Positions 1 to 64,000 of a DNA stretch of 64,000 nucleotides are shown here, in pieces (the first letter of the stretch is position 1; each line of letters opens with the position of its first letter). The DNA is taken from positions 124,001 through 188,000 of the forward strand of contig CAZCME010000004.1 of assembly GCA_964499705.1 (NCBI GenBank), read 5' to 3'. The translations under genes were made by a program, and so were the position numbers. The stretch comes from an uncultured bacterium (lineage in GTDB: Bacteria > UBA8481). The notes under the pieces are model-generated. The model was given only the letters and a program-made list of their open reading frames with translations. It had not been told where the DNA came from and did not search any database.

Positions 1-599
1 GCCTCCTCGGCGGCCGACTCCATCTGAGTGACATCCACGATGCCGGAGTCTTTCGTATCCTCCGCCACCTCGACGTCCTCCTCCATCTCCTCCACGACGC
101 TGTTCATCGAGGCGCCGTAGTGACGCCGCAGGGCATTTTCCAGCTCGGTCGCGGTCGTGACCACGAGGTCCAGTTTCAACCCCGTCAGTTCGCGGATCGC
201 ATCCATCGCGAAAACATCGAGCGGATCGGACATGGCGACGACGAGGCGTTCCTTGACGCGAAAGAGCGGTATGACGCGATGGCGGAGCGCGAGGTCGACG
301 GGGATCATCCGCAGCGTTTCCGGATCCATGATGTACTGGTCCATGTTTTCGTAAGGAAGATTGAGATGATTCGCGAGCGCTTCGGCAATCGCATTTTCCG
401 TGGTGAAGCCCTTCTCGATCATGATCCGGCCGACGCGAACGCCCGGAGTATCGAGCTGAGATTCGAGCGCGGCGATGAGCTGTTCCTCCGTGATGACTTC
501 CTGCGCGATGAGAATTTCACCGATGCGCTTTCGCGTGCGGCGTTCCATCGCGGCTCTGGCCACGGGAGCCGCGGGAGCCGCGGTAATCATCGCGGTCAC
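1..599 (-). CDS. PilB/GspE-family secretion/pilus ATPase, N-terminal MshEN part (runs off window start)
   Basis: Not in ORF track; manual translation from GTG 599 gives ...RKRIGEILIAQEVITEEQLIAALESQLDTPGVRVGRIMIEKGFTTENAIAEALANHLNLPY...IPVDLALRHRVIPLF...LVVAMSDPLD, the MshEN/GspE N-terminal pattern; GTGA overlap with upstream DGC stop. Confidence 0.85.
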   Translation of the reverse strand, partial: MTAMITAAPAAPVARAAMERRTRKRIGEILIAQEVITEEQLIAALESQLDTPGVRVGRIMIEKGFTTENAIAEALANHLNLPYENMDQYIMDPETLRMIPVDLALRHRVIPLFRVKERLVVAMSDPLDVFAMDAIRELTGLKLDLVVTTATELENALRRHYGASMNSVVEEMEEDVEVAEDTKDSGIVDVTQMESAAEE

Positions 600-1879
600 G
601 CGGACAGCACGAGAGCGGCGGGACGCGACATCCGCATGGCGCCGTCGCAGGATGCCGCATCCCTCGATGAGATCGTCACGCGGTTGCGCCCCTCCTGCTT
701 CGACTCGTAAAGCGCCTCGTCGCTCCGCTTGATGAGTGCGCTCTTGTCATCGCCCCTGGCGCCCGCCGCCACGCCGATCGAAAGAGTGATTCGATGAACC
801 TGGTTTTCGTACTCGAGAGGTGTGGATTCGACTCGAGCGCGGAGCAGTTCCGCCAGCGCGGCGCCCTCGGGCTCGCTCAGGCCCGGCAGAACAACGACGA
901 ACTCCTCGCCGCCGTATCGGGCCAGGAGCGCCATGTCGGGAATTTTCCCGGCATGTTCCTGGACAACTTGCGCGGCCACTTCCGCGACTTTGCGGAGCAC
1001 GGCGTCGCCGGTCTGATGCCCGTGCGTGTCGTTGAATTTCTTGAAGTGATCAATGTCGGCCAGCAGCAGCGTAACGATAGGAGCCTCGACAAGCGCACGA
1101 GTGAGATAATCCTGGAAGTACCTGTGATTATAGAGGCCCGTCAATCCGTCTCGCACAGCCTGCTCTCTGATGCGCCGCACAAACGCGGCGTTCTCGAGCG
1201 CAATCCCGCCCAGGTCGCCGAGGATCGAAAAGATCGCGCTCGCCTGGCGCACATCAGCGCGCTTGGGTTCCGAAAGAATCAGCATGCCGAAAAACTGGTC
1301 GCCGTGAATGATCGGCTGGATGTACGCGGCTTCCAGAGTATCCTGCGATGCCAGCGGAGTGTAAGCGCCGCCGTCGCGCGGCCGTATCCGGACATAAATC
1401 CTGCGCTCGCGAATCACGGTCTCGAAAGGATGCGGACGCTTTTTGATCGCCGAAGTCATTTCCGCCACGGTCCATCCACGAGGAGGCACGCCGATGACGA
1501 GAGTGTCGCCGGATCCATCCTGACTCATCTCGAGAAACGCAGAGCGTTCGACGTCGAGAATCGCCACGGCATGATCGTGAATGATCGCGAATATTTCATG
1601 CTCATCCGCCGAAGCGCCGAGCTTGCGGGCGAAATCCTTGAGCTGAACAAGTTGCGACGAGATCCGGTTCATCTCCTGCTTGCTCTTCGCCTGATCCGTC
1701 TCCACGGTTACGTTCCTGTCCTGCACCACTTTTTCATACCGGAGATTCTGCTCGCGATATCCCGCGATCTTGCGCGTCATCTCCGATCGCTGAACAAGAA
1801 GCCGGACCGTGGCGAACACGAACGGGACCAAGAGGACCGGGGCGAGATAAAACGCGACAGATGCGTCGGTCGGAATCAT
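596..1879 (-). CDS. Membrane-anchored GAF + GGDEF diguanylate cyclase
   Basis: N-terminal TM, coiled coil, GAF-like region, DGLTGLYN, DIDHFKKFND, ARYGGEEF, ALYESKQEGRNR. Confidence 0.93.
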   Translation of the reverse strand: MIPTDASVAFYLAPVLLVPFVFATVRLLVQRSEMTRKIAGYREQNLRYEKVVQDRNVTVETDQAKSKQEMNRISSQLVQLKDFARKLGASADEHEIFAIIHDHAVAILDVERSAFLEMSQDGSGDTLVIGVPPRGWTVAEMTSAIKKRPHPFETVIRERRIYVRIRPRDGGAYTPLASQDTLEAAYIQPIIHGDQFFGMLILSEPKRADVRQASAIFSILGDLGGIALENAAFVRRIREQAVRDGLTGLYNHRYFQDYLTRALVEAPIVTLLLADIDHFKKFNDTHGHQTGDAVLRKVAEVAAQVVQEHAGKIPDMALLARYGGEEFVVVLPGLSEPEGAALAELLRARVESTPLEYENQVHRITLSIGVAAGARGDDKSALIKRSDEALYESKQEGRNRVTISSRDAASCDGAMRMSRPAALVLSA

Positions 1880-2859
1880 GACGGGATCAACTGTCCATTA
1901 CGCGCGATGGATAGGATCTCGCCCGGATTGACGGTGATCGGCTGCGAGGCGCCCGATACTCGAACACGGCCGGAAACCACAGCGATCCGGATCGCGGTCT
2001 CATCCATCGTCACACGGAAGTGCGCCTGCGAGGAACTTCTCAGCCGCATGCCCGAGCAGACGATGGTTCCGCCGTCGCACTTCTCCCAGTCCATCGTTCC
2101 GGACAGGAGATAAATCCAGTACCCGGATTCATCGCCTCCCAGCCGGCCCGTCGCTCCATGGAAACTCACCACACCCGCGTCGGATCCCGGCGCGAGAACG
2201 GCGTCGCCCGAGGAGCGAAAGAACCCGTCCGCGATCGCGTCTCCGGAAATCAGCATCGCCATGGACCGATTCTCGGATGCCGCCGCGGGCGCAACAATCC
2301 GGCTTCGTCCCCAGATCTCGCCGGACAGAATCCGCCAGTTGGTATTGTCCGGAAGGGAACGCGAAACCGGCGCTGGCACAGCGACATTCTGTGTCACAGG
2401 AACGCTCCGAGTTTCCGCCGGCGCCGCAGGCGGCGCGGGGACAAGTGTTGGAGCGGGCTTCTCCGGCGGAAGAATCGCGAGCGACGGGTTCAGGCTCTTC
2501 GGGCGCGACGCGGAGGACGCCGGCTCGGCGGCAAGCCGTGTTGCCGGCGACGGGCGATTCTTCACAACATTCGACACCGCTGTGGCACGGACCAGAACAT
2601 CTGGAATCCGTGACACCCCCTCTGCGGTCATTGAATCCGGTATCTCGGTAACTGGAGTCACGGGAGAATCCGGAGCCGAATCTGTGAAGTCAATCGTAAT
2701 GCCGACTTTCTGAGTTTCAGGGAGCGCAGCGGGTGGCGCCGACGCCGCCGGCATCGCCGAAACGCTTGCCGGAGCGGCATCCATGGCGAATATGAGGAAC
2801 AGAACGACAAGACAGCAGCAGAGGATCGGCAGAACCGGCCCTCTCGGATCGATGCTCAC
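1876..2859 (-). CDS. Exported Pro/Ala-rich protein with C-terminal FecR-like domain
   Basis: Hydrophobic N-terminus, long P/A/S linker, C-terminal FRV...IRIAVVSGRVRV...ITVNPGE FecR-type pattern. Confidence 0.6.
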   Translation of the reverse strand: MSIDPRGPVLPILCCCLVVLFLIFAMDAAPASVSAMPAASAPPAALPETQKVGITIDFTDSAPDSPVTPVTEIPDSMTAEGVSRIPDVLVRATAVSNVVKNRPSPATRLAAEPASSASRPKSLNPSLAILPPEKPAPTLVPAPPAAPAETRSVPVTQNVAVPAPVSRSLPDNTNWRILSGEIWGRSRIVAPAAASENRSMAMLISGDAIADGFFRSSGDAVLAPGSDAGVVSFHGATGRLGGDESGYWIYLLSGTMDWEKCDGGTIVCSGMRLRSSSQAHFRVTMDETAIRIAVVSGRVRVSGASQPITVNPGEILSIARNGQLIPS

Positions 2860-2968
2860 GCGCGCCTGCTTCGTTGCGGACGCGCGGATGCTCGCTTCTG
2901 ATGTGATTCGCTCAATGGTCTCGGATTCATGTGCCTCAGATGTTATAGGCGAACGAGGGGTTCCTCCG

Positions 2969-3068
2969 ATATGGGGTTATACCCGGCGTATGGATATCCG
3001 ACCTTTAAATATTTCCGGCACCCAAGGTGTGTACCCCATATTAATCCCGCGCGTTGCCCCGCTACAAT
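2969..3068. promoter_or_regulatory. Divergent pair of 19-nt regulon boxes with -10-like elements
   Basis: 2969-2987(-) GCCGGGTATAACCCCATAT +21 nt TATAAC; 3023-3041(+) CAAGGTGTGTACCCCATAT +21 nt TACAAT (3063-3068). Confidence 0.7.
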
Positions 3069-3099
3069 GAAAGCCGGAGCAGAAAGGGACTTGCCTGTC

Positions 3100-3810
3100 A
3101 TGCAGCACATCATCGATCTGATACCCACTGTCCGCGTTCTCTTGATCTGGTCCCCTATCTCCGCACTCATCCTCTGGGGAGCGGCCCGATGCGCGGGAAC
3201 GTTTTGGTCTCGCGGAGTCCGGACGCCTTACACACGAAAAATATTTCACTTCATCATCTTCAGCTCCGCCGCGGCGATTCATTTCACCGCGGGAATCCAG
3301 GCGACGAGCGTCTTCGGAGGCGTGGTCGCTCTGGGCGTCCTCTTCGCCGTCGCCCGAGGAGACGGGTTTCCGTTTTACGAAGCGCTGGCGCGCCCGAGCG
3401 ATGCGCCGCGCCGGACATTCCATGTGATCGTGCCTCTTCTCGCGACGGCTGTCGGCGGGCTCGCCGCCAACTTTCTCGCGGGTCCGCTCGCGCCCGTCGG
3501 TTATCTCGTCGGAGGCTGGGGCGATGCGGTCGGGGAACCGGTCGGAACGAACTGGGGAAGGCATCGCTACCAGGTGCCGTCGGTGAAGGGTGTGAAATCA
3601 ACCAGATCATTCGAGGGATCCGCGGCCGTCTTCTTCGCGTCGCTCATTGCCGCCGCCATCGGCCTCGCGCTCCTGGATCAGGAACAGATATTCATGCGGG
3701 CCCTCGCCGTGGCGATTCCCGTCGTCATTGTGGAAGCGGTCTCCCCTCACGGCCTCGATAACTTCTTCGTGCAGGTGACCGCCGCCGGAGTCGCCGCATG
3801 GTCCCTGTAA
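3100..3810 (+). CDS. CTP-dependent polyprenol/phytol/diacylglycerol kinase-family membrane protein
   Basis: RKIFH, GWGDAVGEPVG..WGRH, RSFEGS, GLDNF motifs; multi-TM; start chosen at ATG 3100 after AAAGGGA. Confidence 0.8.
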   Translation: MQHIIDLIPTVRVLLIWSPISALILWGAARCAGTFWSRGVRTPYTRKIFHFIIFSSAAAIHFTAGIQATSVFGGVVALGVLFAVARGDGFPFYEALARPSDAPRRTFHVIVPLLATAVGGLAANFLAGPLAPVGYLVGGWGDAVGEPVGTNWGRHRYQVPSVKGVKSTRSFEGSAAVFFASLIAAAIGLALLDQEQIFMRALAVAIPVVIVEAVSPHGLDNFFVQVTAAGVAAWSL

Positions 3811-4565
3811 TCGGTATTCCACCACGGCGCGGCACCTGGAGCTTTGCGCTCGGCGTCGCCGGCATCATCGCCGCGATGTATTTCATCCTCGTCGTCATTC
3901 CCTTTAATGTCTTCGGACCGCGATTGCGCATCGTCGATGTGGCCATGCCGTCAGCCGATATCAAGCCGCTCAATCCTTTCCGCATCGGCCTCAATGTCGC
4001 CAACGACCGGTGGGGAGCGGGCGCGGCATACGTCGTCTTCTCCATTGAAGGTGAAACCGAGATCGAGGGAGCGGTCACGAGCATACCCGGGCGCGAGAAT
4101 CGGGACATATTCGTCAACGTCTCGATGGAGACCGGGGTCCGCAACGGATCGCTCATTCTTTATGACGCCATGCATGACAACCGGCGCATCGATGTCCGGC
4201 ACGGCGTACACGTCGTAGCCGGCTCTCTCGCGATTCGTCTCGTCGATGTCCAATATCCGAAAAATATTATCCGAGGAGAAACCATGGAGATCATCATGAA
4301 CTGCGCGGTCGACGATTCGGGTCCATTCGAAATTCTACCTGTGGCGATCGTGTACGACAGCGCTGGGAAAAGACCCGCCGAAACTAACGGGAAGGAAGTC
4401 ATGGTTACTCTTGGTCCCTGCGTCCTGAAACTCGCCGTGGCGACGGGTGATCTCGCACCCGGAACGCATCGGCTCACCGCGGGTCTCTTCGATCCGGATG
4501 AGATGGACTGGATCGATATCGAGCACAGGATCAGCCGTCGCGAATTTCGCGTGCTTGCCCGATGA
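3798..4565 (+). CDS. Membrane-anchored hypothetical protein (beta-rich, Ig-like?)
   Basis: N-terminal TM then beta-strand-rich sequence; overlaps both neighbours (operon-like). Confidence 0.6.
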   Translation: MVPVIGIPPRRGTWSFALGVAGIIAAMYFILVVIPFNVFGPRLRIVDVAMPSADIKPLNPFRIGLNVANDRWGAGAAYVVFSIEGETEIEGAVTSIPGRENRDIFVNVSMETGVRNGSLILYDAMHDNRRIDVRHGVHVVAGSLAIRLVDVQYPKNIIRGETMEIIMNCAVDDSGPFEILPVAIVYDSAGKRPAETNGKEVMVTLGPCVLKLAVATGDLAPGTHRLTAGLFDPDEMDWIDIEHRISRREFRVLAR

Positions 4566-5602
4566 AACGCGCCGCTCATCTGCTGGGATTCTGGCTCTGG
4601 CTTGGATTTTCCGGCGGCGCCATCGTTCTCCTGTTCGTCGCGACACCGATCGAAAGTTATCTCAAAGGTAAAGGCATGCCCCAGGTCAGGATCGACATGA
4701 TCCTCTCGGGAATCGCCCTGTCCTGGGTGGCCGCATCTTTTTTGGCCGCGAGGGCCGCGACCCGTCGCCTGCCGACTCCGCGCGGACGGTGGGCCGCGCA
4801 CGTCGCGGGCGCCACGGCCTGCGCCGTGGTCTTTACGATATTTCTTCAGGCGGGCGCCGGCGGCTTCGGATTCGCGCGGGCGGAAGAATCGAGCGAAGGC
4901 CGTTTCACCTTCGGTCCCTATCCCGATGAAATCGCGATCGCGCGCCTGAAACAAGAAGGCTACACCGGAATCATCTCGCTCCTGAATCCCCTCATTCCCT
5001 TCGAAGCGGTTCTGCTGGAGAAAGAAAGACAAGCGGTCGCCGCCGCCGGACTCAGCATGATCGAAGCCCCGATGCTCCCATGGGTGAGCTCCAATCGCGA
5101 ATCGCTGGACAAGCTCGTCCAGATGGCGTTCGCCGGCGCCAAAGATGGCAGTGCGAACAGCAAGCGTTACTACGTGCATTGCTATCTCGGACACCACCGC
5201 GTCGAACTGGCGCGGATCACGCTGATGGATGCCCAGGGAATCCGCGTTCAACCCGTCGACGCCGGTCTGCCGGAAGAATTCGAGCTCGGACCATTGACCT
5301 TGATCGGAGATTCGATCGTCGTCGGCCCGCTCCCGACGCAGGAGGAATATTTTCTGCTCCGAAGGGCCGGCGTGCGGCACATCGTGTCTCTCCTGAATCC
5401 CCGGACAGAATCAATCTGGTTGAAAGCAGATCAGGAAGCGGCGCGCGATCTGAATATGGAGCTGCACATACTTCCCGCGAACGATCCCTCCGAAGGGGCC
5501 GCGACGGCAAAAACGATTCGAGCTCTGCATGGAAAAGTCTATATCCACGCCTATCTCATCGACGAGCGCGCGCGGTTTGTCATGGAAAAATTGAATCGGT
5601 AA
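4562..5602 (+). CDS. Membrane protein with tandem Cys-based (PTP/dual-specificity-like) phosphatase domains
   Basis: 3 TM segments; domain 1 YVHCYLGHHR (Cx5R intact); domain 2 YIHAYLIDER (Cys lost); duplicated GP.P...IxSLLNP motifs. Confidence 0.75.
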   Translation: MKRAAHLLGFWLWLGFSGGAIVLLFVATPIESYLKGKGMPQVRIDMILSGIALSWVAASFLAARAATRRLPTPRGRWAAHVAGATACAVVFTIFLQAGAGGFGFARAEESSEGRFTFGPYPDEIAIARLKQEGYTGIISLLNPLIPFEAVLLEKERQAVAAAGLSMIEAPMLPWVSSNRESLDKLVQMAFAGAKDGSANSKRYYVHCYLGHHRVELARITLMDAQGIRVQPVDAGLPEEFELGPLTLIGDSIVVGPLPTQEEYFLLRRAGVRHIVSLLNPRTESIWLKADQEAARDLNMELHILPANDPSEGAATAKTIRALHGKVYIHAYLIDERARFVMEKLNR

Positions 5603-5676
5603 TGTTTTGCGCTTGAGTCTGATTGCGAAAACAGGCAAAGGCAGCAAGGATCCGGGCCTGGAGCGTGACAACAATA

Positions 5677-6270
5677 TTAGCGTTCGCTCTGGATCTTCCT
5701 CATCGCCTCTTCCTGCTTCTTTGAAATTTCCTTCAGGTGCCTGATGGCCCCCTTGATCTGGCTCCGGATTCGGCTCACATCGGCGACGATGTATTTCGCC
5801 ATCTCGTCCTCGAAAACGCGGAGAAGGCGCTCGGTATCGAATGGCTGAACCCAATGCACGGCCTCGATACCCTCAAAGTCTCGTTCTTCGCCGCGCGAAA
5901 GCTTCATGAGCGCGAGGTCGTGAATCTCGGGGACGTATACGATCAGATTAGTTTGATCGAATCCGGGAATCTTTTCCAACCGATCCTCCCAATTCCACGG
6001 AACGTTGGCGACTGCGGAGGCACGCTTGTTGATTTTCGGAAAGTCTGGATGGTTCTTCGATACGGACTCAACCGCCTTCCAGAAAGCATCTCCGGCTACA
6101 ATGTCGTCGGAGTCGATCACGTCGATATCTGTCGTCAGGTGGGAGCTGTTGTAACGAAGTGCGATCGCGCTTCCGCCAGCAATGATGACACGATCCGTTT
6201 CCGTCATGGCCTTGCTGACCTCGACCAGAACTTTGCGAAGAACTTCTTCAGAGAACGAAGCGTCTTCCAT
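5677..6270 (-). CDS. Nucleotidyltransferase-fold protein (DUF6036/AbiEii-like), putative TA component
   Basis: IIAGGSAIAL...TTDIDV; LALMKLSRGEERDFEGI. Confidence 0.8.
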   Translation of the reverse strand: MEDASFSEEVLRKVLVEVSKAMTETDRVIIAGGSAIALRYNSSHLTTDIDVIDSDDIVAGDAFWKAVESVSKNHPDFPKINKRASAVANVPWNWEDRLEKIPGFDQTNLIVYVPEIHDLALMKLSRGEERDFEGIEAVHWVQPFDTERLLRVFEDEMAKYIVADVSRIRSQIKGAIRHLKEISKKQEEAMRKIQSER

Positions 6271-6280
6271 GGTGGCCGGC

Positions 6281-7045
6281 CTATCCGTTCTGGAGCCGGG
6301 CGCGGAAATCCTGATCCGAATTGCTCAGGTAGAATCCCCATTCTTTTGCGACAGAGGCGGTGTTTTCTTTTACGGTGTTCTCACGCCCCTTTCGGAAGTA
6401 CCCCGAGAATGGAACTAGCCTTCGGTGATCCGGATTCGCGTGCGGCCATTCGTCTTCGTTAAAGAGTCTCCGGGCCGCCCGTTGCATTGCGGCGTCGTTG
6501 ACCAATGTCCCGGTATAGTCCCAGAGCATTCCAACCCGTCGCGGAAGACTTCGCCGCTGCGAGGCGGCCGCCCGTAACTTCTTCAACGAAAGGTCACGGT
6601 GCTTCGCCATGAATGCCGGAAGCAGCGAAAGCAGTGTAGCGTCGTGTTGCGCCAGGTCAACACCCAGAGCCAGAGCATCTTCCAAGGGAAGTCGGGCCGT
6701 CGTCTGATACTTGGGATAGACCGCAAGTCCATGCTCTCGAAGGGTCTCATACGCCGAGGCTTTTCTTTCGGCGGCGGCGGCGGCGCCGAACAAGTGCAGA
6801 AGTCCGGCGAGGAGAGGATGCTTTCGGAAGAGTTCGTAGGTGGTTGGCGTGGTGGAGTCATAAGAGAGGATCAGCCCTGCCTCGCACAACTCCCGGAGAA
6901 CCCTTCCAACCTGGGCAAGCGACACGGAGCATCTCTCCGCGAGATCGTTCGCCGTATATCGCCCTGCGGACGGTACGATCTCCCCCAGAACCGCTACCTT
7001 TGCCTCGGAACCGAGGATCTTGACGAGTGTCCTATCGACTTTCAT
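6281..7045 (-). CDS. Winged-HTH protein, putative antitoxin/regulator partner of the nucleotidyltransferase
   Basis: N-terminal HTH (YTANDLAERCSVSLAQVGRVLRELCEAGLI); 10 nt from downstream NTase; start at ATG 7045 supported by promoter geometry. Confidence 0.7.
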   Translation of the reverse strand: MKVDRTLVKILGSEAKVAVLGEIVPSAGRYTANDLAERCSVSLAQVGRVLRELCEAGLILSYDSTTPTTYELFRKHPLLAGLLHLFGAAAAAERKASAYETLREHGLAVYPKYQTTARLPLEDALALGVDLAQHDATLLSLLPAFMAKHRDLSLKKLRAAASQRRSLPRRVGMLWDYTGTLVNDAAMQRAARRLFNEDEWPHANPDHRRLVPFSGYFRKGRENTVKENTASVAKEWGFYLSNSDQDFRARLQNG

Positions 7046-7052
7046 ATATGCA

Positions 7053-7081
7053 AGTATATAATGCCTGGCCGACGATTTCAA
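7053..7081 (-). promoter_or_regulatory. Sigma70-type promoter, probably leaderless
   Basis: TTGAAA (7081-7076) -17 nt- TATACT (7058-7053) -7 nt- ATG 7045. Confidence 0.75.
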
Positions 7082-7271
7082 CTCTCATTCAAGGTGGTTC
7101 GCAAGGAAGGACTTCTGGCTAGCCGCGGTTCAGAGATACCACTTCATTGGAACCGATCATAATGCTTTATCGCCTGGGCGTGCGGCCGCGAGGTATCCCG
7201 TGCGATTCGAGTCGCAGATCCACTTTCTTGTTGTTGCCATGTTTGCGGGCTCCTCGATTTTTCACGCTCGC

Positions 7272-8633
7272 TTATGCCGCGGTCGCGATGTCGAGTCCGT
7301 AGCGTTGCAGAAGGTGCCTCATCGTGTTGCGGTGGATACCGAGCAGGCTCGCGGCTTCGGCGCGACGCCCCGAGGTCAGCGCGAGCGCGGCCTGGAGGTG
7401 TCCGCGCTTCACCGTGTCGAGCGTCGGAAAATTCGTGCGCGCCACACCACGCGCCGCGAAACCGGGCGCTATAACGCGGCGATCAGGCATCTCCGAGCGA
7501 ACATCCTCGGGAAGATGGTCGGGACGAATCGTACCGCCGCGCGAAAGTACAAGGGCACGCTCCATGGCGTTCTCCAGTTCCCGCACATTGCCGGGCCAGT
7601 CGTGACGCACCAGGAGATCCATCGCCGCCGGGTCGATCTCCCGATCCCCCGCGTCATGGCGGGCCAGATAACGAGCAACAAGCGGCGCGATCTCTTCCCT
7701 CCGCTCACGAAGAGGAGGAAGACGTACCAGAAGCACATTCAGGCGGTAGAAGAGATCCTCGCGAAACCGGCCGGCGGATACGGCGGCTTTCAAATCAGAA
7801 TTAGTTGCGGCAACAAGCCGGATATTGACCTTGATGGGACCGGCGCCGCCGAGCCGCTCGATCTCACGCTCTTGAATCGCGCGCAGCAGACGGACTTGTA
7901 CCTCTTCGGGAATCGTCCCGATCTCGTCCAGGAAAAGTGTTCCTCTCTCCGCGCGCTCGAACTTCCCCGTCCGCCGCGCCGCGGCGCCAGTGAAGGCGCC
8001 CTTCTCATGGCCGAAGAGTTCGGCCTCCAAAAGCGTAGCCGGAATCGCGCTGCAGTTCACCGCGATGAATGGTCCCTCCGAGCGATGCGAAAGACGGTGA
8101 ATGAGGCGGGCGATGACTTCCTTGCCGGTGCCGGATTCGCCGAGCAGCAGGATTGTCGAGTCCGTCGGAGCTGCGGCGCGGATGGTTTCGACGACTTCGC
8201 GCATGGCGGGAGACCGGGCGACGAGATCTTCCTCCGACACGCTTCGTCCCGCCGTCGCGCGCAGCCGCGCCAGTTCCTTCCGCGTCTCCAATGTCCGGAC
8301 CGCCCGGTCGACCAGAACGGATAGTTCGGTGGTACGAACGGGTTTAGTCATGTAGTGAAAGGCCCCTCGCCGCATCGCTTCGACTCCTTCCTCCACTTCC
8401 GCATAAGCGGTCACCAGAATGACCGGCGGAATATCTTCCCCGCCGCCGAGGAGATCCGTGCCGCGTCCGTCAGGGAGACGAATATCAGCGACGATCAAGT
8501 CGACTCCATCGCGCGCAGCCCGCGCGGCGGCGATGGAATGCGCGGCGCGCACTTCATGGCCCAGTGTCTCGAGCACTTCTCGCAGGATCTCGATATCCTG
8601 AGGTGAATCCTCGACCACCAGTATTTTCGCCAT
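7272..8633 (-). CDS. NtrC-family sigma54-dependent response regulator (REC-AAA+-HTH)
   Basis: REC (VVEDS, DIRLPD), GESGTGKE, GAFTGA, LFLDEIG, FREDLFYRL, WPGNVREL, Fis-type HTH. Confidence 0.95.
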   Translation of the reverse strand: MAKILVVEDSPQDIEILREVLETLGHEVRAAHSIAAARAARDGVDLIVADIRLPDGRGTDLLGGGEDIPPVILVTAYAEVEEGVEAMRRGAFHYMTKPVRTTELSVLVDRAVRTLETRKELARLRATAGRSVSEEDLVARSPAMREVVETIRAAAPTDSTILLLGESGTGKEVIARLIHRLSHRSEGPFIAVNCSAIPATLLEAELFGHEKGAFTGAAARRTGKFERAERGTLFLDEIGTIPEEVQVRLLRAIQEREIERLGGAGPIKVNIRLVAATNSDLKAAVSAGRFREDLFYRLNVLLVRLPPLRERREEIAPLVARYLARHDAGDREIDPAAMDLLVRHDWPGNVRELENAMERALVLSRGGTIRPDHLPEDVRSEMPDRRVIAPGFAARGVARTNFPTLDTVKRGHLQAALALTSGRRAEAASLLGIHRNTMRHLLQRYGLDIATAA

Positions 8634-8694
8634 CCCAACACCGCCCTTTCACTCGCACGACCAAGATGATGATAGGCAGGAATCCTCCCGGGCG

Positions 8695-8785
8695 ATATGG
8701 GGTACAGCCCCCAGCATCAGCGGAAAAGAACGGCGCGAGCGGTAGGTTTACTCCCCATAGCTGTTGAATCTTTTCCAGCTACAAT
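8695..8785. promoter_or_regulatory. Divergent pair of 19-nt regulon boxes with -10-like elements
   Basis: 8695-8713(-) TGGGGGCTGTACCCCATAT +20 nt TATCAT; 8742-8760(+) GTAGGTTTACTCCCCATAG +19 nt TACAAT. Confidence 0.7.
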
Positions 8786-8834
8786 TATATCAGGATGCGA
8801 AATATCCGTTCATTCGCGTCAAGGAGATGAAATC

Positions 8835-8984
8835 ATGTTAGAAACGATCCTGGCAATAATTGTCATCATGTGGCTTCTGGGGATGGTGACTTCGTACACG
8901 CTCGGAGGATTTATCCATATTCTTCTCTTCCTCGCCGTCGCGACTGTGCTCATCCGCATCATTCAGGGCCGCAAGGCGTTCTGA
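8835..8984 (+). CDS. lmo0937-family small membrane protein
   Basis: MLETILAIIVIMWLLGMVTSYTLGGFIHILLFLAVATVLIRIIQGRKAF; AAGGAG RBS. Confidence 0.85.
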   Translation: MLETILAIIVIMWLLGMVTSYTLGGFIHILLFLAVATVLIRIIQGRKAF

Positions 8985-8986
8985 CC

Positions 8987-9226
8987 GTGAAGAGCTTCGG
9001 AATATTTCTGCTGGCTCTCGGCATGATGGCGTGGGCTTATGAAGGGTTCAGCTATGCGTCCTGGAGCGCCATGATCGATTTCGGACCGATGGCGCCCACG
9101 TTCGAACCGGAGAAGATCATACCTATCTCGCAGGTTGTCGTTGCGGCGATTCTCATCGCGGGATCCGCTCTCCTGTACGCCGGAGCGAACCGATGCGCCG
9201 TCGCGAAGCGATATCCGCGATCCTGA
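8987..9226 (+). CDS. Small two-TM membrane protein (DUF3185-like)
   Basis: GTG start 2 nt after previous stop; FGIFLLALG..AYEGFSY....IDFGP....EKIIPI..TM. Confidence 0.6.
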   Translation: MKSFGIFLLALGMMAWAYEGFSYASWSAMIDFGPMAPTFEPEKIIPISQVVVAAILIAGSALLYAGANRCAVAKRYPRS

Positions 9227-9310
9227 TCGGCCTCGGTCGCCCGCCATCATGATGAGCGTAGCCGAGCTTGTGGTGAAGCTTTCCGAACTTGATGTTCTCA
9301 GGGAAGACGC

Positions 9311-10102
9311 ATGATAACGCGACTAGGCGCAGGAGCGATCGCGTTTCTTCAGGAATTGAGCGGGCTCGTTTGGATGGCGCGCGAGACGGCATCCGAAACG
9401 CTGGAGCGGATTTCCATGGGCCGCGCTCCGATCCGTTGGTCGGACTTCTTTCTGCAAACACATCGCGTGGGTCCGGGCTCCGTTCCGCTCGTCACCCTCG
9501 TCACGCTCTTCTTCGGCATCACGATGGCCCTGCTGACGGGTTACCAGCTCCAGGCGTTCGGCCTCGTCTCCCTTGTGCCCGCGGTCGTTTCCGTATCGTT
9601 CACCCGGGAGCTGGGACCTCTTCTCACCGGCATCGTCGTCGCTTCGCGCGTCGGAGCCGCCTACACGGCGGAGCTGGGTTCGATGGTTGTGTCGGAAGAA
9701 GTCGAGGCCATCGAAGGAATGGGAATCGGTCCGCTTCGCCACCTCGTGATTCCCAGAGTGGCAGCCGTCGTTCTCCTCACACCCTGCCTCGCCGTGATCG
9801 CGGATCTCTCGGGGATCATGGGAGCGGCCTGGGTCTCGAGCGCGGCGCTGGATATTTCTTATGGTTACTTTCGGGACGAAGTGATGGCCAATCTGCTCGC
9901 GAAGGACGTTATTTCCGGAATCGTGAAGAGCCTCCTCTTCGGCGGCATCATCGGATGGATCTCCTGCTATAAGGGACTGGCCGTCCGTGGAGGCGCCGCC
10001 GCTGTGGGCGATGCGACAACATCCAGCGTCGTCGCGACCGTCACAACCGTCATCGGCTGCGATTCCATCTGCAATCTCTTTCTCGTCAACGTGCTCAAAT
10101 GA
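9311..10102 (+). CDS. mlaE: MlaE-family ABC transporter permease
   Basis: RELGPLLTGIVVASRVGAAYTAELGSM..SEEVEA; GAAAVGDATTSSVV. Confidence 0.93.
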   Translation: MITRLGAGAIAFLQELSGLVWMARETASETLERISMGRAPIRWSDFFLQTHRVGPGSVPLVTLVTLFFGITMALLTGYQLQAFGLVSLVPAVVSVSFTRELGPLLTGIVVASRVGAAYTAELGSMVVSEEVEAIEGMGIGPLRHLVIPRVAAVVLLTPCLAVIADLSGIMGAAWVSSAALDISYGYFRDEVMANLLAKDVISGIVKSLLFGGIIGWISCYKGLAVRGGAAAVGDATTSSVVATVTTVIGCDSICNLFLVNVLK

Positions 10103-10884
10103 CGGCGGAGAATCAGGAGCTGATGAAGATGACAGGGGTCAAGCTCTCGTTCGGAGACAAAGTCATTCTCAAGGATCTCGACCTCAGCCTGAACCGCGAA
10201 GAGACCCTGGTGATCATGGGGCCGAGCGGAACCGGAAAGAGCACGCTGCTCCGGCTCGTGCTGGGACTTCTTAAGGCGGACGAAGGATCCATCACCGTGA
10301 AGGGCGAGGAGACGACCCGGTTGCCGCGACCGCAACTGAACCGCCTGCGGGCCACGATCGGCATGGTGCATCAGAATTCGGCGCTGATCGGTTCGAGCAC
10401 CGTCGCCCGGAATCTCGCGTTTCCGCTCGAGGAGCTCTCGGAGAAATCATCCACGGAGATCGCGACCATCGTCGATGCGAAGCTCGCTCTCGTGGGCCTC
10501 AGCGACGCGAAGGACAAGCTTCCTTCCGAACTGAGCGGCGGCATGAAGAAACGCATCGGCCTGGCGCGAGCGCTCGTGCTGGAACCCGAGCTCGTGCTCT
10601 TCGACGAACCGACGGCGGGGCTCGATCCCGTCAACACCACGATCATCAATGAGCTCATCCTGGATCTGCGCCTGAAGCATCGCGTCACGTCCATCGTCGT
10701 CACGCACGAAATGGACAGCGCCTTCCGGATCGCCAGCCGCATGGTGCTCCTCGACGACGGCAAGATCGCCGAGGACGGCTCGAAGGAATCATTTCGCGAT
10801 TCCGGCAATCCCGCCGTTCAAAAGTTTCTAGGTCATTATTCATCGCACTTCAAGGAGGTGTCTCATGGAGATCCACAGAAATGA
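10099..10884 (+). CDS. mlaF: MlaF-family ABC transporter ATP-binding protein
   Basis: GPSGTGKS, ELSGGMKKR, FDEPTAGLDP, VTHEM. Confidence 0.93.
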   Translation: MTAENQELMKMTGVKLSFGDKVILKDLDLSLNREETLVIMGPSGTGKSTLLRLVLGLLKADEGSITVKGEETTRLPRPQLNRLRATIGMVHQNSALIGSSTVARNLAFPLEELSEKSSTEIATIVDAKLALVGLSDAKDKLPSELSGGMKKRIGLARALVLEPELVLFDEPTAGLDPVNTTIINELILDLRLKHRVTSIVVTHEMDSAFRIASRMVLLDDGKIAEDGSKESFRDSGNPAVQKFLGHYSSHFKEVSHGDPQK

Positions 10885-11428
10885 AATTTCAACCGGGATC
10901 CTGGTTATCGTCGCGCTGGGAATTCTGGGCGGCGCATTGGTCGCAATCGGCATGCCGGGTCTCATCAGACCGATGAATACGTTTCATGTCTCCTTCGACA
11001 ACGCGTCCGGCCTTCATCCCGGAGATCCCGTACTGCTGGCGGGCCGCAAGATCGGCGAGGTCACGGCATTGGAATCGCCCGTGCCGATGGATCGGCGCCC
11101 CAAGGGTCATGAAGATTACGAGGTCTTGATCGAAGTGAAGGTCGACAAAGCCGCCGGCGTACGGAGCGAAGTCACGGCGCGCCTATTTCAGCAGGGACTC
11201 ATGGGGCAGCAGGTGATCGACTTCATCGAGGGCAACGAATCGAGCCCCCTGGCGCCGGACCATTCCGTTTTCGTCGGCGAGCGCGTCCCTCAACTGACCG
11301 AAATGGCCGCGGAGAATCTCGATCGACTGACCGGGCCGAATTCCGACCTGGCCGGCATCATGAGAAACACGCGCCAGTTGACGGAGACCGTCAAGAAGGA
11401 ACCGTGGCGGCTGATCTGGAAAAAATAG
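10865..11428 (+). CDS. mlaD: MlaD/MCE-domain protein
   Basis: N-terminal TM, FDNASGLHPGDPVLLAGRKIGEV, GLMGQQVI. Confidence 0.9.
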   Translation: MEIHRNEISTGILVIVALGILGGALVAIGMPGLIRPMNTFHVSFDNASGLHPGDPVLLAGRKIGEVTALESPVPMDRRPKGHEDYEVLIEVKVDKAAGVRSEVTARLFQQGLMGQQVIDFIEGNESSPLAPDHSVFVGERVPQLTEMAAENLDRLTGPNSDLAGIMRNTRQLTETVKKEPWRLIWKK

Positions 11429-11507
11429 GCGGAGGAGCTTCACCTCTCGCCAAAATTGGACCACCCCACGCGCCGAACCACGTCGATCCCCTTGAGCCGG
11501 GTGTTCG

Positions 11508-11586
11508 CTATGAGGTCATATCCTCCGTCACGAACCGCCATCAGGTGTGGACCCCATTTCGATTGCGAAACCTGCATGCCTATCAT
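11508..11586. promoter_or_regulatory. Regulon boxes upstream of Met/His-rich secreted protein gene
   Basis: 11541-11559(+) TCAGGTGTGGACCCCATTT +21 nt TATCAT; inverted copy 11508-11526(-) GGAGGATATGACCTCATAG without a clear -10. Confidence 0.6.
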
Positions 11587-11647
11587 GATGTTATGACGCA
11601 GCGTTATGGCAGACGCCGCCGCCGCGCATATTCCAGGAGGAAAAAGT

Positions 11648-12181
11648 ATGAAGAAATTCACGATTTATATTGTTCTGGCGATCCTCTGCATCGCCTCGGT
11701 GTCGGTTCAGGTCATCGCCGCGAAGATGAATGAGCATCGCGACATGACCAAACACATGCGGGACTCGGCTCGCGAACCGCACCACATGCTGGCGATGGCA
11801 TACAAGAGCAATCTGATGACATTCGCCAGGATCCTGCAACAGCCGGCCGGCCGGTCCGAAGCCGTGGACACGACCATGGCTCGATCGGCCGTCATGGAAA
11901 TGCGCCGTAGCTTCGAGATGCTGAAGCAGCACCATTCGGATCACGAGAGGACGATGAGCGACGACATGAAGGTGCGGATGTCGAAGATGACTCAACAGAT
12001 GGACACGAGAATCGCGACGATCGACAGCCGGCTCGACGAGTTGGAACTTGAGGTTTCCTACAGCGTGCTGAACGCGCGGAATATTTCCGAGCTTTCAAGG
12101 AAGATCGTTCATGAATGCAATCACATAGCTAGCATGCACACGCCCGCGCGAACCGGAGTGACCGGCCGCGCAAACCGCTGA
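11648..12181 (+). CDS. Secreted Met/His-rich helical hypothetical protein
   Basis: GGAGG RBS, signal peptide MKKFTIYIVLAILCIASVSVQVIA, many M/H residues. Confidence 0.75.
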   Translation: MKKFTIYIVLAILCIASVSVQVIAAKMNEHRDMTKHMRDSAREPHHMLAMAYKSNLMTFARILQQPAGRSEAVDTTMARSAVMEMRRSFEMLKQHHSDHERTMSDDMKVRMSKMTQQMDTRIATIDSRLDELELEVSYSVLNARNISELSRKIVHECNHIASMHTPARTGVTGRANR

Positions 12182-12263
12182 CGAGTCCGGCAGGGAATCG
12201 GAACCGAATTATCTTCCGACAACGGCTTATGGAAATTCATTTCAGCTCAAGAAGGAGCACACC

Positions 12264-12692
12264 ATGAAACGCAACGCATCGGCTGTATGGCAAGGCGGCC
12301 TCAAGGACGGCAAGGGCCGGATCTCGACGGGAAGCGGAGTGCTCTCCGAGGCGCCTTACGGATTCACGACGCGCTTCGAAAGCGAAGCGGGGACCAATCC
12401 CGAGGAACTCATCGCGGCGGCGCACGCCGGCTGTTTTTCGATGGCGCTCTCGGGTCAGTTGGAGGCCGCCCAGATGAAGGCGGAGAAGATCAGTGTCAAA
12501 GCGACCGTCAGCCTCGACAAGCTCGACCCGGGCTGGACGGTTACGGAAATCCACCTGGACGTCACCGCGAAAATACCCGGCGCGGACGCGGACAAGTTCA
12601 TGACGGCGGCCCAGGCCGCCAAAGTCGGGTGTCCGATATCGCGCCTGCTGGGCGCGGCAGCAAGCATCACCATGGATGCCCGTCTTGTTTGA
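12264..12692 (+). CDS. osmC: OsmC-family peroxiredoxin
   Basis: GTNPEELIAAAHAGCFSMAL; AKVGCPISR. Confidence 0.95.
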   Translation: MKRNASAVWQGGLKDGKGRISTGSGVLSEAPYGFTTRFESEAGTNPEELIAAAHAGCFSMALSGQLEAAQMKAEKISVKATVSLDKLDPGWTVTEIHLDVTAKIPGADADKFMTAAQAAKVGCPISRLLGAAASITMDARLV

Positions 12693-14140
12693 TGAGGAAT
12701 AACTCAAAGCATGTCGACGTAGCCATCATCGGAGCGGGGTCTGCCGGATTATCCGCGCTGGCGGAGGTCCGTAAGGTCACGAAAAAATACATCGTCATCG
12801 ACTCTGGTCCGCTCGGCACGACGTGCGCGCGCGCGGGCTGCATGCCCTCGAAAGCACTGATTCAGGCGGCCCATGAATTCCACCGCCGTCTTCATCTGGA
12901 GAAACGGGGCATTCATGGTGGAAACAAGCTCCGCCTTGACATTCCGGAAGCCCTGGCCCGCGTCCGAAAACTCCGCGATCACTTTGCGGGCGGAATGATC
13001 CGCTCGACGAAGAAATTGGGAAGCCATCTCGTCCGAGGCCGGGCCTTGCTTGCGGGGCCCCACGAACTGCAGGTCGGAAAGAAAGAATACTTCGCCGAGC
13101 GCATCATCCTGGCTACAGGTTCGATCCCCGTCGTGCCTGAGGAATTTCAAGCGCTTGGCACCCGGGTCGTCACGACCGAATCCCTCTTCGACCTGGAGAA
13201 TCTCCCGGCGCGGATCGGAGTCGTAGGACTGGGGCCCGTAGGACTCGAGATCGGCCAGGCTCTTTCCCGGCTGGGCTGCGATGTCAGCGCCTTCGATCAA
13301 GCGCGGAGCGTGGGGAAACTCACCGATCCCGCGATCAGAGCGTACGCCTCAAGGCATTTCGCGAAGGAATTCGCCATTCACCTGAACGCCGCAGTGAAAT
13401 TCGAGGTGAATTCAAAACAAGTCGGCGTCCTGATTAAAGGCCGTCGTTACGCGCAGGATCTGATCCTGGCGAGCCTCGGACGCCGGCCCAATCTCGATTC
13501 CATCGGACTCGCTGAAATGGGAGTCGCTCTGGACGATAGCGGAATTCCTGAATTCGACCGTGGTACGATGAAACTTACCGGACTCCCCATTTATCTCGCG
13601 GGAGACGTGAGTGCCGAGCGGCCCATCCTTCATGAGGCCTCCGACGAAGGCAGGATGGCCGGCTATAATAGCGTCCATTCCATACAGCGCTGCTTCAAAC
13701 GCCGTGTTCCCCTTGCCATCACATTCACCGACCCCAATCTTGCTATGGTCGGAAGACGCTATGATGAAATGAAACGAGGAAGTTTCGTCACGGGCGAAGT
13801 GAGCTTTGAGACGCAGGGACGTTCCCTCATTCTAGGAGAAAACTACGGGCTACTTCATGTCTATGCCGACCCGTCGGACGGAAGGTTTTTCGGCGCCGAG
13901 ATGATCGGGCCTGCAGGCGAGCACCTCGCTCACCTGATGGCCTGGGCGCTCCAACAGAGGCTCACGATATTCGAGATGCTCAGAATGCCGTTCTATCATC
14001 CTGTGGTCGAAGAGGGTTTGCGCACCGCGCTTCGCGACGCGGCGGGAAAAGTGAAACCCGGAGCCGAAAAGCGCGAGCTGGAATTCTGTAATCTGAATTT
14101 TCATGAAGACGCCGGTCGAGTCAGATCGGAGCGATCATGA
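12692..14140 (+). CDS. Dihydrolipoyl dehydrogenase-like pyridine nucleotide-disulfide oxidoreductase
   Basis: IIGAGSAG, GTTCARAGCMPSK, GLGPVGLE, C-terminal HPVVEE; ATG overlaps osmC stop (TGATG). Confidence 0.9.
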   Translation: MRNNSKHVDVAIIGAGSAGLSALAEVRKVTKKYIVIDSGPLGTTCARAGCMPSKALIQAAHEFHRRLHLEKRGIHGGNKLRLDIPEALARVRKLRDHFAGGMIRSTKKLGSHLVRGRALLAGPHELQVGKKEYFAERIILATGSIPVVPEEFQALGTRVVTTESLFDLENLPARIGVVGLGPVGLEIGQALSRLGCDVSAFDQARSVGKLTDPAIRAYASRHFAKEFAIHLNAAVKFEVNSKQVGVLIKGRRYAQDLILASLGRRPNLDSIGLAEMGVALDDSGIPEFDRGTMKLTGLPIYLAGDVSAERPILHEASDEGRMAGYNSVHSIQRCFKRRVPLAITFTDPNLAMVGRRYDEMKRGSFVTGEVSFETQGRSLILGENYGLLHVYADPSDGRFFGAEMIGPAGEHLAHLMAWALQQRLTIFEMLRMPFYHPVVEEGLRTALRDAAGKVKPGAEKRELEFCNLNFHEDAGRVRSERS

Positions 14141-14207
14141 AACAAACTTTTTGGATTTTCGAAATATAGTGCCCCGACGATGAACATCACGGGCGTCTCA
14201 CATCTCA

Positions 14208-14253
14208 ACTTTAGGTGATTCGCCTCTTCAAGTGCTATGGGGTCTTAAACTCA
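14208..14253 (-). promoter_or_regulatory. Regulon box + -10 with no obvious downstream ORF
   Basis: 14235-14253(-) TGAGTTTAAGACCCCATAG +21 nt TAAAGT (14213-14208). Confidence 0.5.
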
Positions 14254-14306
14254 TTCACGACACCGATCGTAAACAAACCTTACGCCATTAAAAGGGGCGG
14301 ATTCGG

Positions 14307-14690
14307 TCAGACTTGTTTTCCAGCGTTATCGAGGCCGAGGTGGAGTCTCAAGGCGCGCTCGACGTCATTCATGGCTGCCTGCCCGGCCCTGCCCTCTTTT
14401 TTGGCAACGCGACGGCGATCATAGGTCATGACCATGGAAGCGTTCGCGACGCGCGATTCGCCGAGCGTGGATCGAGGCGCTCGAAGATCCACCATGTAGG
14501 CGCGCCCCGCTCGTTCCGCCGAATATTTCTGCGTCGGGATGACGGTCACGGCGGCGCCGAAACGGTTTGCCGCGTCGTTGGAGACAACCAGACAGGTTCG
14601 TGTCTTCCTGGGTTCAACGCCTAGGGAAGGATCGCAGGATATCCAGAGAATATCTCCGCGCCGAATTTCGATCGGATCACTCTTTTTCAT
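14307..14690 (-). CDS. PemK/MazF-family toxin (mRNA interferase)
   Basis: IRRGDILWISCDPSLGVEPRKTRTCLVVSNDAAN...VTVIP. Confidence 0.9.
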   Translation of the reverse strand: MKKSDPIEIRRGDILWISCDPSLGVEPRKTRTCLVVSNDAANRFGAAVTVIPTQKYSAERAGRAYMVDLRAPRSTLGESRVANASMVMTYDRRRVAKKEGRAGQAAMNDVERALRLHLGLDNAGKQV

Positions 14691-15642
14691 CGGATAGAAG
14701 ATCGAGTTGCGCGTTCTCGAGATCGCTGAGAAGTCGGGACGAGTCCTTTCGGCCTGCGGCATAATCAGCGGCCAACCGAGCCTCTTTTTCCCGCGGCGCG
14801 GGCGGCGCCTGCGCTTCCTGCCGCGGCTGCCATGGTTCCGGAACCTGATCGGTCCAGACCTTGAAGCTCAGCAGCTTCGCCGGGCCGAAGGACGTCATGA
14901 GAGCGACATCCGCCGCGTCGCGGCCTACGGCCATCAGGATGCGGCCGATGCGGGGACGGTTGTTGCGCGCATCGAACGTATGCCAGGCGCCCTGCAGGTA
15001 GACCTCGAACCATGCGGAGAAATCCATGGGGTCCGGACTGTACGGAACTCCGATATCGCCGAGATATCCCGTCGCGTATCGCGCCGGAATATGCATGGCC
15101 CGGCAGAAGGCGATCGCCAAGTGCTGGTAATCGCGGCAGACTCCTATGCCCTCGTTATACGCTTCGAACGCGGTCCGGGTGCTTCGAGCGCACGGGTAGC
15201 TGAATGTCATGCGGGAATGCACCCAATCGCAGATGCTTTGAACACGAGCCCATCCCAATGGCGAGGAGCCGAACAGGTTCCACGCGATGTCGCTCAGGAG
15301 ATCGACCTCGCAGTATCGGCTTGAAATAAGAAAGGGCAGAACTTCGTCCGGCAGCGTTTCGATCGGATGCTGCGTGGCCTGCCACTCGACAGAATCTTCG
15401 TTGCCGGAATCGGAGACCAGCGTGTCCGATGCGATCCGCAGGACGCCCGCCGGCACCGTCACCCGGGACGCGCGATTCCCGAATTGATCCGTGAAATCAT
15501 GGATCGGCAGCGAGGGCTCGACACAGATCAATTCCTGCGAGTGCATGCGAGACTCGATGCTGGGATGGACATGCAGCATCAGGATCGCCGGCGCCGGCGC
15601 CGGGAAATCGAACGACATGTCATATCCGATGCGGAGTATCAC
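14677..15642 (-). CDS. Transglutaminase-family protein with atypical C-terminal extension
   Basis: GVCRDYQHL, PARYATGYLGD, DFSAWFEVYL..W.TFDAR, GRDAADV; about 50 extra residues after VWTDQV. Confidence 0.9.
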   Translation of the reverse strand: MILRIGYDMSFDFPAPAPAILMLHVHPSIESRMHSQELICVEPSLPIHDFTDQFGNRASRVTVPAGVLRIASDTLVSDSGNEDSVEWQATQHPIETLPDEVLPFLISSRYCEVDLLSDIAWNLFGSSPLGWARVQSICDWVHSRMTFSYPCARSTRTAFEAYNEGIGVCRDYQHLAIAFCRAMHIPARYATGYLGDIGVPYSPDPMDFSAWFEVYLQGAWHTFDARNNRPRIGRILMAVGRDAADVALMTSFGPAKLLSFKVWTDQVPEPWQPRQEAQAPPAPREKEARLAADYAAGRKDSSRLLSDLENAQLDLLSDEKE

Positions 15643-15672
15643 GTTGTCGGCCGATGAGCGGGATTCATCCCG

Positions 15673-16359
15673 CTAGGCAATGCTGAACTGGACACTGCTT
15701 TCGATGACTCCCGATTCGATCGCGTAACGCGTCAGGCCGGCGGTGTCGTGGATGTCGAGCTTCCGCATCAGATGGTCGCGGTGCTTCTCGACGGTCTTGA
15801 CGCTGATGCCGAGCTCCGCGGCGACTTCCTTGTTGGACTTGCCTTCGGCGACGAGTTGGAGCACCTCTGCTTCGCGGGATGTCAGATGCTTTCCCTTCCC
15901 TCGAATCTTGCCCTTTCGATTGACCGACTTCTCGTTCTTATGGTCGCGCCGTTTGGCGATCGACACGCTGAAGTAAGTTTCCCCCTTCCCTACCGCGCGA
16001 ATCGCATCGGCGAGAAACTGGGCGGAAGTCTGCTTGACGAGGTACCCCTTCGCCCCCAGTTCCATCGCTTTCTCGACGTACGCGTCATCGCTGTGCGCGG
16101 AGAGGATGATCACGCAGGCGTCGGGGACGGCCTGGCAGATCTGCCGGGTGGCTTCGAGGCCGTTCAAGAGCGGCATGGCGATATCCATGACGATCACGTC
16201 GGGGTGAAGTTTCCTGGCCATCTCGACGGCCTCGCGGCCGTTGGTCGCTTCGCCGATCACCTCGATGTCGCTCTCCATCTCCAGAATCTTCCGCAGACCT
16301 TCCCGCACAATCATGTGGTCCTCGGATATCAGCACGCTGATGCGCTTCACGGCTTTCAT
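15673..16359 (-). CDS. NarL/FixJ-family response regulator (REC + LuxR HTH)
   Basis: EDHMIVREG, MDIAMP, LTSREAEVLQLVAEGKSNKEVAAELGISVKTVEKHR; ATGA overlap with kinase stop. Confidence 0.95.
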   Translation of the reverse strand: MKAVKRISVLISEDHMIVREGLRKILEMESDIEVIGEATNGREAVEMARKLHPDVIVMDIAMPLLNGLEATRQICQAVPDACVIILSAHSDDAYVEKAMELGAKGYLVKQTSAQFLADAIRAVGKGETYFSVSIAKRRDHKNEKSVNRKGKIRGKGKHLTSREAEVLQLVAEGKSNKEVAAELGISVKTVEKHRDHLMRKLDIHDTAGLTRYAIESGVIESSVQFSIA

Positions 16360-17501
16360 AAGCTCACAGCCTCCTTCGCTCCGATGCCGCACGGAATCAT
16401 CGCATGGATCGTCGTGCCTCGGTTCGGCGCGGACTCAACCGAGAACTTGCCTCCGACCATCTCCACGCGCTCCCTGATCCCCAGAAGCCCCAATCGCTTG
16501 CACTTGTTGTTGTGAAGAACGTGCGTCAGTTCGAATCCTCTGCCGTTATCGCTGATGTCCATGCCGATGGCGTTGGAATGTTTCTGGATGTTGACTTCCG
16601 CCCGGCCGGCTTTCGCATGGCGCGCGACATTGGTCAGCGCCTCATGGGCGACGCGATAAAGCGCCGTGCGCTTCGCAATGCTCAATTCTTCCACTCCCTC
16701 GAATGCCGTCAATTTGACCCGGATGCCGGCTTCGCGGGAAAAGATCTTGAGAAACGATTGCAATGCGGGAATCAAACCCAGGTCGTCCAGCACGGCGGGG
16801 CGCAATTCGCGCGCGAACCGATGCACGATATTCACCGACTTTTCCACCAACCTCTGCGTGCGTGAGATCTTGCCGGAGAGGCCCTTGGAATCTGCCGCGG
16901 CCGCGACCTTCAAGGTCGCCAGCCGGAGATTGATGCCCGTCAGCATCTGGGCGATCACGTCGTGCAATTCACGGCTGATCCTCTTGCGCTCTTCCTCCTG
17001 CACGAGGAGAATCCGATGGGAGAGAAGCCTCATTTCCTCCTGCTGAAGACGCGCCTGCTCCAGTAATATCCTGGCCTGCTGCTCGCTCTTTCGGAGGGAT
17101 CCCTCCGCCGCAAGACGGCGGATGATCTCCTTTTTCAACTGCCGGTTGGAGGAAGCGAGATCCGTCGTGCGCCGGGAGAGCGACGCATACAGCTCTCTCA
17201 ATTGACTGTGGGCTTCCATCGCCGAGCGATGCGTCTCCTCCATCGGGATGACGGCCTCCGAAAAAAAGAGCTTCGCCCGCTTGATGATCGCGAGCCGCTC
17301 CGCGACGGCGCCGACCGGCAGCACCTGTTCAATGAGAGCCTGCTCATGAATCATGGCCAGATCCAGCGTCTCCATGCCATAGGACACGGCCTGCCGTCCC
17401 AGCTTCAAGGCGGATCGAAGTCCCGCGTGAGACCCGCTCTTCATGTAGCGGCGCAATGCCTCTTTATAGATCCGCGCCAGATGGCTCCGCTTACTTTTCA
17501 T
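16356..17501 (-). CDS. Cytoplasmic HisKA_3 histidine kinase with RsbU_N-like N-terminal domain
   Basis: EEERKRISRELHD, HEALTNVARHA, DNGRGF, GLLGIRER; N-terminus Y..ALRRY....LRSALKLGRQAV..METLDLAMIHEQAL; no TM. Confidence 0.9.
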   Translation of the reverse strand: MKSKRSHLARIYKEALRRYMKSGSHAGLRSALKLGRQAVSYGMETLDLAMIHEQALIEQVLPVGAVAERLAIIKRAKLFFSEAVIPMEETHRSAMEAHSQLRELYASLSRRTTDLASSNRQLKKEIIRRLAAEGSLRKSEQQARILLEQARLQQEEMRLLSHRILLVQEEERKRISRELHDVIAQMLTGINLRLATLKVAAAADSKGLSGKISRTQRLVEKSVNIVHRFARELRPAVLDDLGLIPALQSFLKIFSREAGIRVKLTAFEGVEELSIAKRTALYRVAHEALTNVARHAKAGRAEVNIQKHSNAIGMDISDNGRGFELTHVLHNNKCKRLGLLGIRERVEMVGGKFSVESAPNRGTTIHAMIPCGIGAKEAVSL

Positions 17502-18219
17502 TTCGCGCTCCGAATTTAAGGGCCATCCGATAGATGGTCCTGGCGGATTGGTTCACCAGCCGCTGCGTCGCGAAAATTTCACTCTCGAGATCATCGGTGC
17601 TGGCTCGCGCCGATTTTTTCAATGTCAGGAGACGGAGATTGATCGAGATGAGGATCTGGGCGATTTCATCATGGAGCTGGCGGCTCGTCTTCTGCCGTTC
17701 GTTCTCCTGCGACGTGAGAATCTGGTGCGTCTGTTTCCGCATGCTTCTCTGAAGGCGGCCTGATTCTTTCAACAGACCGGCGCTATAGCTGCCGCTCTTC
17801 ACGAGCGCCTTTTCGGCCGCTTTGCGACGGGCGATGCCATGTTTCAAGTTCCGCGTCGATGCCGTCGACTCCCGCGTGCGCTGGTCCAGCGATTGAATCA
17901 CTTTTCGGACATGGACATCGTCCTTCACGGCCGCGCTGTGCGTCTTCTCGACCGGGACGATCGTCTCGGCGAAAAATGCCCTGGCCCGATCGTTTCTTTG
18001 CGGGGCCGACATCGATGCTCCACCGGCGGAGACCAGATTCTTCATGGACTGGCGGTGAATGCGCGCCATGTCCAGCGTCTCCATCTTCAGGGCCATCGCC
18101 TCGCGGCCCAGCTTTAACGCAGGCCGCATGCTCGCCTTCGGCCCCGACCGTGTGTGCCTGCGAAGCGCGGTCTGATACCGACGCGCCCATCTGTTCTGCC
18201 TATCGTTCAATTTCGCCAT
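17491..18219 (-). CDS. Paralogous RsbU_N-like + HisKA_3 protein lacking the ATPase domain
   Basis: Collinear with downstream kinase (ALKLGREA..METLDMARIH; QENERQKTSRQLHDEIAQ) but ends after the DHp helices. Confidence 0.8.
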   Translation of the reverse strand: MAKLNDRQNRWARRYQTALRRHTRSGPKASMRPALKLGREAMALKMETLDMARIHRQSMKNLVSAGGASMSAPQRNDRARAFFAETIVPVEKTHSAAVKDDVHVRKVIQSLDQRTRESTASTRNLKHGIARRKAAEKALVKSGSYSAGLLKESGRLQRSMRKQTHQILTSQENERQKTSRQLHDEIAQILISINLRLLTLKKSARASTDDLESEIFATQRLVNQSARTIYRMALKFGARNEK

Positions 18220-18228
18220 TTAATGACA

Positions 18229-18272
18229 GGATACGCGATAACCGGCTCCTCTGCTGTGGGTAATAACCCTAC
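18229..18272 (-). promoter_or_regulatory. Regulon box in front of the two-component operon
   Basis: 18254-18272(-) GTAGGGTTATTACCCACAG +20 nt TATCCT, ATG 8 nt later. Confidence 0.7.
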
Positions 18273-20059
18273 TACCGCCGCTCGATGAATTCGGCCCGCC
18301 GGTTCATCTGTCGTCCTTCGGGATGATCGCTTCCATCCCTCATGGTGTTCGGCGCGATCGGAACGGCTTCGCCCTGGGATACGGTGCTGAGACGTGTCGG
18401 GCTGATCCCGAATCTCTGCACGAAGAAATCCCGAACGGACTCCGCGCGCCTCATCCCCAGCTCCATGTTGTATTCTTCGCTGCCCTTCGCGTCGCAATGT
18501 CCTTCCAGAAGGAAATCGAGCTCCGGTTCGTCGCGCATGATCCGCGCCACCGTCAACATCGTGTCGATGGCGTCGGGTCGGATGACGGATTCGTCAAAGT
18601 CGAAATGGATGCGGAACCGCCTCGCTTCGCGCACGGTCACCGTGATGATCTCGGCGTCCGTCGCTTTTCCGCCCGGACCCGTGGCGACCAATTCGTATTC
18701 GCGAGTCGCCGTCGGGCAGACCTCTTTGGTTCCGTCCGCTGCGACCACGTCGCCATCGAGCGTGATCTTCGTCGCGTTCCTCGTGTTCCAACTGAGCAGA
18801 ACGCATTCTCCCTTGTAGATCTGGTTCGTGTTGGCGGAGAGATCGGCCGTCGGCGCCGGCGGCGCCACAACAGTCAAGAGAGCAGACGATGTCGCGCTGC
18901 CTCCGGGACCCGTCGCGACCATGTCATACGTTTGAGACGATGTCGGGCAGACTTCGCGGGAACCATCGAGCGCCTCAGATCGGCCGTCGATCGTCACCTT
19001 CGTCGCATCCGTCGAGTTCCAGGAGAGCGTCGCGCATTCTCCTCGCACGATCGTGGATGGAGCGACCGAGATCCGCGCGGTCGGCACGGGCGGCGGCGGC
19101 GGCGGTTCCGTGACGGTGACCGTCGTCGATGCGTTCGCTCTTCCTCCGGGTCCTCGAGCCACGAGGTCATAGCTCCGGGTTGAAGTCGGCGAAACGATCA
19201 TGGATCCCCTGAGCGCGACAACATCACCGTTGATCTCGGCTTCGGTCGCGTTTTCGGAGTCCCACTTCACGGTCGTGCTCTGGCCGCGTTCGATGGTGGA
19301 CGGATCGGCTGAAATCCACGCCGTCGGCGCGGGCGGAGGCGGCGGCGGAGGCGGCGCCATGACGATGATCGTCGCGGCGTCGGTCGCTTGTCCGCCTTCG
19401 CCTGTCGCCACGAGATTGTAGGTCGTCCTGACCGTCGGCGTCACAATCATGTTGCCGGACAGCGCTACCGATTTTCCGTTGATCATCGCTCGATCCGCAT
19501 GGGATGTGGTCCAGGATACCGTGCTGGCAGCACCGGTTATGATGCCGGAGGGATCGGCGGTGATCCGGGCGGTCGGAGCCTCCGCCGCATCGGCGGCATA
19601 AGGAACGATCTGGTGATCGAGCGCCCAGCTTGCATCCGCGATGTATCGTTGGATCAGAGAAATGTTGGCTCGGCGCCCTTTCTGCAGTTCGTGCGCGACG
19701 ATATGGAGATCAGCTTCCGCGCGGTCGACGCGCCACTGGTGTTCGGGAGCGTGCGCCGGCCGCAGAATGGCCTGGCGGAGACGACGGCGGAGTTCGGTGT
19801 ATTGCGCCGCATACGCCCGATTCGCCGCGTAGTCTTCGGAAGAGAGCGCCGGAGGAACGGTAGGATTACCCGCGCCGAGATCACGGAGCATCTGTTCCGC
19901 GCGGCGATCGCCTTGAATCTGCATCGCTGCCACGGCCCGCGCGAAGTACGTGCTCCGCGAAGCCCCCGCCTTCGCCAGGGCCTGTGCTTCGGGCGCAACA
20001 ACAAATGCCGCGGCAAAAAGCGCACAGAGCGCTAGTCCAATCCAGATCTTTTGTTTCAT
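18272..20059 (-). CDS. OmpA-family peptidoglycan-binding protein with four tandem Ig/PKD-like repeats
   Basis: Signal peptide; 4 repeats PTA.I.A.P..I..G....SW....A...I.G..VA..G...V.PT....Y.LVATG.GG with poly-Pro linkers; C-terminal IHFDFD..EGHCD..GSEEYN.ELG.RRA..NRR. Confidence 0.9.
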   Translation of the reverse strand: MKQKIWIGLALCALFAAAFVVAPEAQALAKAGASRSTYFARAVAAMQIQGDRRAEQMLRDLGAGNPTVPPALSSEDYAANRAYAAQYTELRRRLRQAILRPAHAPEHQWRVDRAEADLHIVAHELQKGRRANISLIQRYIADASWALDHQIVPYAADAAEAPTARITADPSGIITGAASTVSWTTSHADRAMINGKSVALSGNMIVTPTVRTTYNLVATGEGGQATDAATIIVMAPPPPPPPPAPTAWISADPSTIERGQSTTVKWDSENATEAEINGDVVALRGSMIVSPTSTRSYDLVARGPGGRANASTTVTVTEPPPPPPVPTARISVAPSTIVRGECATLSWNSTDATKVTIDGRSEALDGSREVCPTSSQTYDMVATGPGGSATSSALLTVVAPPAPTADLSANTNQIYKGECVLLSWNTRNATKITLDGDVVAADGTKEVCPTATREYELVATGPGGKATDAEIITVTVREARRFRIHFDFDESVIRPDAIDTMLTVARIMRDEPELDFLLEGHCDAKGSEEYNMELGMRRAESVRDFFVQRFGISPTRLSTVSQGEAVPIAPNTMRDGSDHPEGRQMNRRAEFIERR

Positions 20060-20150
20060 GATGAAATCTCCTCTTTCTACGTAATCTTCGAATGATTCAA
20101 ATGGGTATCCACCGTCGCCCGCATTGCGTGCATCGCAAGCAACAGTAAAT

Positions 20151-20196
20151 AATGTACACGATTGGGCTGTCCTTTGACTCCGGGGTAAAACCCTAC
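20151..20196 (-). promoter_or_regulatory. Regulon box upstream of OmpA repeat protein
   Basis: 20178-20196(-) GTAGGGTTTTACCCCGGAG +21 nt TACATT. Confidence 0.65.
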
Positions 20197-20232
20197 CTGG
20201 GATGCAACAGGGTCATGACGAGAAGGAAAAAC

Positions 20233-20928
20233 TCAGAAATTCAGTTTTACGGTTCCTCTCAACTTGAAAATGTTCAACTCCGCCGTATAAATCCTGCCGC
20301 TGTCGTCCCGGAATGATCCTCCCAATCCGTTGCGGCTGACGCCGAGATTGAATCGATCGGCGTAGGTGACATACATCTTGGGATCGTCGAGCTGGGAGAC
20401 GTCGTATCCGACGCGGAACATCGTCGACATGAGATAATCGGTCATTCCGACCGGCTTGACGAGAAAAAGGGTTCCGAGAATCGCTGCCGTGCCCGCCGTC
20501 GTAACGATGATTCCTTCTCTAAAATCGGACTTCTCGATTCCCAGGGAACCCGCGGACTCTTCGGCGCGTTCGAACTTATCCTGAGCCTTCCGAAACGCCT
20601 GAAGGTAATAGTCGAAGGGATTGTCGATCGAACGGCGATGCATCTTCTGGATCTCGCGCGCGACTTTATTGATAGCCCTGTTCGCCATTCCTCTTCGCGG
20701 GGAGCCTGTGGCCGCGGGGGCCTCGACATCAAAGACGCTCGATGTTTGAATCGAGGGCTCGCTCTGGTTGAATTCCGAACTCATGGCGCCCCGCGCGTAA
20801 GGCTCCGGCGCCTGTCGCGCCGCGCTCGTGGTTTCATATTCTCCGATAGGAGGTGTTGCCGCGACAGCCGTTGCGAAGAGGATCCCCGCCGCCGCGACGC
20901 GGAAACCATGGAGGCAGATGAGCATCAT
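20233..20928 (-). CDS. Hypothetical exported protein, C-terminal Phe
   Basis: Signal-like N-terminus; amphipathic beta C-terminus ending GTVKLNF. Confidence 0.6.
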   Translation of the reverse strand: MMLICLHGFRVAAAGILFATAVAATPPIGEYETTSAARQAPEPYARGAMSSEFNQSEPSIQTSSVFDVEAPAATGSPRRGMANRAINKVAREIQKMHRRSIDNPFDYYLQAFRKAQDKFERAEESAGSLGIEKSDFREGIIVTTAGTAAILGTLFLVKPVGMTDYLMSTMFRVGYDVSQLDDPKMYVTYADRFNLGVSRNGLGGSFRDDSGRIYTAELNIFKLRGTVKLNF

Positions 20929-20958
20929 CCACGACCTGGTTTCCGAGCCCTCGCCGGT

Positions 20959-21177
20959 CTACCTCTCGTCTTCCGGCGTCAGGACATATCCCGCCCCTGC
21001 TCCGACGACTCCGCCGACGACCGCACCGGCCACCGGAGCTCCTACCGTGCTACCGACCACGGCGCCGGCCACTGTGCCGACTCCCGCGCCGATAGCGGTA
21101 TTCTTCTGAACCGTCGAGCATCCGACCGTGGTTGCGATGAGGATTCCCGCCGCAAGTGCTGACAATCTCTGCTTCAT
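20959..21177 (-). CDS. Glycine-zipper small lipoprotein (OsmB/YMGG-like)
   Basis: Lipobox TVGC then AIGAGVGTVAGAVVG...GAVVGGVVGAGAG. Confidence 0.85.
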   Translation of the reverse strand: MKQRLSALAAGILIATTVGCSTVQKNTAIGAGVGTVAGAVVGSTVGAPVAGAVVGGVVGAGAGYVLTPEDER

Positions 21178-21228
21178 TTCATTCACCAGCTTTCATAAGT
21201 AACTATCCGCGACGCGACCGACCTGCCG

Positions 21229-21292
21229 CTATAGGTGAGAACCCACGTGGGTGAAGACCCCATAGCGACCGAGTTTTCCACTGCGGTAGAAT
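21229..21292. promoter_or_regulatory. Back-to-back regulon boxes (near-palindrome) driving divergent genes
   Basis: CTATAGGTGAGAACCCAC|GTGGGTGAAGACCCCATAG (21229-21265); plus-strand -10 TAGAAT 21287-21292. Confidence 0.75.
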
Positions 21293-21298
21293 CTCCTC

Positions 21299-21502
21299 AT
21301 GAAAACTATCCAGCAGGAAACATCGAATACAAGTCATCAACTCTCACAATTTCCAACTGCCTCGCCTACAGCATCGCGCAGCGAAATGACTCGCCAATGG
21401 CGCTCTTTGCTGTCGGAGAAATGCCCGCGTGGACGAACAACACGCTCCTGGTTGAATACCAAGGCGGAGTCCATGAACCAGCTTCTCACGATGATGGGTT
21501 GA
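21299..21502 (+). CDS. Small hypothetical protein (possibly leaderless)
   Basis: ATG 6 nt after TAGAAT; 67 aa; no recognisable motif. Confidence 0.4.
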   Translation: MKTIQQETSNTSHQLSQFPTASPTASRSEMTRQWRSLLSEKCPRGRTTRSWLNTKAESMNQLLTMMG

Positions 21503-21512
21503 GGAGACTACG

Positions 21513-22178
21513 ATGATCCATGCCTGCATTCTCGCGCTGACCATCCTCACAACGGCCGTCAACGCCGACACATCGAAATACGACCAGAAGATCAGCCGCG
21601 CCAATGAAGTCATGGTGGAAGCCATAACGCGCGAAGGCGCCGGCATTCCTCCCCAACTATTGCGGCAGTGCAAGGCGATCATGATCTTCCCCGGAGTGAT
21701 CCGCGCCGGTTTCTTCTGGGGCGGCCGTTTCGGCGAGGGGATCACGGTGGCGAGAACGGAGAGCGGCGCATGGTCTGCGCCCGCGTTCTACTCCGTGGTC
21801 GGAGGAAGCTGGGGACTGCAGATCGGCCTCGAATCCGTGGATGTGGTCATGCTTGTCATGAACCAGCGCGGATGGGAAGCGCTCCTCAAGCAGAAGTTCA
21901 CGCTCGGCGCGGATATCTCCGCGACCGCCGGCCCCAACACGGCATCGGCGCAGAGCGATATCGACATCGCGCTTAAAGCCGACATCGTATCCTACGCGCG
22001 AGCCCGCGGTCTGTTCGCCGGCCTGGCTTTGAACGGAGCACGGATCGCTTCGAGCACGCAGACGAACCGGAATTTCTACGGAAGAGATCTCTCTGTGGAC
22101 GACATCCTGGTCCGCAATCTTCCGCCGATGCCCGCCTCTGCGGCTTCGCTCATGGTGACGCTCTCACCGTATAAATAA
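21513..22178 (+). CDS. Lipid-binding SYLF (Ysc84-like) domain protein
   Basis: IPPQLL..CKAI.IFP...AGFFWGGRFGEG, WSAPAF, GGSWGLQIG, YARARGLFAG, NRNFYG. Confidence 0.92.
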   Translation: MIHACILALTILTTAVNADTSKYDQKISRANEVMVEAITREGAGIPPQLLRQCKAIMIFPGVIRAGFFWGGRFGEGITVARTESGAWSAPAFYSVVGGSWGLQIGLESVDVVMLVMNQRGWEALLKQKFTLGADISATAGPNTASAQSDIDIALKADIVSYARARGLFAGLALNGARIASSTQTNRNFYGRDLSVDDILVRNLPPMPASAASLMVTLSPYK

Positions 22179-22278
22179 TCGAGCGCGAGCTACTGTAAAT
22201 CGACTCGACGAACTGATCCGCTCGGACGAAGACGAATAACCACGGCCAAATCGCAAGGCGATACGACGCCTCGCGCTT

Positions 22279-23574
22279 TCATTCGCAGGGCAGATTCATG
22301 GTGAAGACGACCCATCGGCCCGGGCGATTCGCGGCGGCAAGCGTTCCGCCGTGCGCGGTCACGATCTGCTGCGCGATGTAAAGCCCGATACCCAGCCCGG
22401 CGAGTTGCGTTGCCGGATTCTCCCTTGTGTACAGTTCGAAAATGCGTGACAGATGTTCTTCGGGAATGTCGTTGCCCTGGCTTGCGACCGTCAGCCGAGC
22501 CCGGCCTCCCTCCAACGCCGCTTCGATTCTGATCGGCTTGCCACGGCCGAACCTTATCGCGTTCGACAGAAGGTTATCAATGACCTGGTCGATACCTTCC
22601 TTGTCCCATAGCCCCGCGATACTGGGCTCCAATTCGAGTTCCAGATCGCATCCGTTCCTCGACAGTTCGGACGCATGCCGCGCGCAAACCTCTCGAGCAA
22701 TCTTCACGAGATCGCAAGGGGATCGGCGCAGTTCCATCCGGCCGGAGTTGTATCGCGAAAGATGGAGCAGGTTATTGACGAGAAGAATCATGCGGCGCGC
22801 CAACCGTTCGATCAGCTTCATGCCTTGCTCCGTCTGCGAGGGATCAGTCGGATGACGCCGCATCTCTTTCTCCATTCCTTCCACCTGGATGAGGAGCGCT
22901 CCCAATGGGGTCCTCAAGTTATGCGCTGCGGCGGTGATGAACTCATCGCGCTGCTTGAGAGCTTCCTCGGCTTTCTGCCTTGCGGCCAGCTCGCCGGCCA
23001 GGAGCAGGGATCGCTGCTCCTCGATATGCTTCTGCGCGGTGATATCGCTCATGGCCAGGCGACAGAGAAGCGCGCCCGTCGTATCATGCCGCGCCACGGT
23101 CGCATCGACGCGCGCCCAGAACATTCCACCGGACGGTCGCTTCATGCGGAGTTCAAAGGCCTGAGCGTCGCCGGTCGCGAAAAGTTTCTTCCGATGAAGG
23201 TAATAGACGCCCAGGTCTTCGCTATCGATGAAGCGGGTGAAGAGTTGCCGCGCCAGATCACCGCGGGAAAGCGCCAGCATGGCGCCAGCTCGAAAGTTCG
23301 CTTCAAGGATCATGCTTTTTTCGCTCAGGGTGAAATAGGCAACCGGAGCCATGTCATAAAGATCGAAGTATCGCGCTCGCGCGGACTCCTGTGCGGCATG
23401 AGCCATGAGCAGTTCCTCGTTCTGCATCTCCAGTTCCACATGGTAAACGCGCAGTTCTCGGAGAAGCGTCTCCCCCTCTTCGACCGGCATCGTCCCCATG
23501 TCGGAGACGGTCATGGCAGACAGCTTCTCCTCTGCTTTTTGGCGCAAATCAGCCCTCCCCGCCATCGACGTCAT
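22279..23574 (-). CDS. PAS-domain sensor histidine kinase
   Basis: ELRVYHVELEMQNEEL, YFDLYDMAP PAS, AHNLRTPL, NLLSNAIRF, GLGIGLYI. Confidence 0.9.
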   Translation of the reverse strand: MTSMAGRADLRQKAEEKLSAMTVSDMGTMPVEEGETLLRELRVYHVELEMQNEELLMAHAAQESARARYFDLYDMAPVAYFTLSEKSMILEANFRAGAMLALSRGDLARQLFTRFIDSEDLGVYYLHRKKLFATGDAQAFELRMKRPSGGMFWARVDATVARHDTTGALLCRLAMSDITAQKHIEEQRSLLLAGELAARQKAEEALKQRDEFITAAAHNLRTPLGALLIQVEGMEKEMRRHPTDPSQTEQGMKLIERLARRMILLVNNLLHLSRYNSGRMELRRSPCDLVKIAREVCARHASELSRNGCDLELELEPSIAGLWDKEGIDQVIDNLLSNAIRFGRGKPIRIEAALEGGRARLTVASQGNDIPEEHLSRIFELYTRENPATQLAGLGIGLYIAQQIVTAHGGTLAAANRPGRWVVFTMNLPCE

Positions 23575-24920
23575 GACGCTGAGCCGTTCATGGTAAGATC
23601 CGTCACCTTGTTCTGAAGCTCCGTATTGACTGTCATAAGTTCCTCGTTGATCGAATGCATTTCCTCCCTGGATGTCTCCAGATCTTCATTCGCTGTCTGC
23701 AGTTCCTCATTGATCGATTGCATCTCTTCATTCGCCGTCCGCAATTCTTCGCGGGACGTTTCCAGCTCTTCGATGGTCGTCTGGAGTTGCTCATCCCTGG
23801 CCCTTATGTCCAGCGCATGCGCGGTGATACCCGCATAGCGTTCAGCGGCGGGATGGACCGCGACGGTCTTTTCCTCAGGGAGAATGCCGGCGCGAGTCAA
23901 CTGAGGCGGCGTGGAGACGACCGGCGGAGCTGGCCATGAACCGTCCACCTGCAACGGGAGCGAACTGGAATCGTCGGACCTTCGAAGGAAAATCCTGCTC
24001 CTGTTGTCGAGCGCTGAAAAAAGCGTCGGAAACTCGATCACGTTTTCAGAGGTCCCGAGAATCAGCAATCCGTCAGGACGCAATGCACGATGGAAGAGAG
24101 GAATGATCCGATTCTGAAGTTCCGCATTCAAATAGATGAGCACATTGCGGCAGGTGATGAGATCGATGCGCGAGAGAGGCGGATTCTTGATCACATCATG
24201 CACGGAAAAGACAAGGGTATCGCGAACAGAATCGCGGAGGCGATATGTGCCGTCCTCCGCGCTCTTTGAGAAAAATCGCAAGAGCCTCTCGGGTGAGACG
24301 TCGGTCTCGATGCCGGCGGGATAGACGCCTGCGCTGGCGGTATCCACGGCCTGCTTGTCGACGTCCGTGGCGAAGATCTGGATCTGAAAAGTTTGTTTCA
24401 TCTTTTCCATTTGCTCCAGGATGAGAATGGCGATGGAGCAGGCTTCTTCGCCGGTGGAGCAACCGCAGATCCAGACGCGGATCGTCGAACCCGCTGGTTT
24501 GCGGGCGAAGAGCCGCGGGATTGCTTCCTGCTCGATCGTCGCGAAAACCTCGGCGTCGCGAAAGAAGCCGGTTACGTTTATGAGGATGTCCTGGAAGAGT
24601 GCACAGGCCTCCTCCGGGATATCCCGCAGGAAGCGCAGATAATCGTCGGGATCTTCCAAAGACGCGGCCTCCATCCGCCGCCGGATCCGGCGCACGAGAG
24701 AATTCTCCTTGTATTGGGAAAAATCATGTCCGGTGCGCTCCCGCAGGAGCGCGCAGATCTTCCTGATCGTGATATCGGGGACATCACCAGTCGACGGCAG
24801 CGCGCCCTGCGCATGATGATGCGCAGGGGCGCGCGATATGAGAGCCGGGGTCGAATCAGTGCTTGATGCCACGTCCGAGCTCTTCAATGGCTTCGCCGAC
24901 TTTTCGCTTTGCCGTGCCAA
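23571..24920 (-). CDS. CheR-type methyltransferase with coiled coil; reduced CheB-CheR fusion derivative (start uncertain)
   Basis: RTGHDFSQYK, LINVTGFFRD, GCSTGEEA, FATDVD, CRNVLIY, EELETSREEL..NEEMQS.NEELQ repeats; listed TTG start overlaps csbD. Confidence 0.8.
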   Translation of the reverse strand: MARQSEKSAKPLKSSDVASSTDSTPALISRAPAHHHAQGALPSTGDVPDITIRKICALLRERTGHDFSQYKENSLVRRIRRRMEAASLEDPDDYLRFLRDIPEEACALFQDILINVTGFFRDAEVFATIEQEAIPRLFARKPAGSTIRVWICGCSTGEEACSIAILILEQMEKMKQTFQIQIFATDVDKQAVDTASAGVYPAGIETDVSPERLLRFFSKSAEDGTYRLRDSVRDTLVFSVHDVIKNPPLSRIDLITCRNVLIYLNAELQNRIIPLFHRALRPDGLLILGTSENVIEFPTLFSALDNRSRIFLRRSDDSSSLPLQVDGSWPAPPVVSTPPQLTRAGILPEEKTVAVHPAAERYAGITAHALDIRARDEQLQTTIEELETSREELRTANEEMQSINEELQTANEDLETSREEMHSINEELMTVNTELQNKVTDLTMNGSAS

Positions 24921-25062
24921 TGCCCGCCTGGGCCTTCCCCTTGATCTGCTGCTTTTCGCCCTTGGCCGTCAGCTCGGGTGCGCTTGCGGCTTTGCCGATA
25001 ATCTGCTTGGCGTTTCCCTTGACCTGTTCGTACTTGCCCTTGATCTCATCCTTATTCCACAT
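24856..25062 (-). CDS. CsbD-family general stress protein
   Basis: MWNKDEIKGKYEQVKGNAKQIIG...KGEKQQIKGKAQAGIG; AAGGAG RBS. Confidence 0.9.
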   Translation of the reverse strand: MWNKDEIKGKYEQVKGNAKQIIGKAASAPELTAKGEKQQIKGKAQAGIGTAKRKVGEAIEELGRGIKH

Positions 25063-25214
25063 GATTGTCGCTCCTTTATCGATTTTGATTGTGCTCGAAC
25101 TATCCGTATTCAATACGCCACCATAAAGCTTCAGAATCCGCAAATGCCCGTGAACATATTCAGGATGCGTCAAGCGACACCGGATGCGTTCCGCGGAGTT
25201 CATCGTCGGAACCG

Positions 25215-25733
25215 CTAGATGCCCTGGGTCTTGTTATGCGCCAAGAGCTTGAGAAGGCCGTTGACGGCGAGATGAATCAACATGTAAATGATGAAGGCCA
25301 TGAAGTACGAAAGCATCAAGCGCATTTCGCCGGCCGCCGGATTCGGCAGAACTCCGAGGAACGGCCCCAGAACCGGTCTTGAGATGGCGTCGACGATCTG
25401 CTTGATCCCGCTGGACTCGCGCGCGGCGACAAGTTCCATGAGAATCTCGAGGCCGATGATTCCGTACACCAGGTAGAAGGCGTAGTTCAGAAATTCGGAG
25501 ATGCGTGAAACAGATCTCGCCCGCGCGATTTCATCCTCGGTCGTGGCTATCTCGCGGATCGCCTTCTGCTTCAGATGCCGTGCGACACCTTCCGCCTGAG
25601 CCTGATCGGCGGACGTGATCTCCACACTTCGCGCGATTTCGCCGTGAATCTCGGTGCGCACTTCGCCTTTGATCGCTTCATGCTCGCGAAGCCTCTCGGA
25701 TTCATCGATCGCAACCTTGTCGTTTGTGTTCAT
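25215..25733 (-). CDS. YggT-family membrane protein
   Basis: Two TMs flanking VDAISRPVLGPF; ATG 6 nt after TATGCT. Confidence 0.75.
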   Translation of the reverse strand: MNTNDKVAIDESERLREHEAIKGEVRTEIHGEIARSVEITSADQAQAEGVARHLKQKAIREIATTEDEIARARSVSRISEFLNYAFYLVYGIIGLEILMELVAARESSGIKQIVDAISRPVLGPFLGVLPNPAAGEMRLMLSYFMAFIIYMLIHLAVNGLLKLLAHNKTQGI

Positions 25734-25739
25734 GAACAA

Positions 25740-25784
25740 AGCATAGAGTTCGGCGAGCCCGGCCGATACAGGGTCAAACCCTAC
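25740..25784 (-). promoter_or_regulatory. Regulon box upstream of yggT-like/csbD
   Basis: 25766-25784(-) GTAGGGTTTGACCCTGTAT +20 nt TATGCT. Confidence 0.7.
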
Positions 25785-25877
25785 CGGGGATTCTTGTCTC
25801 AGCCCGCCTTTCGCTTAAGACATTTTGAATCGTGAGTCCGAACATCCCATAATGGCGTCCTCACCTGCAACAAATCA

Positions 25878-25964
25878 GGAGGGATGCGCGAGTGGTTGAG
25901 TCGAGCGGTCTTGAAAACCGGCGAGGTTGAAAGGCCACCGTGGGTTCGAATCCCACCCCCTCCG
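25878..25964 (+). tRNA. tRNA-Ser (TGA)
   Basis: GGAGGGATG...CT TGA AA anticodon loop, long variable arm, GTGGGTTCGAATCCCAC T-arm; CCA not encoded. Confidence 0.93.
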
Positions 25965-26109
25965 ACGAGAACCAACTGGCCGTATCTCCGCCCCGGTAAC
26001 AGAAAGCCCGCGTGGCAATACGAAAAAACGTACAGACAATCTCGTTGAATCCGCAGGGCCCAGCATTGTAAATATTACGCAGCTGTTATTCCCATACGGA
26101 GGAATGGAA

Positions 26110-27555
26110 TTGACGAAACATGGCGGGAATGTGATTCGAAGCTGTCTTGGAGCCGGAATGGCGATGCTGCTGATCGCGATTCCTTCGTCCGCGGGAGAGG
26201 GAACCAGTCTCAAGATGGAACCCGTCATTGCCGGTCCGGTGCGGGAATTCGAACCTCTCGACTTTTCGCGCATTCCGATCGTCGAGGATGGAGTCGTCAA
26301 GGGATTCCGTCCGGTTCTGCCGGATGAAATCATCGAGATGAAGAGGATGCGGCCGAAGCGCGATATGGCCGGACATCTCATCCGGGACGATCAAGGCAGG
26401 CCTGTTCTCGTGGAAAAGACCTATCGCGGCCGCGCCTCCGAGATCATCGCCCAGTTGAAATCCTGGGAGCAATTTCTCAATTCCATCGGCCGTTCCCTCA
26501 ACGACCCGGTCGAACCCCTCCGGGAAACACAACCGCTCATCATGCGCCTGGCCGGCACCGATCAACGGACGCAGATGCTCGCCGCGCAGAGAGAGGAGCT
26601 CGGCATCCGGCTTCTGTGCACTCCTTCGCAGATCACGAAGGCCTCGGAACTCAAGGCGCGAGTACAATCGAACGTCAGTTCAGGAAGGCTCCTCGACAAC
26701 ATGCGCAATCCCGGCCCGGGGTCGATGGAAGCTCCCGCACTGGCGAATTTAGGCAAGACCAATCTGCCGGGCGCCACCGATTACGAACATGAACTGGCGG
26801 ACTGGTCCGTCAGCTATGGCGAACGCGATGTCTTCCAGGCGTATGCTGGTATAGAAGCCAGGGCGTGGGGTTCGAGCGGCAGGCAGGTCGGAGTGGAAGG
26901 ATCGGCGGAAGCGTATATCTATCTCTTCGACTCGAAGAAAACCATCTTCGAACTCTCGACCTACGCCAAGGCGAAAAAGGAAGACTTCACGAGCGAGATG
27001 TCCTTCATCGTGCTCGGCGACGTGTACATCGACGACGACGCGGATTACGACGGGAGCTTCAGGACCGTTACCGAAGACGAGCGCGTGAGCGTGAGCGTCC
27101 ATAAGTCGGTGAACTTCATGGTCGGCCCGGTTCCGATCGAAGTGGAGGTCGGCGCGACAGGCACCGCTACATTGACGCTCGAGAACACGGCATCAGCCTA
27201 CTCCGTGGACGCACATGTCATCCCCGAGCTCAAGGTGGATGCCTATGCCACCGCCGGCGTGGACATATTGATCGCGGAAGCGGGAGTGGGATGCAACCTG
27301 ACCGTGGCCGATCTCGAACTCGACTTCTACGGCAACTGCAGAATCTCGGACCAGAACACCGAGACCGCGAAGTACTGGAGCGAATGGGGAGGAGATGCGG
27401 ACCTGACTTTGCTCGATGGATATCTCTACCTTTACGCGACCGTTTGGAATCCGTTCGGAAGAGATCCTTACTACGATGTCTCGATCCTGAACTGGAACGG
27501 GTATAGCTTGCACAACACGATCTTCTACGACGACAAGAATCAGAACGTCTATTAG
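26110..27555 (+). CDS. Secreted beta-rich protein, putative lipid-transfer beta-sheet shell
   Basis: GGAGGA +6 nt TTG; signal-like MAMLLIAIPSSAG; long amphipathic strands FMVGPVPIEVEVGATG...IPELKVDAYATAGVDILIAEAGVG. Confidence 0.7.
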   Translation: MTKHGGNVIRSCLGAGMAMLLIAIPSSAGEGTSLKMEPVIAGPVREFEPLDFSRIPIVEDGVVKGFRPVLPDEIIEMKRMRPKRDMAGHLIRDDQGRPVLVEKTYRGRASEIIAQLKSWEQFLNSIGRSLNDPVEPLRETQPLIMRLAGTDQRTQMLAAQREELGIRLLCTPSQITKASELKARVQSNVSSGRLLDNMRNPGPGSMEAPALANLGKTNLPGATDYEHELADWSVSYGERDVFQAYAGIEARAWGSSGRQVGVEGSAEAYIYLFDSKKTIFELSTYAKAKKEDFTSEMSFIVLGDVYIDDDADYDGSFRTVTEDERVSVSVHKSVNFMVGPVPIEVEVGATGTATLTLENTASAYSVDAHVIPELKVDAYATAGVDILIAEAGVGCNLTVADLELDFYGNCRISDQNTETAKYWSEWGGDADLTLLDGYLYLYATVWNPFGRDPYYDVSILNWNGYSLHNTIFYDDKNQNVY

Positions 27556-27590
27556 CCGGCTCCTGTCTCGTTTCATGCGCTAGCCTCAAG

Positions 27591-29297
27591 TTGCTTCTTT
27601 CGCGCCTTCCCCTCGCCGCGGCGTGCCTGCTTGCGATCACCCCGATCTCGAGCGAGGCGCGCTCCGCGGGCGTGCGCGCGGATTATGAATTCGCCTACAG
27701 GAATTTCGCCGTAACGAACAGCCTGGTACTGCCTGCCGAGGCAGTATCGCTCCTGGGTTCCTCCCGCTACGAGACGGAATGGCGGGGACAGATCACTTTC
27801 CGACGGGTGATCGATTCGACAAACGAAACGATCATCGAGATCACGGCCCGTCCGGACACGGTCGTCTTCCGGCAGAATTCAGTTCGCGCTCCCGCGCAGG
27901 AAAATCTCTATCGCGAGGCACTTGCTGGAAAAATATTCATGGTGAGGAGCGGCGACGGGCCCGTCTCGATCCGGCTTGATCCGAAACTTTCCGCGGGGCA
28001 GAAGGCCTTCTGGAAAGCATGGCTCGCTACGATGCAATGGACGGTTCCCGCGGACCTGACGCGTCGATCAGGGTGGACCGCCGTGGAAGTTACCCCGAAT
28101 GGCGATCAGCGGGTTCGCTATCGGCGGATGACCTCACGATCGCCCTACCGGATCCTGAAAACTTTCGAGTCGGGATCGGGCGACGAGGAAAAATCCATCC
28201 GCCCCGGGGGAAAAATCAAGTTGTTGTGGGAGAACGACCTCGAACTGCCCGTCGAGATCGCAGGAACGGAAAGCTACGTGATCCGATGGGGAACAAGAGA
28301 TATCGCGCACTCGGTCAGCATCGTTCATCTGCGACTCATCCGCTCGGAACCGCTCACGTCCGAGGAGGGTGTGAATCTCCTTCTTGACTCGACCCGATGC
28401 ACGGGCCTGCCGGAATCGCTGCGCGTGACGGCCGACGAAGCGAAGATGAACCGCCTGAAGAACGAGAAGATCCTGGCGGGTCACAGCAGATCTTCACTGC
28501 GGGAAGAGTTGCAGTCGCATTGCGATGGCAGGGACACGGTATATCGGCGGGGACTGCTGCTCCATCTGCGCGCGCTCTTCGCGCTTGAACCGGAAGCCAT
28601 GAAGGAATACGGGATTTTTCTCCGCGAATGCCCGGTCGGCTCGCAGGCATTCACGGATCTCGTCGCGGCCTACCGCACGGCGGGAGGAGAGACCGGACTC
28701 CTCATGCTTCTGGATATCGTCGTCGACTCTCCGCGGATGAAGGAACGAACGGGCCGCATTCTCCGTGAGCTCATGGAGATCGAGCAGCCAGGCTTGCCGG
28801 CAACGACGATCCTTCTTGATCATTCTCGTAATGACCCTGCCGCTCAAGAGCTCGTGGTTCTCGGCGCCTGGTCGAGGCGGGTCGACACGGCCGACCCCGA
28901 CCTTGCCCGGAGAATCCGCGCTCGACTGGGAGAATCGTACCGGCGCGCGCCATCGCTGGATGAGCGCGTCGCGGCGCTTACGGCGCTCGGCAACGCCGCA
29001 GACAGCGCATCGTTGCGGGAGTTTATCGATCGATCCTCCGATACCGAACCGAGGTTGCGCTCCGCGGCGATTCTCGCTCTTCGATACTTCCCAGGAATCA
29101 CGATCACGCGACACATTCTTGCGGCCCTCGGCGATCAGGATCCGCGCGTGCGGCAGGCAGCCGCGACCGCAATCGGATTCCGCACGCTGAATGCGGCGGC
29201 GAGAAATACATTGCGGAAGCTCATCCGGAAAGAGGAAATCCCGGCCGTGAAACGCAAGCTCCAGGCGATACTGAACGAGGAACAAGCGGGGCGATAA
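27591..29297 (+). CDS. Secreted protein with N-terminal beta domain and HEAT-like helical repeats (vitellogenin/MTP N-domain-like)
   Basis: Signal peptide; AVEVTPNGDQRVRY...ILKT; ALTALGNAA, LRSAAILALR, DQDPRVRQAAATAIG. Confidence 0.75.
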   Translation: MLLSRLPLAAACLLAITPISSEARSAGVRADYEFAYRNFAVTNSLVLPAEAVSLLGSSRYETEWRGQITFRRVIDSTNETIIEITARPDTVVFRQNSVRAPAQENLYREALAGKIFMVRSGDGPVSIRLDPKLSAGQKAFWKAWLATMQWTVPADLTRRSGWTAVEVTPNGDQRVRYRRMTSRSPYRILKTFESGSGDEEKSIRPGGKIKLLWENDLELPVEIAGTESYVIRWGTRDIAHSVSIVHLRLIRSEPLTSEEGVNLLLDSTRCTGLPESLRVTADEAKMNRLKNEKILAGHSRSSLREELQSHCDGRDTVYRRGLLLHLRALFALEPEAMKEYGIFLRECPVGSQAFTDLVAAYRTAGGETGLLMLLDIVVDSPRMKERTGRILRELMEIEQPGLPATTILLDHSRNDPAAQELVVLGAWSRRVDTADPDLARRIRARLGESYRRAPSLDERVAALTALGNAADSASLREFIDRSSDTEPRLRSAAILALRYFPGITITRHILAALGDQDPRVRQAAATAIGFRTLNAAARNTLRKLIRKEEIPAVKRKLQAILNEEQAGR

Positions 29298-29368
29298 AGG
29301 ATGTTCCCGATCTTCTCTTTTTCCGCCTTTTCCTCACCGCCGGCCTGATATACACTCTTTGAGCTATT

Positions 29369-29441
29369 GGGGATGTAGCTCAGTTGGTAGAGCGCGTCGT
29401 TCGCAATGACGAGGTCCGGGGTTCGAATCCCCGCATCTCCA
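29369..29441 (+). tRNA. tRNA-Ala (CGC)
   Basis: GGGGATGTAGCTCAGTTGGTAGAGC; CGTCG TT CGC AA TGACG; GGTTCGAATCC; G3-U70 pair. Confidence 0.95.
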
Positions 29442-29535
29442 GAAGCGCTCAGCCGTCAGCACTCTTCGGTCAGATCCATCACGTCCTGTCGAGTCCCTGG
29501 TGAAAGCCGGGAGCTGAAGGCTGAAAGTTCACCAT

Positions 29536-29735
<200 letters not shown>

Positions 29736-29766
29736 CGTGCGATCACGATAATTTCAAAGGAACCCC

Positions 29767-30498
29767 ATGTCTCCGTCTTCATCCTTCAACCCTCCACCTT
29801 CCTCTTCCTTCGTCGTCGCATTCGATCTCGATGGAACGCTCTTCACGTCCGAATCGATCATCGCCGGATGCTACCATGAAGTCGTCGCCGATCTGAATCA
29901 TCGCGCCGGCCTGTCACTTGTGCCGCCCTCGGCATCCTCCATTCTCCGCTACGTCGGACAGCCCGGCCTGAAGATCGCCGCGAGTCTCTATCCCGATCTG
30001 AACCCTCAGCTCCGGGAAGACCTCGCCGATGCCGCGCTGCATGCCTTGACGCGGAGGATCCGGCTCGGGGAAGGTCGGCTGATCGAGGGTGCCCTGGACA
30101 CTCTTTCTGAACTCCGGGACCGCGGGTATCCCCTCCTTCTCGTCTCCAACTGCCGCCGGGAATATCTCGAGGCGATTCTCGATACCTATCAGCTCGCAAG
30201 CTTTTTCGAATCCGCGATGTGCAATGCGGACGATCCGGAAGCCGGGAAAGCGGGAATTCTCCGGCGCCTGGCCGCGGGCCGCCGGGGCGTCATGGTCGGC
30301 GATCGCTCGTCCGACGGCGAAGCCGCGCGCCATGCTCAACTGCGCTGGATCGCCTGCCGGTATGGCTACGCGGAACACGGCGACGGGGAGCAAAACGAAT
30401 TGATGGGCGCGGATGCCGTGGTAAGATCCCTTTCGGAAGTTCCGCCTCTCGTCGTCAGCTTTGCGAGTAGCATGACGGAACCTGCCGGCAGCCGCTGA
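29767..30498 (+). CDS. HAD-superfamily hydrolase
   Basis: FDLDGTL, VSN, MVGDRSSD. Confidence 0.9.
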   Translation: MSPSSSFNPPPSSSFVVAFDLDGTLFTSESIIAGCYHEVVADLNHRAGLSLVPPSASSILRYVGQPGLKIAASLYPDLNPQLREDLADAALHALTRRIRLGEGRLIEGALDTLSELRDRGYPLLLVSNCRREYLEAILDTYQLASFFESAMCNADDPEAGKAGILRRLAAGRRGVMVGDRSSDGEAARHAQLRWIACRYGYAEHGDGEQNELMGADAVVRSLSEVPPLVVSFASSMTEPAGSR

Positions 30499-30550
30499 TC
30501 CTCCGGATTTCTCTCCGGCTCATTTCAACGGCGAACTCGTGTAAAGGATA

Positions 30551-31426
30551 ATGATGTCCCGAATCGTCGCCATCGTAACAGGTGCATCCTCCGGCATCGG
30601 CCGCGCGACGGCGAAGCGTCTCGCCCGGGACGGTTACGCCGTCGTCGTCACGGCGCGACGCACGGATCTTCTCGATTCTCTCGCGGAGGAAGTCAGGAAC
30701 GAAGGAGGCGAATGCCTCGCGTTTCCCGGGGATATCCGCGATCCCTTCCATTGCGCGCGGCTCGTCGAGACATCCGGTGCATGGGGTGAAACGGAGGTGC
30801 TCATCGCGAACGCGGGCATGGGTTACACCGGACCATTCGACCTGATGACGGACGACGAGATGAGAAAGCTCATCGATGTCAATATTCTCGGCGTCATGCG
30901 GCCGATCCGGGAGATCATCCCCCGCATGAAGGAACGAAGTTCCGGCAAGATCGTCATCATCGGCTCGGTGCTTTCCCGCGCATCAAGTCCGGGCACCGCC
31001 GTCTATTGCGCCACCAAGCACGCGGTCGTCGGCTTCGCCGACGCGCTCCGCCATGAACTCTCCTCCTCAGGCATCCGCGTCATCTCCATCCTGCCCGGCT
31101 ACACGTCGACGGACTTCTTCAACGCGATGATCCAGCGCGGAGACCGGGCCGTCGACGAGATCAAGAAATACTGGTTCTTTCATTCGCCCGAGCATGTCGC
31201 CGACGTCATTGCGCGACGCATCGAGCGACCTGTTGCGGAAGTGGTCATCGGTGGACTCAACACCGCCGTCGTGCTCCTGGCCACCCGCCTGCCCGGCCTG
31301 TACCACAGGTTGCTGGACGTCGCCGAAATCGTGGGGAGAAAGATCAAGGATCATCACGCGCGAAAGGCGGAGGAATCCGAAGCGCAGCCGTCCGAACCGG
31401 ACAGCATGCCGAATTCCGCTTCATGA
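30551..31426 (+). CDS. SDR-family oxidoreductase
   Basis: VTGASSGIG, NAG, YCATK. Confidence 0.93.
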   Translation: MMSRIVAIVTGASSGIGRATAKRLARDGYAVVVTARRTDLLDSLAEEVRNEGGECLAFPGDIRDPFHCARLVETSGAWGETEVLIANAGMGYTGPFDLMTDDEMRKLIDVNILGVMRPIREIIPRMKERSSGKIVIIGSVLSRASSPGTAVYCATKHAVVGFADALRHELSSSGIRVISILPGYTSTDFFNAMIQRGDRAVDEIKKYWFFHSPEHVADVIARRIERPVAEVVIGGLNTAVVLLATRLPGLYHRLLDVAEIVGRKIKDHHARKAEESEAQPSEPDSMPNSAS

Positions 31427-31989
31427 TCCGACAGTTGAACGGCACGCTCGTGCATAAGACGGCGGAAGAAGTCGTCATCTCCTGCGGCGGAGTCGGCTAT
31501 GCGGTGGAGATGCCGTCGAACACTCCCCTGCCGCGCATCGGCGAGCATGTGACCATCTGGACTCACCTGAGAGTCCGCGAGGATGCTCTCGACCTCTTCG
31601 GATTCGCTTCCCGCGAGGAGCTGCTGCTCTTCGAATCGATGCAGCGGATCCGGCGTTTTCCGGCGAAGACCGCTCTCGCGGTCCTCTCGCACTGCGGCGT
31701 GGACGGTTTCCGGCAGGCCGTGGCGAGCGGAGATCTCGACGCGCTGACGCGCGTCCCCGGCATCGGAAAAAAATCAGCGCAGCAGGTTCTGCTGGAGATG
31801 CGCGGCCAGATCGATCTCGGTTCGCTCCCGCCGGCCGTCACCGGCACAGCCGATGACGCGACGCTCGCGCTCATGGAACTGGGCTTCACCGAATCGGAGG
31901 CGCGGGGGCGGGTCGAGAAGGTCCGCGTGGAGAATCCGGAGATGACGGATCCTGCGGAGATCATCAAAATCGCATTGAGGAAGAGATAA
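31423..31989 (+). CDS. ruvA: Holliday junction branch migration protein RuvA
   Basis: GGVGY, VREDALDLFGF, VPGIGKKSAQ, ALMELGF. Confidence 0.93.
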   Translation: MIRQLNGTLVHKTAEEVVISCGGVGYAVEMPSNTPLPRIGEHVTIWTHLRVREDALDLFGFASREELLLFESMQRIRRFPAKTALAVLSHCGVDGFRQAVASGDLDALTRVPGIGKKSAQQVLLEMRGQIDLGSLPPAVTGTADDATLALMELGFTESEARGRVEKVRVENPEMTDPAEIIKIALRKR

Positions 31990-31992
31990 CCG

Positions 31993-33390
31993 ATGAAACA
32001 GGAAATTACAGCATGGATGTGGGATGGGAAAACTTTCGACGGACCGGCCGGCCAGGGTGCTCCTCGCGAATACCGCGAAACCTGGAGCAGGACGGCGGCG
32101 AAGCACAAGCTGAAGGGCAAGGCCGGCGAGACCACGCTCGTGCTCGACGGACCCTCGCCATCGATCATACTTGGCATCAAGGCTGAAGACACGGGGCGCG
32201 CGGTCTACGAAGGCGCCATCCGCGCCGTCGAGATCGCACGCAAGCACAGGTTCGCGGCCCTCCGCATTGGCGGCGTTCCCTCATCCGCGCACCTGGCTGC
32301 GATCCGGGGCGGACATGACGGCCAGTATTCCTTCCGCATCGGGCGGAAAAAATCCGCGGCGCCCATCAAGGTTCGCGTGAGTGGCGCTTCGGCCGCGGTT
32401 GTCCGGCGCGCCGGGATCATCGGAGACGCTGTCACGTTCGCCCGGAATCTCGTGAACACGCCTCCCGGCGAAAAATATCCAGCGCGGCTGGCCGCGCGGA
32501 TCATCGAGGAGCTGAAGAGGGCGAAGGCCGCGGGCGGATCCGTAACGATGGAGATCTGGGATGAGCGAAAGCTGGCGCGCGAAAAATGCGCGGGTGTGCT
32601 CGCCGTGGGCCAGGGTTCCTCCCGGCCACCGCGCATCGTGCGGATGAATTATCATCCGCGCGGGGCCCGTCGCCATATCGCGCTGGTCGGCAAAGGCGTG
32701 ACGTTCGACGCGGGCGGGCTCAACATCAAGACCTTCGAGGGCATGAAGACGATGAAGTGCGACATGTCCGGCGCGGCGGCGGTCGCCGCGGCCTTTTCCG
32801 CGATTGTCCGCCTGAAGCTGCCCGTCCGCGTCAGCGCGATCATCGGGTTGGCGGAGAACATGCTGGGAGGCGGCGCCTTCAAGCCGGGCGATGTCGTCAC
32901 GATGCGTTCCGGCAGAACCGTCGAGATCCTGAACACCGACGCGGAAGGTCGGATCGTCCTCGGAGATCTCCTGGACATCATGGCGAAATCGAAAGCCGAC
33001 TGTGTCGTCGACCTCGCGACCCTGACGGGCGCCTGCCTCGTCGCGCTCGGAGAAGAAACCGCCGGTCTCTTCGCCAACGATGACGCGCTCGCGAAAAAGA
33101 TCAGCTCCGCCGGCGCGACCGTCGGAGAAATGTACTGGCGACTGCCGCTCGGCCGGGATTACCTCGCGAAATTGAAGGGCGATATCTCCGACCTCAAGAA
33201 CATCGGCGGCCGGTATGGCGGATCCTGCACGGCGGCGCAATTTCTCCAGGAGTTCATCGGCGACAGGAAATGGGCTCATCTCGATATCGCCGGTCCCGCG
33301 TTCCGCGAGGGTTCCTCGTCGGGCCGGCCCGGAGGCGCCACGGGATTCGGAACGGCGACGCTCGTGGAACTCGTCGGCGAGCTCGCATGA
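31993..33390 (+). CDS. pepA: Leucyl aminopeptidase (M17)
   Basis: [43 protein letters not shown]. Confidence 0.95.
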
Positions 33391-34415
33391 TCGAGGAGGA
33401 GTCCAGCCTCGGCGGAGACATCCGCGTTGTCGCACCGGGCAAGGTTCCGGAGGAGGACGGCGTCGACCAGGCTCTCCGGCCGAAGCGCTTCGACGACTTC
33501 ATCGGCCAGCCGCGCGTCGTCGAAAACCTCCAGCTCGCCATCGAAGCGGCCCGCAAGCGCGAAGGCCATGCGCTCGATCATGTCCTTCTTTCCGGGCCGC
33601 CCGGACTCGGCAAGACGACGCTCGCGGCGATCATTGCTTCCGAGATGGGCGTCGCCCTGCACTCCACGTCGGGGCCGGTCATCGAGAAGGCCGGCGACAT
33701 CGCGGGAATCCTGACGCAGCTGGCGCCGCGCGACGTCCTCTTCATCGATGAAGTGCATCGCCTTCCCACGGCCGTCGAGGAAGTTCTCTACACGGCGATG
33801 GAGGACTACGCGATCGACATCGTCCTGGGGCATGGGCCGTCGGCACGCAGCATCAAGCTCTCGATTCCACCGTTCACATTGATCGCCGCGACGACGCGCG
33901 CCGGCATGATCGCGGCGCCGATGCGCGCCCGGTTCGGGCTCACTCACCGGCTGGATCATTACGAGGCGAACGACATGACGAAGATCGTGGACCGCGCCGC
34001 CAGGCTCCTGAAGATGAACTGCAGGCCGGAGGGGATCGCGGAGATCGCACGGCGGAGCCGCGGAACGCCGCGCATCTCGAACCGGTTGCTCCGGCGCGCC
34101 CGCGACTACGCCGACGTGAAGTGCGACGGCGTGCTGACGATCGACGCGGCGATGAAGGCGCTCGAGATGCTGGAGGTCGATCCGAGAGGGCTCGACGCGA
34201 TGGACAGGCGCATCCTCGCGGCGATCGTCGACAAGTTCGACGGCGGCCCCGTCGGCGTCGATTCCCTGGCCGTCGCCGTCTCCGAGGAGGCCGGAACGAT
34301 CGAGGAAGTGTACGAACCGTTCCTCATCCAGATCGGCATGCTGAAGCGGACGCCGCGCGGACGCGTCGCCACGTTGAAAGCCGTCGAGTATGTCCGGAGC
34401 TTCGCCTCTTCTTGA
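33387..34415 (+). CDS. ruvB: Holliday junction DNA helicase RuvB
   Basis: [42 protein letters not shown]. Confidence 0.97.
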
Positions 34416-34735
34416 AAGGCCGTTACACCATATCCCGCCACGAGAATTCGTCCGGCGCGCACTACGATCTCTTCCTGGAGAGCGGGGAAACACTCTCGAC
34501 ATGGAGACTTTCTTCGCCGCCGGAAACCGGGAGCGTTACCGCGGAGCGAATCGGGGACCACAGAAAAGCCTATCTGGATTACGAGGGCGGGATTTCCGGA
34601 GGCCGCGGTCACGTCGTTCCTCATTCGCGGGGCCGCTATGACCTGCAGGGCGATACGCTCCTCCTGGAGAAAGGACCGAGCGCCGGCGTCTACGAATTCC
34701 AGGAACAGAATCTGCTTGTAAGGCGGAGCGGCTGA
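34412..34735 (+). CDS. Stand-alone LigD 3'-phosphoesterase-like domain protein
   Basis: HYDLFLE....[16 protein letters not shown] start overlaps ruvB stop. Confidence 0.75.
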
Positions 34736-34804
34736 ACCTAGTCTAGTCCGCCGAAATTGGGAATCGTCGTTTATCCCCGGAGAACGGCGGAAGGAGAAAA
34801 TAAA

Positions 34805-35806
34805 ATGGCCAAAGTGTGGTATGACAAGGACGCGGATCTGAAACTCATCAAGGGCAGGACCGTCGCGGTCTGCGGTTATGGCTCGCAGGGCCACGCGCAG
34901 TCCCTCAACCTCCGCGACTCCGGAGTGAAGGTCATCGTCGCGCAGAGGCCGGGCTCCGACAACTACAGGAAAGCCGTCAAGGACGGCTTCAAGCCCGTCT
35001 CCGTCGCCGAAGCCGCGAAGAAAGCCGACGTCATCCAGATCCTCCTGCCGGATGAAGTGCAGCAGAGCGTGTACGAGGAATCGATCCTGCCGCACCTGAA
35101 ACCGGGCAAGGCCCTCTTCTTCTCGCACGGCTTCAACATCCGCTTCGGCCTCATCAAGCCCCCGAAGAATGTCGACGTCATCCTCGTCGCCCCGAAGGCT
35201 CCGGGCCACACCGTCCGCCGCCTCTACGCCGAAGGCCGCGGCGTGCCGATGCTCCTGGCGGTCCAGCAGGACGCGACGAAGGGCTCCTGGAAGCTCGGGC
35301 TCTCGTACGCCAAGGCGATCGGCGGCACGAAAGCGGGCGTCATCAAGACGACCTTCACCGAGGAAACCGAGACGGATCTCTTCGGCGAGCAGGCCGTCCT
35401 GTGCGGCGGATTGTCCGCGCTCGTGAAGGCGGGATTCGAAACGCTCGTGGAAGCCGGCTATCAGCCCGAGGCGGCCTACTTCGAGTGCTGCCATGAAATG
35501 AAGCTGATCGTCGACATGATCAACGAAGGCGGTCTCTCCTGGATGCGCTATTCCATCTCCGACACGGCCGAGTACGGCGACTATTCGCGCGGCGGCCGGA
35601 TCATCACGAAGCAGACGAAAGCCTCGATGAAGAAGATCCTCGCGGAGATCAAGAGCGGCAAGTTCGCGAAGGAATGGGTAGCCGAGGCCCGCAGCGGGAA
35701 GAAGAAGTTCCTGAAGATGCGGAAAGCGGAGCAGACCAGCGAGATCGAGAAAGTCGGAGCCAACCTCCGCGCGATGATGAGCTGGCTGAAGAACGCCAAA
35801 AAATAG
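34805..35806 (+). CDS. ilvC: Ketol-acid reductoisomerase
   Basis: [38 protein letters not shown]. Confidence 0.97.
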
Positions 35807-35830
35807 TCGGAAGCCAGGATTGAGCCGGCC

Positions 35831-37378
35831 ATGATCCGCCGGCTCTTCCTTCCCGGTCTCGTTCTTCTGACATGCGCCGTCTATGCTCAGACGGCATCGT
35901 TCGATTTCATCCACAGGGACGATCCCGTCTTCATCGTGACGAATCCTTACGTCCAGGAGGGGCTCTCCTGGAAATCGATACGCTGGGCCTTCGAAGCGGA
36001 TCTCGCCTATCCCAGCGGGGACATCGACTATTGGCAACCTGTCACGATCCTGTCACGGCTCCTTGACGTCGAACTCCACGGACTCGACCCATCCGGTCAT
36101 CATTGGACGAACGTCATTCTTCACGCGGCCAATGTCATCCTCTTCTTCATGCTGTTGAGGCGCCTCACGAACCGACCTCTTCCCAGCGCATTCGCCGCGG
36201 CGATGTTCGCCGTTCATCCGATGCACGCGGCCTCGGTCGCCTGGGTCACGGAGCGAAAGGATGTCCTGAGCCTCTTCTTCGGGTTGATCGCGCTGTCATC
36301 GTGGATTGATTTCGTGCGGACACGGCAGAAGAGTTGCTACGCAATCGCGTTTGTTTCGTTCGTCCTGAGTCTCATGTCGAAGCCCTTGATGATTCCCCTG
36401 CCCGTCCTGATGCTGCTGGTTCTCGTCTGGCCCGCGGGCCTCATTCCTGATCCGGGCCGGTTCCGGAACTGGCTAAATCCCGCGCTCCGAATTCTCCCCT
36501 TCTGCGCGCTGTCGACCGCCAGTTTCTTCATCACGCTGAGATCTCAGCCTTCCGAGCTTCATTCCGTGGACCCGATGGCGCGTCTTGCCAACATCATCGT
36601 TGCGCCGGCGACCTATCTGGGGCGCCTGTTCGCTCCGTTTTCCCTTTCCTGTTATTATCCGTTCCCCGATCGGATCCATTCGGGAGCGATCGTCCTCGCC
36701 TCAATCCTGTTGCTGCTCGCCATCACGGCGGCCGCCATCATGCTGGCGCGCTCGAAACCCTGCATCTTCACCGGATGGTTCTGGTTCATCGGCGCGATCA
36801 TGCCGGCCACCATCGCGACCACGCGGGAGGCCACGGCGAATCGATTCACGTATCTGCCGTATCTCGGGCTTTACATGATGATTTCATGGCTGGCTGCCGA
36901 CCTGGCCGCCTCATGGCGAATCCGCAAAGGCATTGTTACCGGCGCGGCTGGATCGGCTCTGCTCCTGCTGGCCATCCTGGGCCACGCCGAGACCGCTCAT
37001 TGGAAGAACAGCTTCACGCTTTTCGAACAAGCGCTCATCGTGAACCCGGACAACTATTTCGCTCATCAGAACCTCGGAGTCGCCTTCTTCAACATCGAGG
37101 ATTACGCTCGCGCCAGGCTCGAATTTCAGGAGGCACTCCGGATCCGTCCGTCATTCGCTCCCATCATCAACAATCTCGGCAGAGCGGAAACCATGTCCGG
37201 GAATCTGAGGGAAGCTGAAGCTCATTACAGGGAGGCGATCCGGCTGGAACCGGATTTCCTGACAGCTTACAGAAACCTGGAGGAACTTCTACTCATGTCA
37301 GGGCGCGACACGGAAGCGGAAAAAGTTCACGGAGAAATTCTTCGCACAAAAGGCCGAGCCGCGACGGCCGACGAATGA
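35831..37378 (+). CDS. Multi-TM TPR protein (TMTC/GT-C glycosyltransferase-like)
   Basis: DD motif after TM1, HWTNVILH, FAVHPMH..SVAWVTERKD, RFTYLP, C-terminal TPRs. Confidence 0.85.
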   Translation: MIRRLFLPGLVLLTCAVYAQTASFDFIHRDDPVFIVTNPYVQEGLSWKSIRWAFEADLAYPSGDIDYWQPVTILSRLLDVELHGLDPSGHHWTNVILHAANVILFFMLLRRLTNRPLPSAFAAAMFAVHPMHAASVAWVTERKDVLSLFFGLIALSSWIDFVRTRQKSCYAIAFVSFVLSLMSKPLMIPLPVLMLLVLVWPAGLIPDPGRFRNWLNPALRILPFCALSTASFFITLRSQPSELHSVDPMARLANIIVAPATYLGRLFAPFSLSCYYPFPDRIHSGAIVLASILLLLAITAAAIMLARSKPCIFTGWFWFIGAIMPATIATTREATANRFTYLPYLGLYMMISWLAADLAASWRIRKGIVTGAAGSALLLLAILGHAETAHWKNSFTLFEQALIVNPDNYFAHQNLGVAFFNIEDYARARLEFQEALRIRPSFAPIINNLGRAETMSGNLREAEAHYREAIRLEPDFLTAYRNLEELLLMSGRDTEAEKVHGEILRTKGRAATADE

Positions 37379-37385
37379 AAAGATA

Positions 37386-37601
37386 TCATTTCAGCGCAGT
37401 GTCTTCATGCGGAATACTTCGAGTCAGGGCAGTGCCCGGCATCTTCACACGATCCCGGTCATTGCGAACGGCCCCTGCCAGGCGCCTCAACTTCATCACG
37501 ATCGCGATTTTATCCATGAATGGCAGGAACGCGCGACTTCGCCGCCGCTCGCGGTCGCTCTCTTCCATTCTCGTCCGGTAGTCATCGATCAGGATCTTCA
37601 A
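37386..37601 (-). CDS. Small basic protein coupled to nucleotidyltransferase (TA-like partner)
   Basis: 4-nt overlap with upstream NTase; 71 aa. Confidence 0.55.
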   Translation of the reverse strand: MKILIDDYRTRMEESDRERRRSRAFLPFMDKIAIVMKLRRLAGAVRNDRDRVKMPGTALTRSIPHEDTALK

Positions 37602-38110
37602 CGAAGTTTAACCTTCCGAACGAACTCATCCCATCGGGATGCAAGGCCATGGCGTTCCAGAATCGAATTCAACCTGGCGTCCTGAAACCGGCCGGACTCA
37701 ATGAACTGCTCGAGCCGTGCCAGATCTTTCGGCCGCCCGAGCTTGAGCGAGATCGCCATGAGGTGTTCCGCCGAAAACAAGCGGAGGGGAGCGCCGTCGA
37801 TGAACTCCTCGCGTGCTTCGGCGACAGCCTCACGTTCCAATTCGCTCGCCGGAGGAAGAAACTGAACCGGCCATGATCCGATCACAACTCTATCGCCGAC
37901 CATTTCCGAATATCCAAGTTCCCGCAATTTATTAAGAATAGGGGTAGGATCGACCAATCCCGACGTCGTGACCATAGGAGCGAAGACATCGATATCTTCC
38001 GTGAGAAACGGTTCGACGTATGCGAGGGCGCCGATGCCCCCGCCGATCGCATATTCAGAAATCACGCCGTCATCGCATAGGCGCTTCAGCGCTCGGGAAA
38101 TCTCCTTCAT
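37598..38110 (-). CDS. Nucleotidyltransferase-fold protein, TA-like
   Basis: YAIGGGIGA...TEDIDVF; LKLGRPKD; start supported by promoter geometry. Confidence 0.8.
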   Translation of the reverse strand: MKEISRALKRLCDDGVISEYAIGGGIGALAYVEPFLTEDIDVFAPMVTTSGLVDPTPILNKLRELGYSEMVGDRVVIGSWPVQFLPPASELEREAVAEAREEFIDGAPLRLFSAEHLMAISLKLGRPKDLARLEQFIESGRFQDARLNSILERHGLASRWDEFVRKVKLR

Positions 38111-38117
38111 CAGCAAA

Positions 38118-38146
38118 AGTATATCCCGGCCCGAGACCGATTCCAA
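38118..38146 (-). promoter_or_regulatory. Sigma70-type promoter, probably leaderless
   Basis: TTGGAA -17 nt- TATACT -7 nt- ATG 38110. Confidence 0.7.
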
Positions 38147-38308
38147 TTCCAGTTCCGAGTATCACTGCCTTTATTTTTTTCCAGCATCATGAGATCTTCA
38201 GCCGTGATGGCGCCGTCGTCGTTGAGAACAAATGAGGGATCGAAGCCCGGCCGCCCGGCCTACCTCTTGCGGCGCAGGCGTCCGGACGCGAATAATCGGG
38301 TGTAGAGG

Positions 38309-38419
38309 CTATGAGATCAGTGCGTAGAGGCAATAGTTAAGGATCGAAAAGAGGGCAGCGAAGAGACAGGCCCATCTGAAGCTGTCGACCGAGAAGCCCG
38401 GCACAATGCTGCTTACCAA
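38309..38419 (-). pseudogene. 3' remnant of a 4-TM phage-holin-family (YvlD-like) gene
   Basis: Alternate frame reads LVSSIVPGFSVDSFRWACLFAALFSILNYCLYALIS*, no 5' part. Confidence 0.6.
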
Positions 38420-39158
38420 ATTGCCACACGTAGGGGTTTAACCTCTTGCCGTCCAAGGTGAAGGTGGCGTCGGAGAAACCTGTCTTGTACGCCCACCAGA
38501 AGACGCCGTTGTTCGGGCCCGTATAAAGAACGATGAACCCATCGACAACCCCGTCCGCATCGCCGTCATACTGGCTGAAGTCGTGACCCGCGCTGTCATA
38601 ATATCGAAGTGCGTCCTTGATCACGCTATCGCGACCAGCACTCGTCTGGGCGACGGCGTCGCGGGAATACGGTGTCGTGTACCAGCCGAGAACGTTGCCT
38701 GTGATGTCGAGTTGGTTGTACGACGAGCGCTGATAAAAGCTCCTCAGGCTTTCATAGGGATTCGCCGACGGACTTCCGACTCCAAAGATCTTGCTGTCGA
38801 TCTCATTCGCATTGTTCGAGAACGGAGAATCGGCGAAAGCGATACAGAGCACGAAGATCTTGATAGTGCCCCTGGTCTTCATGGATGTCCACGATGGCGG
38901 AGGAGCCTCGATGCCTTCGTCCAATGGCCGGGTTCGATTCTGGAGATTGAATCTCGCGCGCTGTACCAGGCGCGAATCCATCAGGTGATTTCCGGAAGCC
39001 AGCGCACTCTGAACGAACGAATCCCAGGTCCCATCCGCCTTTAATTGCGTAACTTGTTCTGGAATCGGCCGCGTCCAGGCGGTGGCGAATGTCGGAAAAG
39101 CGAGGAGTAATCCTGCTATTGCAAGTAAGATGAATGAGGCACGTTTGAGAATATGCAT
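38337..39158 (-). pseudogene. Truncated M6-family (immune inhibitor A-like) metalloprotease
   Basis: Signal peptide, VLCIAFAD, SLRSFYQRSSYNQL, DFSQYDGDADGVVD; ends before any HExxH. Confidence 0.75.
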
Positions 39159-39278
39159 TCCAAGCCATTATAGAAACGCCGGAAGTGTGCGAACGTAGAA
39201 ATTCATCTGAACTGCACGAAAATGAGTGAAAATTCTTACTGAGGGTGTATTCCGATATGATGACCCTCGATTTCACTT

Positions 39279-40514
39279 CTATATCGTCAAGTTCGTCTTG
39301 ATTCTCTCGATCGCTTCTTTCACCCGATCCGCTGAGCCGAACGCGCTCAGGCGGAAATATCCTTCTCCGGCCGGACCGAATCCGCTGCCGGGCGTGCCGA
39401 CCACCTGGACCTCCTGCAGAAACTTGTCGAAGAAGGACCAGCTGTCGATGCCGGCGGGCGTCTTGAGCCAAATGTACGGCGCGTTCACGCCGCCAAATAC
39501 TTTCAACCCGGCGGATTCGAGACCGGCCCGGATCACGCGCGCATTATTCATGTAATACGCGATCAATTCGCGCACCTCGCGCCGGCCTTCTTCGGAGTAC
39601 ACCGCTTCCGCGGCCCGCTGAACGGGATAGGAAACTCCGTTGAACTTCGTGCAGTGGCGGCGGTTCCAGAGCTGGTTGATGCCGACGGAGATGCCGTTCG
39701 CGTCGCAGCCGTGAAGCGTCTTCGGGACGACCGTGTAGGCGCATCGGACGCCCGTGAATCCGGCGTTCTTGGAGAAGCTCCTGAATTCGATGGCGCACTC
39801 CCGGGCTCCCTCGATCTCGTAGATCGAGTGCGGGATGGACGGATCGCTGATGTAGGCTTCGTACGCGGCATCGAAGAGGATGATGGACTGGTTTTTCCGC
39901 GCATAGGCGACCCATTTCTCCAGCAGCGGGCGCGGCATGACGGCGCCCGTCGGATTATTGGGGGAGCAGAGATAAATGAGGTCGAGTTTGTCGGACGGCG
40001 GCTCCGCCGTGAAATCCGTCTCCGCCGTGCACCGAAGATATCTCAAGCCCGCATAATATCCCGCTTCGCCGCAGCCGCCGGTCCGGCCCGCCATGACATT
40101 CGTGTCGACATACACGGGATAGACAGGATCCTGCACGGCGATGACATTTCCCTCACCGAAGATCTCGATGATGTTTCCCGTATCGCATTTCGATCCGTCC
40201 GAAACGAATATTTCGTCCGGTTCGACATGAGCGCCGCGGCTCTTGAAATCCTGCGATGCGATCTTCTCCAGGAGAAAGGGATAGCCCTGCTCGGGACCGT
40301 AGCCCCGGAACGTCTCCTCCTTCGCCATGTCGTCCACGCCACGATGAAACGCGGCCAGGACCGAAGGGGTCAGCGCGCGCGTGACATCGCCGATGCCGAG
40401 TCGGATGATGTCGGCGTCCGGATGCGCGGCCTTGTACTGGGATGTGCGCCGGGCAATCTCGGGAAAGAGATATCCGGCTCTTAACTTGAGATAGTGATCG
40501 TTGATCTTCGTCAT
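39279..40514 (-). CDS. dapL: LL-diaminopimelate aminotransferase
   Basis: [60 protein letters not shown]. Confidence 0.96.
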
Positions 40515-40559
40515 GATGACGGAGGATAGCATGTGTCAGGCCGAGGCTCCAACACACTC

Positions 40560-40757
40560 TCAGGCGATCAGGTCGAGATTCTTTCCCAGGTAGCGGATAT
40601 GAACGGGAGCTCCGGAAACCAGCTCATCCTGGTCATCCGTCGCGCCTTCTGTTTCCGCCGGCTTGGCGGTTTTATTCTTGCCGCGGTGAGCATCGGCCTG
40701 CTTGAGTTCCAGGTCGCCCAGCGACTTGGGATTGGAGCTGTCAACGCGGCTGATCAT
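40560..40757 (-). CDS. Small protein with C-terminal G..LD..A motif (YjfB/motility-protein-like)
   Basis: Ends YLGKNLDLIA; sigma28-like promoter upstream. Confidence 0.6.
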   Translation of the reverse strand: MISRVDSSNPKSLGDLELKQADAHRGKNKTAKPAETEGATDDQDELVSGAPVHIRYLGKNLDLIA

Positions 40758-40764
40758 AGGTCTT

Positions 40765-40791
40765 TAATCGGTAGAATTGGGTCAAAAGTTA
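40765..40791 (-). promoter_or_regulatory. Sigma28 (FliA)-like promoter
   Basis: TAAC-N15-ACCGATTA vs consensus TAAA-N15-GCCGATAA. Confidence 0.5.
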
Positions 40792-40857
40792 ACGGTTTTG
40801 AAGGGGCCAGGAGTCTTGACCTCGGCGAGGGCGGCGGGCTATCCTTTCCCAGAACCG

Positions 40858-41802
40858 ATGGACTACCAACAGCTGATTCGCGAGAAGCATATCTGGGTCA
40901 TCCGGCTCCGCTTCGTCCTCTCGTTCGTCCTGGCGGGAAGCTACATCCTCAAGGTGCCCGTCGACAGCATCCTGGATTTATCCCTGTCCTGGCCAATGCT
41001 CGCCCTGGCCGCCATCATCCTCATTATCGTCTCGGCAAACTTCATCTGGCTTCGCCTGTTGAAGCGCAATGAAGTGCCTCTCGAATCCATCGGATATTAC
41101 CAGTGCATCTTCGACCTCCTCGTGGTGACTCTTCTGGTCCACCAGTACGGAGCGCGCGGGCTGTTCGCTTATCTCTACGTGCTCGTTATCCTTATTTCCG
41201 GAGTTCTTCTCCAGCGAAAGGGCATCATCCTCATCGCGGCGATGTCGAGCGTGCTGTTCCTGCTGTTGCTCCTGATGGAGCACTTCGGTTACACCGTTCC
41301 CCTGCCGCCTGTCCTGGGTGGCGTGGGACTTCTACCCGCCAACGTCCAGTTCCTCATAGACATCTGCATCAAGGGATTCTTCTTCTACCTCGTCGCCATC
41401 TCCTGCGCCAACATGCAGGACATGCTGCAGAAGGCCGCGAAGGAGAGCGAGTTCATGGCGAATTTCAACCAGGGAATCGTCGACATGGTTCCGATCGGGA
41501 TCATGGTGATCGACGCGGGCCGGAACATCGCCATGTACAATCCCATGATGGCGCAGACGACGCAGATCGAGGCCGCCGACGCCCTGGGCAAGACGCTCAC
41601 GGAGACGTTCAAGGGCATAGACGACACGTGGGAAACCGCCCTCTCGCAGGTGGAATCGACCGGCGAGGAAGTGCGATTGCTCGGCACTCTCATTCCGGCC
41701 TCGGGCGGCCGCTCGATCCGGTGCAATGTCCGCTTCCAGCCCCTGAAAATCGGGGACCAGGTGCTCGGCTCCGTCTGCCTCGTTCAGACCGCGGCGCGCT
41801 GA
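40858..41802 (+). CDS. PilS-like multi-TM membrane protein with PAS domain, no kinase core
   Basis: QCIFDLLVVTLLVHQYG...FAYLYVLVIL..G..L; PAS GIVDMVPIGIMVID....YNP; stop right after PAS. Confidence 0.75.
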   Translation: MDYQQLIREKHIWVIRLRFVLSFVLAGSYILKVPVDSILDLSLSWPMLALAAIILIIVSANFIWLRLLKRNEVPLESIGYYQCIFDLLVVTLLVHQYGARGLFAYLYVLVILISGVLLQRKGIILIAAMSSVLFLLLLLMEHFGYTVPLPPVLGGVGLLPANVQFLIDICIKGFFFYLVAISCANMQDMLQKAAKESEFMANFNQGIVDMVPIGIMVIDAGRNIAMYNPMMAQTTQIEAADALGKTLTETFKGIDDTWETALSQVESTGEEVRLLGTLIPASGGRSIRCNVRFQPLKIGDQVLGSVCLVQTAAR

Positions 41803-41832
41803 GAGGTTCGCTGGAATCTCCCGGCTTCACGC

Positions 41833-42759
41833 ATGATCCGCTCCTCCATCGACATCGGCACGAATTCCGTCCGCCTCCTCGTCACCGATCCCGACGTGCG
41901 ACCGCTCAAGGCTCTTGTATCCCGTCTCCGCATCACGCGGCTCGGCAGGGGGCTGGATGAATCCGGCCTCATCTCCGATGAATCCGCGCGCTCGACCGTG
42001 GATGCCGTGGCGGATTTCGCCCGCGAGGCGCGGGAGTGGAATTCCGAGCCTCTGCTCTTCGGCACAGCGGCGCTGCGGGAAGCCGGCAACGGCGCGGAAG
42101 TCGCCGAACGGATCCGTTCCGCTTCCGGTTGCGAGGTCCGGATCGTCTCGGGAAATCTCGAAGCTCTCATCACGTTTCGCGGGGCGCTCCTCGGCCTGGA
42201 TGATGCCCGGAATACGATGGTCCTGGACATCGGAGGCGGTTCGACGGAGTTCATCACTCTGAATTCTGCCCGAACCGGCGACACCAGCCGGATCGGACTC
42301 CATGATATTCACGCCGTGTCGCTCAAGCTGGGATCGGTGCGCCAGGCCGAACGGCATCTCCGCAGCGATCCTCCGGCAGGCCGGGAAGTCGACTGCCTGC
42401 TGGAGGAAGTCTCGGGGATCGTGCGCGAAGGCATCGCCGGCAGGTCGGCCGAACGCCTCTGCGGCGTGGCGGGATCTGTGACGCAGCTCGCGGCGCTGGA
42501 ATTGGAAATGGAGACATACGATCCCGATCGCATCAACGGATATTTTCTCCCGCTGCCGCGCATCGAATCATGGATCGATCGCTTCGCGCGCTCGACCGTC
42601 GAGGAGCGAAGGCATCTCAAGGGGATGGTTCCCCAGCGTGCGGAGACTGTCCTGGCCGGAACCGCGATCCTGCGAGAGACGGTCAGGCAACTGGGGCTCG
42701 CGGGAACCTATGTCAGCGACTTCGATTCGCTCTGGGGAGCATTGGACGGATTGACATGA
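41833..42759 (+). CDS. ppx: Ppx/GppA family phosphatase
   Basis: IDIGTNSVRL, TAALREAGN, LDIGGGSTE. Confidence 0.93.
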   Translation: MIRSSIDIGTNSVRLLVTDPDVRPLKALVSRLRITRLGRGLDESGLISDESARSTVDAVADFAREAREWNSEPLLFGTAALREAGNGAEVAERIRSASGCEVRIVSGNLEALITFRGALLGLDDARNTMVLDIGGGSTEFITLNSARTGDTSRIGLHDIHAVSLKLGSVRQAERHLRSDPPAGREVDCLLEEVSGIVREGIAGRSAERLCGVAGSVTQLAALELEMETYDPDRINGYFLPLPRIESWIDRFARSTVEERRHLKGMVPQRAETVLAGTAILRETVRQLGLAGTYVSDFDSLWGALDGLT

Positions 42760-43715
42760 CAACATATCGGGAGATCCTGGCGAAATCCCCGATCGTCGGA
42801 GCGCCTCTGGCGGAAGTGACGGATTATCCCTTCCGCCGCATCCAGCGGCTCTTCTCCGACGGCCTCGTGCACACCGAGATGGTCGCCAGCGTCGGATTGC
42901 TGCACGAAAACGCGAAGACGTTCCGGATGGTTTCGACCATACCCGATGAAGAACCTCCGGTCGGAATCCAGATCATGGGCTCCGACGAGGAGACGGTCGG
43001 CCTGACCGTTCGGCGCATCGCGCAACTGAGACCGACGATCATCGACATCAACATGGCGTGCCCCGTCCGCAAGATCCTGAAATCAAACTGCGGCGCATGG
43101 CTCCTGGAGAACCCGGAACGCGCCACCCGGATCGTGAAAGCGGCGAAATCGGAGACCGATCTGCCCATCGGCGTGAAGATCCGGCTGGGACTTTCGGAAG
43201 TGACCGTGGACCGGACCGTGGACGCGCTCCTGGAGGGCGGCGTGGATGCCATCTCCATTCACGGCCGGACCGCGGCTCAGATGTACACCGGCCGATCCGA
43301 CCGCGCGGCGATACTCTCCGTGGCGCGCCGCGTTCCCGTGCCGGTCATCGCCTCCGGCGACGTCTTCTCGACTCAGGATGTGCTGGAGCTCCTGGGCGGC
43401 GGCGCATCCGGCGTCCTTGTGGCGCGCGGCATGATGGGCCGACCCTGGTTCCTGGCGGAAGCGAAGGCGGCCGCGAAGAATCTGCCCATGCCTTCCAGGC
43501 CCGACGTCGCGGAAATCGTCCTCCTTCATCTCCGCCATATCGTCGACTTTTACGGCGAAGACGGCATCCGGAAATTCCGCCGGCATCTTGTCGAATACGT
43601 CCGCGGCCTGCCCGGAGCCCCCCGCTTGAGGCACGCGCTCGTCACGGCCAGGTCATCCGCCGAGATCGAAGCCATCATATTCGCGTCGATCCGGGGTGAC
43701 GGCGCGGCCGCATAG
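42756..43715 (+). CDS. dusB: tRNA-dihydrouridine synthase
   Basis: APLAEVTDYPFR, TEMV, IDINMACP, VKIRLG, IHGRT. Confidence 0.9.
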   Translation: MTTYREILAKSPIVGAPLAEVTDYPFRRIQRLFSDGLVHTEMVASVGLLHENAKTFRMVSTIPDEEPPVGIQIMGSDEETVGLTVRRIAQLRPTIIDINMACPVRKILKSNCGAWLLENPERATRIVKAAKSETDLPIGVKIRLGLSEVTVDRTVDALLEGGVDAISIHGRTAAQMYTGRSDRAAILSVARRVPVPVIASGDVFSTQDVLELLGGGASGVLVARGMMGRPWFLAEAKAAAKNLPMPSRPDVAEIVLLHLRHIVDFYGEDGIRKFRRHLVEYVRGLPGAPRLRHALVTARSSAEIEAIIFASIRGDGAAA

Positions 43716-43833
43716 CCCTCAAAAATTCCAAAAACCTCTCAAGACCTCCTTAAAGCTCTCCGATTGTCTAGGGACAGGCGCACCTGTGCGCAGCACACGA
43801 CACAGCAGTCGACACGGAAATTCGGAGGCAGAT

Positions 43834-46155
43834 ATGAACGCAGCTTTTTTTGAGACCATGATGCAGAGAGCGCAGGAACTTTTCGGAGCGGCATGCGGGG
43901 CGATTTCTCCGCTGACGCGACGTATGTCCTCGACCATGGGCGAGGAGAGCTCGCCGTTATCCGTATGGATCGGAAGAGCCCTCACGATTTTCGTTCTCGC
44001 GGGACTGTTCCTTCTTTTCGAGCGGATGACGATCGTATTCGCTGCGGCTACCTTCGTCGCCTGGCTCGTATTCAGGCCCCGGGAAGGCGCGGCACGCCCG
44101 GCGGTGCGCGAGCGAAGGGACATGGCGCGGGCCTCGGTGCCGGTTGCGCGAAGGCAGGATCCCGCGCCACGTCGCGAGGAAGCCAGCTCCGGATCCGCGG
44201 AGAATGACAACATCGCCGAGATCATTCCTCTCAACAACTCGTTTGCTCCCGCGTGGCAGGATGTCGATGATTTTCTCCGGGCGACGCTGGAGATCATCAA
44301 GACCCGGTTCGAGTTCCATACCGCGAATATCTTCCTCCGCGGCGACGATAAGTCGCTTCTCATCCAGCGCGCCTTCGTCTCCTACACGACGACGGTCGCG
44401 CGACTCGCGGTCATCAAGTTCGGCCACGGGCTCGTCGGCTGGGTCGCCGCCAACAAGCGGCCGATGGTCGTCGGAAACCTCCGGCACGAAGGCCGGTCGA
44501 TGGGATATTACCGCGCCGCGGGCGAGCACATCGCGTCGTTCGCGGCGGTGCCGATCGTCGTGGGCGAGGAAGTCGTCGGCGTGATTTCGCTGGATCACAC
44601 GAAGCCCGACGCCTTCGCCTCCCCGGAAACCGAAGAGGCCCTCCTGGCCGTTTCAGGCCTCCTGGCACGTGTTCTCGGGGCGGAAGAGAAGATGGAACTC
44701 TCCACGCGCGAGGCCGACCGGATCCGCGAAGCGCGCCGCATTCTCCGCGCCGCCTATGAAGCGTCCGACCTCGACAGCGCCGCCGCTGCCGCCTTGAAGC
44801 AGCTCGTGACGCTCACCGATTTCCACGCCCTCGCCTGTTATCTCCTCGATGAAAAAGGCTCCCCGTCGCGTCGCGCCTCCATCGGCTTCAACAGCATTCT
44901 CGCCAACGAGGTCAAGGAGCCCATCATGCTGCGCGCGATCAACCAGGCGATGGCCCAGATGAGCCCGTTCCGCGTGGAGGGCGTCGCGTTGGCGGCGCAA
45001 TATCGCGCGGTCAAATCCGCGGGCGGAGCCGTGCCGGAATTTCTCATCGCCCTGCCCATCCTTCACGGCGGCGAGGTGATCGGCGGATTCGTGGCGGAAC
45101 TGGCGGAGCGGAAGGCGTACGACGAGCGGATCGAGGGGATTCTCACCGACGTCGTGAACGACATGGGCGGAGCACTCGTGCGCGTCTACAAGGCCGCCAG
45201 CGCCGAAGGCGCCGCCCAGGTGGAAGGCGAACTGATGCAGTTTTCATCGGGGCTCCTGCAGGCTGAAACCACGGAGGAGATCTGGGAGGCTCTCTTCGCG
45301 CTCCTGTTCACGAAGACGTCCGCCACGTCCGCGATGGCGTACCGCCGCACGGACAAGGGATTCATTCTCGAATCCGTCGCGGGCTGCACCCCCACGGAGA
45401 ATTTCGCGCCCCTCGATGAGGGGCTCCTCGGCTGGACCGCTCTCGCGGGACGACCTGTCACCTCCTCGCGTGAGGATCGGCGAAAGCCTCCGGTCGACGA
45501 GGGACAGAGCTATCTCGCGTTTCCCATCGGCGCGCCGAAATTCGAGTCGCAGTCGACGCGCAACACCGGGACAAGAAGCGTCGTGATTCTCTGTTCCGAA
45601 GAAAAGCGCGCCTTCACATCGGATGACATGGACAGGGTCCGGGAGATCGCCTCGGCGATCGAGCCGGTCATCCAGACGCTCGACCGGATGGAGGAATTCC
45701 GGATGAAGCTCGACCAGGATGAATTGACCGGCCTTCTGAACGAAGCGGGCTTCCGCCGCAGGCTCGGCGTCATGGCGATCGGTTCGGACGTCAGCCTCAT
45801 CTCCGCGCGCGTCGAGAATTTCGCGGAGCTCACCGATGAATTCGGGCGCCGCGAAACGCGCGCCTTCACCAAGCGCGTGGCGAATCTCCTGGAGACGACC
45901 GTGAGTCGACGCGGAATCCTCGCGAGGATCGAGGGTGGCCAGTTTGTCGCGGCCGTCAAGGGCGAGGCCTCCCCCTTGCTGCATGAAATCTCTTCCGCGC
46001 TCGACACTCCCTCCATCTCGCGTCTCGGCGAATCCGACGTGCGTTTTCGCGTTTCATCGGTTTCCACACAGGAGGGAGTGCGCTGCGAAGAATTGGTGGA
46101 TGCGGCGGACAGCCGGCTTTCGCCCTCCTATCGCCGGGCTGTCGGAGCGGCATAG
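43834..46155 (+). CDS. Membrane-anchored multi-GAF protein with degenerate GGDEF domain
   Basis: GGAGG RBS; 2 TM; GHGLVGWVAAN and EGLLGWTA GAF motifs; DELTGLLN...ARIEGGQF. Confidence 0.8.
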   Translation: MNAAFFETMMQRAQELFGAACGAISPLTRRMSSTMGEESSPLSVWIGRALTIFVLAGLFLLFERMTIVFAAATFVAWLVFRPREGAARPAVRERRDMARASVPVARRQDPAPRREEASSGSAENDNIAEIIPLNNSFAPAWQDVDDFLRATLEIIKTRFEFHTANIFLRGDDKSLLIQRAFVSYTTTVARLAVIKFGHGLVGWVAANKRPMVVGNLRHEGRSMGYYRAAGEHIASFAAVPIVVGEEVVGVISLDHTKPDAFASPETEEALLAVSGLLARVLGAEEKMELSTREADRIREARRILRAAYEASDLDSAAAAALKQLVTLTDFHALACYLLDEKGSPSRRASIGFNSILANEVKEPIMLRAINQAMAQMSPFRVEGVALAAQYRAVKSAGGAVPEFLIALPILHGGEVIGGFVAELAERKAYDERIEGILTDVVNDMGGALVRVYKAASAEGAAQVEGELMQFSSGLLQAETTEEIWEALFALLFTKTSATSAMAYRRTDKGFILESVAGCTPTENFAPLDEGLLGWTALAGRPVTSSREDRRKPPVDEGQSYLAFPIGAPKFESQSTRNTGTRSVVILCSEEKRAFTSDDMDRVREIASAIEPVIQTLDRMEEFRMKLDQDELTGLLNEAGFRRRLGVMAIGSDVSLISARVENFAELTDEFGRRETRAFTKRVANLLETTVSRRGILARIEGGQFVAAVKGEASPLLHEISSALDTPSISRLGESDVRFRVSSVSTQEGVRCEELVDAADSRLSPSYRRAVGAA

Positions 46156-46160
46156 GAAAA

Positions 46161-46225
46161 GGATGAAGGATGAAATATGAAGGATGAAAATATTCGTTCC
46201 CGTTTCAAAAAAATGCTTCATCCTT
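46161..46225. repeat. Short heptamer tandem repeat with inverted copy
   Basis: GGATGAA GGATGAA ATATGAA GGATGAA (46161-46188) and CTTCATCCTT (46216-46225). Confidence 0.6.
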
Positions 46226-46233
46226 AATTCACT

Positions 46234-47736
46234 ATGACCACCAGGATCGGCGGAAAGGCCCTCGCGATGAGCGCCGGCGTCGGGATTTCACGGATCACCG
46301 GGCTCCTGAGGGAGCAGAGCTTCGCGTATCTCTTCGGAGCCTCTCCCGCGACACAGGCGTTCGTCGCGGCGTTTCGCATTCCGAATTTCTTCAGAGATCT
46401 CCTGGCGGAGAACATCGCATCTGCCGCCGTTCTGCCCACGTACATCGGCATCCGCGAGAAGGAAGGTCCGGAAGCCGCGAGCCGGTTCGCGGCTTCCACG
46501 CTCGCGCTGATTCTCACCGCGGCATGCATCATCGTCGCCTTGGGAATTCTCCTGGCGGAACCGATCTGCCATCTGGTGGCTCCGGGATTCGCGTCCGATC
46601 CCGGCAAGTTCACGCTCATGGTGACTCTGACGCGATGGCTCTTCCCCTTTCTCCTCCTGATCTCCATCGCGGCTTACTTCCAGGCCATCCAGAACGCGGC
46701 CGGGAGATTTTTCCTCCCCGCGGCTTCCACAGCGGGCCTCAACATCGGCTTCATCGCCGCCGGATGGTATTTCTCCAGTCTCCTGGATCCTCCCATTCTC
46801 GGCATGGCCTGGGGCGCGCTCTGCGGCGGCCTCGTCGCGGTCCTCATGCTCGCTCCCGGATATCGCAGCGCCACGGGCTCCTTGCGGCTCGAATCCTTCT
46901 CCGGAAAAGCGGAAATCCATTCGATGCTGTGGCTCGCCGCTCCGGTCGTTCTCGGTGTCGCCGCCACGAACATCAACGTCCTCGTCAACACCTTCGCCGC
47001 TTCCTATGCGGAAGACGGAGCCATCGCGTGGCTTAATTACGGCTATCGCATCATGCATCTCCCGCTCGGGCTCATCGCGGTCAGCCTCGGATCGGCCGCG
47101 CTGCCCGCTCTCTCCAGGGCGTTCGCCTCGGGCGACAAGGAGCAATTCCGCGTGACGATCGGGGAAGCTCTCTCCCACTCCATCCGCCTCTCGATTCCGG
47201 CCACGCTGGGGCTGGTGCTGTTGCGCGACGATATCGTCGATGTGCTGTACGGATACGGCCGATTCACGGCGGACGATGTGCGCCACACGGGGCTGGCCCT
47301 GGCCGCCTACTGCGTCGGCATCCCCGCGTTCTCCTTCAACAGGATTCTCGCTCCGGCGTTTTACGCGCGCAAGGACACGAGGACGCCCGTCCGCATCGGG
47401 ATGGTTTCCGTCCTGACGAACATGGCCGGCAACGCCGCGGCACTCTACCTGGGTTACGGTTATCTCGGCATCGCGCTGGCCGCTTCCGTCGCCGGCTGCG
47501 TCCAGATGTCCCTGCTTCTCGTCACGCTGCGGCGAAAGGCCGGACGTATCGGAGGACGGATCATGGCGCGCGCGCTCGCGTGGACCGTCCTCGTCTGCGC
47601 GCTCATGGCGGGATCCATGCTCATGGCGAAAGAGGCCGGCATCGAAAACCTTTACGCTCGCCTGGCCGCTGAAATCGCGTCGGGATGCGCGATTTATGGA
47701 GTCGCGTTGGGAATTTCGAAACGGATGAGGATCTAG
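46234..47736 (+). CDS. murJ: Lipid II flippase MurJ
   Basis: SRITGLLRE, AFRIPNFFR, YGYRIMHLPLG, FYARKDTRTP. Confidence 0.95.
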   Translation: MTTRIGGKALAMSAGVGISRITGLLREQSFAYLFGASPATQAFVAAFRIPNFFRDLLAENIASAAVLPTYIGIREKEGPEAASRFAASTLALILTAACIIVALGILLAEPICHLVAPGFASDPGKFTLMVTLTRWLFPFLLLISIAAYFQAIQNAAGRFFLPAASTAGLNIGFIAAGWYFSSLLDPPILGMAWGALCGGLVAVLMLAPGYRSATGSLRLESFSGKAEIHSMLWLAAPVVLGVAATNINVLVNTFAASYAEDGAIAWLNYGYRIMHLPLGLIAVSLGSAALPALSRAFASGDKEQFRVTIGEALSHSIRLSIPATLGLVLLRDDIVDVLYGYGRFTADDVRHTGLALAAYCVGIPAFSFNRILAPAFYARKDTRTPVRIGMVSVLTNMAGNAAALYLGYGYLGIALAASVAGCVQMSLLLVTLRRKAGRIGGRIMARALAWTVLVCALMAGSMLMAKEAGIENLYARLAAEIASGCAIYGVALGISKRMRI

Positions 47737-48698
47737 GAAACCGCTTTCTTCCGGCTCCACCACTCCACAAGCTGCCGCAATCCGTCTTCCAAGGACACCT
47801 GCGTCCTGAATCCCAGCATCGTCTCCGCCTTGGACACATCGGCGAGGCGACGCGGCACGGGATTCACCTTCCGCTCAGGACCGTACTCCGGTTGCATGTC
47901 CGATTTCATCACCTTCAGGAGCATCCGGGCCAGGTCATTGAGACTCGTCTCCGTGCCGCTGGCGATGTTGAAGACCTCGTCGGAGATATCTGATTTCGCG
48001 GCGAGCATGCAGGCGCGGGCGATGTCCTCGACATAGACGAAGTCCATTGTCTGGGCGCCGTCGCCGAAGATGAGCGGAGCCTTGCCGTCGACGATCCGCT
48101 CCATCCACTTGATGAAGACTTCCGTGTAGGCGCCGTGCATGTCCATCCGCGGTCCGTAGACATTGAAGAAGCGGAGCGCGACATAATTCATGCCGAACAT
48201 TTCGTTGAAGCAGCGGCAGAGTCCTTCGTTGAAGGCCTTCGCGGCGCCATAGAGCGTCCTGTTGTTGTAGGGATGATGTTTTTCCGTCGTGGGAAAATCG
48301 TCGGCAAGGCCGTAGATCGATGCGGTCGACGCGGTGACGACCTTCTTGACTTTCGCCTCCACCGCCGCTTCATACACGTTGTACGCGCCGTCCACGAGAA
48401 CTTCCAGAGCGAGGCGGGGCTGCTCCGCGCACTGGATGATGCGGAGCGCGGCCATGTGAAAGAGGAGATCGATGCCGGTCATGGCCTCCTTCAATACGCT
48501 CCGGTCGCAGATGTCGCCGGTCATCACCGTGACCGGAACTTTTTCCATCGCCTTGAAGAGATTCTCGCGCCGGCCGCGGACAAAATTGTCCAGGACGACG
48601 ATCTCCTTGACCTTCTCGCCGCCGCAGAGCTCCGCGATGTGGGACCCGATGAGCCCCGCTCCGCCCGTGATGAGGACGCGCTTGCCTTCCAGGTTCAC
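47733..48698 (-). CDS. NAD-dependent epimerase/dehydratase
   Basis: ITGGAGLIGS, YGAAK, RFFNVYGP, DFVYVED; GTG overlaps DegT stop. Confidence 0.92.
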   Translation of the reverse strand: MNLEGKRVLITGGAGLIGSHIAELCGGEKVKEIVVLDNFVRGRRENLFKAMEKVPVTVMTGDICDRSVLKEAMTGIDLLFHMAALRIIQCAEQPRLALEVLVDGAYNVYEAAVEAKVKKVVTASTASIYGLADDFPTTEKHHPYNNRTLYGAAKAFNEGLCRCFNEMFGMNYVALRFFNVYGPRMDMHGAYTEVFIKWMERIVDGKAPLIFGDGAQTMDFVYVEDIARACMLAAKSDISDEVFNIASGTETSLNDLARMLLKVMKSDMQPEYGPERKVNPVPRRLADVSKAETMLGFRTQVSLEDGLRQLVEWWSRKKAVS

Positions 48699-49786
48699 GC
48701 TGATTTCACCACGTCGGCGACCTGTGCGATCTGCGCCGGAGTCAGCTCCGGGAACATCGGCAGCGAAAGCACTTCCGCCGCCGCTTTTTCCGCATGAGGA
48801 AAGTCGCCCGGCTTGTGTCCCAGGTCCGCGTATGATTTCTGCATGTGAATCGGGATCGGGTAATGAATGCCGGACTGGATATCCGCATCCGTCAGCATCT
48901 TGTGGATCGCATCCCGTCTGGGGCTGCGGATCGCATAAACGTGGAAGACATGCCGCGCATACGACATCTCCGCGGGCGCGACGATGGAACTGCCCTTGAA
49001 GGCTTCCGCGTAGAGAGCCGCGTTCTTCCGGCGCGCTTCCGTCCACGCGGCGAGATACTTCAGCTTCACGCCGAGAATCGCCCCCTGGATTCCTTCCATG
49101 CGGTAATTGAAGCCCTTCAGGTCATGGTAATACTTTTTCTCCTGGCCCCAGTCGCGGAGCATGCGCATGGTCTTCGCAAAGGAGGCATTGCTCGTGACGA
49201 TGGCGCCGCCCTCTCCGTAGGCGCCGAGATTCTTTCCGGGGTAGAAGCTGAACGCGCCGAGGTCTCCGATGGAACCGACGGGCCGGTCCTTGTACCGGGC
49301 CAGGTGCGCCTGGCAGGCGTCCTCGATCACGGTGATCTTTCTCTTGCGGGCAATCTCCATGATCGAATCCATGTCGGCCGGCTGGCCGTACAGGTGGACG
49401 GGAATGATCGCCTTCGTCCGGGGCGTGATCGCGGCCTCGATCTTCGACGGGTCTATCGTGAAGGACTCAGGAGTGATATCGACGAAGACCGGGCGGGCGT
49501 TGCAGTAACCGATCGCGGCGGTCGTCGCGACGAACGTGAAGGGCGTCGTGATGACCTCGTCGCCGGAGCCGACACCGGCGGCCAGGAGCGCCAGGTGGAG
49601 CGCGCTCGTTCCGGAATTGGTGCCGATGCCTTCCGTGGCGCCATGCGCCTTCGCGAACTCGGTCTCGAATGCCGCGACTTTTTTGCCGAGAATGAACCCG
49701 CTCGTTTCGAGCACGTCCATGACGGCGGCGTCGATCTCGGGTTTGATGGCCAGGTACTGCGACTTCAAGTCGACAAATGGTATCAT
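48695..49786 (-). CDS. DegT/DnrJ/EryC1/StrS sugar aminotransferase
   Basis: NSGTSALH, PVHLYG, EDACQAH, SFYPGKNLGAYGEGG. Confidence 0.95.
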   Translation of the reverse strand: MIPFVDLKSQYLAIKPEIDAAVMDVLETSGFILGKKVAAFETEFAKAHGATEGIGTNSGTSALHLALLAAGVGSGDEVITTPFTFVATTAAIGYCNARPVFVDITPESFTIDPSKIEAAITPRTKAIIPVHLYGQPADMDSIMEIARKRKITVIEDACQAHLARYKDRPVGSIGDLGAFSFYPGKNLGAYGEGGAIVTSNASFAKTMRMLRDWGQEKKYYHDLKGFNYRMEGIQGAILGVKLKYLAAWTEARRKNAALYAEAFKGSSIVAPAEMSYARHVFHVYAIRSPRRDAIHKMLTDADIQSGIHYPIPIHMQKSYADLGHKPGDFPHAEKAAAEVLSLPMFPELTPAQIAQVADVVKSA

Positions 49787-50268
49787 GATGTCCTCTCTTC
49801 TTTTCCCGCCCGCGCGCGCAGGCGGGCCGGTACTCCGGCCACGGTCGCGCCGTCCGGAACGTCTTTCGTGACTACGGCTCCCGCGCCCACCAGCGCTCCC
49901 GCGCCGACGGTCACTCCGCACAGGATCGTCGCTCCGCTTCCGATCGACGCGCCTTTCCTGATGCGCGTCGGCACGACCTTCCAGTCCGCCTCCGTCTGCA
50001 GGGCTCCGTCGGCCGTCGCCCGCGGATACCGGTCGTTGATGAACATCACGCCGTGCCCGACAAAGACCTCGTCCTCGATCGTGACTCCTTCGCAGATGAA
50101 GGTGTGCGAGGAGATCTTGCAGCGGGCCCCGATCGCCGCGTTCTTCTGAATCTCGACGAAGGCACCGACCTTGGTGTCGTCTCCGATGGAACAGCCGTAC
50201 AGGTTCACGAGGTCCTTGTGATGGATGAGGACGCCGGTACCGAGCGTCACACTGGGAGCGATGGGCAT
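49783..50268 (-). CDS. Hexapeptide-repeat sugar N-acyltransferase
   Basis: VNLYGCSIG, CKISSHTFICEGV, GAGAVVTKDVP...GVPAR. Confidence 0.92.
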   Translation of the reverse strand: MPIAPSVTLGTGVLIHHKDLVNLYGCSIGDDTKVGAFVEIQKNAAIGARCKISSHTFICEGVTIEDEVFVGHGVMFINDRYPRATADGALQTEADWKVVPTRIRKGASIGSGATILCGVTVGAGALVGAGAVVTKDVPDGATVAGVPARLRARAGKEERTS

Positions 50269-50543
50269 GTATTCCTCTTGGAAGCGTTTCCGCTGTATTG
50301 CAGGTTCAAGCGCGTAATACGGCGCTTTTGCCATGGCGGCGCATCGTATTCCACAGGGTGTGGAAGTCAAGCGGCAACTATGTGCAATTGGGTCCAATTG
50401 AGCCCAAATGAGCGCAGGTTCATCATTCCGGAGGCGAAAAATATATCCGCTCAACTCTCCTTTAGGCGTCGCGATTTCATTCCGATGCTTTCATTGCACG
50501 ACGTCGGCGTCGCAGCCGATAACCCTGGAACCTGGAGGATGGG

Positions 50544-50795
50544 ATGTATTTTTCCGTGGAAGTTTTTCGAAAAGACACAGAGACCTTCGTCGCCTCCTGT
50601 CCGGAACTCGATATCTTCTCTTACGGTCGGACGCTCGAGTCGGCCGTCGACCGCCTGAAGCGGGTCGTCAGTTTCTATCTGGAATCCGCGGATGAAATGG
50701 GAGTCAGCCTCGAAGACCTCGGGCTCCAGAATTCCGCCGAAAAGAACTTCGTCCCACGCGTTTCATCCCTGGATATGAAATCCGCCCTGAATTAA
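50544..50795 (+). CDS. HicB-like protein (no adjacent HicA)
   Basis: FVASCPELDIFSYGRTLESAV; GGAGG RBS. Confidence 0.8.
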   Translation: MYFSVEVFRKDTETFVASCPELDIFSYGRTLESAVDRLKRVVSFYLESADEMGVSLEDLGLQNSAEKNFVPRVSSLDMKSALN

Positions 50796-50918
50796 CCGTC
50801 GCGCCGCTGCAACTCCTTCATCCCAAATGTTGCAATGTGGGAGGTCGCTTCGTCCATCCCTGGACTCTCGCGACATTTCCCCCATCCGTGGGGGTCAAAT
50901 GACCCTTTTAAGCCGCCT

Positions 50919-51392
50919 TTAAAACAACGGCGTTCCTGTCGTCTGGATCAGCATGAACCGCCCGGAAGCTCGGGAAAGAGTCCATTCGCTCCTGCCGTTC
51001 GTGCTGACGATCTCGCCGCTGTCGCGATCCTGGTGTTTTCTCTGCCATGTGAAGATATAGACGACGCGATCGAGATCCGACACGCGTCTTTCGACGGAGA
51101 CGTTGTATTCCACGTTATCCGCGGCGCCCAGGAACTTGTTCAGATCCTCCCAGAGGATATCGCGGTTGGGACTGCATGTCGGATCCACGGCTCCCGCAAA
51201 ACGGTCGGCGCGCCGCTCTTCGATCGATTTCAGGAGATGGAGAAAGACGTCGTCTGACGGAGCGGACGTGCTGGGCGGAGCACCGACGCTCGTGCCCGTG
51301 CCCGCGACACATCCCGCGGTCAGCAAGAGGAGGGCTAAGCCGGCCGCTCCGGCGGACCATCTCAATTTTTCGCGCTTCATCGTTCGCTCCAT
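50919..51392 (-). CDS. Lipoprotein, NTF2-like fold predicted
   Basis: Lipobox TAGC; helix-helix then beta strands. Confidence 0.65.
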   Translation of the reverse strand: MERTMKREKLRWSAGAAGLALLLLTAGCVAGTGTSVGAPPSTSAPSDDVFLHLLKSIEERRADRFAGAVDPTCSPNRDILWEDLNKFLGAADNVEYNVSVERRVSDLDRVVYIFTWQRKHQDRDSGEIVSTNGRSEWTLSRASGRFMLIQTTGTPLF

Positions 51393-53164
51393 CAGAAAGT
51401 ATACGCCACCGACAACCGCGTTTCCGTCTGTCGATACGACCTCAGGTGATTCTCTTCATCCTGGTCGAGATAGCTGTACGACAGGACGCTCTGGAAGTTC
51501 GGGAAGAGGTACGGCTTGTACGTCAGGCTCATGTTGTACTTGTTCTGCGAGTAGTCGTTGCCCGTGGGAGCGCGGTCAGCGTCGAGGATGAGGTAGTTGA
51601 AATTCGCTCCGATCTCCTCCCAGTTGACGGCCATGCCGAGCGTGGTCGTCTGGAGAAAGGTGGTGACGCCGGTCGTGCGGAAACGGTCGCGGCTGACGCG
51701 GTAGCCGATGTTCGGAAAGATGCGCACGCCCATTTTCTTCCAGTTCAGGGGCTTGGCGGCGCGGACACCGTAGGCCTGCAGGCGGCGGTCGGATGTCGGC
51801 ACGGCGTCGTCATCGGTGATCTGGAACTGGTAATCGCCGGTGAAGTTGATGTCGAAGAGCTTGTACATGACGGTGTAGATGTAGTCCTCGATCTTGGAGT
51901 TCACGCTGTTGTTGGAGGCATCGCGGTCGTTGAAGCGGAATTCCAGTTTCGTCCGGATCGCCTTGATGGATTCGGGAAGCTTATCCGTCCAGTTCGTGAC
52001 ATCGCCGAAGAGATGAAACGGGCGCATGTTCACGGCGATGTTCGAATTGCGCGTCACGTTCGTCACGACCGCCTGGTCGCGCACGTTATCCTCCAGCCGC
52101 AGAAAGCTCATGCTCCAGTCGAGATCATCGTTGAACCGGTGCGCCGTGCGTCCGCTCCACCGAAGCTGGTTCGGCGACGCAATGCCGATCGGCGCGAGGA
52201 AGTACGGATCCACGAGTTCCCAGTTGAACTGGAACGCGAAGGGAGCAAGACGGGCGAGACCGGCGCGCTGGGTCGTGCCCTGGCGGAGCCAGGAGAGATC
52301 CGCCAGCCAGGCCGATCCGTCGCGCTCCATCGCGGTCCTGCGGTCGGACGTTCCCTTGCTCCAGGCGTTCTCTCCCAGGAAGGACCAGCCGTGCTTCAAC
52401 TGGGCCGAGTAGAGAAGCCCGTGCGTCGCGACCTGGAGATCGGGCAGAGTGCGGGCGTTATCGACGGAGCCGAGCTGATCGGACGCGGAGGAATGGCGAT
52501 ACCCGAAGAACCACTTCGGCTTGCCGCGCTCCTTGTTCAGGCTCTCGAACGAAAGCCCCGCGCCGATGGCCACGCGGCGCAGGGAGTTCTGCTCCCGCGA
52601 TCGTTCCACGCGAGACAGAATGCCGACGCTGCGCATGAGCGACGGGCCCATGGTGCGCTGGTATTCGCCTTGCACACCCTTGGCGAAGCGGTTGAAAGTA
52701 TAGCGGGAGAGATTCGGAAAGATGTCGCCCGTGCGGACGCGCCAGACATCCTTCCTTCCGAGGTGCGAGTAGAAGGAAGTGATGTGCACGTCATCCCGGA
52801 AGGTTACGGATGGATCCGTGACAGTCCGCAAGGAAAGCTTGATTTCATAATCCAGGCCGTTCTTCATGCGAGAGGCCGCCAGCCAGCTCAGGTTGTGCGT
52901 AAGATACAGATCGTCCGGCCTGAAGGCGCGCGTCCGATCGCCGTAAGTTCCGTAGCGATAGTAGTCGCCGTAATAGGACATGTCGAAACGGTCGAAATAT
53001 TCCTTCAGGGATCGAGGTTTCAAGATCGACGTGCGAGGCCGGGTGTCTCCCGTGGTGGCATCGAGGGGAAATGTCACCTGAAGTGCTACCGCAGGTAGTT
53101 CGGCTGCACCCCCAATAAAAATGAGGACGGCCAGAAAAAATAAAGCCAGTCGTTTATAGGACAT
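51392..53164 (-). CDS. Outer-membrane beta-barrel protein
   Basis: Signal peptide, alternating aromatic/polar strands, C-terminal LSVAYTF. Confidence 0.8.
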   Translation of the reverse strand: MSYKRLALFFLAVLIFIGGAAELPAVALQVTFPLDATTGDTRPRTSILKPRSLKEYFDRFDMSYYGDYYRYGTYGDRTRAFRPDDLYLTHNLSWLAASRMKNGLDYEIKLSLRTVTDPSVTFRDDVHITSFYSHLGRKDVWRVRTGDIFPNLSRYTFNRFAKGVQGEYQRTMGPSLMRSVGILSRVERSREQNSLRRVAIGAGLSFESLNKERGKPKWFFGYRHSSASDQLGSVDNARTLPDLQVATHGLLYSAQLKHGWSFLGENAWSKGTSDRRTAMERDGSAWLADLSWLRQGTTQRAGLARLAPFAFQFNWELVDPYFLAPIGIASPNQLRWSGRTAHRFNDDLDWSMSFLRLEDNVRDQAVVTNVTRNSNIAVNMRPFHLFGDVTNWTDKLPESIKAIRTKLEFRFNDRDASNNSVNSKIEDYIYTVMYKLFDINFTGDYQFQITDDDAVPTSDRRLQAYGVRAAKPLNWKKMGVRIFPNIGYRVSRDRFRTTGVTTFLQTTTLGMAVNWEEIGANFNYLILDADRAPTGNDYSQNKYNMSLTYKPYLFPNFQSVLSYSYLDQDEENHLRSYRQTETRLSVAYTF

Positions 53165-53214
53165 GTTCCCGGGAGCGTAGTGTTTCCAACAATGGTGGTT
53201 ATATCAAGGGAAAT

Positions 53215-54018
53215 CTATGGGCGCCGTTCCCTCCAGAATCGATACTTCAATAGCGTTCCAATGGCGATGATCCCATCCGTCCAACGGATCTTTTTTCCCT
53301 CCTCGATGGAGCGCGGATTGTAGGCGATAGGGATCTCGACGATCCGCTCGTTCAACCTCGCGAATTTCGCCGTGACCTCCGGACAGAATTCGAAACCCGT
53401 GCACTCCAGGTTCATCCGGCGATAAAGATCCGTGCGTGCCATCTTGTAGCAGGTGGGTTCGTCCGTAATGGATGTCCCGTACAACAGGTTGGCCAGGAGC
53501 GTGAGGAATTTTCCTCCGTAGAGAAATCGTCGATAGGAAAATTGGTTGCGGCCGAGGATCCTCGATCCGTAGACGACGCCGGCTCCTTCCCTGATCCTGT
53601 CGAGCATGTTCTTGAAGTCGTTCGGGTCATACTCGAGATCTCCGTCCTGAATGACGGTGACGGCTCCGGTGACATGCAGAAGCCCGGTCCGGATCGCAGC
53701 GCCTTTGCCCCGGTTGCGATCATGCTTCACGAGTTTCACGCGAGGAAGAGCAGGATCGGCGGCGGAAGCCGCCTCGACTGCGGCGGACGGGTAGGAAGGT
53801 TCCGAATCGGGCGCGCGCTGGGCGCCGGGGGTGGTGTTCGTCGTGCCGCAGTAGGATTCCGCCACCGTTGCCGTGTCATCCGTCGAACCATCGTCCACCA
53901 CGACGATTTCGGTGATCTCCTCGAGGGCGAGGAGCCGGTCGAGAATTCCGGCGAGCGTGCGGCCCTCGTTCAGGACAGGGACGATGACGGAGAGAGTCAG
54001 GCGCGGAGAATTCCTCAT
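53215..54018 (-). CDS. GT2 glycosyltransferase (polyprenol-phosphate mannose synthase-like)
   Basis: SVIVPVLNE, VDDGSTD, NRGKGAA, QDGDLEYDP, VYGSR. Confidence 0.93.
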   Translation of the reverse strand: MRNSPRLTLSVIVPVLNEGRTLAGILDRLLALEEITEIVVVDDGSTDDTATVAESYCGTTNTTPGAQRAPDSEPSYPSAAVEAASAADPALPRVKLVKHDRNRGKGAAIRTGLLHVTGAVTVIQDGDLEYDPNDFKNMLDRIREGAGVVYGSRILGRNQFSYRRFLYGGKFLTLLANLLYGTSITDEPTCYKMARTDLYRRMNLECTGFEFCPEVTAKFARLNERIVEIPIAYNPRSIEEGKKIRWTDGIIAIGTLLKYRFWRERRP

Positions 54019-54827
54019 GATTCGAACGATTCCTTCCCGGAAGGAAACGATCCGTTGCGCACATCTTCCGCATATTGCGAAATCGCGGAGACGGCCTGGG
54101 TGCCGACGGCCGCGTAACGCCGGACGAATTTCGGATGAAATCGCTCGAAGATGCCGAGCATGTCGTAGAGAACAAGGATCTGCCCGTCGCAGTCGGGCCC
54201 CGCTCCGATGCCGATCGTGGGAATCGACAACGCATCCGTCACGAGCTTTCCGACGCGGCGCGTCACTTTCTCGATGACGCAGGAGAAGCAACCGAGTCCC
54301 TCCGCGCGCCTTGCGACCTCCAGGATGCGATTCGACTCCTCCTCCGTGACGCCCTTCAACTTGTATCCACCCTCCCGCGCCGCTTCCTGCGGAAGAAGCC
54401 CGACATGAGCCATGACCTCGATGCCCGCGCTCCGCGCAGCCTCGATCGCCTTCATCCCCATCTCGTGGCACTCGATCTTCACTGCGGCCGCTCCTGCTTC
54501 CAGAAGCCTTCGGGACGATCGGACCGGATCGGAGAGGCCGTTGTCAGGCAAATCGGCCACGAGAAGCGGACGCGGGGCTTCTCCCATCCCGCGCACGCAG
54601 GCTTCCGTCGCCTGGACCATCGCTTCCATCGAGACGTGCGTGGTGTCGCGAAAGCCGAGCGAGACCATCCCGAGCGAATCGCCGACCAGGACGATGTCGA
54701 CCCCAGCCCGGACGCACCAATCCGCCGAGGGTGCGTCGAGCGCCGTCAGGGCGACAAGACGACGGTGCTTCTTGGCCTCACGCACGGCCGGAATAGTCAC
54801 GCGTTCGGCTGCCGCGGATAATGTCAT
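54015..54827 (-). CDS. panB: 3-methyl-2-oxobutanoate hydroxymethyltransferase
   Basis: LVGDSLGM, VADLP, HVGLLPQ, IGIGAG..CDGQILV. Confidence 0.95.
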   Translation of the reverse strand: MTLSAAAERVTIPAVREAKKHRRLVALTALDAPSADWCVRAGVDIVLVGDSLGMVSLGFRDTTHVSMEAMVQATEACVRGMGEAPRPLLVADLPDNGLSDPVRSSRRLLEAGAAAVKIECHEMGMKAIEAARSAGIEVMAHVGLLPQEAAREGGYKLKGVTEEESNRILEVARRAEGLGCFSCVIEKVTRRVGKLVTDALSIPTIGIGAGPDCDGQILVLYDMLGIFERFHPKFVRRYAAVGTQAVSAISQYAEDVRNGSFPSGKESFES

Positions 54828-55459
54828 CTCTTATCCTGTCGGATCCGGCCACCTGCCGCGAGATGAACCGTTCGCGACACCGGCCCCTGCGCCTCGATCG
54901 CTCTCACAAGCTCCTCCATGTCCTCATCATTCGAAGCGGGACTGAAATGATCGGCCTGAACGACGAGCAGCGGCGTTCCCGACCAGGCGAAAAAGTAATC
55001 GTTGTACGCGTCCGTCAGGAGCTTCATGAAAGCCGGCTCGATATCCGGCTTCCTGCGCCGCGCCTCGGCAACGCTCAGCTGCAGAAACACGACAAGATCG
55101 GGCAGCGTGCGGCGGGCACCGAGAAGAGCGAAGATGGATCGATACAGGGTCATCTCCGCCTCGTCGAGGGTCAGCGAGGCGTAGATGGCGTCACGGTCGA
55201 AAAAATAATCCGTCACGATGCCCGCGTCGAAGAGTTCCGGCTGCCGCAGTTCGGATTCCAAGCCGTATCGGGACAGGAGAAAAAAGATCTGCGTCTGGAA
55301 GGAGCGACTCTCCATGTCGGCATGAAATTCCGGAAGAAAGGGATTCTCGTCGACATCCAGGACGAGCTTGGCTCCGATTCGCTTCGAGAGCGCCGCGGCG
55401 GTGCCGGTCTTTCCCGCGCCCGGCACGCCTTCGACGGCGATGTGCCTGAAGTCGATCAC
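54824..55459 (-). CDS. Deoxynucleoside kinase
   Basis: IAVEGVPGAGKT, ENPFLPEF, TQIFFLLSRY, PDLVVFL; GTG 6 nt after TATCAT. Confidence 0.88.
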   Translation of the reverse strand: MIDFRHIAVEGVPGAGKTGTAAALSKRIGAKLVLDVDENPFLPEFHADMESRSFQTQIFFLLSRYGLESELRQPELFDAGIVTDYFFDRDAIYASLTLDEAEMTLYRSIFALLGARRTLPDLVVFLQLSVAEARRRKPDIEPAFMKLLTDAYNDYFFAWSGTPLLVVQADHFSPASNDEDMEELVRAIEAQGPVSRTVHLAAGGRIRQDKR

Positions 55460-55502
55460 GGTGTCATGATAAGGGGAAAAGGATGAAGAGAATAGAGGGC
55501 TT

Positions 55503-56447
55503 CTATTCGCGCCGTGCGGCGCGTTGAAGACGGTCGCGTAGCGCAAGGCCGATGCCCGCCTCGGGCGGTTCTTCGAGATATAATCTTTTCAATTGCCGGT
55601 CATCAGCCTCTCGCATCAAAGCATAAAGTCGGCGCGCGTATTCTTCGATGGAATCCAGATGGACCGAGAAGCGGGAAGACGGAGGCGGAAATGTGAAGGT
55701 AATCATGCCTTCCTGGTCGCCCGGCAACGGCGGTTGGTCGCGCGAAAAGAGCTGGATATCGCAAAGCGGCCTGTAATGCATGTGCCGAACGCCGGGAGAG
55801 GATCCGTTCTCCATGTCCGTGGCGATGCCGGGATCATACCCCAGCGCTTCGGACAGTTGCTCGCGCGTGACTCCCCCGGGGCGGAGAATGCGGCAGGGTT
55901 CCCGTGTCACATCCAGCACCGTCGATTCGACGCCCAGCGCGCACGGTCCACCGTCGATGATGGCGGCGATGTCATCGCCGAACTCATCCGCGACATGTCG
56001 GGCATTCGTCGGGCTCGGCCGCCCCGATCGATTCGCGCTCGGCGCGGCAATCGGAGTTCCCGCCTGTCGGATCAGGTCGAGCGCGACGCGATGATTCGGC
56101 ATGCGGACGGCGATGGAGGGAAGGCCGGCGGACATGATGGCGGGAACATTCTCCTTGCGGGCAAGAACGAGCGTGAGCGCGCCCGGCCAGAAGCGGTTGA
56201 TGAGTTGGTCGGCTTGTCGAGGAATATCACGCGCCAGAAGTAAAAGCATTTCCCGATCCGCGACATGCGCGATGAGAGGGTTGTCCGGCGGGCGGCGCTT
56301 AGCGAGGAAGATCGCTTCCACCGCGGCGGGATTCATCGCATCGGCGCCGAGGCCGTAGACAGTTTCGGTGGGGAAGGCGACAAGCTCTCCGTCCCGCAAC
56401 AACTGCCCGGCTTGCCCGATGCCGTTTGCATCAGGGGAAAGAATCAT
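55503..56447 (-). CDS. sua5: Threonylcarbamoyl-AMP synthase (Sua5 type)
   Basis: AFPTETVYGLG, KRRPPDNPLI, APSANRSG, C-terminal SUA5 domain (SPG..HY, LRDRLQRAA). Confidence 0.95.
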   Translation of the reverse strand: MILSPDANGIGQAGQLLRDGELVAFPTETVYGLGADAMNPAAVEAIFLAKRRPPDNPLIAHVADREMLLLLARDIPRQADQLINRFWPGALTLVLARKENVPAIMSAGLPSIAVRMPNHRVALDLIRQAGTPIAAPSANRSGRPSPTNARHVADEFGDDIAAIIDGGPCALGVESTVLDVTREPCRILRPGGVTREQLSEALGYDPGIATDMENGSSPGVRHMHYRPLCDIQLFSRDQPPLPGDQEGMITFTFPPPSSRFSVHLDSIEEYARRLYALMREADDRQLKRLYLEEPPEAGIGLALRDRLQRAARRE

Positions 56448-56462
56448 CGTGGCGGGTTCGCG

Positions 56463-57029
56463 CTATGGAATGCGCTTGGCGATGAGTTGGTCAAGACGGT
56501 CGAGAAGTTCCGGCTTTTCCTTGATCGCAAGCATTGGTCGTAGATCTTTCCGGATGCGCTTCAAGTCCAGTTTCTTGCCCTGCCGGATCAAAATGCCATC
56601 GATGTCATGCCAATCAAGAAGTCGGTCGGCAAAAGCTTTCATGACGATCAGATCTTCGGGACGGCACGTGCGCAGAACGATCCCTGGTTCGAACTTTTCC
56701 ATAGTCGCTCTCTTGATCATCGATTTCTCAAAGGGGAGAGCGCCGAGAGCGACATCCACAGGATGACCGTTTCCCGCAATAAGAACAGCAACACGACGTT
56801 CGATGATCGGATGTTCAGAAACTGAAGCTCTGGACCGAAATCGCGCCAGAAGCGGTTCCACAAAACGTTCTTCATCTCCCAACCCCGTCAACAATGTCAG
56901 ATCAACGTCACGGGTCAGGCGCATTTCACCCCAATGAAATACCGCCATTCCTCCGATGAGACAGAACCGCCATTTTTTCGACTCGAAAAATTCTTGAAAT
57001 TCAGCGGCAGCTTCGAAGAGTTCTCTCAC
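56463..57029 (-). CDS. Nucleotidyltransferase-fold protein (AbiEii-like), TA-like
   Basis: LIGGMAV..WGEMRLTRDVDL; EDLIVMKAFADR..D; GTGA overlap with upstream small gene. Confidence 0.82.
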   Translation of the reverse strand: MRELFEAAAEFQEFFESKKWRFCLIGGMAVFHWGEMRLTRDVDLTLLTGLGDEERFVEPLLARFRSRASVSEHPIIERRVAVLIAGNGHPVDVALGALPFEKSMIKRATMEKFEPGIVLRTCRPEDLIVMKAFADRLLDWHDIDGILIRQGKKLDLKRIRKDLRPMLAIKEKPELLDRLDQLIAKRIP

Positions 57030-57250
57030 CGGTACATGCGACGGAACCACGCCTGTTGTTCAACAAGTCCGCTTGTCGTGCGGGAAGGTCTCGATGCGAG
57101 ATAAAGCTCCACCATGCCGTCAAAAGCATCGAGCGTGCCCTTGACATCCGCCTCGCGGATCCGCCTGATGCGATCTTCTTCAAGGGTCACGCTTGCCAAT
57201 TCCCACGCCTTGATTGATCGAAGAATGATTTCTTTTTCCTTCGCCTTCAT
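57026..57250 (-). CDS. Small protein, partner of nucleotidyltransferase
   Basis: 74 aa, SGLVEQQAWF; extended -10 TGaTAAAAT 6 nt before ATG 57250. Confidence 0.65.
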   Translation of the reverse strand: MKAKEKEIILRSIKAWELASVTLEEDRIRRIREADVKGTLDAFDGMVELYLASRPSRTTSGLVEQQAWFRRMYR

Positions 57251-57310
57251 GGGCATATTTTATCAAGTTATGGCGCTGAGAGCACGTTCAGAAAGGACAA
57301 TCTTCCCCTC

Positions 57311-57338
57311 GCCCTTCCCGAGAGCGTCTCGGGGGGGC
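57311..57338 (-). terminator. Stem-loop after large surface protein gene
   Basis: GCCCTTCCCGAGA-GCG-TCTCGGGGGGGC. Confidence 0.5.
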
Positions 57339-57360
57339 AAAGGGAGTTTGAAAAGCGAAG

Positions 57361-60300
57361 TTACAGCGGACTGAGAACCCGGTCGCCGGAGTTGAAGAAG
57401 TTCTTGTAGCCGCCCTGGGCTCCGTTCGGATTGTTCTGGCCGTTTGGCGGATCGTGAACCGTCAGGTCGTGTCCGCCCGTGCCGGTGAGATTGCAGCTGC
57501 TGATCTGGATGGCACCCGTTCCCACGGAGACACGCTCCACGCCGAAACTGCCCGTGCTGACGATCGTGCCACCGGTGATCGTGACGCCGCCGGAGTTGTC
57601 CACATAGACGCCGCGGCCTGCCGAGCAATTGATATTGGGGCTCGTCAGGGTGATCGAGGCGCCGAAGCTGTTGATGTCCATGCCGTGGCTGGATGTTCCC
57701 GTGATGGATCCCGCGAAGTTGATCGCGCCGGATCCGCGGACCAGCACTCCGACGGATGTGCCGGAGATCGTCGTTCCCGAAGAAACGCTGACAGAACCGG
57801 ACGATCCGTTCGACGTGGAGATACCGGCGGACGTGGCGCCGGTTCCCGTGATCGAGTTCGACGCGCCGGACGTGGAGAGTGACGCGGTGCCGTTCAGATC
57901 GATCGACGAGCCGCTGCCGCCGTTGATGGTGTTGCTGCCGTTCAACTGGACCGTGCCGGCGGATGCCGTGATGCCGTTCGAACTCGGAGTATTGATCGTG
58001 ACACTGGAGAGCTGCACTGTCGTTCCGCCCGCAGTCGCATCGATCCGGAGACCCGTCTGGGAGCCCGTCAGCGTGGCGTTATTAATGGTCAGGTTGCCGG
58101 ACGCCGAAACGCGGACGTTGTCGGGGCTGTTGCCCGAGATCGTCGCGCCGCCCTGGATCGTCATCGATCCGGAGCTGTTATGCAGGATGCCTTCCGTTGT
58201 GTTGGAGGAATAGCTGCCGCCGCTGACCGTGACCGCGCCCGTGCTGTTGTTGGTGAGGCCGCGTCCGTTGCCGGTCGCGCTCACGTTCGTGAGCGAGGCC
58301 GTTGCCGAACCATTGACCTGGATGCCGGCGGCCGTGTTGCTGTTGATATTCGTGCCGCTCATCGTGAGCGAACCGGACGAGACATTGACGCCGTCGTTGT
58401 TGTTGCTGAGAGCGCCGTTGGTGTAATTCGCGCTGCCGCCGGAAATGAGGAGTCCTTCGCGCGCTCCATTATTCGTGATCGTCGCGCCGTTCAGGATCGC
58501 TGTGCCGCCCGAGGCGACCTCGACCTGGACGCCGTTGAATGTCGCGGCGCCGGCGTTCATGGTTCCCTGGACGATGATCCTTGATCCCGCGGTCGTCGTG
58601 ACGGAGACGCCGGAATTGACGTTCAGCGTATTGCCGGGTGCGACGGTAAAGTCCGCTGAAAGTGACTGATTGGTGTTCCATGTAACATTCGTGGACGCGG
58701 AGACATTGAAGGCAATGGTGCCGGTCTGACCGCGCTGGTCCGTAACTTTCACATACAACGTGCCTGCCGTGATGCCGCCTGTGACGGTCGCCGGGAAGGT
58801 CAGCGTCTGGGGATTTGTTGCGGTTGCGGGAGAAGCAATATTGATCGTTCCCACGGTGATGTTCGCTTCGTTCGTGACACCATCCGACTTCAGGATCTGA
58901 ACCGAAGAAATCGGAGTCACCATGTTATAGCCCTGTACCGTGAAGTTGTACGGCGTGCCGTCCGGCGAATCCATGACCGACCGATCGGTGGAAACAGATG
59001 TAACGTTCAGGGGGCCGGGCAGAGTGGAAACATTGAAAGTATTTTCCGCCGCGGAGGTGTTAGTACCGTCAGGATTTTGAACATAGATGCGGAGCGTTCG
59101 CGATGTCGGATCGTCGTTGTAGTACTGCGCCAGGAACCGCGAGAAGTCGATTCTCAGCTCCTCGGCGGAAACGAAGAATACTCCGCTGACCGCGACAAAC
59201 GGATTGCTGAGCGTCGTGATGTCGACAAACGCGCCTTGTCCCTGGTCATACCAGAATACTTTCGCTCCATTCTGGAAACAGGTGCCGTAGATGTTCGCGC
59301 TGAGCGGCCCGAACTCCTGGTAATCGCCGGTAAGATCCAGGGATGTGGGTAACCCGTAGACACTGGATACGGAAAGGTTGCAAACATTGGTGGGAGGCGG
59401 AGGCGGTGGTGGGGGCTCGCAATCCACGCACGTATCCTCGGGAACCGAACGGCCAAATGGCGAACTTCCGCCCCAGCTTATGAGAGTAAACGGCTGATTA
59501 TTGATCTGCCAGATCATGTCGGCTCTCAATCCGGAGAAGACTTGCTCCGTATCGACGGTCGCGTAACGGAATCGTCCATTCCACGTGATGTTGGCTCCGA
59601 GTCGATCATCTCCATACTTGGTAAGAGACGTGATGCTGGGTTCAAAAGAAGCTGTTGTCGTGATATCAAAGTCGTTTCTGATGGATTCCTGCAGCTTCGA
59701 ATTATCCAAGGCATTCCCATTGACGTTCGTACCCGCAAACGCCATGTTAACGTTCTGCATGAACGTCGCCTCGTCTTCGTTTACATAAGCCTCAAACATC
59801 GCCGTGATGAGCTTCGAGACTTCCGCGTTCGTGTCGAACGTCGTCCCGGTCGCCACTTCCAGGCCCGCTGACACTTCCGTCGTATTCGCATCGCGGTTGC
59901 CTGCCGCATCGCGGGCGCGCACAACGACGTAATACGTCGCCATCGCACTCAGGCCCTCGAATGTGTAGCTTGTCAAGCCGGCTGCGCTCGTCGCGGACGG
60001 CTCCATGAAGCTCTGCCCTTCGCTCGATGTCGCAAGGTAGAGATCATACAGAAGCCCCGCCGGAGGCGTTACATTGTCAGTCGCGGGCTCCCATGTTACG
60101 GTCGCGTTGCCGTTCGATCGGGAAATGGAAACGGCTCCGTTGAACGTCGGCGCCTTGTTGTCACCCACCGACGTGGAGACTTCCTTCGTATTCGCGTCGC
60201 GGTTTCCGGCTTCGTCCCGGGCGCGGACGACGACGAAATAGTTGGCGTTCAGATCAAGGTTCGTGAGGACGAAGGATGTCACGTTCATGCCCGTCGTCGC

Positions 60301-61227
60301 CGTGGGGATCCCGAAATCCTGCGCCGACGAGGAGGTTCCCGCGAAGATGTCATAGGAGATCCGGTCGGGCGTGGAACTGTCGTCGGAAGCAGGCTGCCAC
60401 ATGATCGTCACGTTGCCGCCATCCTTCGCCGCGGAAACCGCACCGCCGAATGTCGGTGGCGTCTGATCGGTCGATGTCGCCAGGGATCTGTCAATGTTCT
60501 GCAATGTACCGGAATCGGCGCCCGACGGATTGCCGGGAATCTGACCCGTGCGCGCGTTCAACTGCTGGCCGGTCGTGAGCGTTCGCTCCCAGTTGGGACC
60601 CGTCAGGCCGACTTCTCCCTCCAGGACCGTCGCGGTCAGTTCCAGTTCCTCTCCCTGGCCCTTGCCTTCTCCGAGCTTTTCATACCAAGGGGCTCCGCCG
60701 TCGAGATCGAGCTCGAACTTCGTGCCACGGACTCCGGCGACCGCCACGGGCGTATAGACGTTGTAGTTTCCAACGCGCCCTTCGGCGCGGTTGAAACCGG
60801 AACGCATGTCGCCGCTCTTCAAATCCATGCCGACGTCGTCCCTGGTGATCGCCTTCTGCAGCATGAAGAAGGCTCGGGCCGTCGTCTTGACCTGCTGAAG
60901 ATTTCCCACGGTCACTTCGGAGGATGCTCCGAGATCGAACGCCCCGAGGTCGGCGCCTTGTCCGGACACCTTAACCTTGCAGCTCGCGCCCGCCGCGGTC
61001 CGGATCTTGTCGCCTGTCTTCACTTCCCGGTTTGCCGATGCTTTAGTCCAAGTCGACTGACCGGCAGCCTTGACTTCCACGTTCCCCTTGACGACCGTGA
61101 TGATCGCTCGATGGCGGCCCGTAATCTGGGCAGCCGCTCCCTGCGCCCATGTCGGCGGAGCCAGGATCATCAGAAAAATGTTCACCAGTAAATACGAGGC
61201 CAGTTTCCGATTGAGGATCATCTTCAT
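57361..61227 (-). CDS. Large exported protein: FecR domain, 2 FN3, NTF2-like, Ig-like, right-handed beta-helix
   Basis: Signal peptide; GDKIRT..., TPVAVAGVRGT.F, VLEGEV; two W.PA.D..T....YD...Y.VVVRARD.AGNRD repeats; poly-Pro; G/S/N/T-rich beta-helix. Confidence 0.85.
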   Translation of the reverse strand: MKMILNRKLASYLLVNIFLMILAPPTWAQGAAAQITGRHRAIITVVKGNVEVKAAGQSTWTKASANREVKTGDKIRTAAGASCKVKVSGQGADLGAFDLGASSEVTVGNLQQVKTTARAFFMLQKAITRDDVGMDLKSGDMRSGFNRAEGRVGNYNVYTPVAVAGVRGTKFELDLDGGAPWYEKLGEGKGQGEELELTATVLEGEVGLTGPNWERTLTTGQQLNARTGQIPGNPSGADSGTLQNIDRSLATSTDQTPPTFGGAVSAAKDGGNVTIMWQPASDDSSTPDRISYDIFAGTSSSAQDFGIPTATTGMNVTSFVLTNLDLNANYFVVVRARDEAGNRDANTKEVSTSVGDNKAPTFNGAVSISRSNGNATVTWEPATDNVTPPAGLLYDLYLATSSEGQSFMEPSATSAAGLTSYTFEGLSAMATYYVVVRARDAAGNRDANTTEVSAGLEVATGTTFDTNAEVSKLITAMFEAYVNEDEATFMQNVNMAFAGTNVNGNALDNSKLQESIRNDFDITTTASFEPSITSLTKYGDDRLGANITWNGRFRYATVDTEQVFSGLRADMIWQINNQPFTLISWGGSSPFGRSVPEDTCVDCEPPPPPPPPTNVCNLSVSSVYGLPTSLDLTGDYQEFGPLSANIYGTCFQNGAKVFWYDQGQGAFVDITTLSNPFVAVSGVFFVSAEELRIDFSRFLAQYYNDDPTSRTLRIYVQNPDGTNTSAAENTFNVSTLPGPLNVTSVSTDRSVMDSPDGTPYNFTVQGYNMVTPISSVQILKSDGVTNEANITVGTINIASPATATNPQTLTFPATVTGGITAGTLYVKVTDQRGQTGTIAFNVSASTNVTWNTNQSLSADFTVAPGNTLNVNSGVSVTTTAGSRIIVQGTMNAGAATFNGVQVEVASGGTAILNGATITNNGAREGLLISGGSANYTNGALSNNNDGVNVSSGSLTMSGTNINSNTAAGIQVNGSATASLTNVSATGNGRGLTNNSTGAVTVSGGSYSSNTTEGILHNSSGSMTIQGGATISGNSPDNVRVSASGNLTINNATLTGSQTGLRIDATAGGTTVQLSSVTINTPSSNGITASAGTVQLNGSNTINGGSGSSIDLNGTASLSTSGASNSITGTGATSAGISTSNGSSGSVSVSSGTTISGTSVGVLVRGSGAINFAGSITGTSSHGMDINSFGASITLTSPNINCSAGRGVYVDNSGGVTITGGTIVSTGSFGVERVSVGTGAIQISSCNLTGTGGHDLTVHDPPNGQNNPNGAQGGYKNFFNSGDRVLSPL

Positions 61228-61552
61228 GGGTTGTTCAACCCCTTTCACAAGAAGTGCCCTTGCAGGAAGCAGGGCTCTGAATCACGTCACGCTGGAAGAA
61301 ACAGCTGCCCGGGCAGGGCAAAGCCGTTGGACCGTTTCGAAAGGCGTCCGACATCAGTGTAATGATAGACTGTTGGGAGAAAAGTCCGCAACAAGAATCA
61401 TGGTGCAAAATTATACACAGGTCGCGCTTCAATTCATGGATTTCGTGGCCTTCACCATCACTTTCCCACCCCTTCTCCCCTGTTGGGATTTCAAGATTCG
61501 GATTTAGGATTTCCGGACCTGCCGAAGTCCCGATACACTCCGTTGGACGATC

Positions 61553-62377
61553 ATGTCCTCAAAGAGTTCGCAGAAATTGACCCGTGTTCCTGTCGCGGTC
61601 GCTGGAGCGGGAGGAAGAATGGGAGGGCGCATCATCGCCCTGGCCGCCGCTTCCACCAGCGCGATACCCGCGGGTGCTCTCGAAGCCGCGGGCCATCCGT
61701 CCGTCGGAAAGGATGCCGGGCTTACCGCGGGATGCGGTGAGCTGGGAATTCCCATCACGTTCGAGATTCAGAAAGCTTTCGCCAATGCGAAAGTTCTGAT
61801 CGATTTCTCGGCGCCATCCGCGACCGTCCGCCATTCCGAGGCCGCCGCCGAACGGGGCCTCGGAGTCGTCATCGGCACGACCGGCCTGTCGGATGCGGAT
61901 CTGAAATCGCTCGCTGAAGTGGCGCGCCATGTCCCTCTCATCGTCGCTCCCAACATGTCGCTCGGCGTCAATCTCCTCTGCCGGATCGCTCCGCAGATCG
62001 TCAAGGCGCTCGGCTCCGCCTACGACATTGAGATCATCGAATCCCACCACAACAAGAAGAAGGACGCTCCCAGCGGTACCGCGCTCCGTCTCCTCGACGT
62101 CATTCTCGACGCCAGGAACGCCACGCGGACCGATGCCGTCTGGGGCCGCGAAGGGCGTGAAACCGCGCGGCGCGAGGGAGAAATCGGCGTTCACGCGGTG
62201 CGTGGCGGCGACATCGTCGGCGACCACACGATCCTCTTCGCGGGCCAGGGTGAACGCATCGAGCTCACGCATCGCGCCTCCTCGCGCGATACGTTCGCCC
62301 TCGGCGCACTCCGCGCCGCGGTCTTCATCGCGGGAAAACCGCCGGGACAATACACCATGGAGGATGTTCTCCTGTGA
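61553..62377 (+). CDS. dapB: 4-hydroxy-tetrahydrodipicolinate reductase
   Basis: GAGGRMG, IDFS, GTTG, APNMSLG, ESHHNKKKDAPSGTA. Confidence 0.97.
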   Translation: MSSKSSQKLTRVPVAVAGAGGRMGGRIIALAAASTSAIPAGALEAAGHPSVGKDAGLTAGCGELGIPITFEIQKAFANAKVLIDFSAPSATVRHSEAAAERGLGVVIGTTGLSDADLKSLAEVARHVPLIVAPNMSLGVNLLCRIAPQIVKALGSAYDIEIIESHHNKKKDAPSGTALRLLDVILDARNATRTDAVWGREGRETARREGEIGVHAVRGGDIVGDHTILFAGQGERIELTHRASSRDTFALGALRAAVFIAGKPPGQYTMEDVLL

Positions 62378-62742
62378 GCACGGTATCCGTGCGGCTGGAG
62401 CGAATCTCGCTCTGGTCCAATCATGGCATGGATGAATCCGAATCCCGGAACGGTGGCCCCTTCGAGCTGGATGTCGTCGTCAGTTATCCCGAGCCGGTCA
62501 ATCCCACGGAAGATTCGATCTTCGGCCGTCCCGACTACGCGCTCGTCGGTGCGCTCGTCAAGGAAACCTTTCTCGCGCGCCGCTTCGCCCTGATCGAACC
62601 GCTCGCGTCCCTCATCGCCGAGCGCATCCTCGATCGATTCTCCGGCGTGAAGGAAACTTCCGTCACGATCCGGAAGCTCCGCCCGGTCATGCCGCTTATC
62701 CTGGACCACGTCGAGGTCACCGTCGTCCGCGCGCGGAGATAA
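62374..62742 (+). CDS. folB: Dihydroneopterin aldolase
   Basis: HG..ESE...G.PFELDV, DYA, FALIE, VTIRK; precedes folK. Confidence 0.8.
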   Translation: MSTVSVRLERISLWSNHGMDESESRNGGPFELDVVVSYPEPVNPTEDSIFGRPDYALVGALVKETFLARRFALIEPLASLIAERILDRFSGVKETSVTIRKLRPVMPLILDHVEVTVVRARR

Positions 62743-63179
62743 TGCGCGTCTTCCTTGGGCTGGGCTCGAATGTCGGAGATCGCTCCGGGCACCTGGAGCA
62801 TGCGATCGACCGACTCCGGAGCATCCTCCTTGACGTGGAAACATCACCCTTCGTGGAAACAGTACCCCTCGACAGGCACGGCGCGGTCGACACCTCATCC
62901 CCTCCCTATCTGAACACCGTGGTTTCAGGCCGCTGCGATCTGTCACCTCGCGACCTTTTCAAGAAGCTCCTCGCCGTCGAAACCGACATGGGCCGCAAAC
63001 CGCATGAAAAGTCGCGGTATCTTCCGCGCGTCATCGATATCGACATTCTATATCTATCGGACGAGGATCGGCCGATCGTCATCCAGGACGACGATCTGGT
63101 CGTTCCGCACCCACGCCTGAAGAATCGACCGTTCTTCCTGGAACCGCTCGCCACATGGGGCATCGGTGAACCGCTCTAG
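62742..63179 (+). CDS. folK: 2-amino-4-hydroxy-6-hydroxymethyldihydropteridine diphosphokinase
   Basis: FLGLGSNVG, YLN, PRVIDIDIL, VPHPRL..RPF. Confidence 0.93.
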   Translation: MRVFLGLGSNVGDRSGHLEHAIDRLRSILLDVETSPFVETVPLDRHGAVDTSSPPYLNTVVSGRCDLSPRDLFKKLLAVETDMGRKPHEKSRYLPRVIDIDILYLSDEDRPIVIQDDDLVVPHPRLKNRPFFLEPLATWGIGEPL

Positions 63180-64000
63180 ATCGCTCATCGCGCGGCTCGT
63201 CCTGCCTCTCGCCATATTCTGGACGGGATCGAGCGTCGCGAACGCGGAGGAGTATGACGAGAGATGGGAGCTTATTCGGACCATGTACCGGACGGAGAGC
63301 TACCTGCAGGATATCGAAGCCTACTTGTCTCCCGATCCAGGTCCGATCTACACGGCCATCTGGCCGACACGGGCGCGAAGAATTTCTCCTCCTTCGACGG
63401 AATATGATCCGGCGCTGCAAGGTTCCCCTGCATTCGATCCGTCGATGGAATTTGCCCCTCGTTCCGAAGGAAGCCGCTTGCCGCACCCGTATTTCATGAC
63501 GCGCGACGAACGAGCGCGGGAACTCAATCCCGATGGGATCCTGGACATTCGAACCATGGAATACGTGCGCGAGATCTGTCGTGCACATTATCTGGCCGGC
63601 CAGCGCTGCGCGCGCCTCAACATCGAAGATTCGCATCAGGAATGGCTTGCCGACACGGAACTCGCGAAAACAACCGCAAGCGCGATCTATTACCTTTTTC
63701 TTCATCCCTATGAGCGAACCACGAAACTGATCCGGCCCTACGGCTTTCATGATTTCGACTCCGCAGCCGTTCTCCTGAATTCGACCGGTGATGTCGCATA
63801 CCTGGCATTTCGCCTGCTCCGACCCGTGGCGACATTCGCCGGAAGCATCGAGTGCGTGGGGGTGAAGATGGTCCGATCTACCCACGCGAAAGCCGCGCGA
63901 TCCGCGTTCATCCTCTGCTCGTGGATCGCCGTCGACGAAACGTCGTGGAACGATAAAACCGCGCTCGATCGCGAGAACCTGATCCGTTGGTCGAACGCCA
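63166..64000 (+). CDS. Exported hypothetical protein (runs off window end)
   Basis: Not in ORF track; open frame from GTG 63166 (MNRSRSLIARLVLPLAIFWTGSSVANA-EEY...) with no stop to 64000. Confidence 0.65.
   Translation, partial: MNRSRSLIARLVLPLAIFWTGSSVANAEEYDERWELIRTMYRTESYLQDIEAYLSPDPGPIYTAIWPTRARRISPPSTEYDPALQGSPAFDPSMEFAPRSEGSRLPHPYFMTRDERARELNPDGILDIRTMEYVREICRAHYLAGQRCARLNIEDSHQEWLADTELAKTTASAIYYLFLHPYERTTKLIRPYGFHDFDSAAVLLNSTGDVAYLAFRLLRPVATFAGSIECVGVKMVRSTHAKAARSAFILCSWIAVDETSWNDKTALDRENLIRWSNA

Follow-up and report, generated by a model that had tools for sequence, protein, structure and literature searches.

Which protein reads the box that recurs along this stretch of DNA, and what does the box control? 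The window, by which we mean the whole stretch of 64,000 nucleotides that was analysed, contains 12 copies of a 19-nt box, and an earlier note had ascribed them to a NarL/FixJ-type regulator activating stress and envelope genes. In textbooks, general stress responses exemplify control by sigma factors, with regulons run by sigma-B in Bacillus, sigma-S in E. coli and EcfG in Alphaproteobacteria.

A direct check of the sequence found all 12 boxes at the positions given earlier, each with the sequence quoted for it. The boxes, the hexamers downstream of them and the genes behind them are listed here.

Box 1, 2969..2987 (-): TATAAC at 2942-2947, 21 nt downstream; then ORF 1876-2859(-) and a GAF-GGDEF gene, 596-1879(-).
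Box 2, 3023..3041 (+): TACAAT at 3063-3068, 21 nt downstream; then ORF 3100-3810(+), for which no Pfam family was found.
Box 3, 8695..8713 (-): TATCAT at 8669-8674, 20 nt downstream; then an NtrC-type sigma-54 activator gene, 7272-8633(-).
Box 4, 8742..8760 (+): TACAAT at 8780-8785, 19 nt downstream; then genes for DUF5670 (49 aa, 8835-8984), MlaE (9311-10102), an ABC ATPase (10099-10884) and MlaD (10865-11428).
Weak inverted box, 11508..11526 (-): no -10; its start lies 33 nt ahead of box 6.
Box 6, 11541..11559 (+): TATCAT at 11581-11586, 21 nt downstream; then ORF 11606-12181(+) and a pyridine-nucleotide disulfide oxidoreductase gene, 12287-14140(+).
Box 7, 14235..14253 (-): TAAAGT at 14208-14213, 21 nt downstream; pointing into the convergent gene 12287-14140(+) from its 3' end; the sole ORF behind the box is an unsupported 84-aa frame, 13850-14104.
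Box 8, 18254..18272 (-): TATCCT at 18228-18233, 20 nt downstream, with an ATG 8 nt past the hexamer; predicted promoter of the regulator's own operon.
Box 9, 20178..20196 (-): TACATT at 20151-20156, 21 nt downstream; then an OmpA-domain gene, 18272-20059(-).
Box 10, the weakest, 21229..21247 (-): GATAGT at 21202-21207, 21 nt downstream; then a glycine-zipper gene, 20959-21186(-), and ORF 20233-20928(-).
Box 11, 21247..21265 (+): TAGAAT at 21287-21292, 21 nt downstream, with an ATG at 21299, 6 nt past the hexamer (leaderless-like); then a 67-aa ORF and a SYLF/Ysc84 gene, 21513-22178(+).
Box 12, 25766..25784 (-): TATGCT at 25740-25745, 20 nt downstream, with an ATG at 25733, 6 nt past the hexamer (leaderless-like); then genes for a 174-aa membrane protein, 25215-25739(-), CsbD (24856-25203), CheR (23571-24920) and a PAS kinase (22279-23574).

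The hexamers listed in the earlier note were present 19-21 nt downstream of 11 of the 12 boxes, and 11508(-) lacks a -10, as had been stated; this inverted box may be an auxiliary site. A strict TAnnnT stands at 19-21 nt from nine boxes, and the hexamers after 2969(-) and 21229(-), TATAAC and GATAGT respectively, are imperfect. The description of the boxes as near-consensus was accurate for six (at most 3 mismatches to the consensus, where 100 shuffles gave an expectation of 0.03 matches) and too generous for the other six, which have 4-7 mismatches. Two gene labels were not confirmed: Pfam gave nothing at 3100-5602, previously called lipid kinase/phosphatase, and YggT was represented only by a Pfam hint below threshold.

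Three additional boxes were found to the left of the window, at C4:99054(-), 99639(-) and 102154(-). The resulting 15 sites are confined to one 51-kb stretch of the 4.67-Mb genome, and at 14 of them the spacer between box and -10 is 19-21 nt. No box with a -10 is present in the window right of 25.8 kb, in agreement with the earlier note. The word ACCCCATA occurs 25 times genome-wide on both strands together, five of them within the window. A position matrix trained solely on 185 sites from other genomes recovered 11 of the 12 window boxes at 10 bits or more, missing 21229(-). Over the whole genome it produced 20 hits, of which 15 lie inside C4:99-150 kb; TAnnnT stands at 19-21 nt from 12 hits, every one of them inside this interval. 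The reversed genome gave 9 hits, none with TAnnnT.

The operon behind box 8 contains the following genes.

17491..18219 (-): kinase-like protein with RsbU_N and HisKA_3 but no ATPase domain; first in the operon.
16356..17501 (-): histidine kinase with RsbU_N, HisKA_3 (2.2e-14) and HATPase_c (5e-13); overlaps the regulator gene.
15673..16392 (-): NarL/FixJ-type response regulator, REC and GerE; proposed binder of the box.
14307..15642 (-): operon tail, with a transglutaminase-like gene (14677-15642) and a PemK/MazF-like gene (14307-14762).

The kinase-like protein retains the H-box histidine and is 44% identical to the adjoining kinase; these two proteins are the only matches to RsbU_N (PF08673) in the genome. 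The receiver domain of the regulator (PF00072, 3.2e-29) has a phospho-acceptor aspartate, D70, that is invariant across 13 aligned sequences, and the C-terminus forms a GerE/LuxR helix-turn-helix (PF00196, 3.1e-20). The recognition helix, IKTVEKHRDHLM, is nearly invariant in 11 aligned orthologues, and two paralogues on C6 have a similar one, TVETHRDHI. The closest solved relatives are VraR (3.7e-44), DesR, NarL (3.1e-30) and DevR (1.3e-25). The regulator scored 135.5 bits against the NCBIfam NarL model (NF007935, cut-off 250) and is therefore not a NarL orthologue; the best model, MctR, gave 202.7 against a cut-off of 300.

To relate the box to the regulator, close relatives of the latter (55-73% identity) were taken in 79 loci, most of them assigned by label to Verrucomicrobiota, Kiritimatiellota and Lentisphaerota. 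The box was present in 68 of these loci. It gave 284 hits, and the reversed control 7; with TAnnnT at 19-21 nt included, the counts were 142 and 0. This co-location is partly built in because the loci were collected via the regulator. A same-strand box lies within 3.2 kb of the regulator gene in 35 of the 51 loci with sufficient upstream DNA (mode near 1.9-2.0 kb). The commonest first gene behind a box belongs to the pseudo-kinase/kinase/regulator operon (27 sources), and the box is often found ahead of the regulator's own operon. According to our own gene calls, the only clusters recurring around boxes are the kinase and the regulator, in 56 loci each, followed by the pseudo-kinase in 18. In G002, which belongs to a different genus, four orthologous units retain the box despite rearrangement (the kinase operon, OmpA, a 174-aa gene with CsbD, and a 191-aa gene), and boxes persist at orthologous promoters while the flanks diverge.

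The only unbiased test of the link between box and regulator is a sample of 201 genomes, and it has exceptions. At least four pattern matches were found in 13 of the 21 genomes with the regulator and in 12 of the 180 without it (Fisher p = 7e-9, related genomes not being independent). Eight regulator-negative genomes have at least five matches. The matches in G203 are an unrelated 23-bp palindrome, repeated 15 times and lacking a -10; no relative was found at E <= 1e-25 in the regulator-negative genomes G154 and G163, and the best relatives reached only 2.1e-29 in G089, and 2.1e-53 in G152. Fewer than four strict matches were present in 8 of the 21 regulator-positive genomes; three of these were inspected, and contained variant boxes (G177), one strong box (G159) or one weak match only (G069). 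Since only the kinase and regulator are conserved around boxes, the comparison of loci and genomes supports the earlier reading, that of an envelope/stress regulon of the regulator at 15673-16392 without a dedicated sigma factor. From these sequence comparisons, the box is probably the operator of this NarL/FixJ-type regulator, which would be autoregulated and would activate envelope and stress genes.

The box might instead be read by another DNA-binding protein, encoded elsewhere, with the regulator merely a member of the regulon. Its targets, including the regulator, would be boxed under that model as well, the C6 paralogues have a similar recognition helix, and some genomes show box-pattern matches although no regulator orthologue was found in them. 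However, no further regulator recurs near boxes, the dyad suits a GerE-type dimer, the near-invariance of the recognition helix is matched by that of the box, and the pattern tracks the regulator across the 201 genomes. A different reader of the box thus appears unlikely.

The box has the form of a 15-16 bp dyad, either TGGGGTG-NN-CACCCCA or TAGGGTT-N-CACCCCA, in which the conserved half is the promoter-proximal one. The left half-site occurs in two spacings, with N3 or N4 between GGGT and ACCCC; this is unusual for a single dimer and counts against the regulator as the protein bound there. Palindromic variants are common, and a single palindrome can serve divergent -10s, as at 12182(-)/12185(+) in locus L057. 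The boxes are intergenic and oriented towards genes. Of the 251 strict box matches across loci, 119 are followed by TAnnnT at 19-21 nt, with a spacer of 20 nt in 76, 21 nt in 36 and 19 nt in 7. An ATG is enriched 6-7 nt past the -10 (19 of the 119 matches), as expected for leaderless transcripts. No RNA run containing this stretch was found. Measured relative to the -10, and with an inferred start site, the dyad centre lies near -44 and adjoins a poor -35. None of the 10 box promoters between 2500 and 22000 had a sigma-70-type -35 among the 8 sigma-70-type matches. The class II geometry proposed earlier is supported as to a putative activator site that abuts or overlaps the -35 position, at a fixed distance from the -10, with a weak or absent -35 hexamer.

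At the -35 position, which the last 3 bp of the box overlap, polymerase could be blocked by a bound protein, and the regulator could in principle be a repressor or anti-activator whose departure allows the promoters to fire. This is improbable, as a usable -35 is present at none of the 10 box promoters and the site lies upstream of the -35 position, not over the -10 or the start. In addition, the spacing between box and -10 is constant within 1 nt across phyla, which suggests contact between protein and polymerase.

A dedicated alternative sigma factor is very unlikely to read the box as its -35 element; one candidate is the product of a group-2-like sigma gene that lies about 9 kb to the left of the first box, at C4:88699-89832. 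Elsewhere, sigma factors run the general stress regulons, this sigma gene is near the island, and a box stands ahead of a sigma gene in one locus (L077). However, the motif was rejected as a sigma-type -35/-10 pair: its ACCCCAT core ends 22-24 nt ahead of the -10, too far for a sigma-70-family -35, and it is a dyad, with single palindromes feeding divergent promoters. No sigma gene is conserved with the motif and no sigma cluster recurs among the 79 loci; the best relative of the nearby sigma gene in G002 (59%) is on another contig, and those in PVC genomes reach only about 40-44%. Finally, the superficially similar palindrome repeated in G203 speaks for a dispersed repeat without regulatory function, such as a REP-like element or the relic of a mobile element. 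This reading is scarcely credible, since the boxes are intergenic, face genes at a fixed distance from a -10, and are kept at orthologous promoters though their flanks diverge.

If the regulator activates from the box, as we favour, the neighbouring kinase (RsbU_N, HisKA_3, HATPase_c) would phosphorylate it, and a regulator dimer would occupy the 15-16 bp dyad, centred about 44 bp upstream of the inferred start site and abutting a position without a good -35. The bound dimer would then recruit RNA polymerase with a sigma-70-type factor reading the TAnnnT -10. Because the regulator's own operon carries a box, the circuit would feed back positively. This mechanism, a NarL-family dimer activating beside the -35, is in itself ordinary. 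The predicted targets are about a dozen transcription units, encoding small envelope/stress proteins, Mla lipid transport, OmpA-like, glycine-zipper and CsbD proteins, and also signalling proteins (NtrC-type, GGDEF, CheR with PAS kinase); in this genome all would lie inside one 51-kb stretch.

The predicted general-stress-type targets in the window are CsbD, OmpA, glycine zipper, DUF5670, Mla and SYLF. In related loci (one representative of each of 100 clusters), the products behind boxes include BON/OsmY-like, CsbD, YflT, DUF883, Hsp20, GroES (Cpn10), GrpE and OsmC proteins, together with ferritin-like, entericidin, DUF5670 and mechanosensitive channel proteins. By content, the predicted targets are typical general-stress proteins. 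In other phyla, most target genes predicted here lack a counterpart within 10 kb of the regulator. Verrucomicrobia and related bacteria share the box, the regulator and stress genes of a similar kind, so the box probably serves a widespread stress switch as its binding site.

NarL and NarP of E. coli recognise '7-2-7' inverted heptamer sites. The present system resembles them in pairing a REC and GerE regulator with a HisKA_3 kinase, and in a 16-bp site built of two inverted heptamers 2 bp apart. It differs in the orientation of the half-sites (GGGG...CCCC, not CCCC...GGGG), in a second spacing class with a 1-bp gap, in a kinase whose input domain is RsbU_N and which lacks a nitrate sensor, and in predicted targets that belong to stress and the envelope instead of respiration. 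DosR/DevR of Mycobacterium tuberculosis is a positively autoregulated NarL-family regulator with HisKA_3 kinases, and binds a G/C-cored palindrome of about 20 bp upstream of many stress-survival genes. Like the regulon predicted here, its dormancy regulon is a stress regulon under a two-component system and not a sigma factor; box sequence, spacing and gene content are different, DevR is a more distant solved relative than VraR, and the kinases here have RsbU_N and not GAF-haem domains. In LuxR/TraR-type activation the lux box is centred near -42.5, and the likeness lies in a GerE-type helix-turn-helix dimer, here a putative one, whose dyad touches or overlaps a weak -35 and keeps a constant spacing to the -10. 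LuxR and TraR are ligand-binding one-component regulators, whereas phosphorylation of a receiver domain would operate here, and the inferred centre is nearer -44. The stress gene content behind boxes of related loci resembles that of the sigma-B, sigma-S and EcfG regulons, from which the system differs in that its predicted master regulator is not a sigma factor.

Rather tentatively, the kinase, its truncated twin, the regulator and the box may together be taken as a module that acts as the master switch of general stress in Verrucomicrobiota, Kiritimatiellota and Lentisphaerota. The module would correspond to sigma-B, sigma-S and EcfG but operate by way of a two-component activator, and an RsbT-like partner might feed it. 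Lateral transfer would then have brought it to the other phylum represented here, where it would have nucleated a self-contained 51-kb 'stress island' with every target beside the regulator. Literature searches found no description of the box or of such a stress switch, and no described general-stress master regulator for the PVC group, to which abundant bacteria of soil, freshwater and gut belong. With one conserved operator and one conserved regulator, stress regulons would become predictable from sequence in hundreds of uncultured genomes. Regulator and box form a testable protein-DNA pair, an RsbU_N input known from sigma-B signalling would be wired to a two-component output, and the tight clustering of all predicted targets round the regulator would be a clear-cut case in nature of a portable regulon.

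The RsbU_N domain is shared with stressosome signalling from RsbT to RsbU_N (PMC9237108). Here a histidine kinase carries it, a fusion that hints at an RsbT-like partner as the controlling protein; the system differs in that a truncated kinase twin is encoded first in the operon. Among the HATPase_c_2 and STAS matches, no stressosome gene (RsbR/RsbS/RsbT) stood beside the kinase. The island's only HATPase_c_2/STAS proteins are about 25 kb from the kinase in a pilus/secretion cluster, where a STAS protein, an HATPase_c_2-STAS-REC fusion and a REC-PP2C protein are encoded at C4:111995-115643. Other HATPase_c_2 genes are scattered through the genome.

The sequences that the earlier note quoted for a 19-nt box between positions 2969 and 25784 are present at all 12 of its coordinates. 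The description of these copies as near-consensus holds for six of them, which lie within three mismatches (0.03 expected from shuffles); the remaining six have four to seven mismatches by manual count. As a matrix trained on these same sites would be circular, we rebuilt it from 185 sites in other genomes. At 10 bits or more, this foreign-site matrix gave 20 matches in the source genome (G000; 4.67 Mb in 45 contigs, 60.9% G+C), 15 of them within C4:99-150 kb (contig coordinates, in which the window is C4:124001-188000). All 12 matches with TAnnnT at a distance of 19-21 nt fall in this 51-kb stretch, the island; the reversed genome gave 9 matches, none with TAnnnT. The matrix regained 11 of the 12 sites, missing 21229(-), and three boxes were added to the left of the window:

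C4:99054, minus strand, extra box left of the window
C4:99639, minus strand, extra box left of the window
C4:102154, minus strand, extra box left of the window

Within the window no box with a -10 was found to the right of 25.8 kb, as had been claimed. Counting both strands, the genome contains 25 copies of the core word ACCCCATA, and the window accounts for five. When all 178 ACCCCAT words were listed, those with TAnnnT at the right distance were almost exclusively on contig C4, including two left of the window. By rough arithmetic, about 600 copies of ACCCCAT would be expected from base composition alone, against the 178 present on both strands of G000; outside the regulon, the genome apparently avoids this word.

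The spacer between the end of the box and the hexamer is 19 nt at one G000 site, 20 nt at five and 21 nt at eight. This bears out the eleven -10-like hexamers of the earlier note. Two of the hexamers, TATAAC and GATAGT, are imperfect; none was found at 11508(-). All G000 sites are intergenic and aimed at a gene start 6-103 nt past the hexamer, with the sole exception of 14235(-), which is directed into the 3′ end of a convergent oxidoreductase gene (12287-14140). Genes were called heuristically, by longest ORF and third-position G+C, and not with a gene finder. Some of the start positions are likely to be in error, as are the minus-strand ORFs called inside 12287-14140. An ATG lies 6-8 nt past the hexamer at 18254(-), 21247(+) and 25766(-), and the related loci show an excess of ATG at offsets of 6-7 nt (19 of 119 sites, against about two for each other offset). 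This enrichment is consistent with leaderless transcripts and supports the hexamer as the probable -10 element. A look for RNA data sets containing positions 18000-26000 returned none.

With the start taken as about 7 nt past the hexamer, the box would span approximately -52 to -33, its dyad centred near -44 and its last three bases occupying the beginning of the -35 position. Many relatives carry the dyad as two heptamers separated by 2 bp (TGGGGTG-AA-CACCCCA), others as TAGGGTT-N-CACCCCA with 1 bp between, and the promoter-proximal half-site is conserved much better than the distal half. A scan of positions 2500-22000 for the sigma-70-type -35/-10 consensus gave eight matches, which included none of the 10 box promoters.

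One of the boxes precedes the operon of a NarL/FixJ-type response regulator:

18254, minus strand, box of the regulator operon, with five proteins encoded behind it
17491-18219, minus strand, first gene, a kinase-like protein of 242 aa with RsbU_N and HisKA_3 and without an ATPase domain
behind 18254(-), kinase of 381 aa with RsbU_N, HisKA_3 and HATPase_c
15673-16392, minus strand, behind 18254(-), REC-GerE regulator of 239 aa
behind 18254(-), transglutaminase-like protein
14307-14762, minus strand, last gene, with a PemK/MazF-like toxin domain

The 242-aa protein is a truncated twin of the operon's kinase (44% identity) that keeps the H-box histidine, and it may act as a phosphatase or heterodimer partner. 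The only two RsbU_N domains in the G000 genome are those of this operon. In Proteobacteria, RsbU_N-domain kinases are known to have stressosome genes as neighbours, according to one report (PMC12143880). Among 11 orthologues drawn from several phyla, the recognition helix of the regulator (IKTVEKHRDHLM) is nearly invariant. Of the proteins with solved structures, VraR, DesR, NarL and DevR are the nearest to the regulator, which passed none of the NCBIfam equivalog cut-offs.

The other genes behind boxes in G000 are as follows:

behind a box, NtrC-type activator
behind a box, unit of DUF5670 peptide, MlaE, ABC ATPase and MlaD
behind a box, OmpA-domain protein
behind a box, glycine-zipper protein
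behind a box, SYLF protein
behind 25766(-), operon of a 174-aa membrane protein, CsbD, CheR and a PAS kinase
behind a box, ORF without assigned function, with a GAF-GGDEF gene
behind a box left of the window, REC-GGDEF-REC protein
behind a box left of the window, small secreted protein
behind a box left of the window, two uncharacterised ORFs (200 and 126 aa), then a phosphate-selective-type porin gene

The lipid kinase/phosphatase label of the earlier note could not be confirmed for the ORFs behind 3023(+), which matched no Pfam family even at E 0.5. The operon of box 25766(-) ends with the genes for the CheR-type methyltransferase and PAS histidine kinase (22279-24920(-)), and CheR relatives occur in eight related loci. 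This pairing resembles RsbM/RsbK of Bacillus cereus, and the pair may feed back into the regulator pathway.

The search of the phylum of G000 covered five genomes. A close regulator (66% identity) was found only in G002, a genome of another genus, and the best relatives in the remaining three were 33-41% identical or absent. On contig C24 of G002 the box recurs, with unchanged spacing, at about 11 sites. Despite a changed order, four orthologous units each keep their box there: the kinase operon, the OmpA gene, the 174-aa gene with CsbD, and a 191-aa gene. Counts of the box word pattern in the other three genomes (G003, G004 and G001) resembled controls.

Scanning species-representative genomes with the regulator yielded 79 loci (1.08 Mb in total) holding relatives of 55-73% identity, one of them the G002 contig (L055). 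Their titles are mostly Verrucomicrobiota, Kiritimatiellota and Lentisphaerota, with a few others; the labelling of metagenome bins is not always correct. Scanned with the matrix at a threshold of 13 bits, these loci gave 284 matches and their reversed sequences 7; when TAnnnT was also required at 19-21 nt, 142 and 0 remained. At least one box was present in 68 of the 79 loci. Among the 51 loci with at least 3.2 kb upstream of the regulator, 35 had a box on the same strand in that region, most often at 1.9-2.0 kb, a distance that matches the order pseudo-kinase, kinase, regulator found in G000.

The first ORF behind each box was then clustered (198 ORFs from 304 box matches in 80 sources). The largest cluster was the pseudo-kinase (27 sources) and the second comprised two-receiver proteins (15 sources). 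Pfam searches with one representative from each of 100 clusters returned BON, PRC-BON, CsbD, DUF883, YflT, Hsp20, Cpn10, GrpE, OsmC, ferritin-like, dodecin, entericidin, DUF5670, DUF3309, DUF3185, DUF948, mechanosensitive channel, MlaA, MlaE, L,D-transpeptidase, fatty-acid desaturase and KaiC families, and one sigma-70 gene. Judged by these families, the gene content behind the boxes is the make-up of a putative general stress regulon. When all called genes of the 79 loci were clustered, the kinase and the regulator were each found in 56 loci and the next cluster in 18. Most G000 targets had no counterpart in these loci; those that did were the kinase (67), pseudo-kinase (47), PAS kinase (16), DUF5670 (14) and CheR (8). 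Regulator and putative operator are conserved, and the predicted regulon membership is lineage-specific. In one locus of the PVC group (Verrucomicrobiota and relatives; L052:6371-8155), a box precedes a KaiC gene and an adjoining HPr-CBM48 fusion is also behind a box, which links the regulon to a clock-type ATPase.

An unbiased test of the association of box and regulator used 201 genomes, spread evenly over the phylum to which one Verrucomicrobial locus belongs, with the regulator called at E <= 1e-55. It was present in 21. At least four copies of GGGT-N3/4-ACCCCAT were found in 13 of these 21 genomes against 12 of the 180 without it (Fisher p = 7e-9, with related genomes not independent); the backwards word reached four in 3 of 201 genomes. 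In two regulator-negative exceptions (G154 and G163) a search at E <= 1e-25 found nothing related to the regulator, and in two others (G089 and G152) the best relatives reached only 2.1e-29 and 2.1e-53. Among regulator-positive genomes with few strict matches, three were inspected: near the regulator gene, G177 has four variant boxes that are followed by a -10; G159 has one strong box, and G069 only one weak match. The contig that carries the regulator is also where the matches cluster in five further genomes; in G005, for instance, 10 of 10 lie there. The Verrucomicrobial genome G203, a candidate box genome without a regulator orthologue, gave 30 pattern matches. These represent a perfectly palindromic 23-bp repeat, TCAATGGGGTCWGACCCCATTGA, with about 15 copies (loci L132, which is G203:C4:40001-60000, L133 and L134), seven of them in a stretch of 52% G+C. 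No -10 lies at box distance from them, and the repeat was treated as unrelated.

The probable reader of the box is the REC-GerE regulator, acting as an activator next to -35. This is indicated by the dyad symmetry, the constant spacing to the -10, the lack of a -35, the predicted autoregulation of its operon and the phyletic association. Comparison lends support to the interpretation in the earlier note of a regulator site with activator-type geometry serving a stress regulon. Reading of the box by a dedicated sigma factor is unlikely because the conserved core stops 22-24 nt short of the -10, divergent promoters share single palindromes, and the group-2-like sigma gene that does lie near the island (C4:88699-89832) is not conserved with the box. 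That gene belongs to the following row:

C4:88699-93277 (locus L047:8699-13277), minus strand, 6-10 kb left of the first box: hybrid histidine kinase (829 aa), 122-aa ORF, receiver protein and group-2-like sigma factor (377 aa)

The sigma factor scored under all NCBIfam cut-offs. The hybrid kinase was rejected as a target in G000: a box precedes its G002 counterpart (77% identity), and none lies upstream of the G000 gene.

As a mechanism this would be ordinary; what appears to be undescribed is the regulon, together with its operator and its breadth. No published description of the box or of a comparable PVC stress regulon was found in the literature covered, which lies largely outside subscription journals, and the box letters returned primer-like matches only.

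A quick, midpoint-rooted tree pairs the regulators of G000 and G002 as sisters (SH-aLRT 94) inside a Verrucomicrobial group whose surrounding nodes are weak. Because only two of the five genomes of the phylum carry the regulator, lateral gain from a PVC donor would be a reasonable but unproven reading. The island has no clear compositional break (59.3% G+C against 60.4% for the contig) or att repeat, and Pfam scans of selected ORFs revealed no integrase. A tRNA-Ser(TGA) gene at 25878-25964(+) lies about 90 nt past the last box, exactly where the boxes end. Integration at this gene was rejected: the second tRNA-Ser(TGA) gene, 68 kb leftward (C4:81738-81824, L047:1738-1824), is not identical to it and differs at several positions, the flanks do not align, and no att-type repeat was found. 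The interval separating the left-hand boxes from the window includes, at C4:111995-123894 (L002:2995-14894), a type IV pilus/type II secretion cluster (T2SSE, T2SSF, PilM, PilO and secretin). It is followed by partner-switching-type genes for a STAS protein, a HATPase_c_2-STAS-REC fusion and a REC-PP2C protein, and every one of these genes has minus-strand orientation and lies downstream of box 2969(-).
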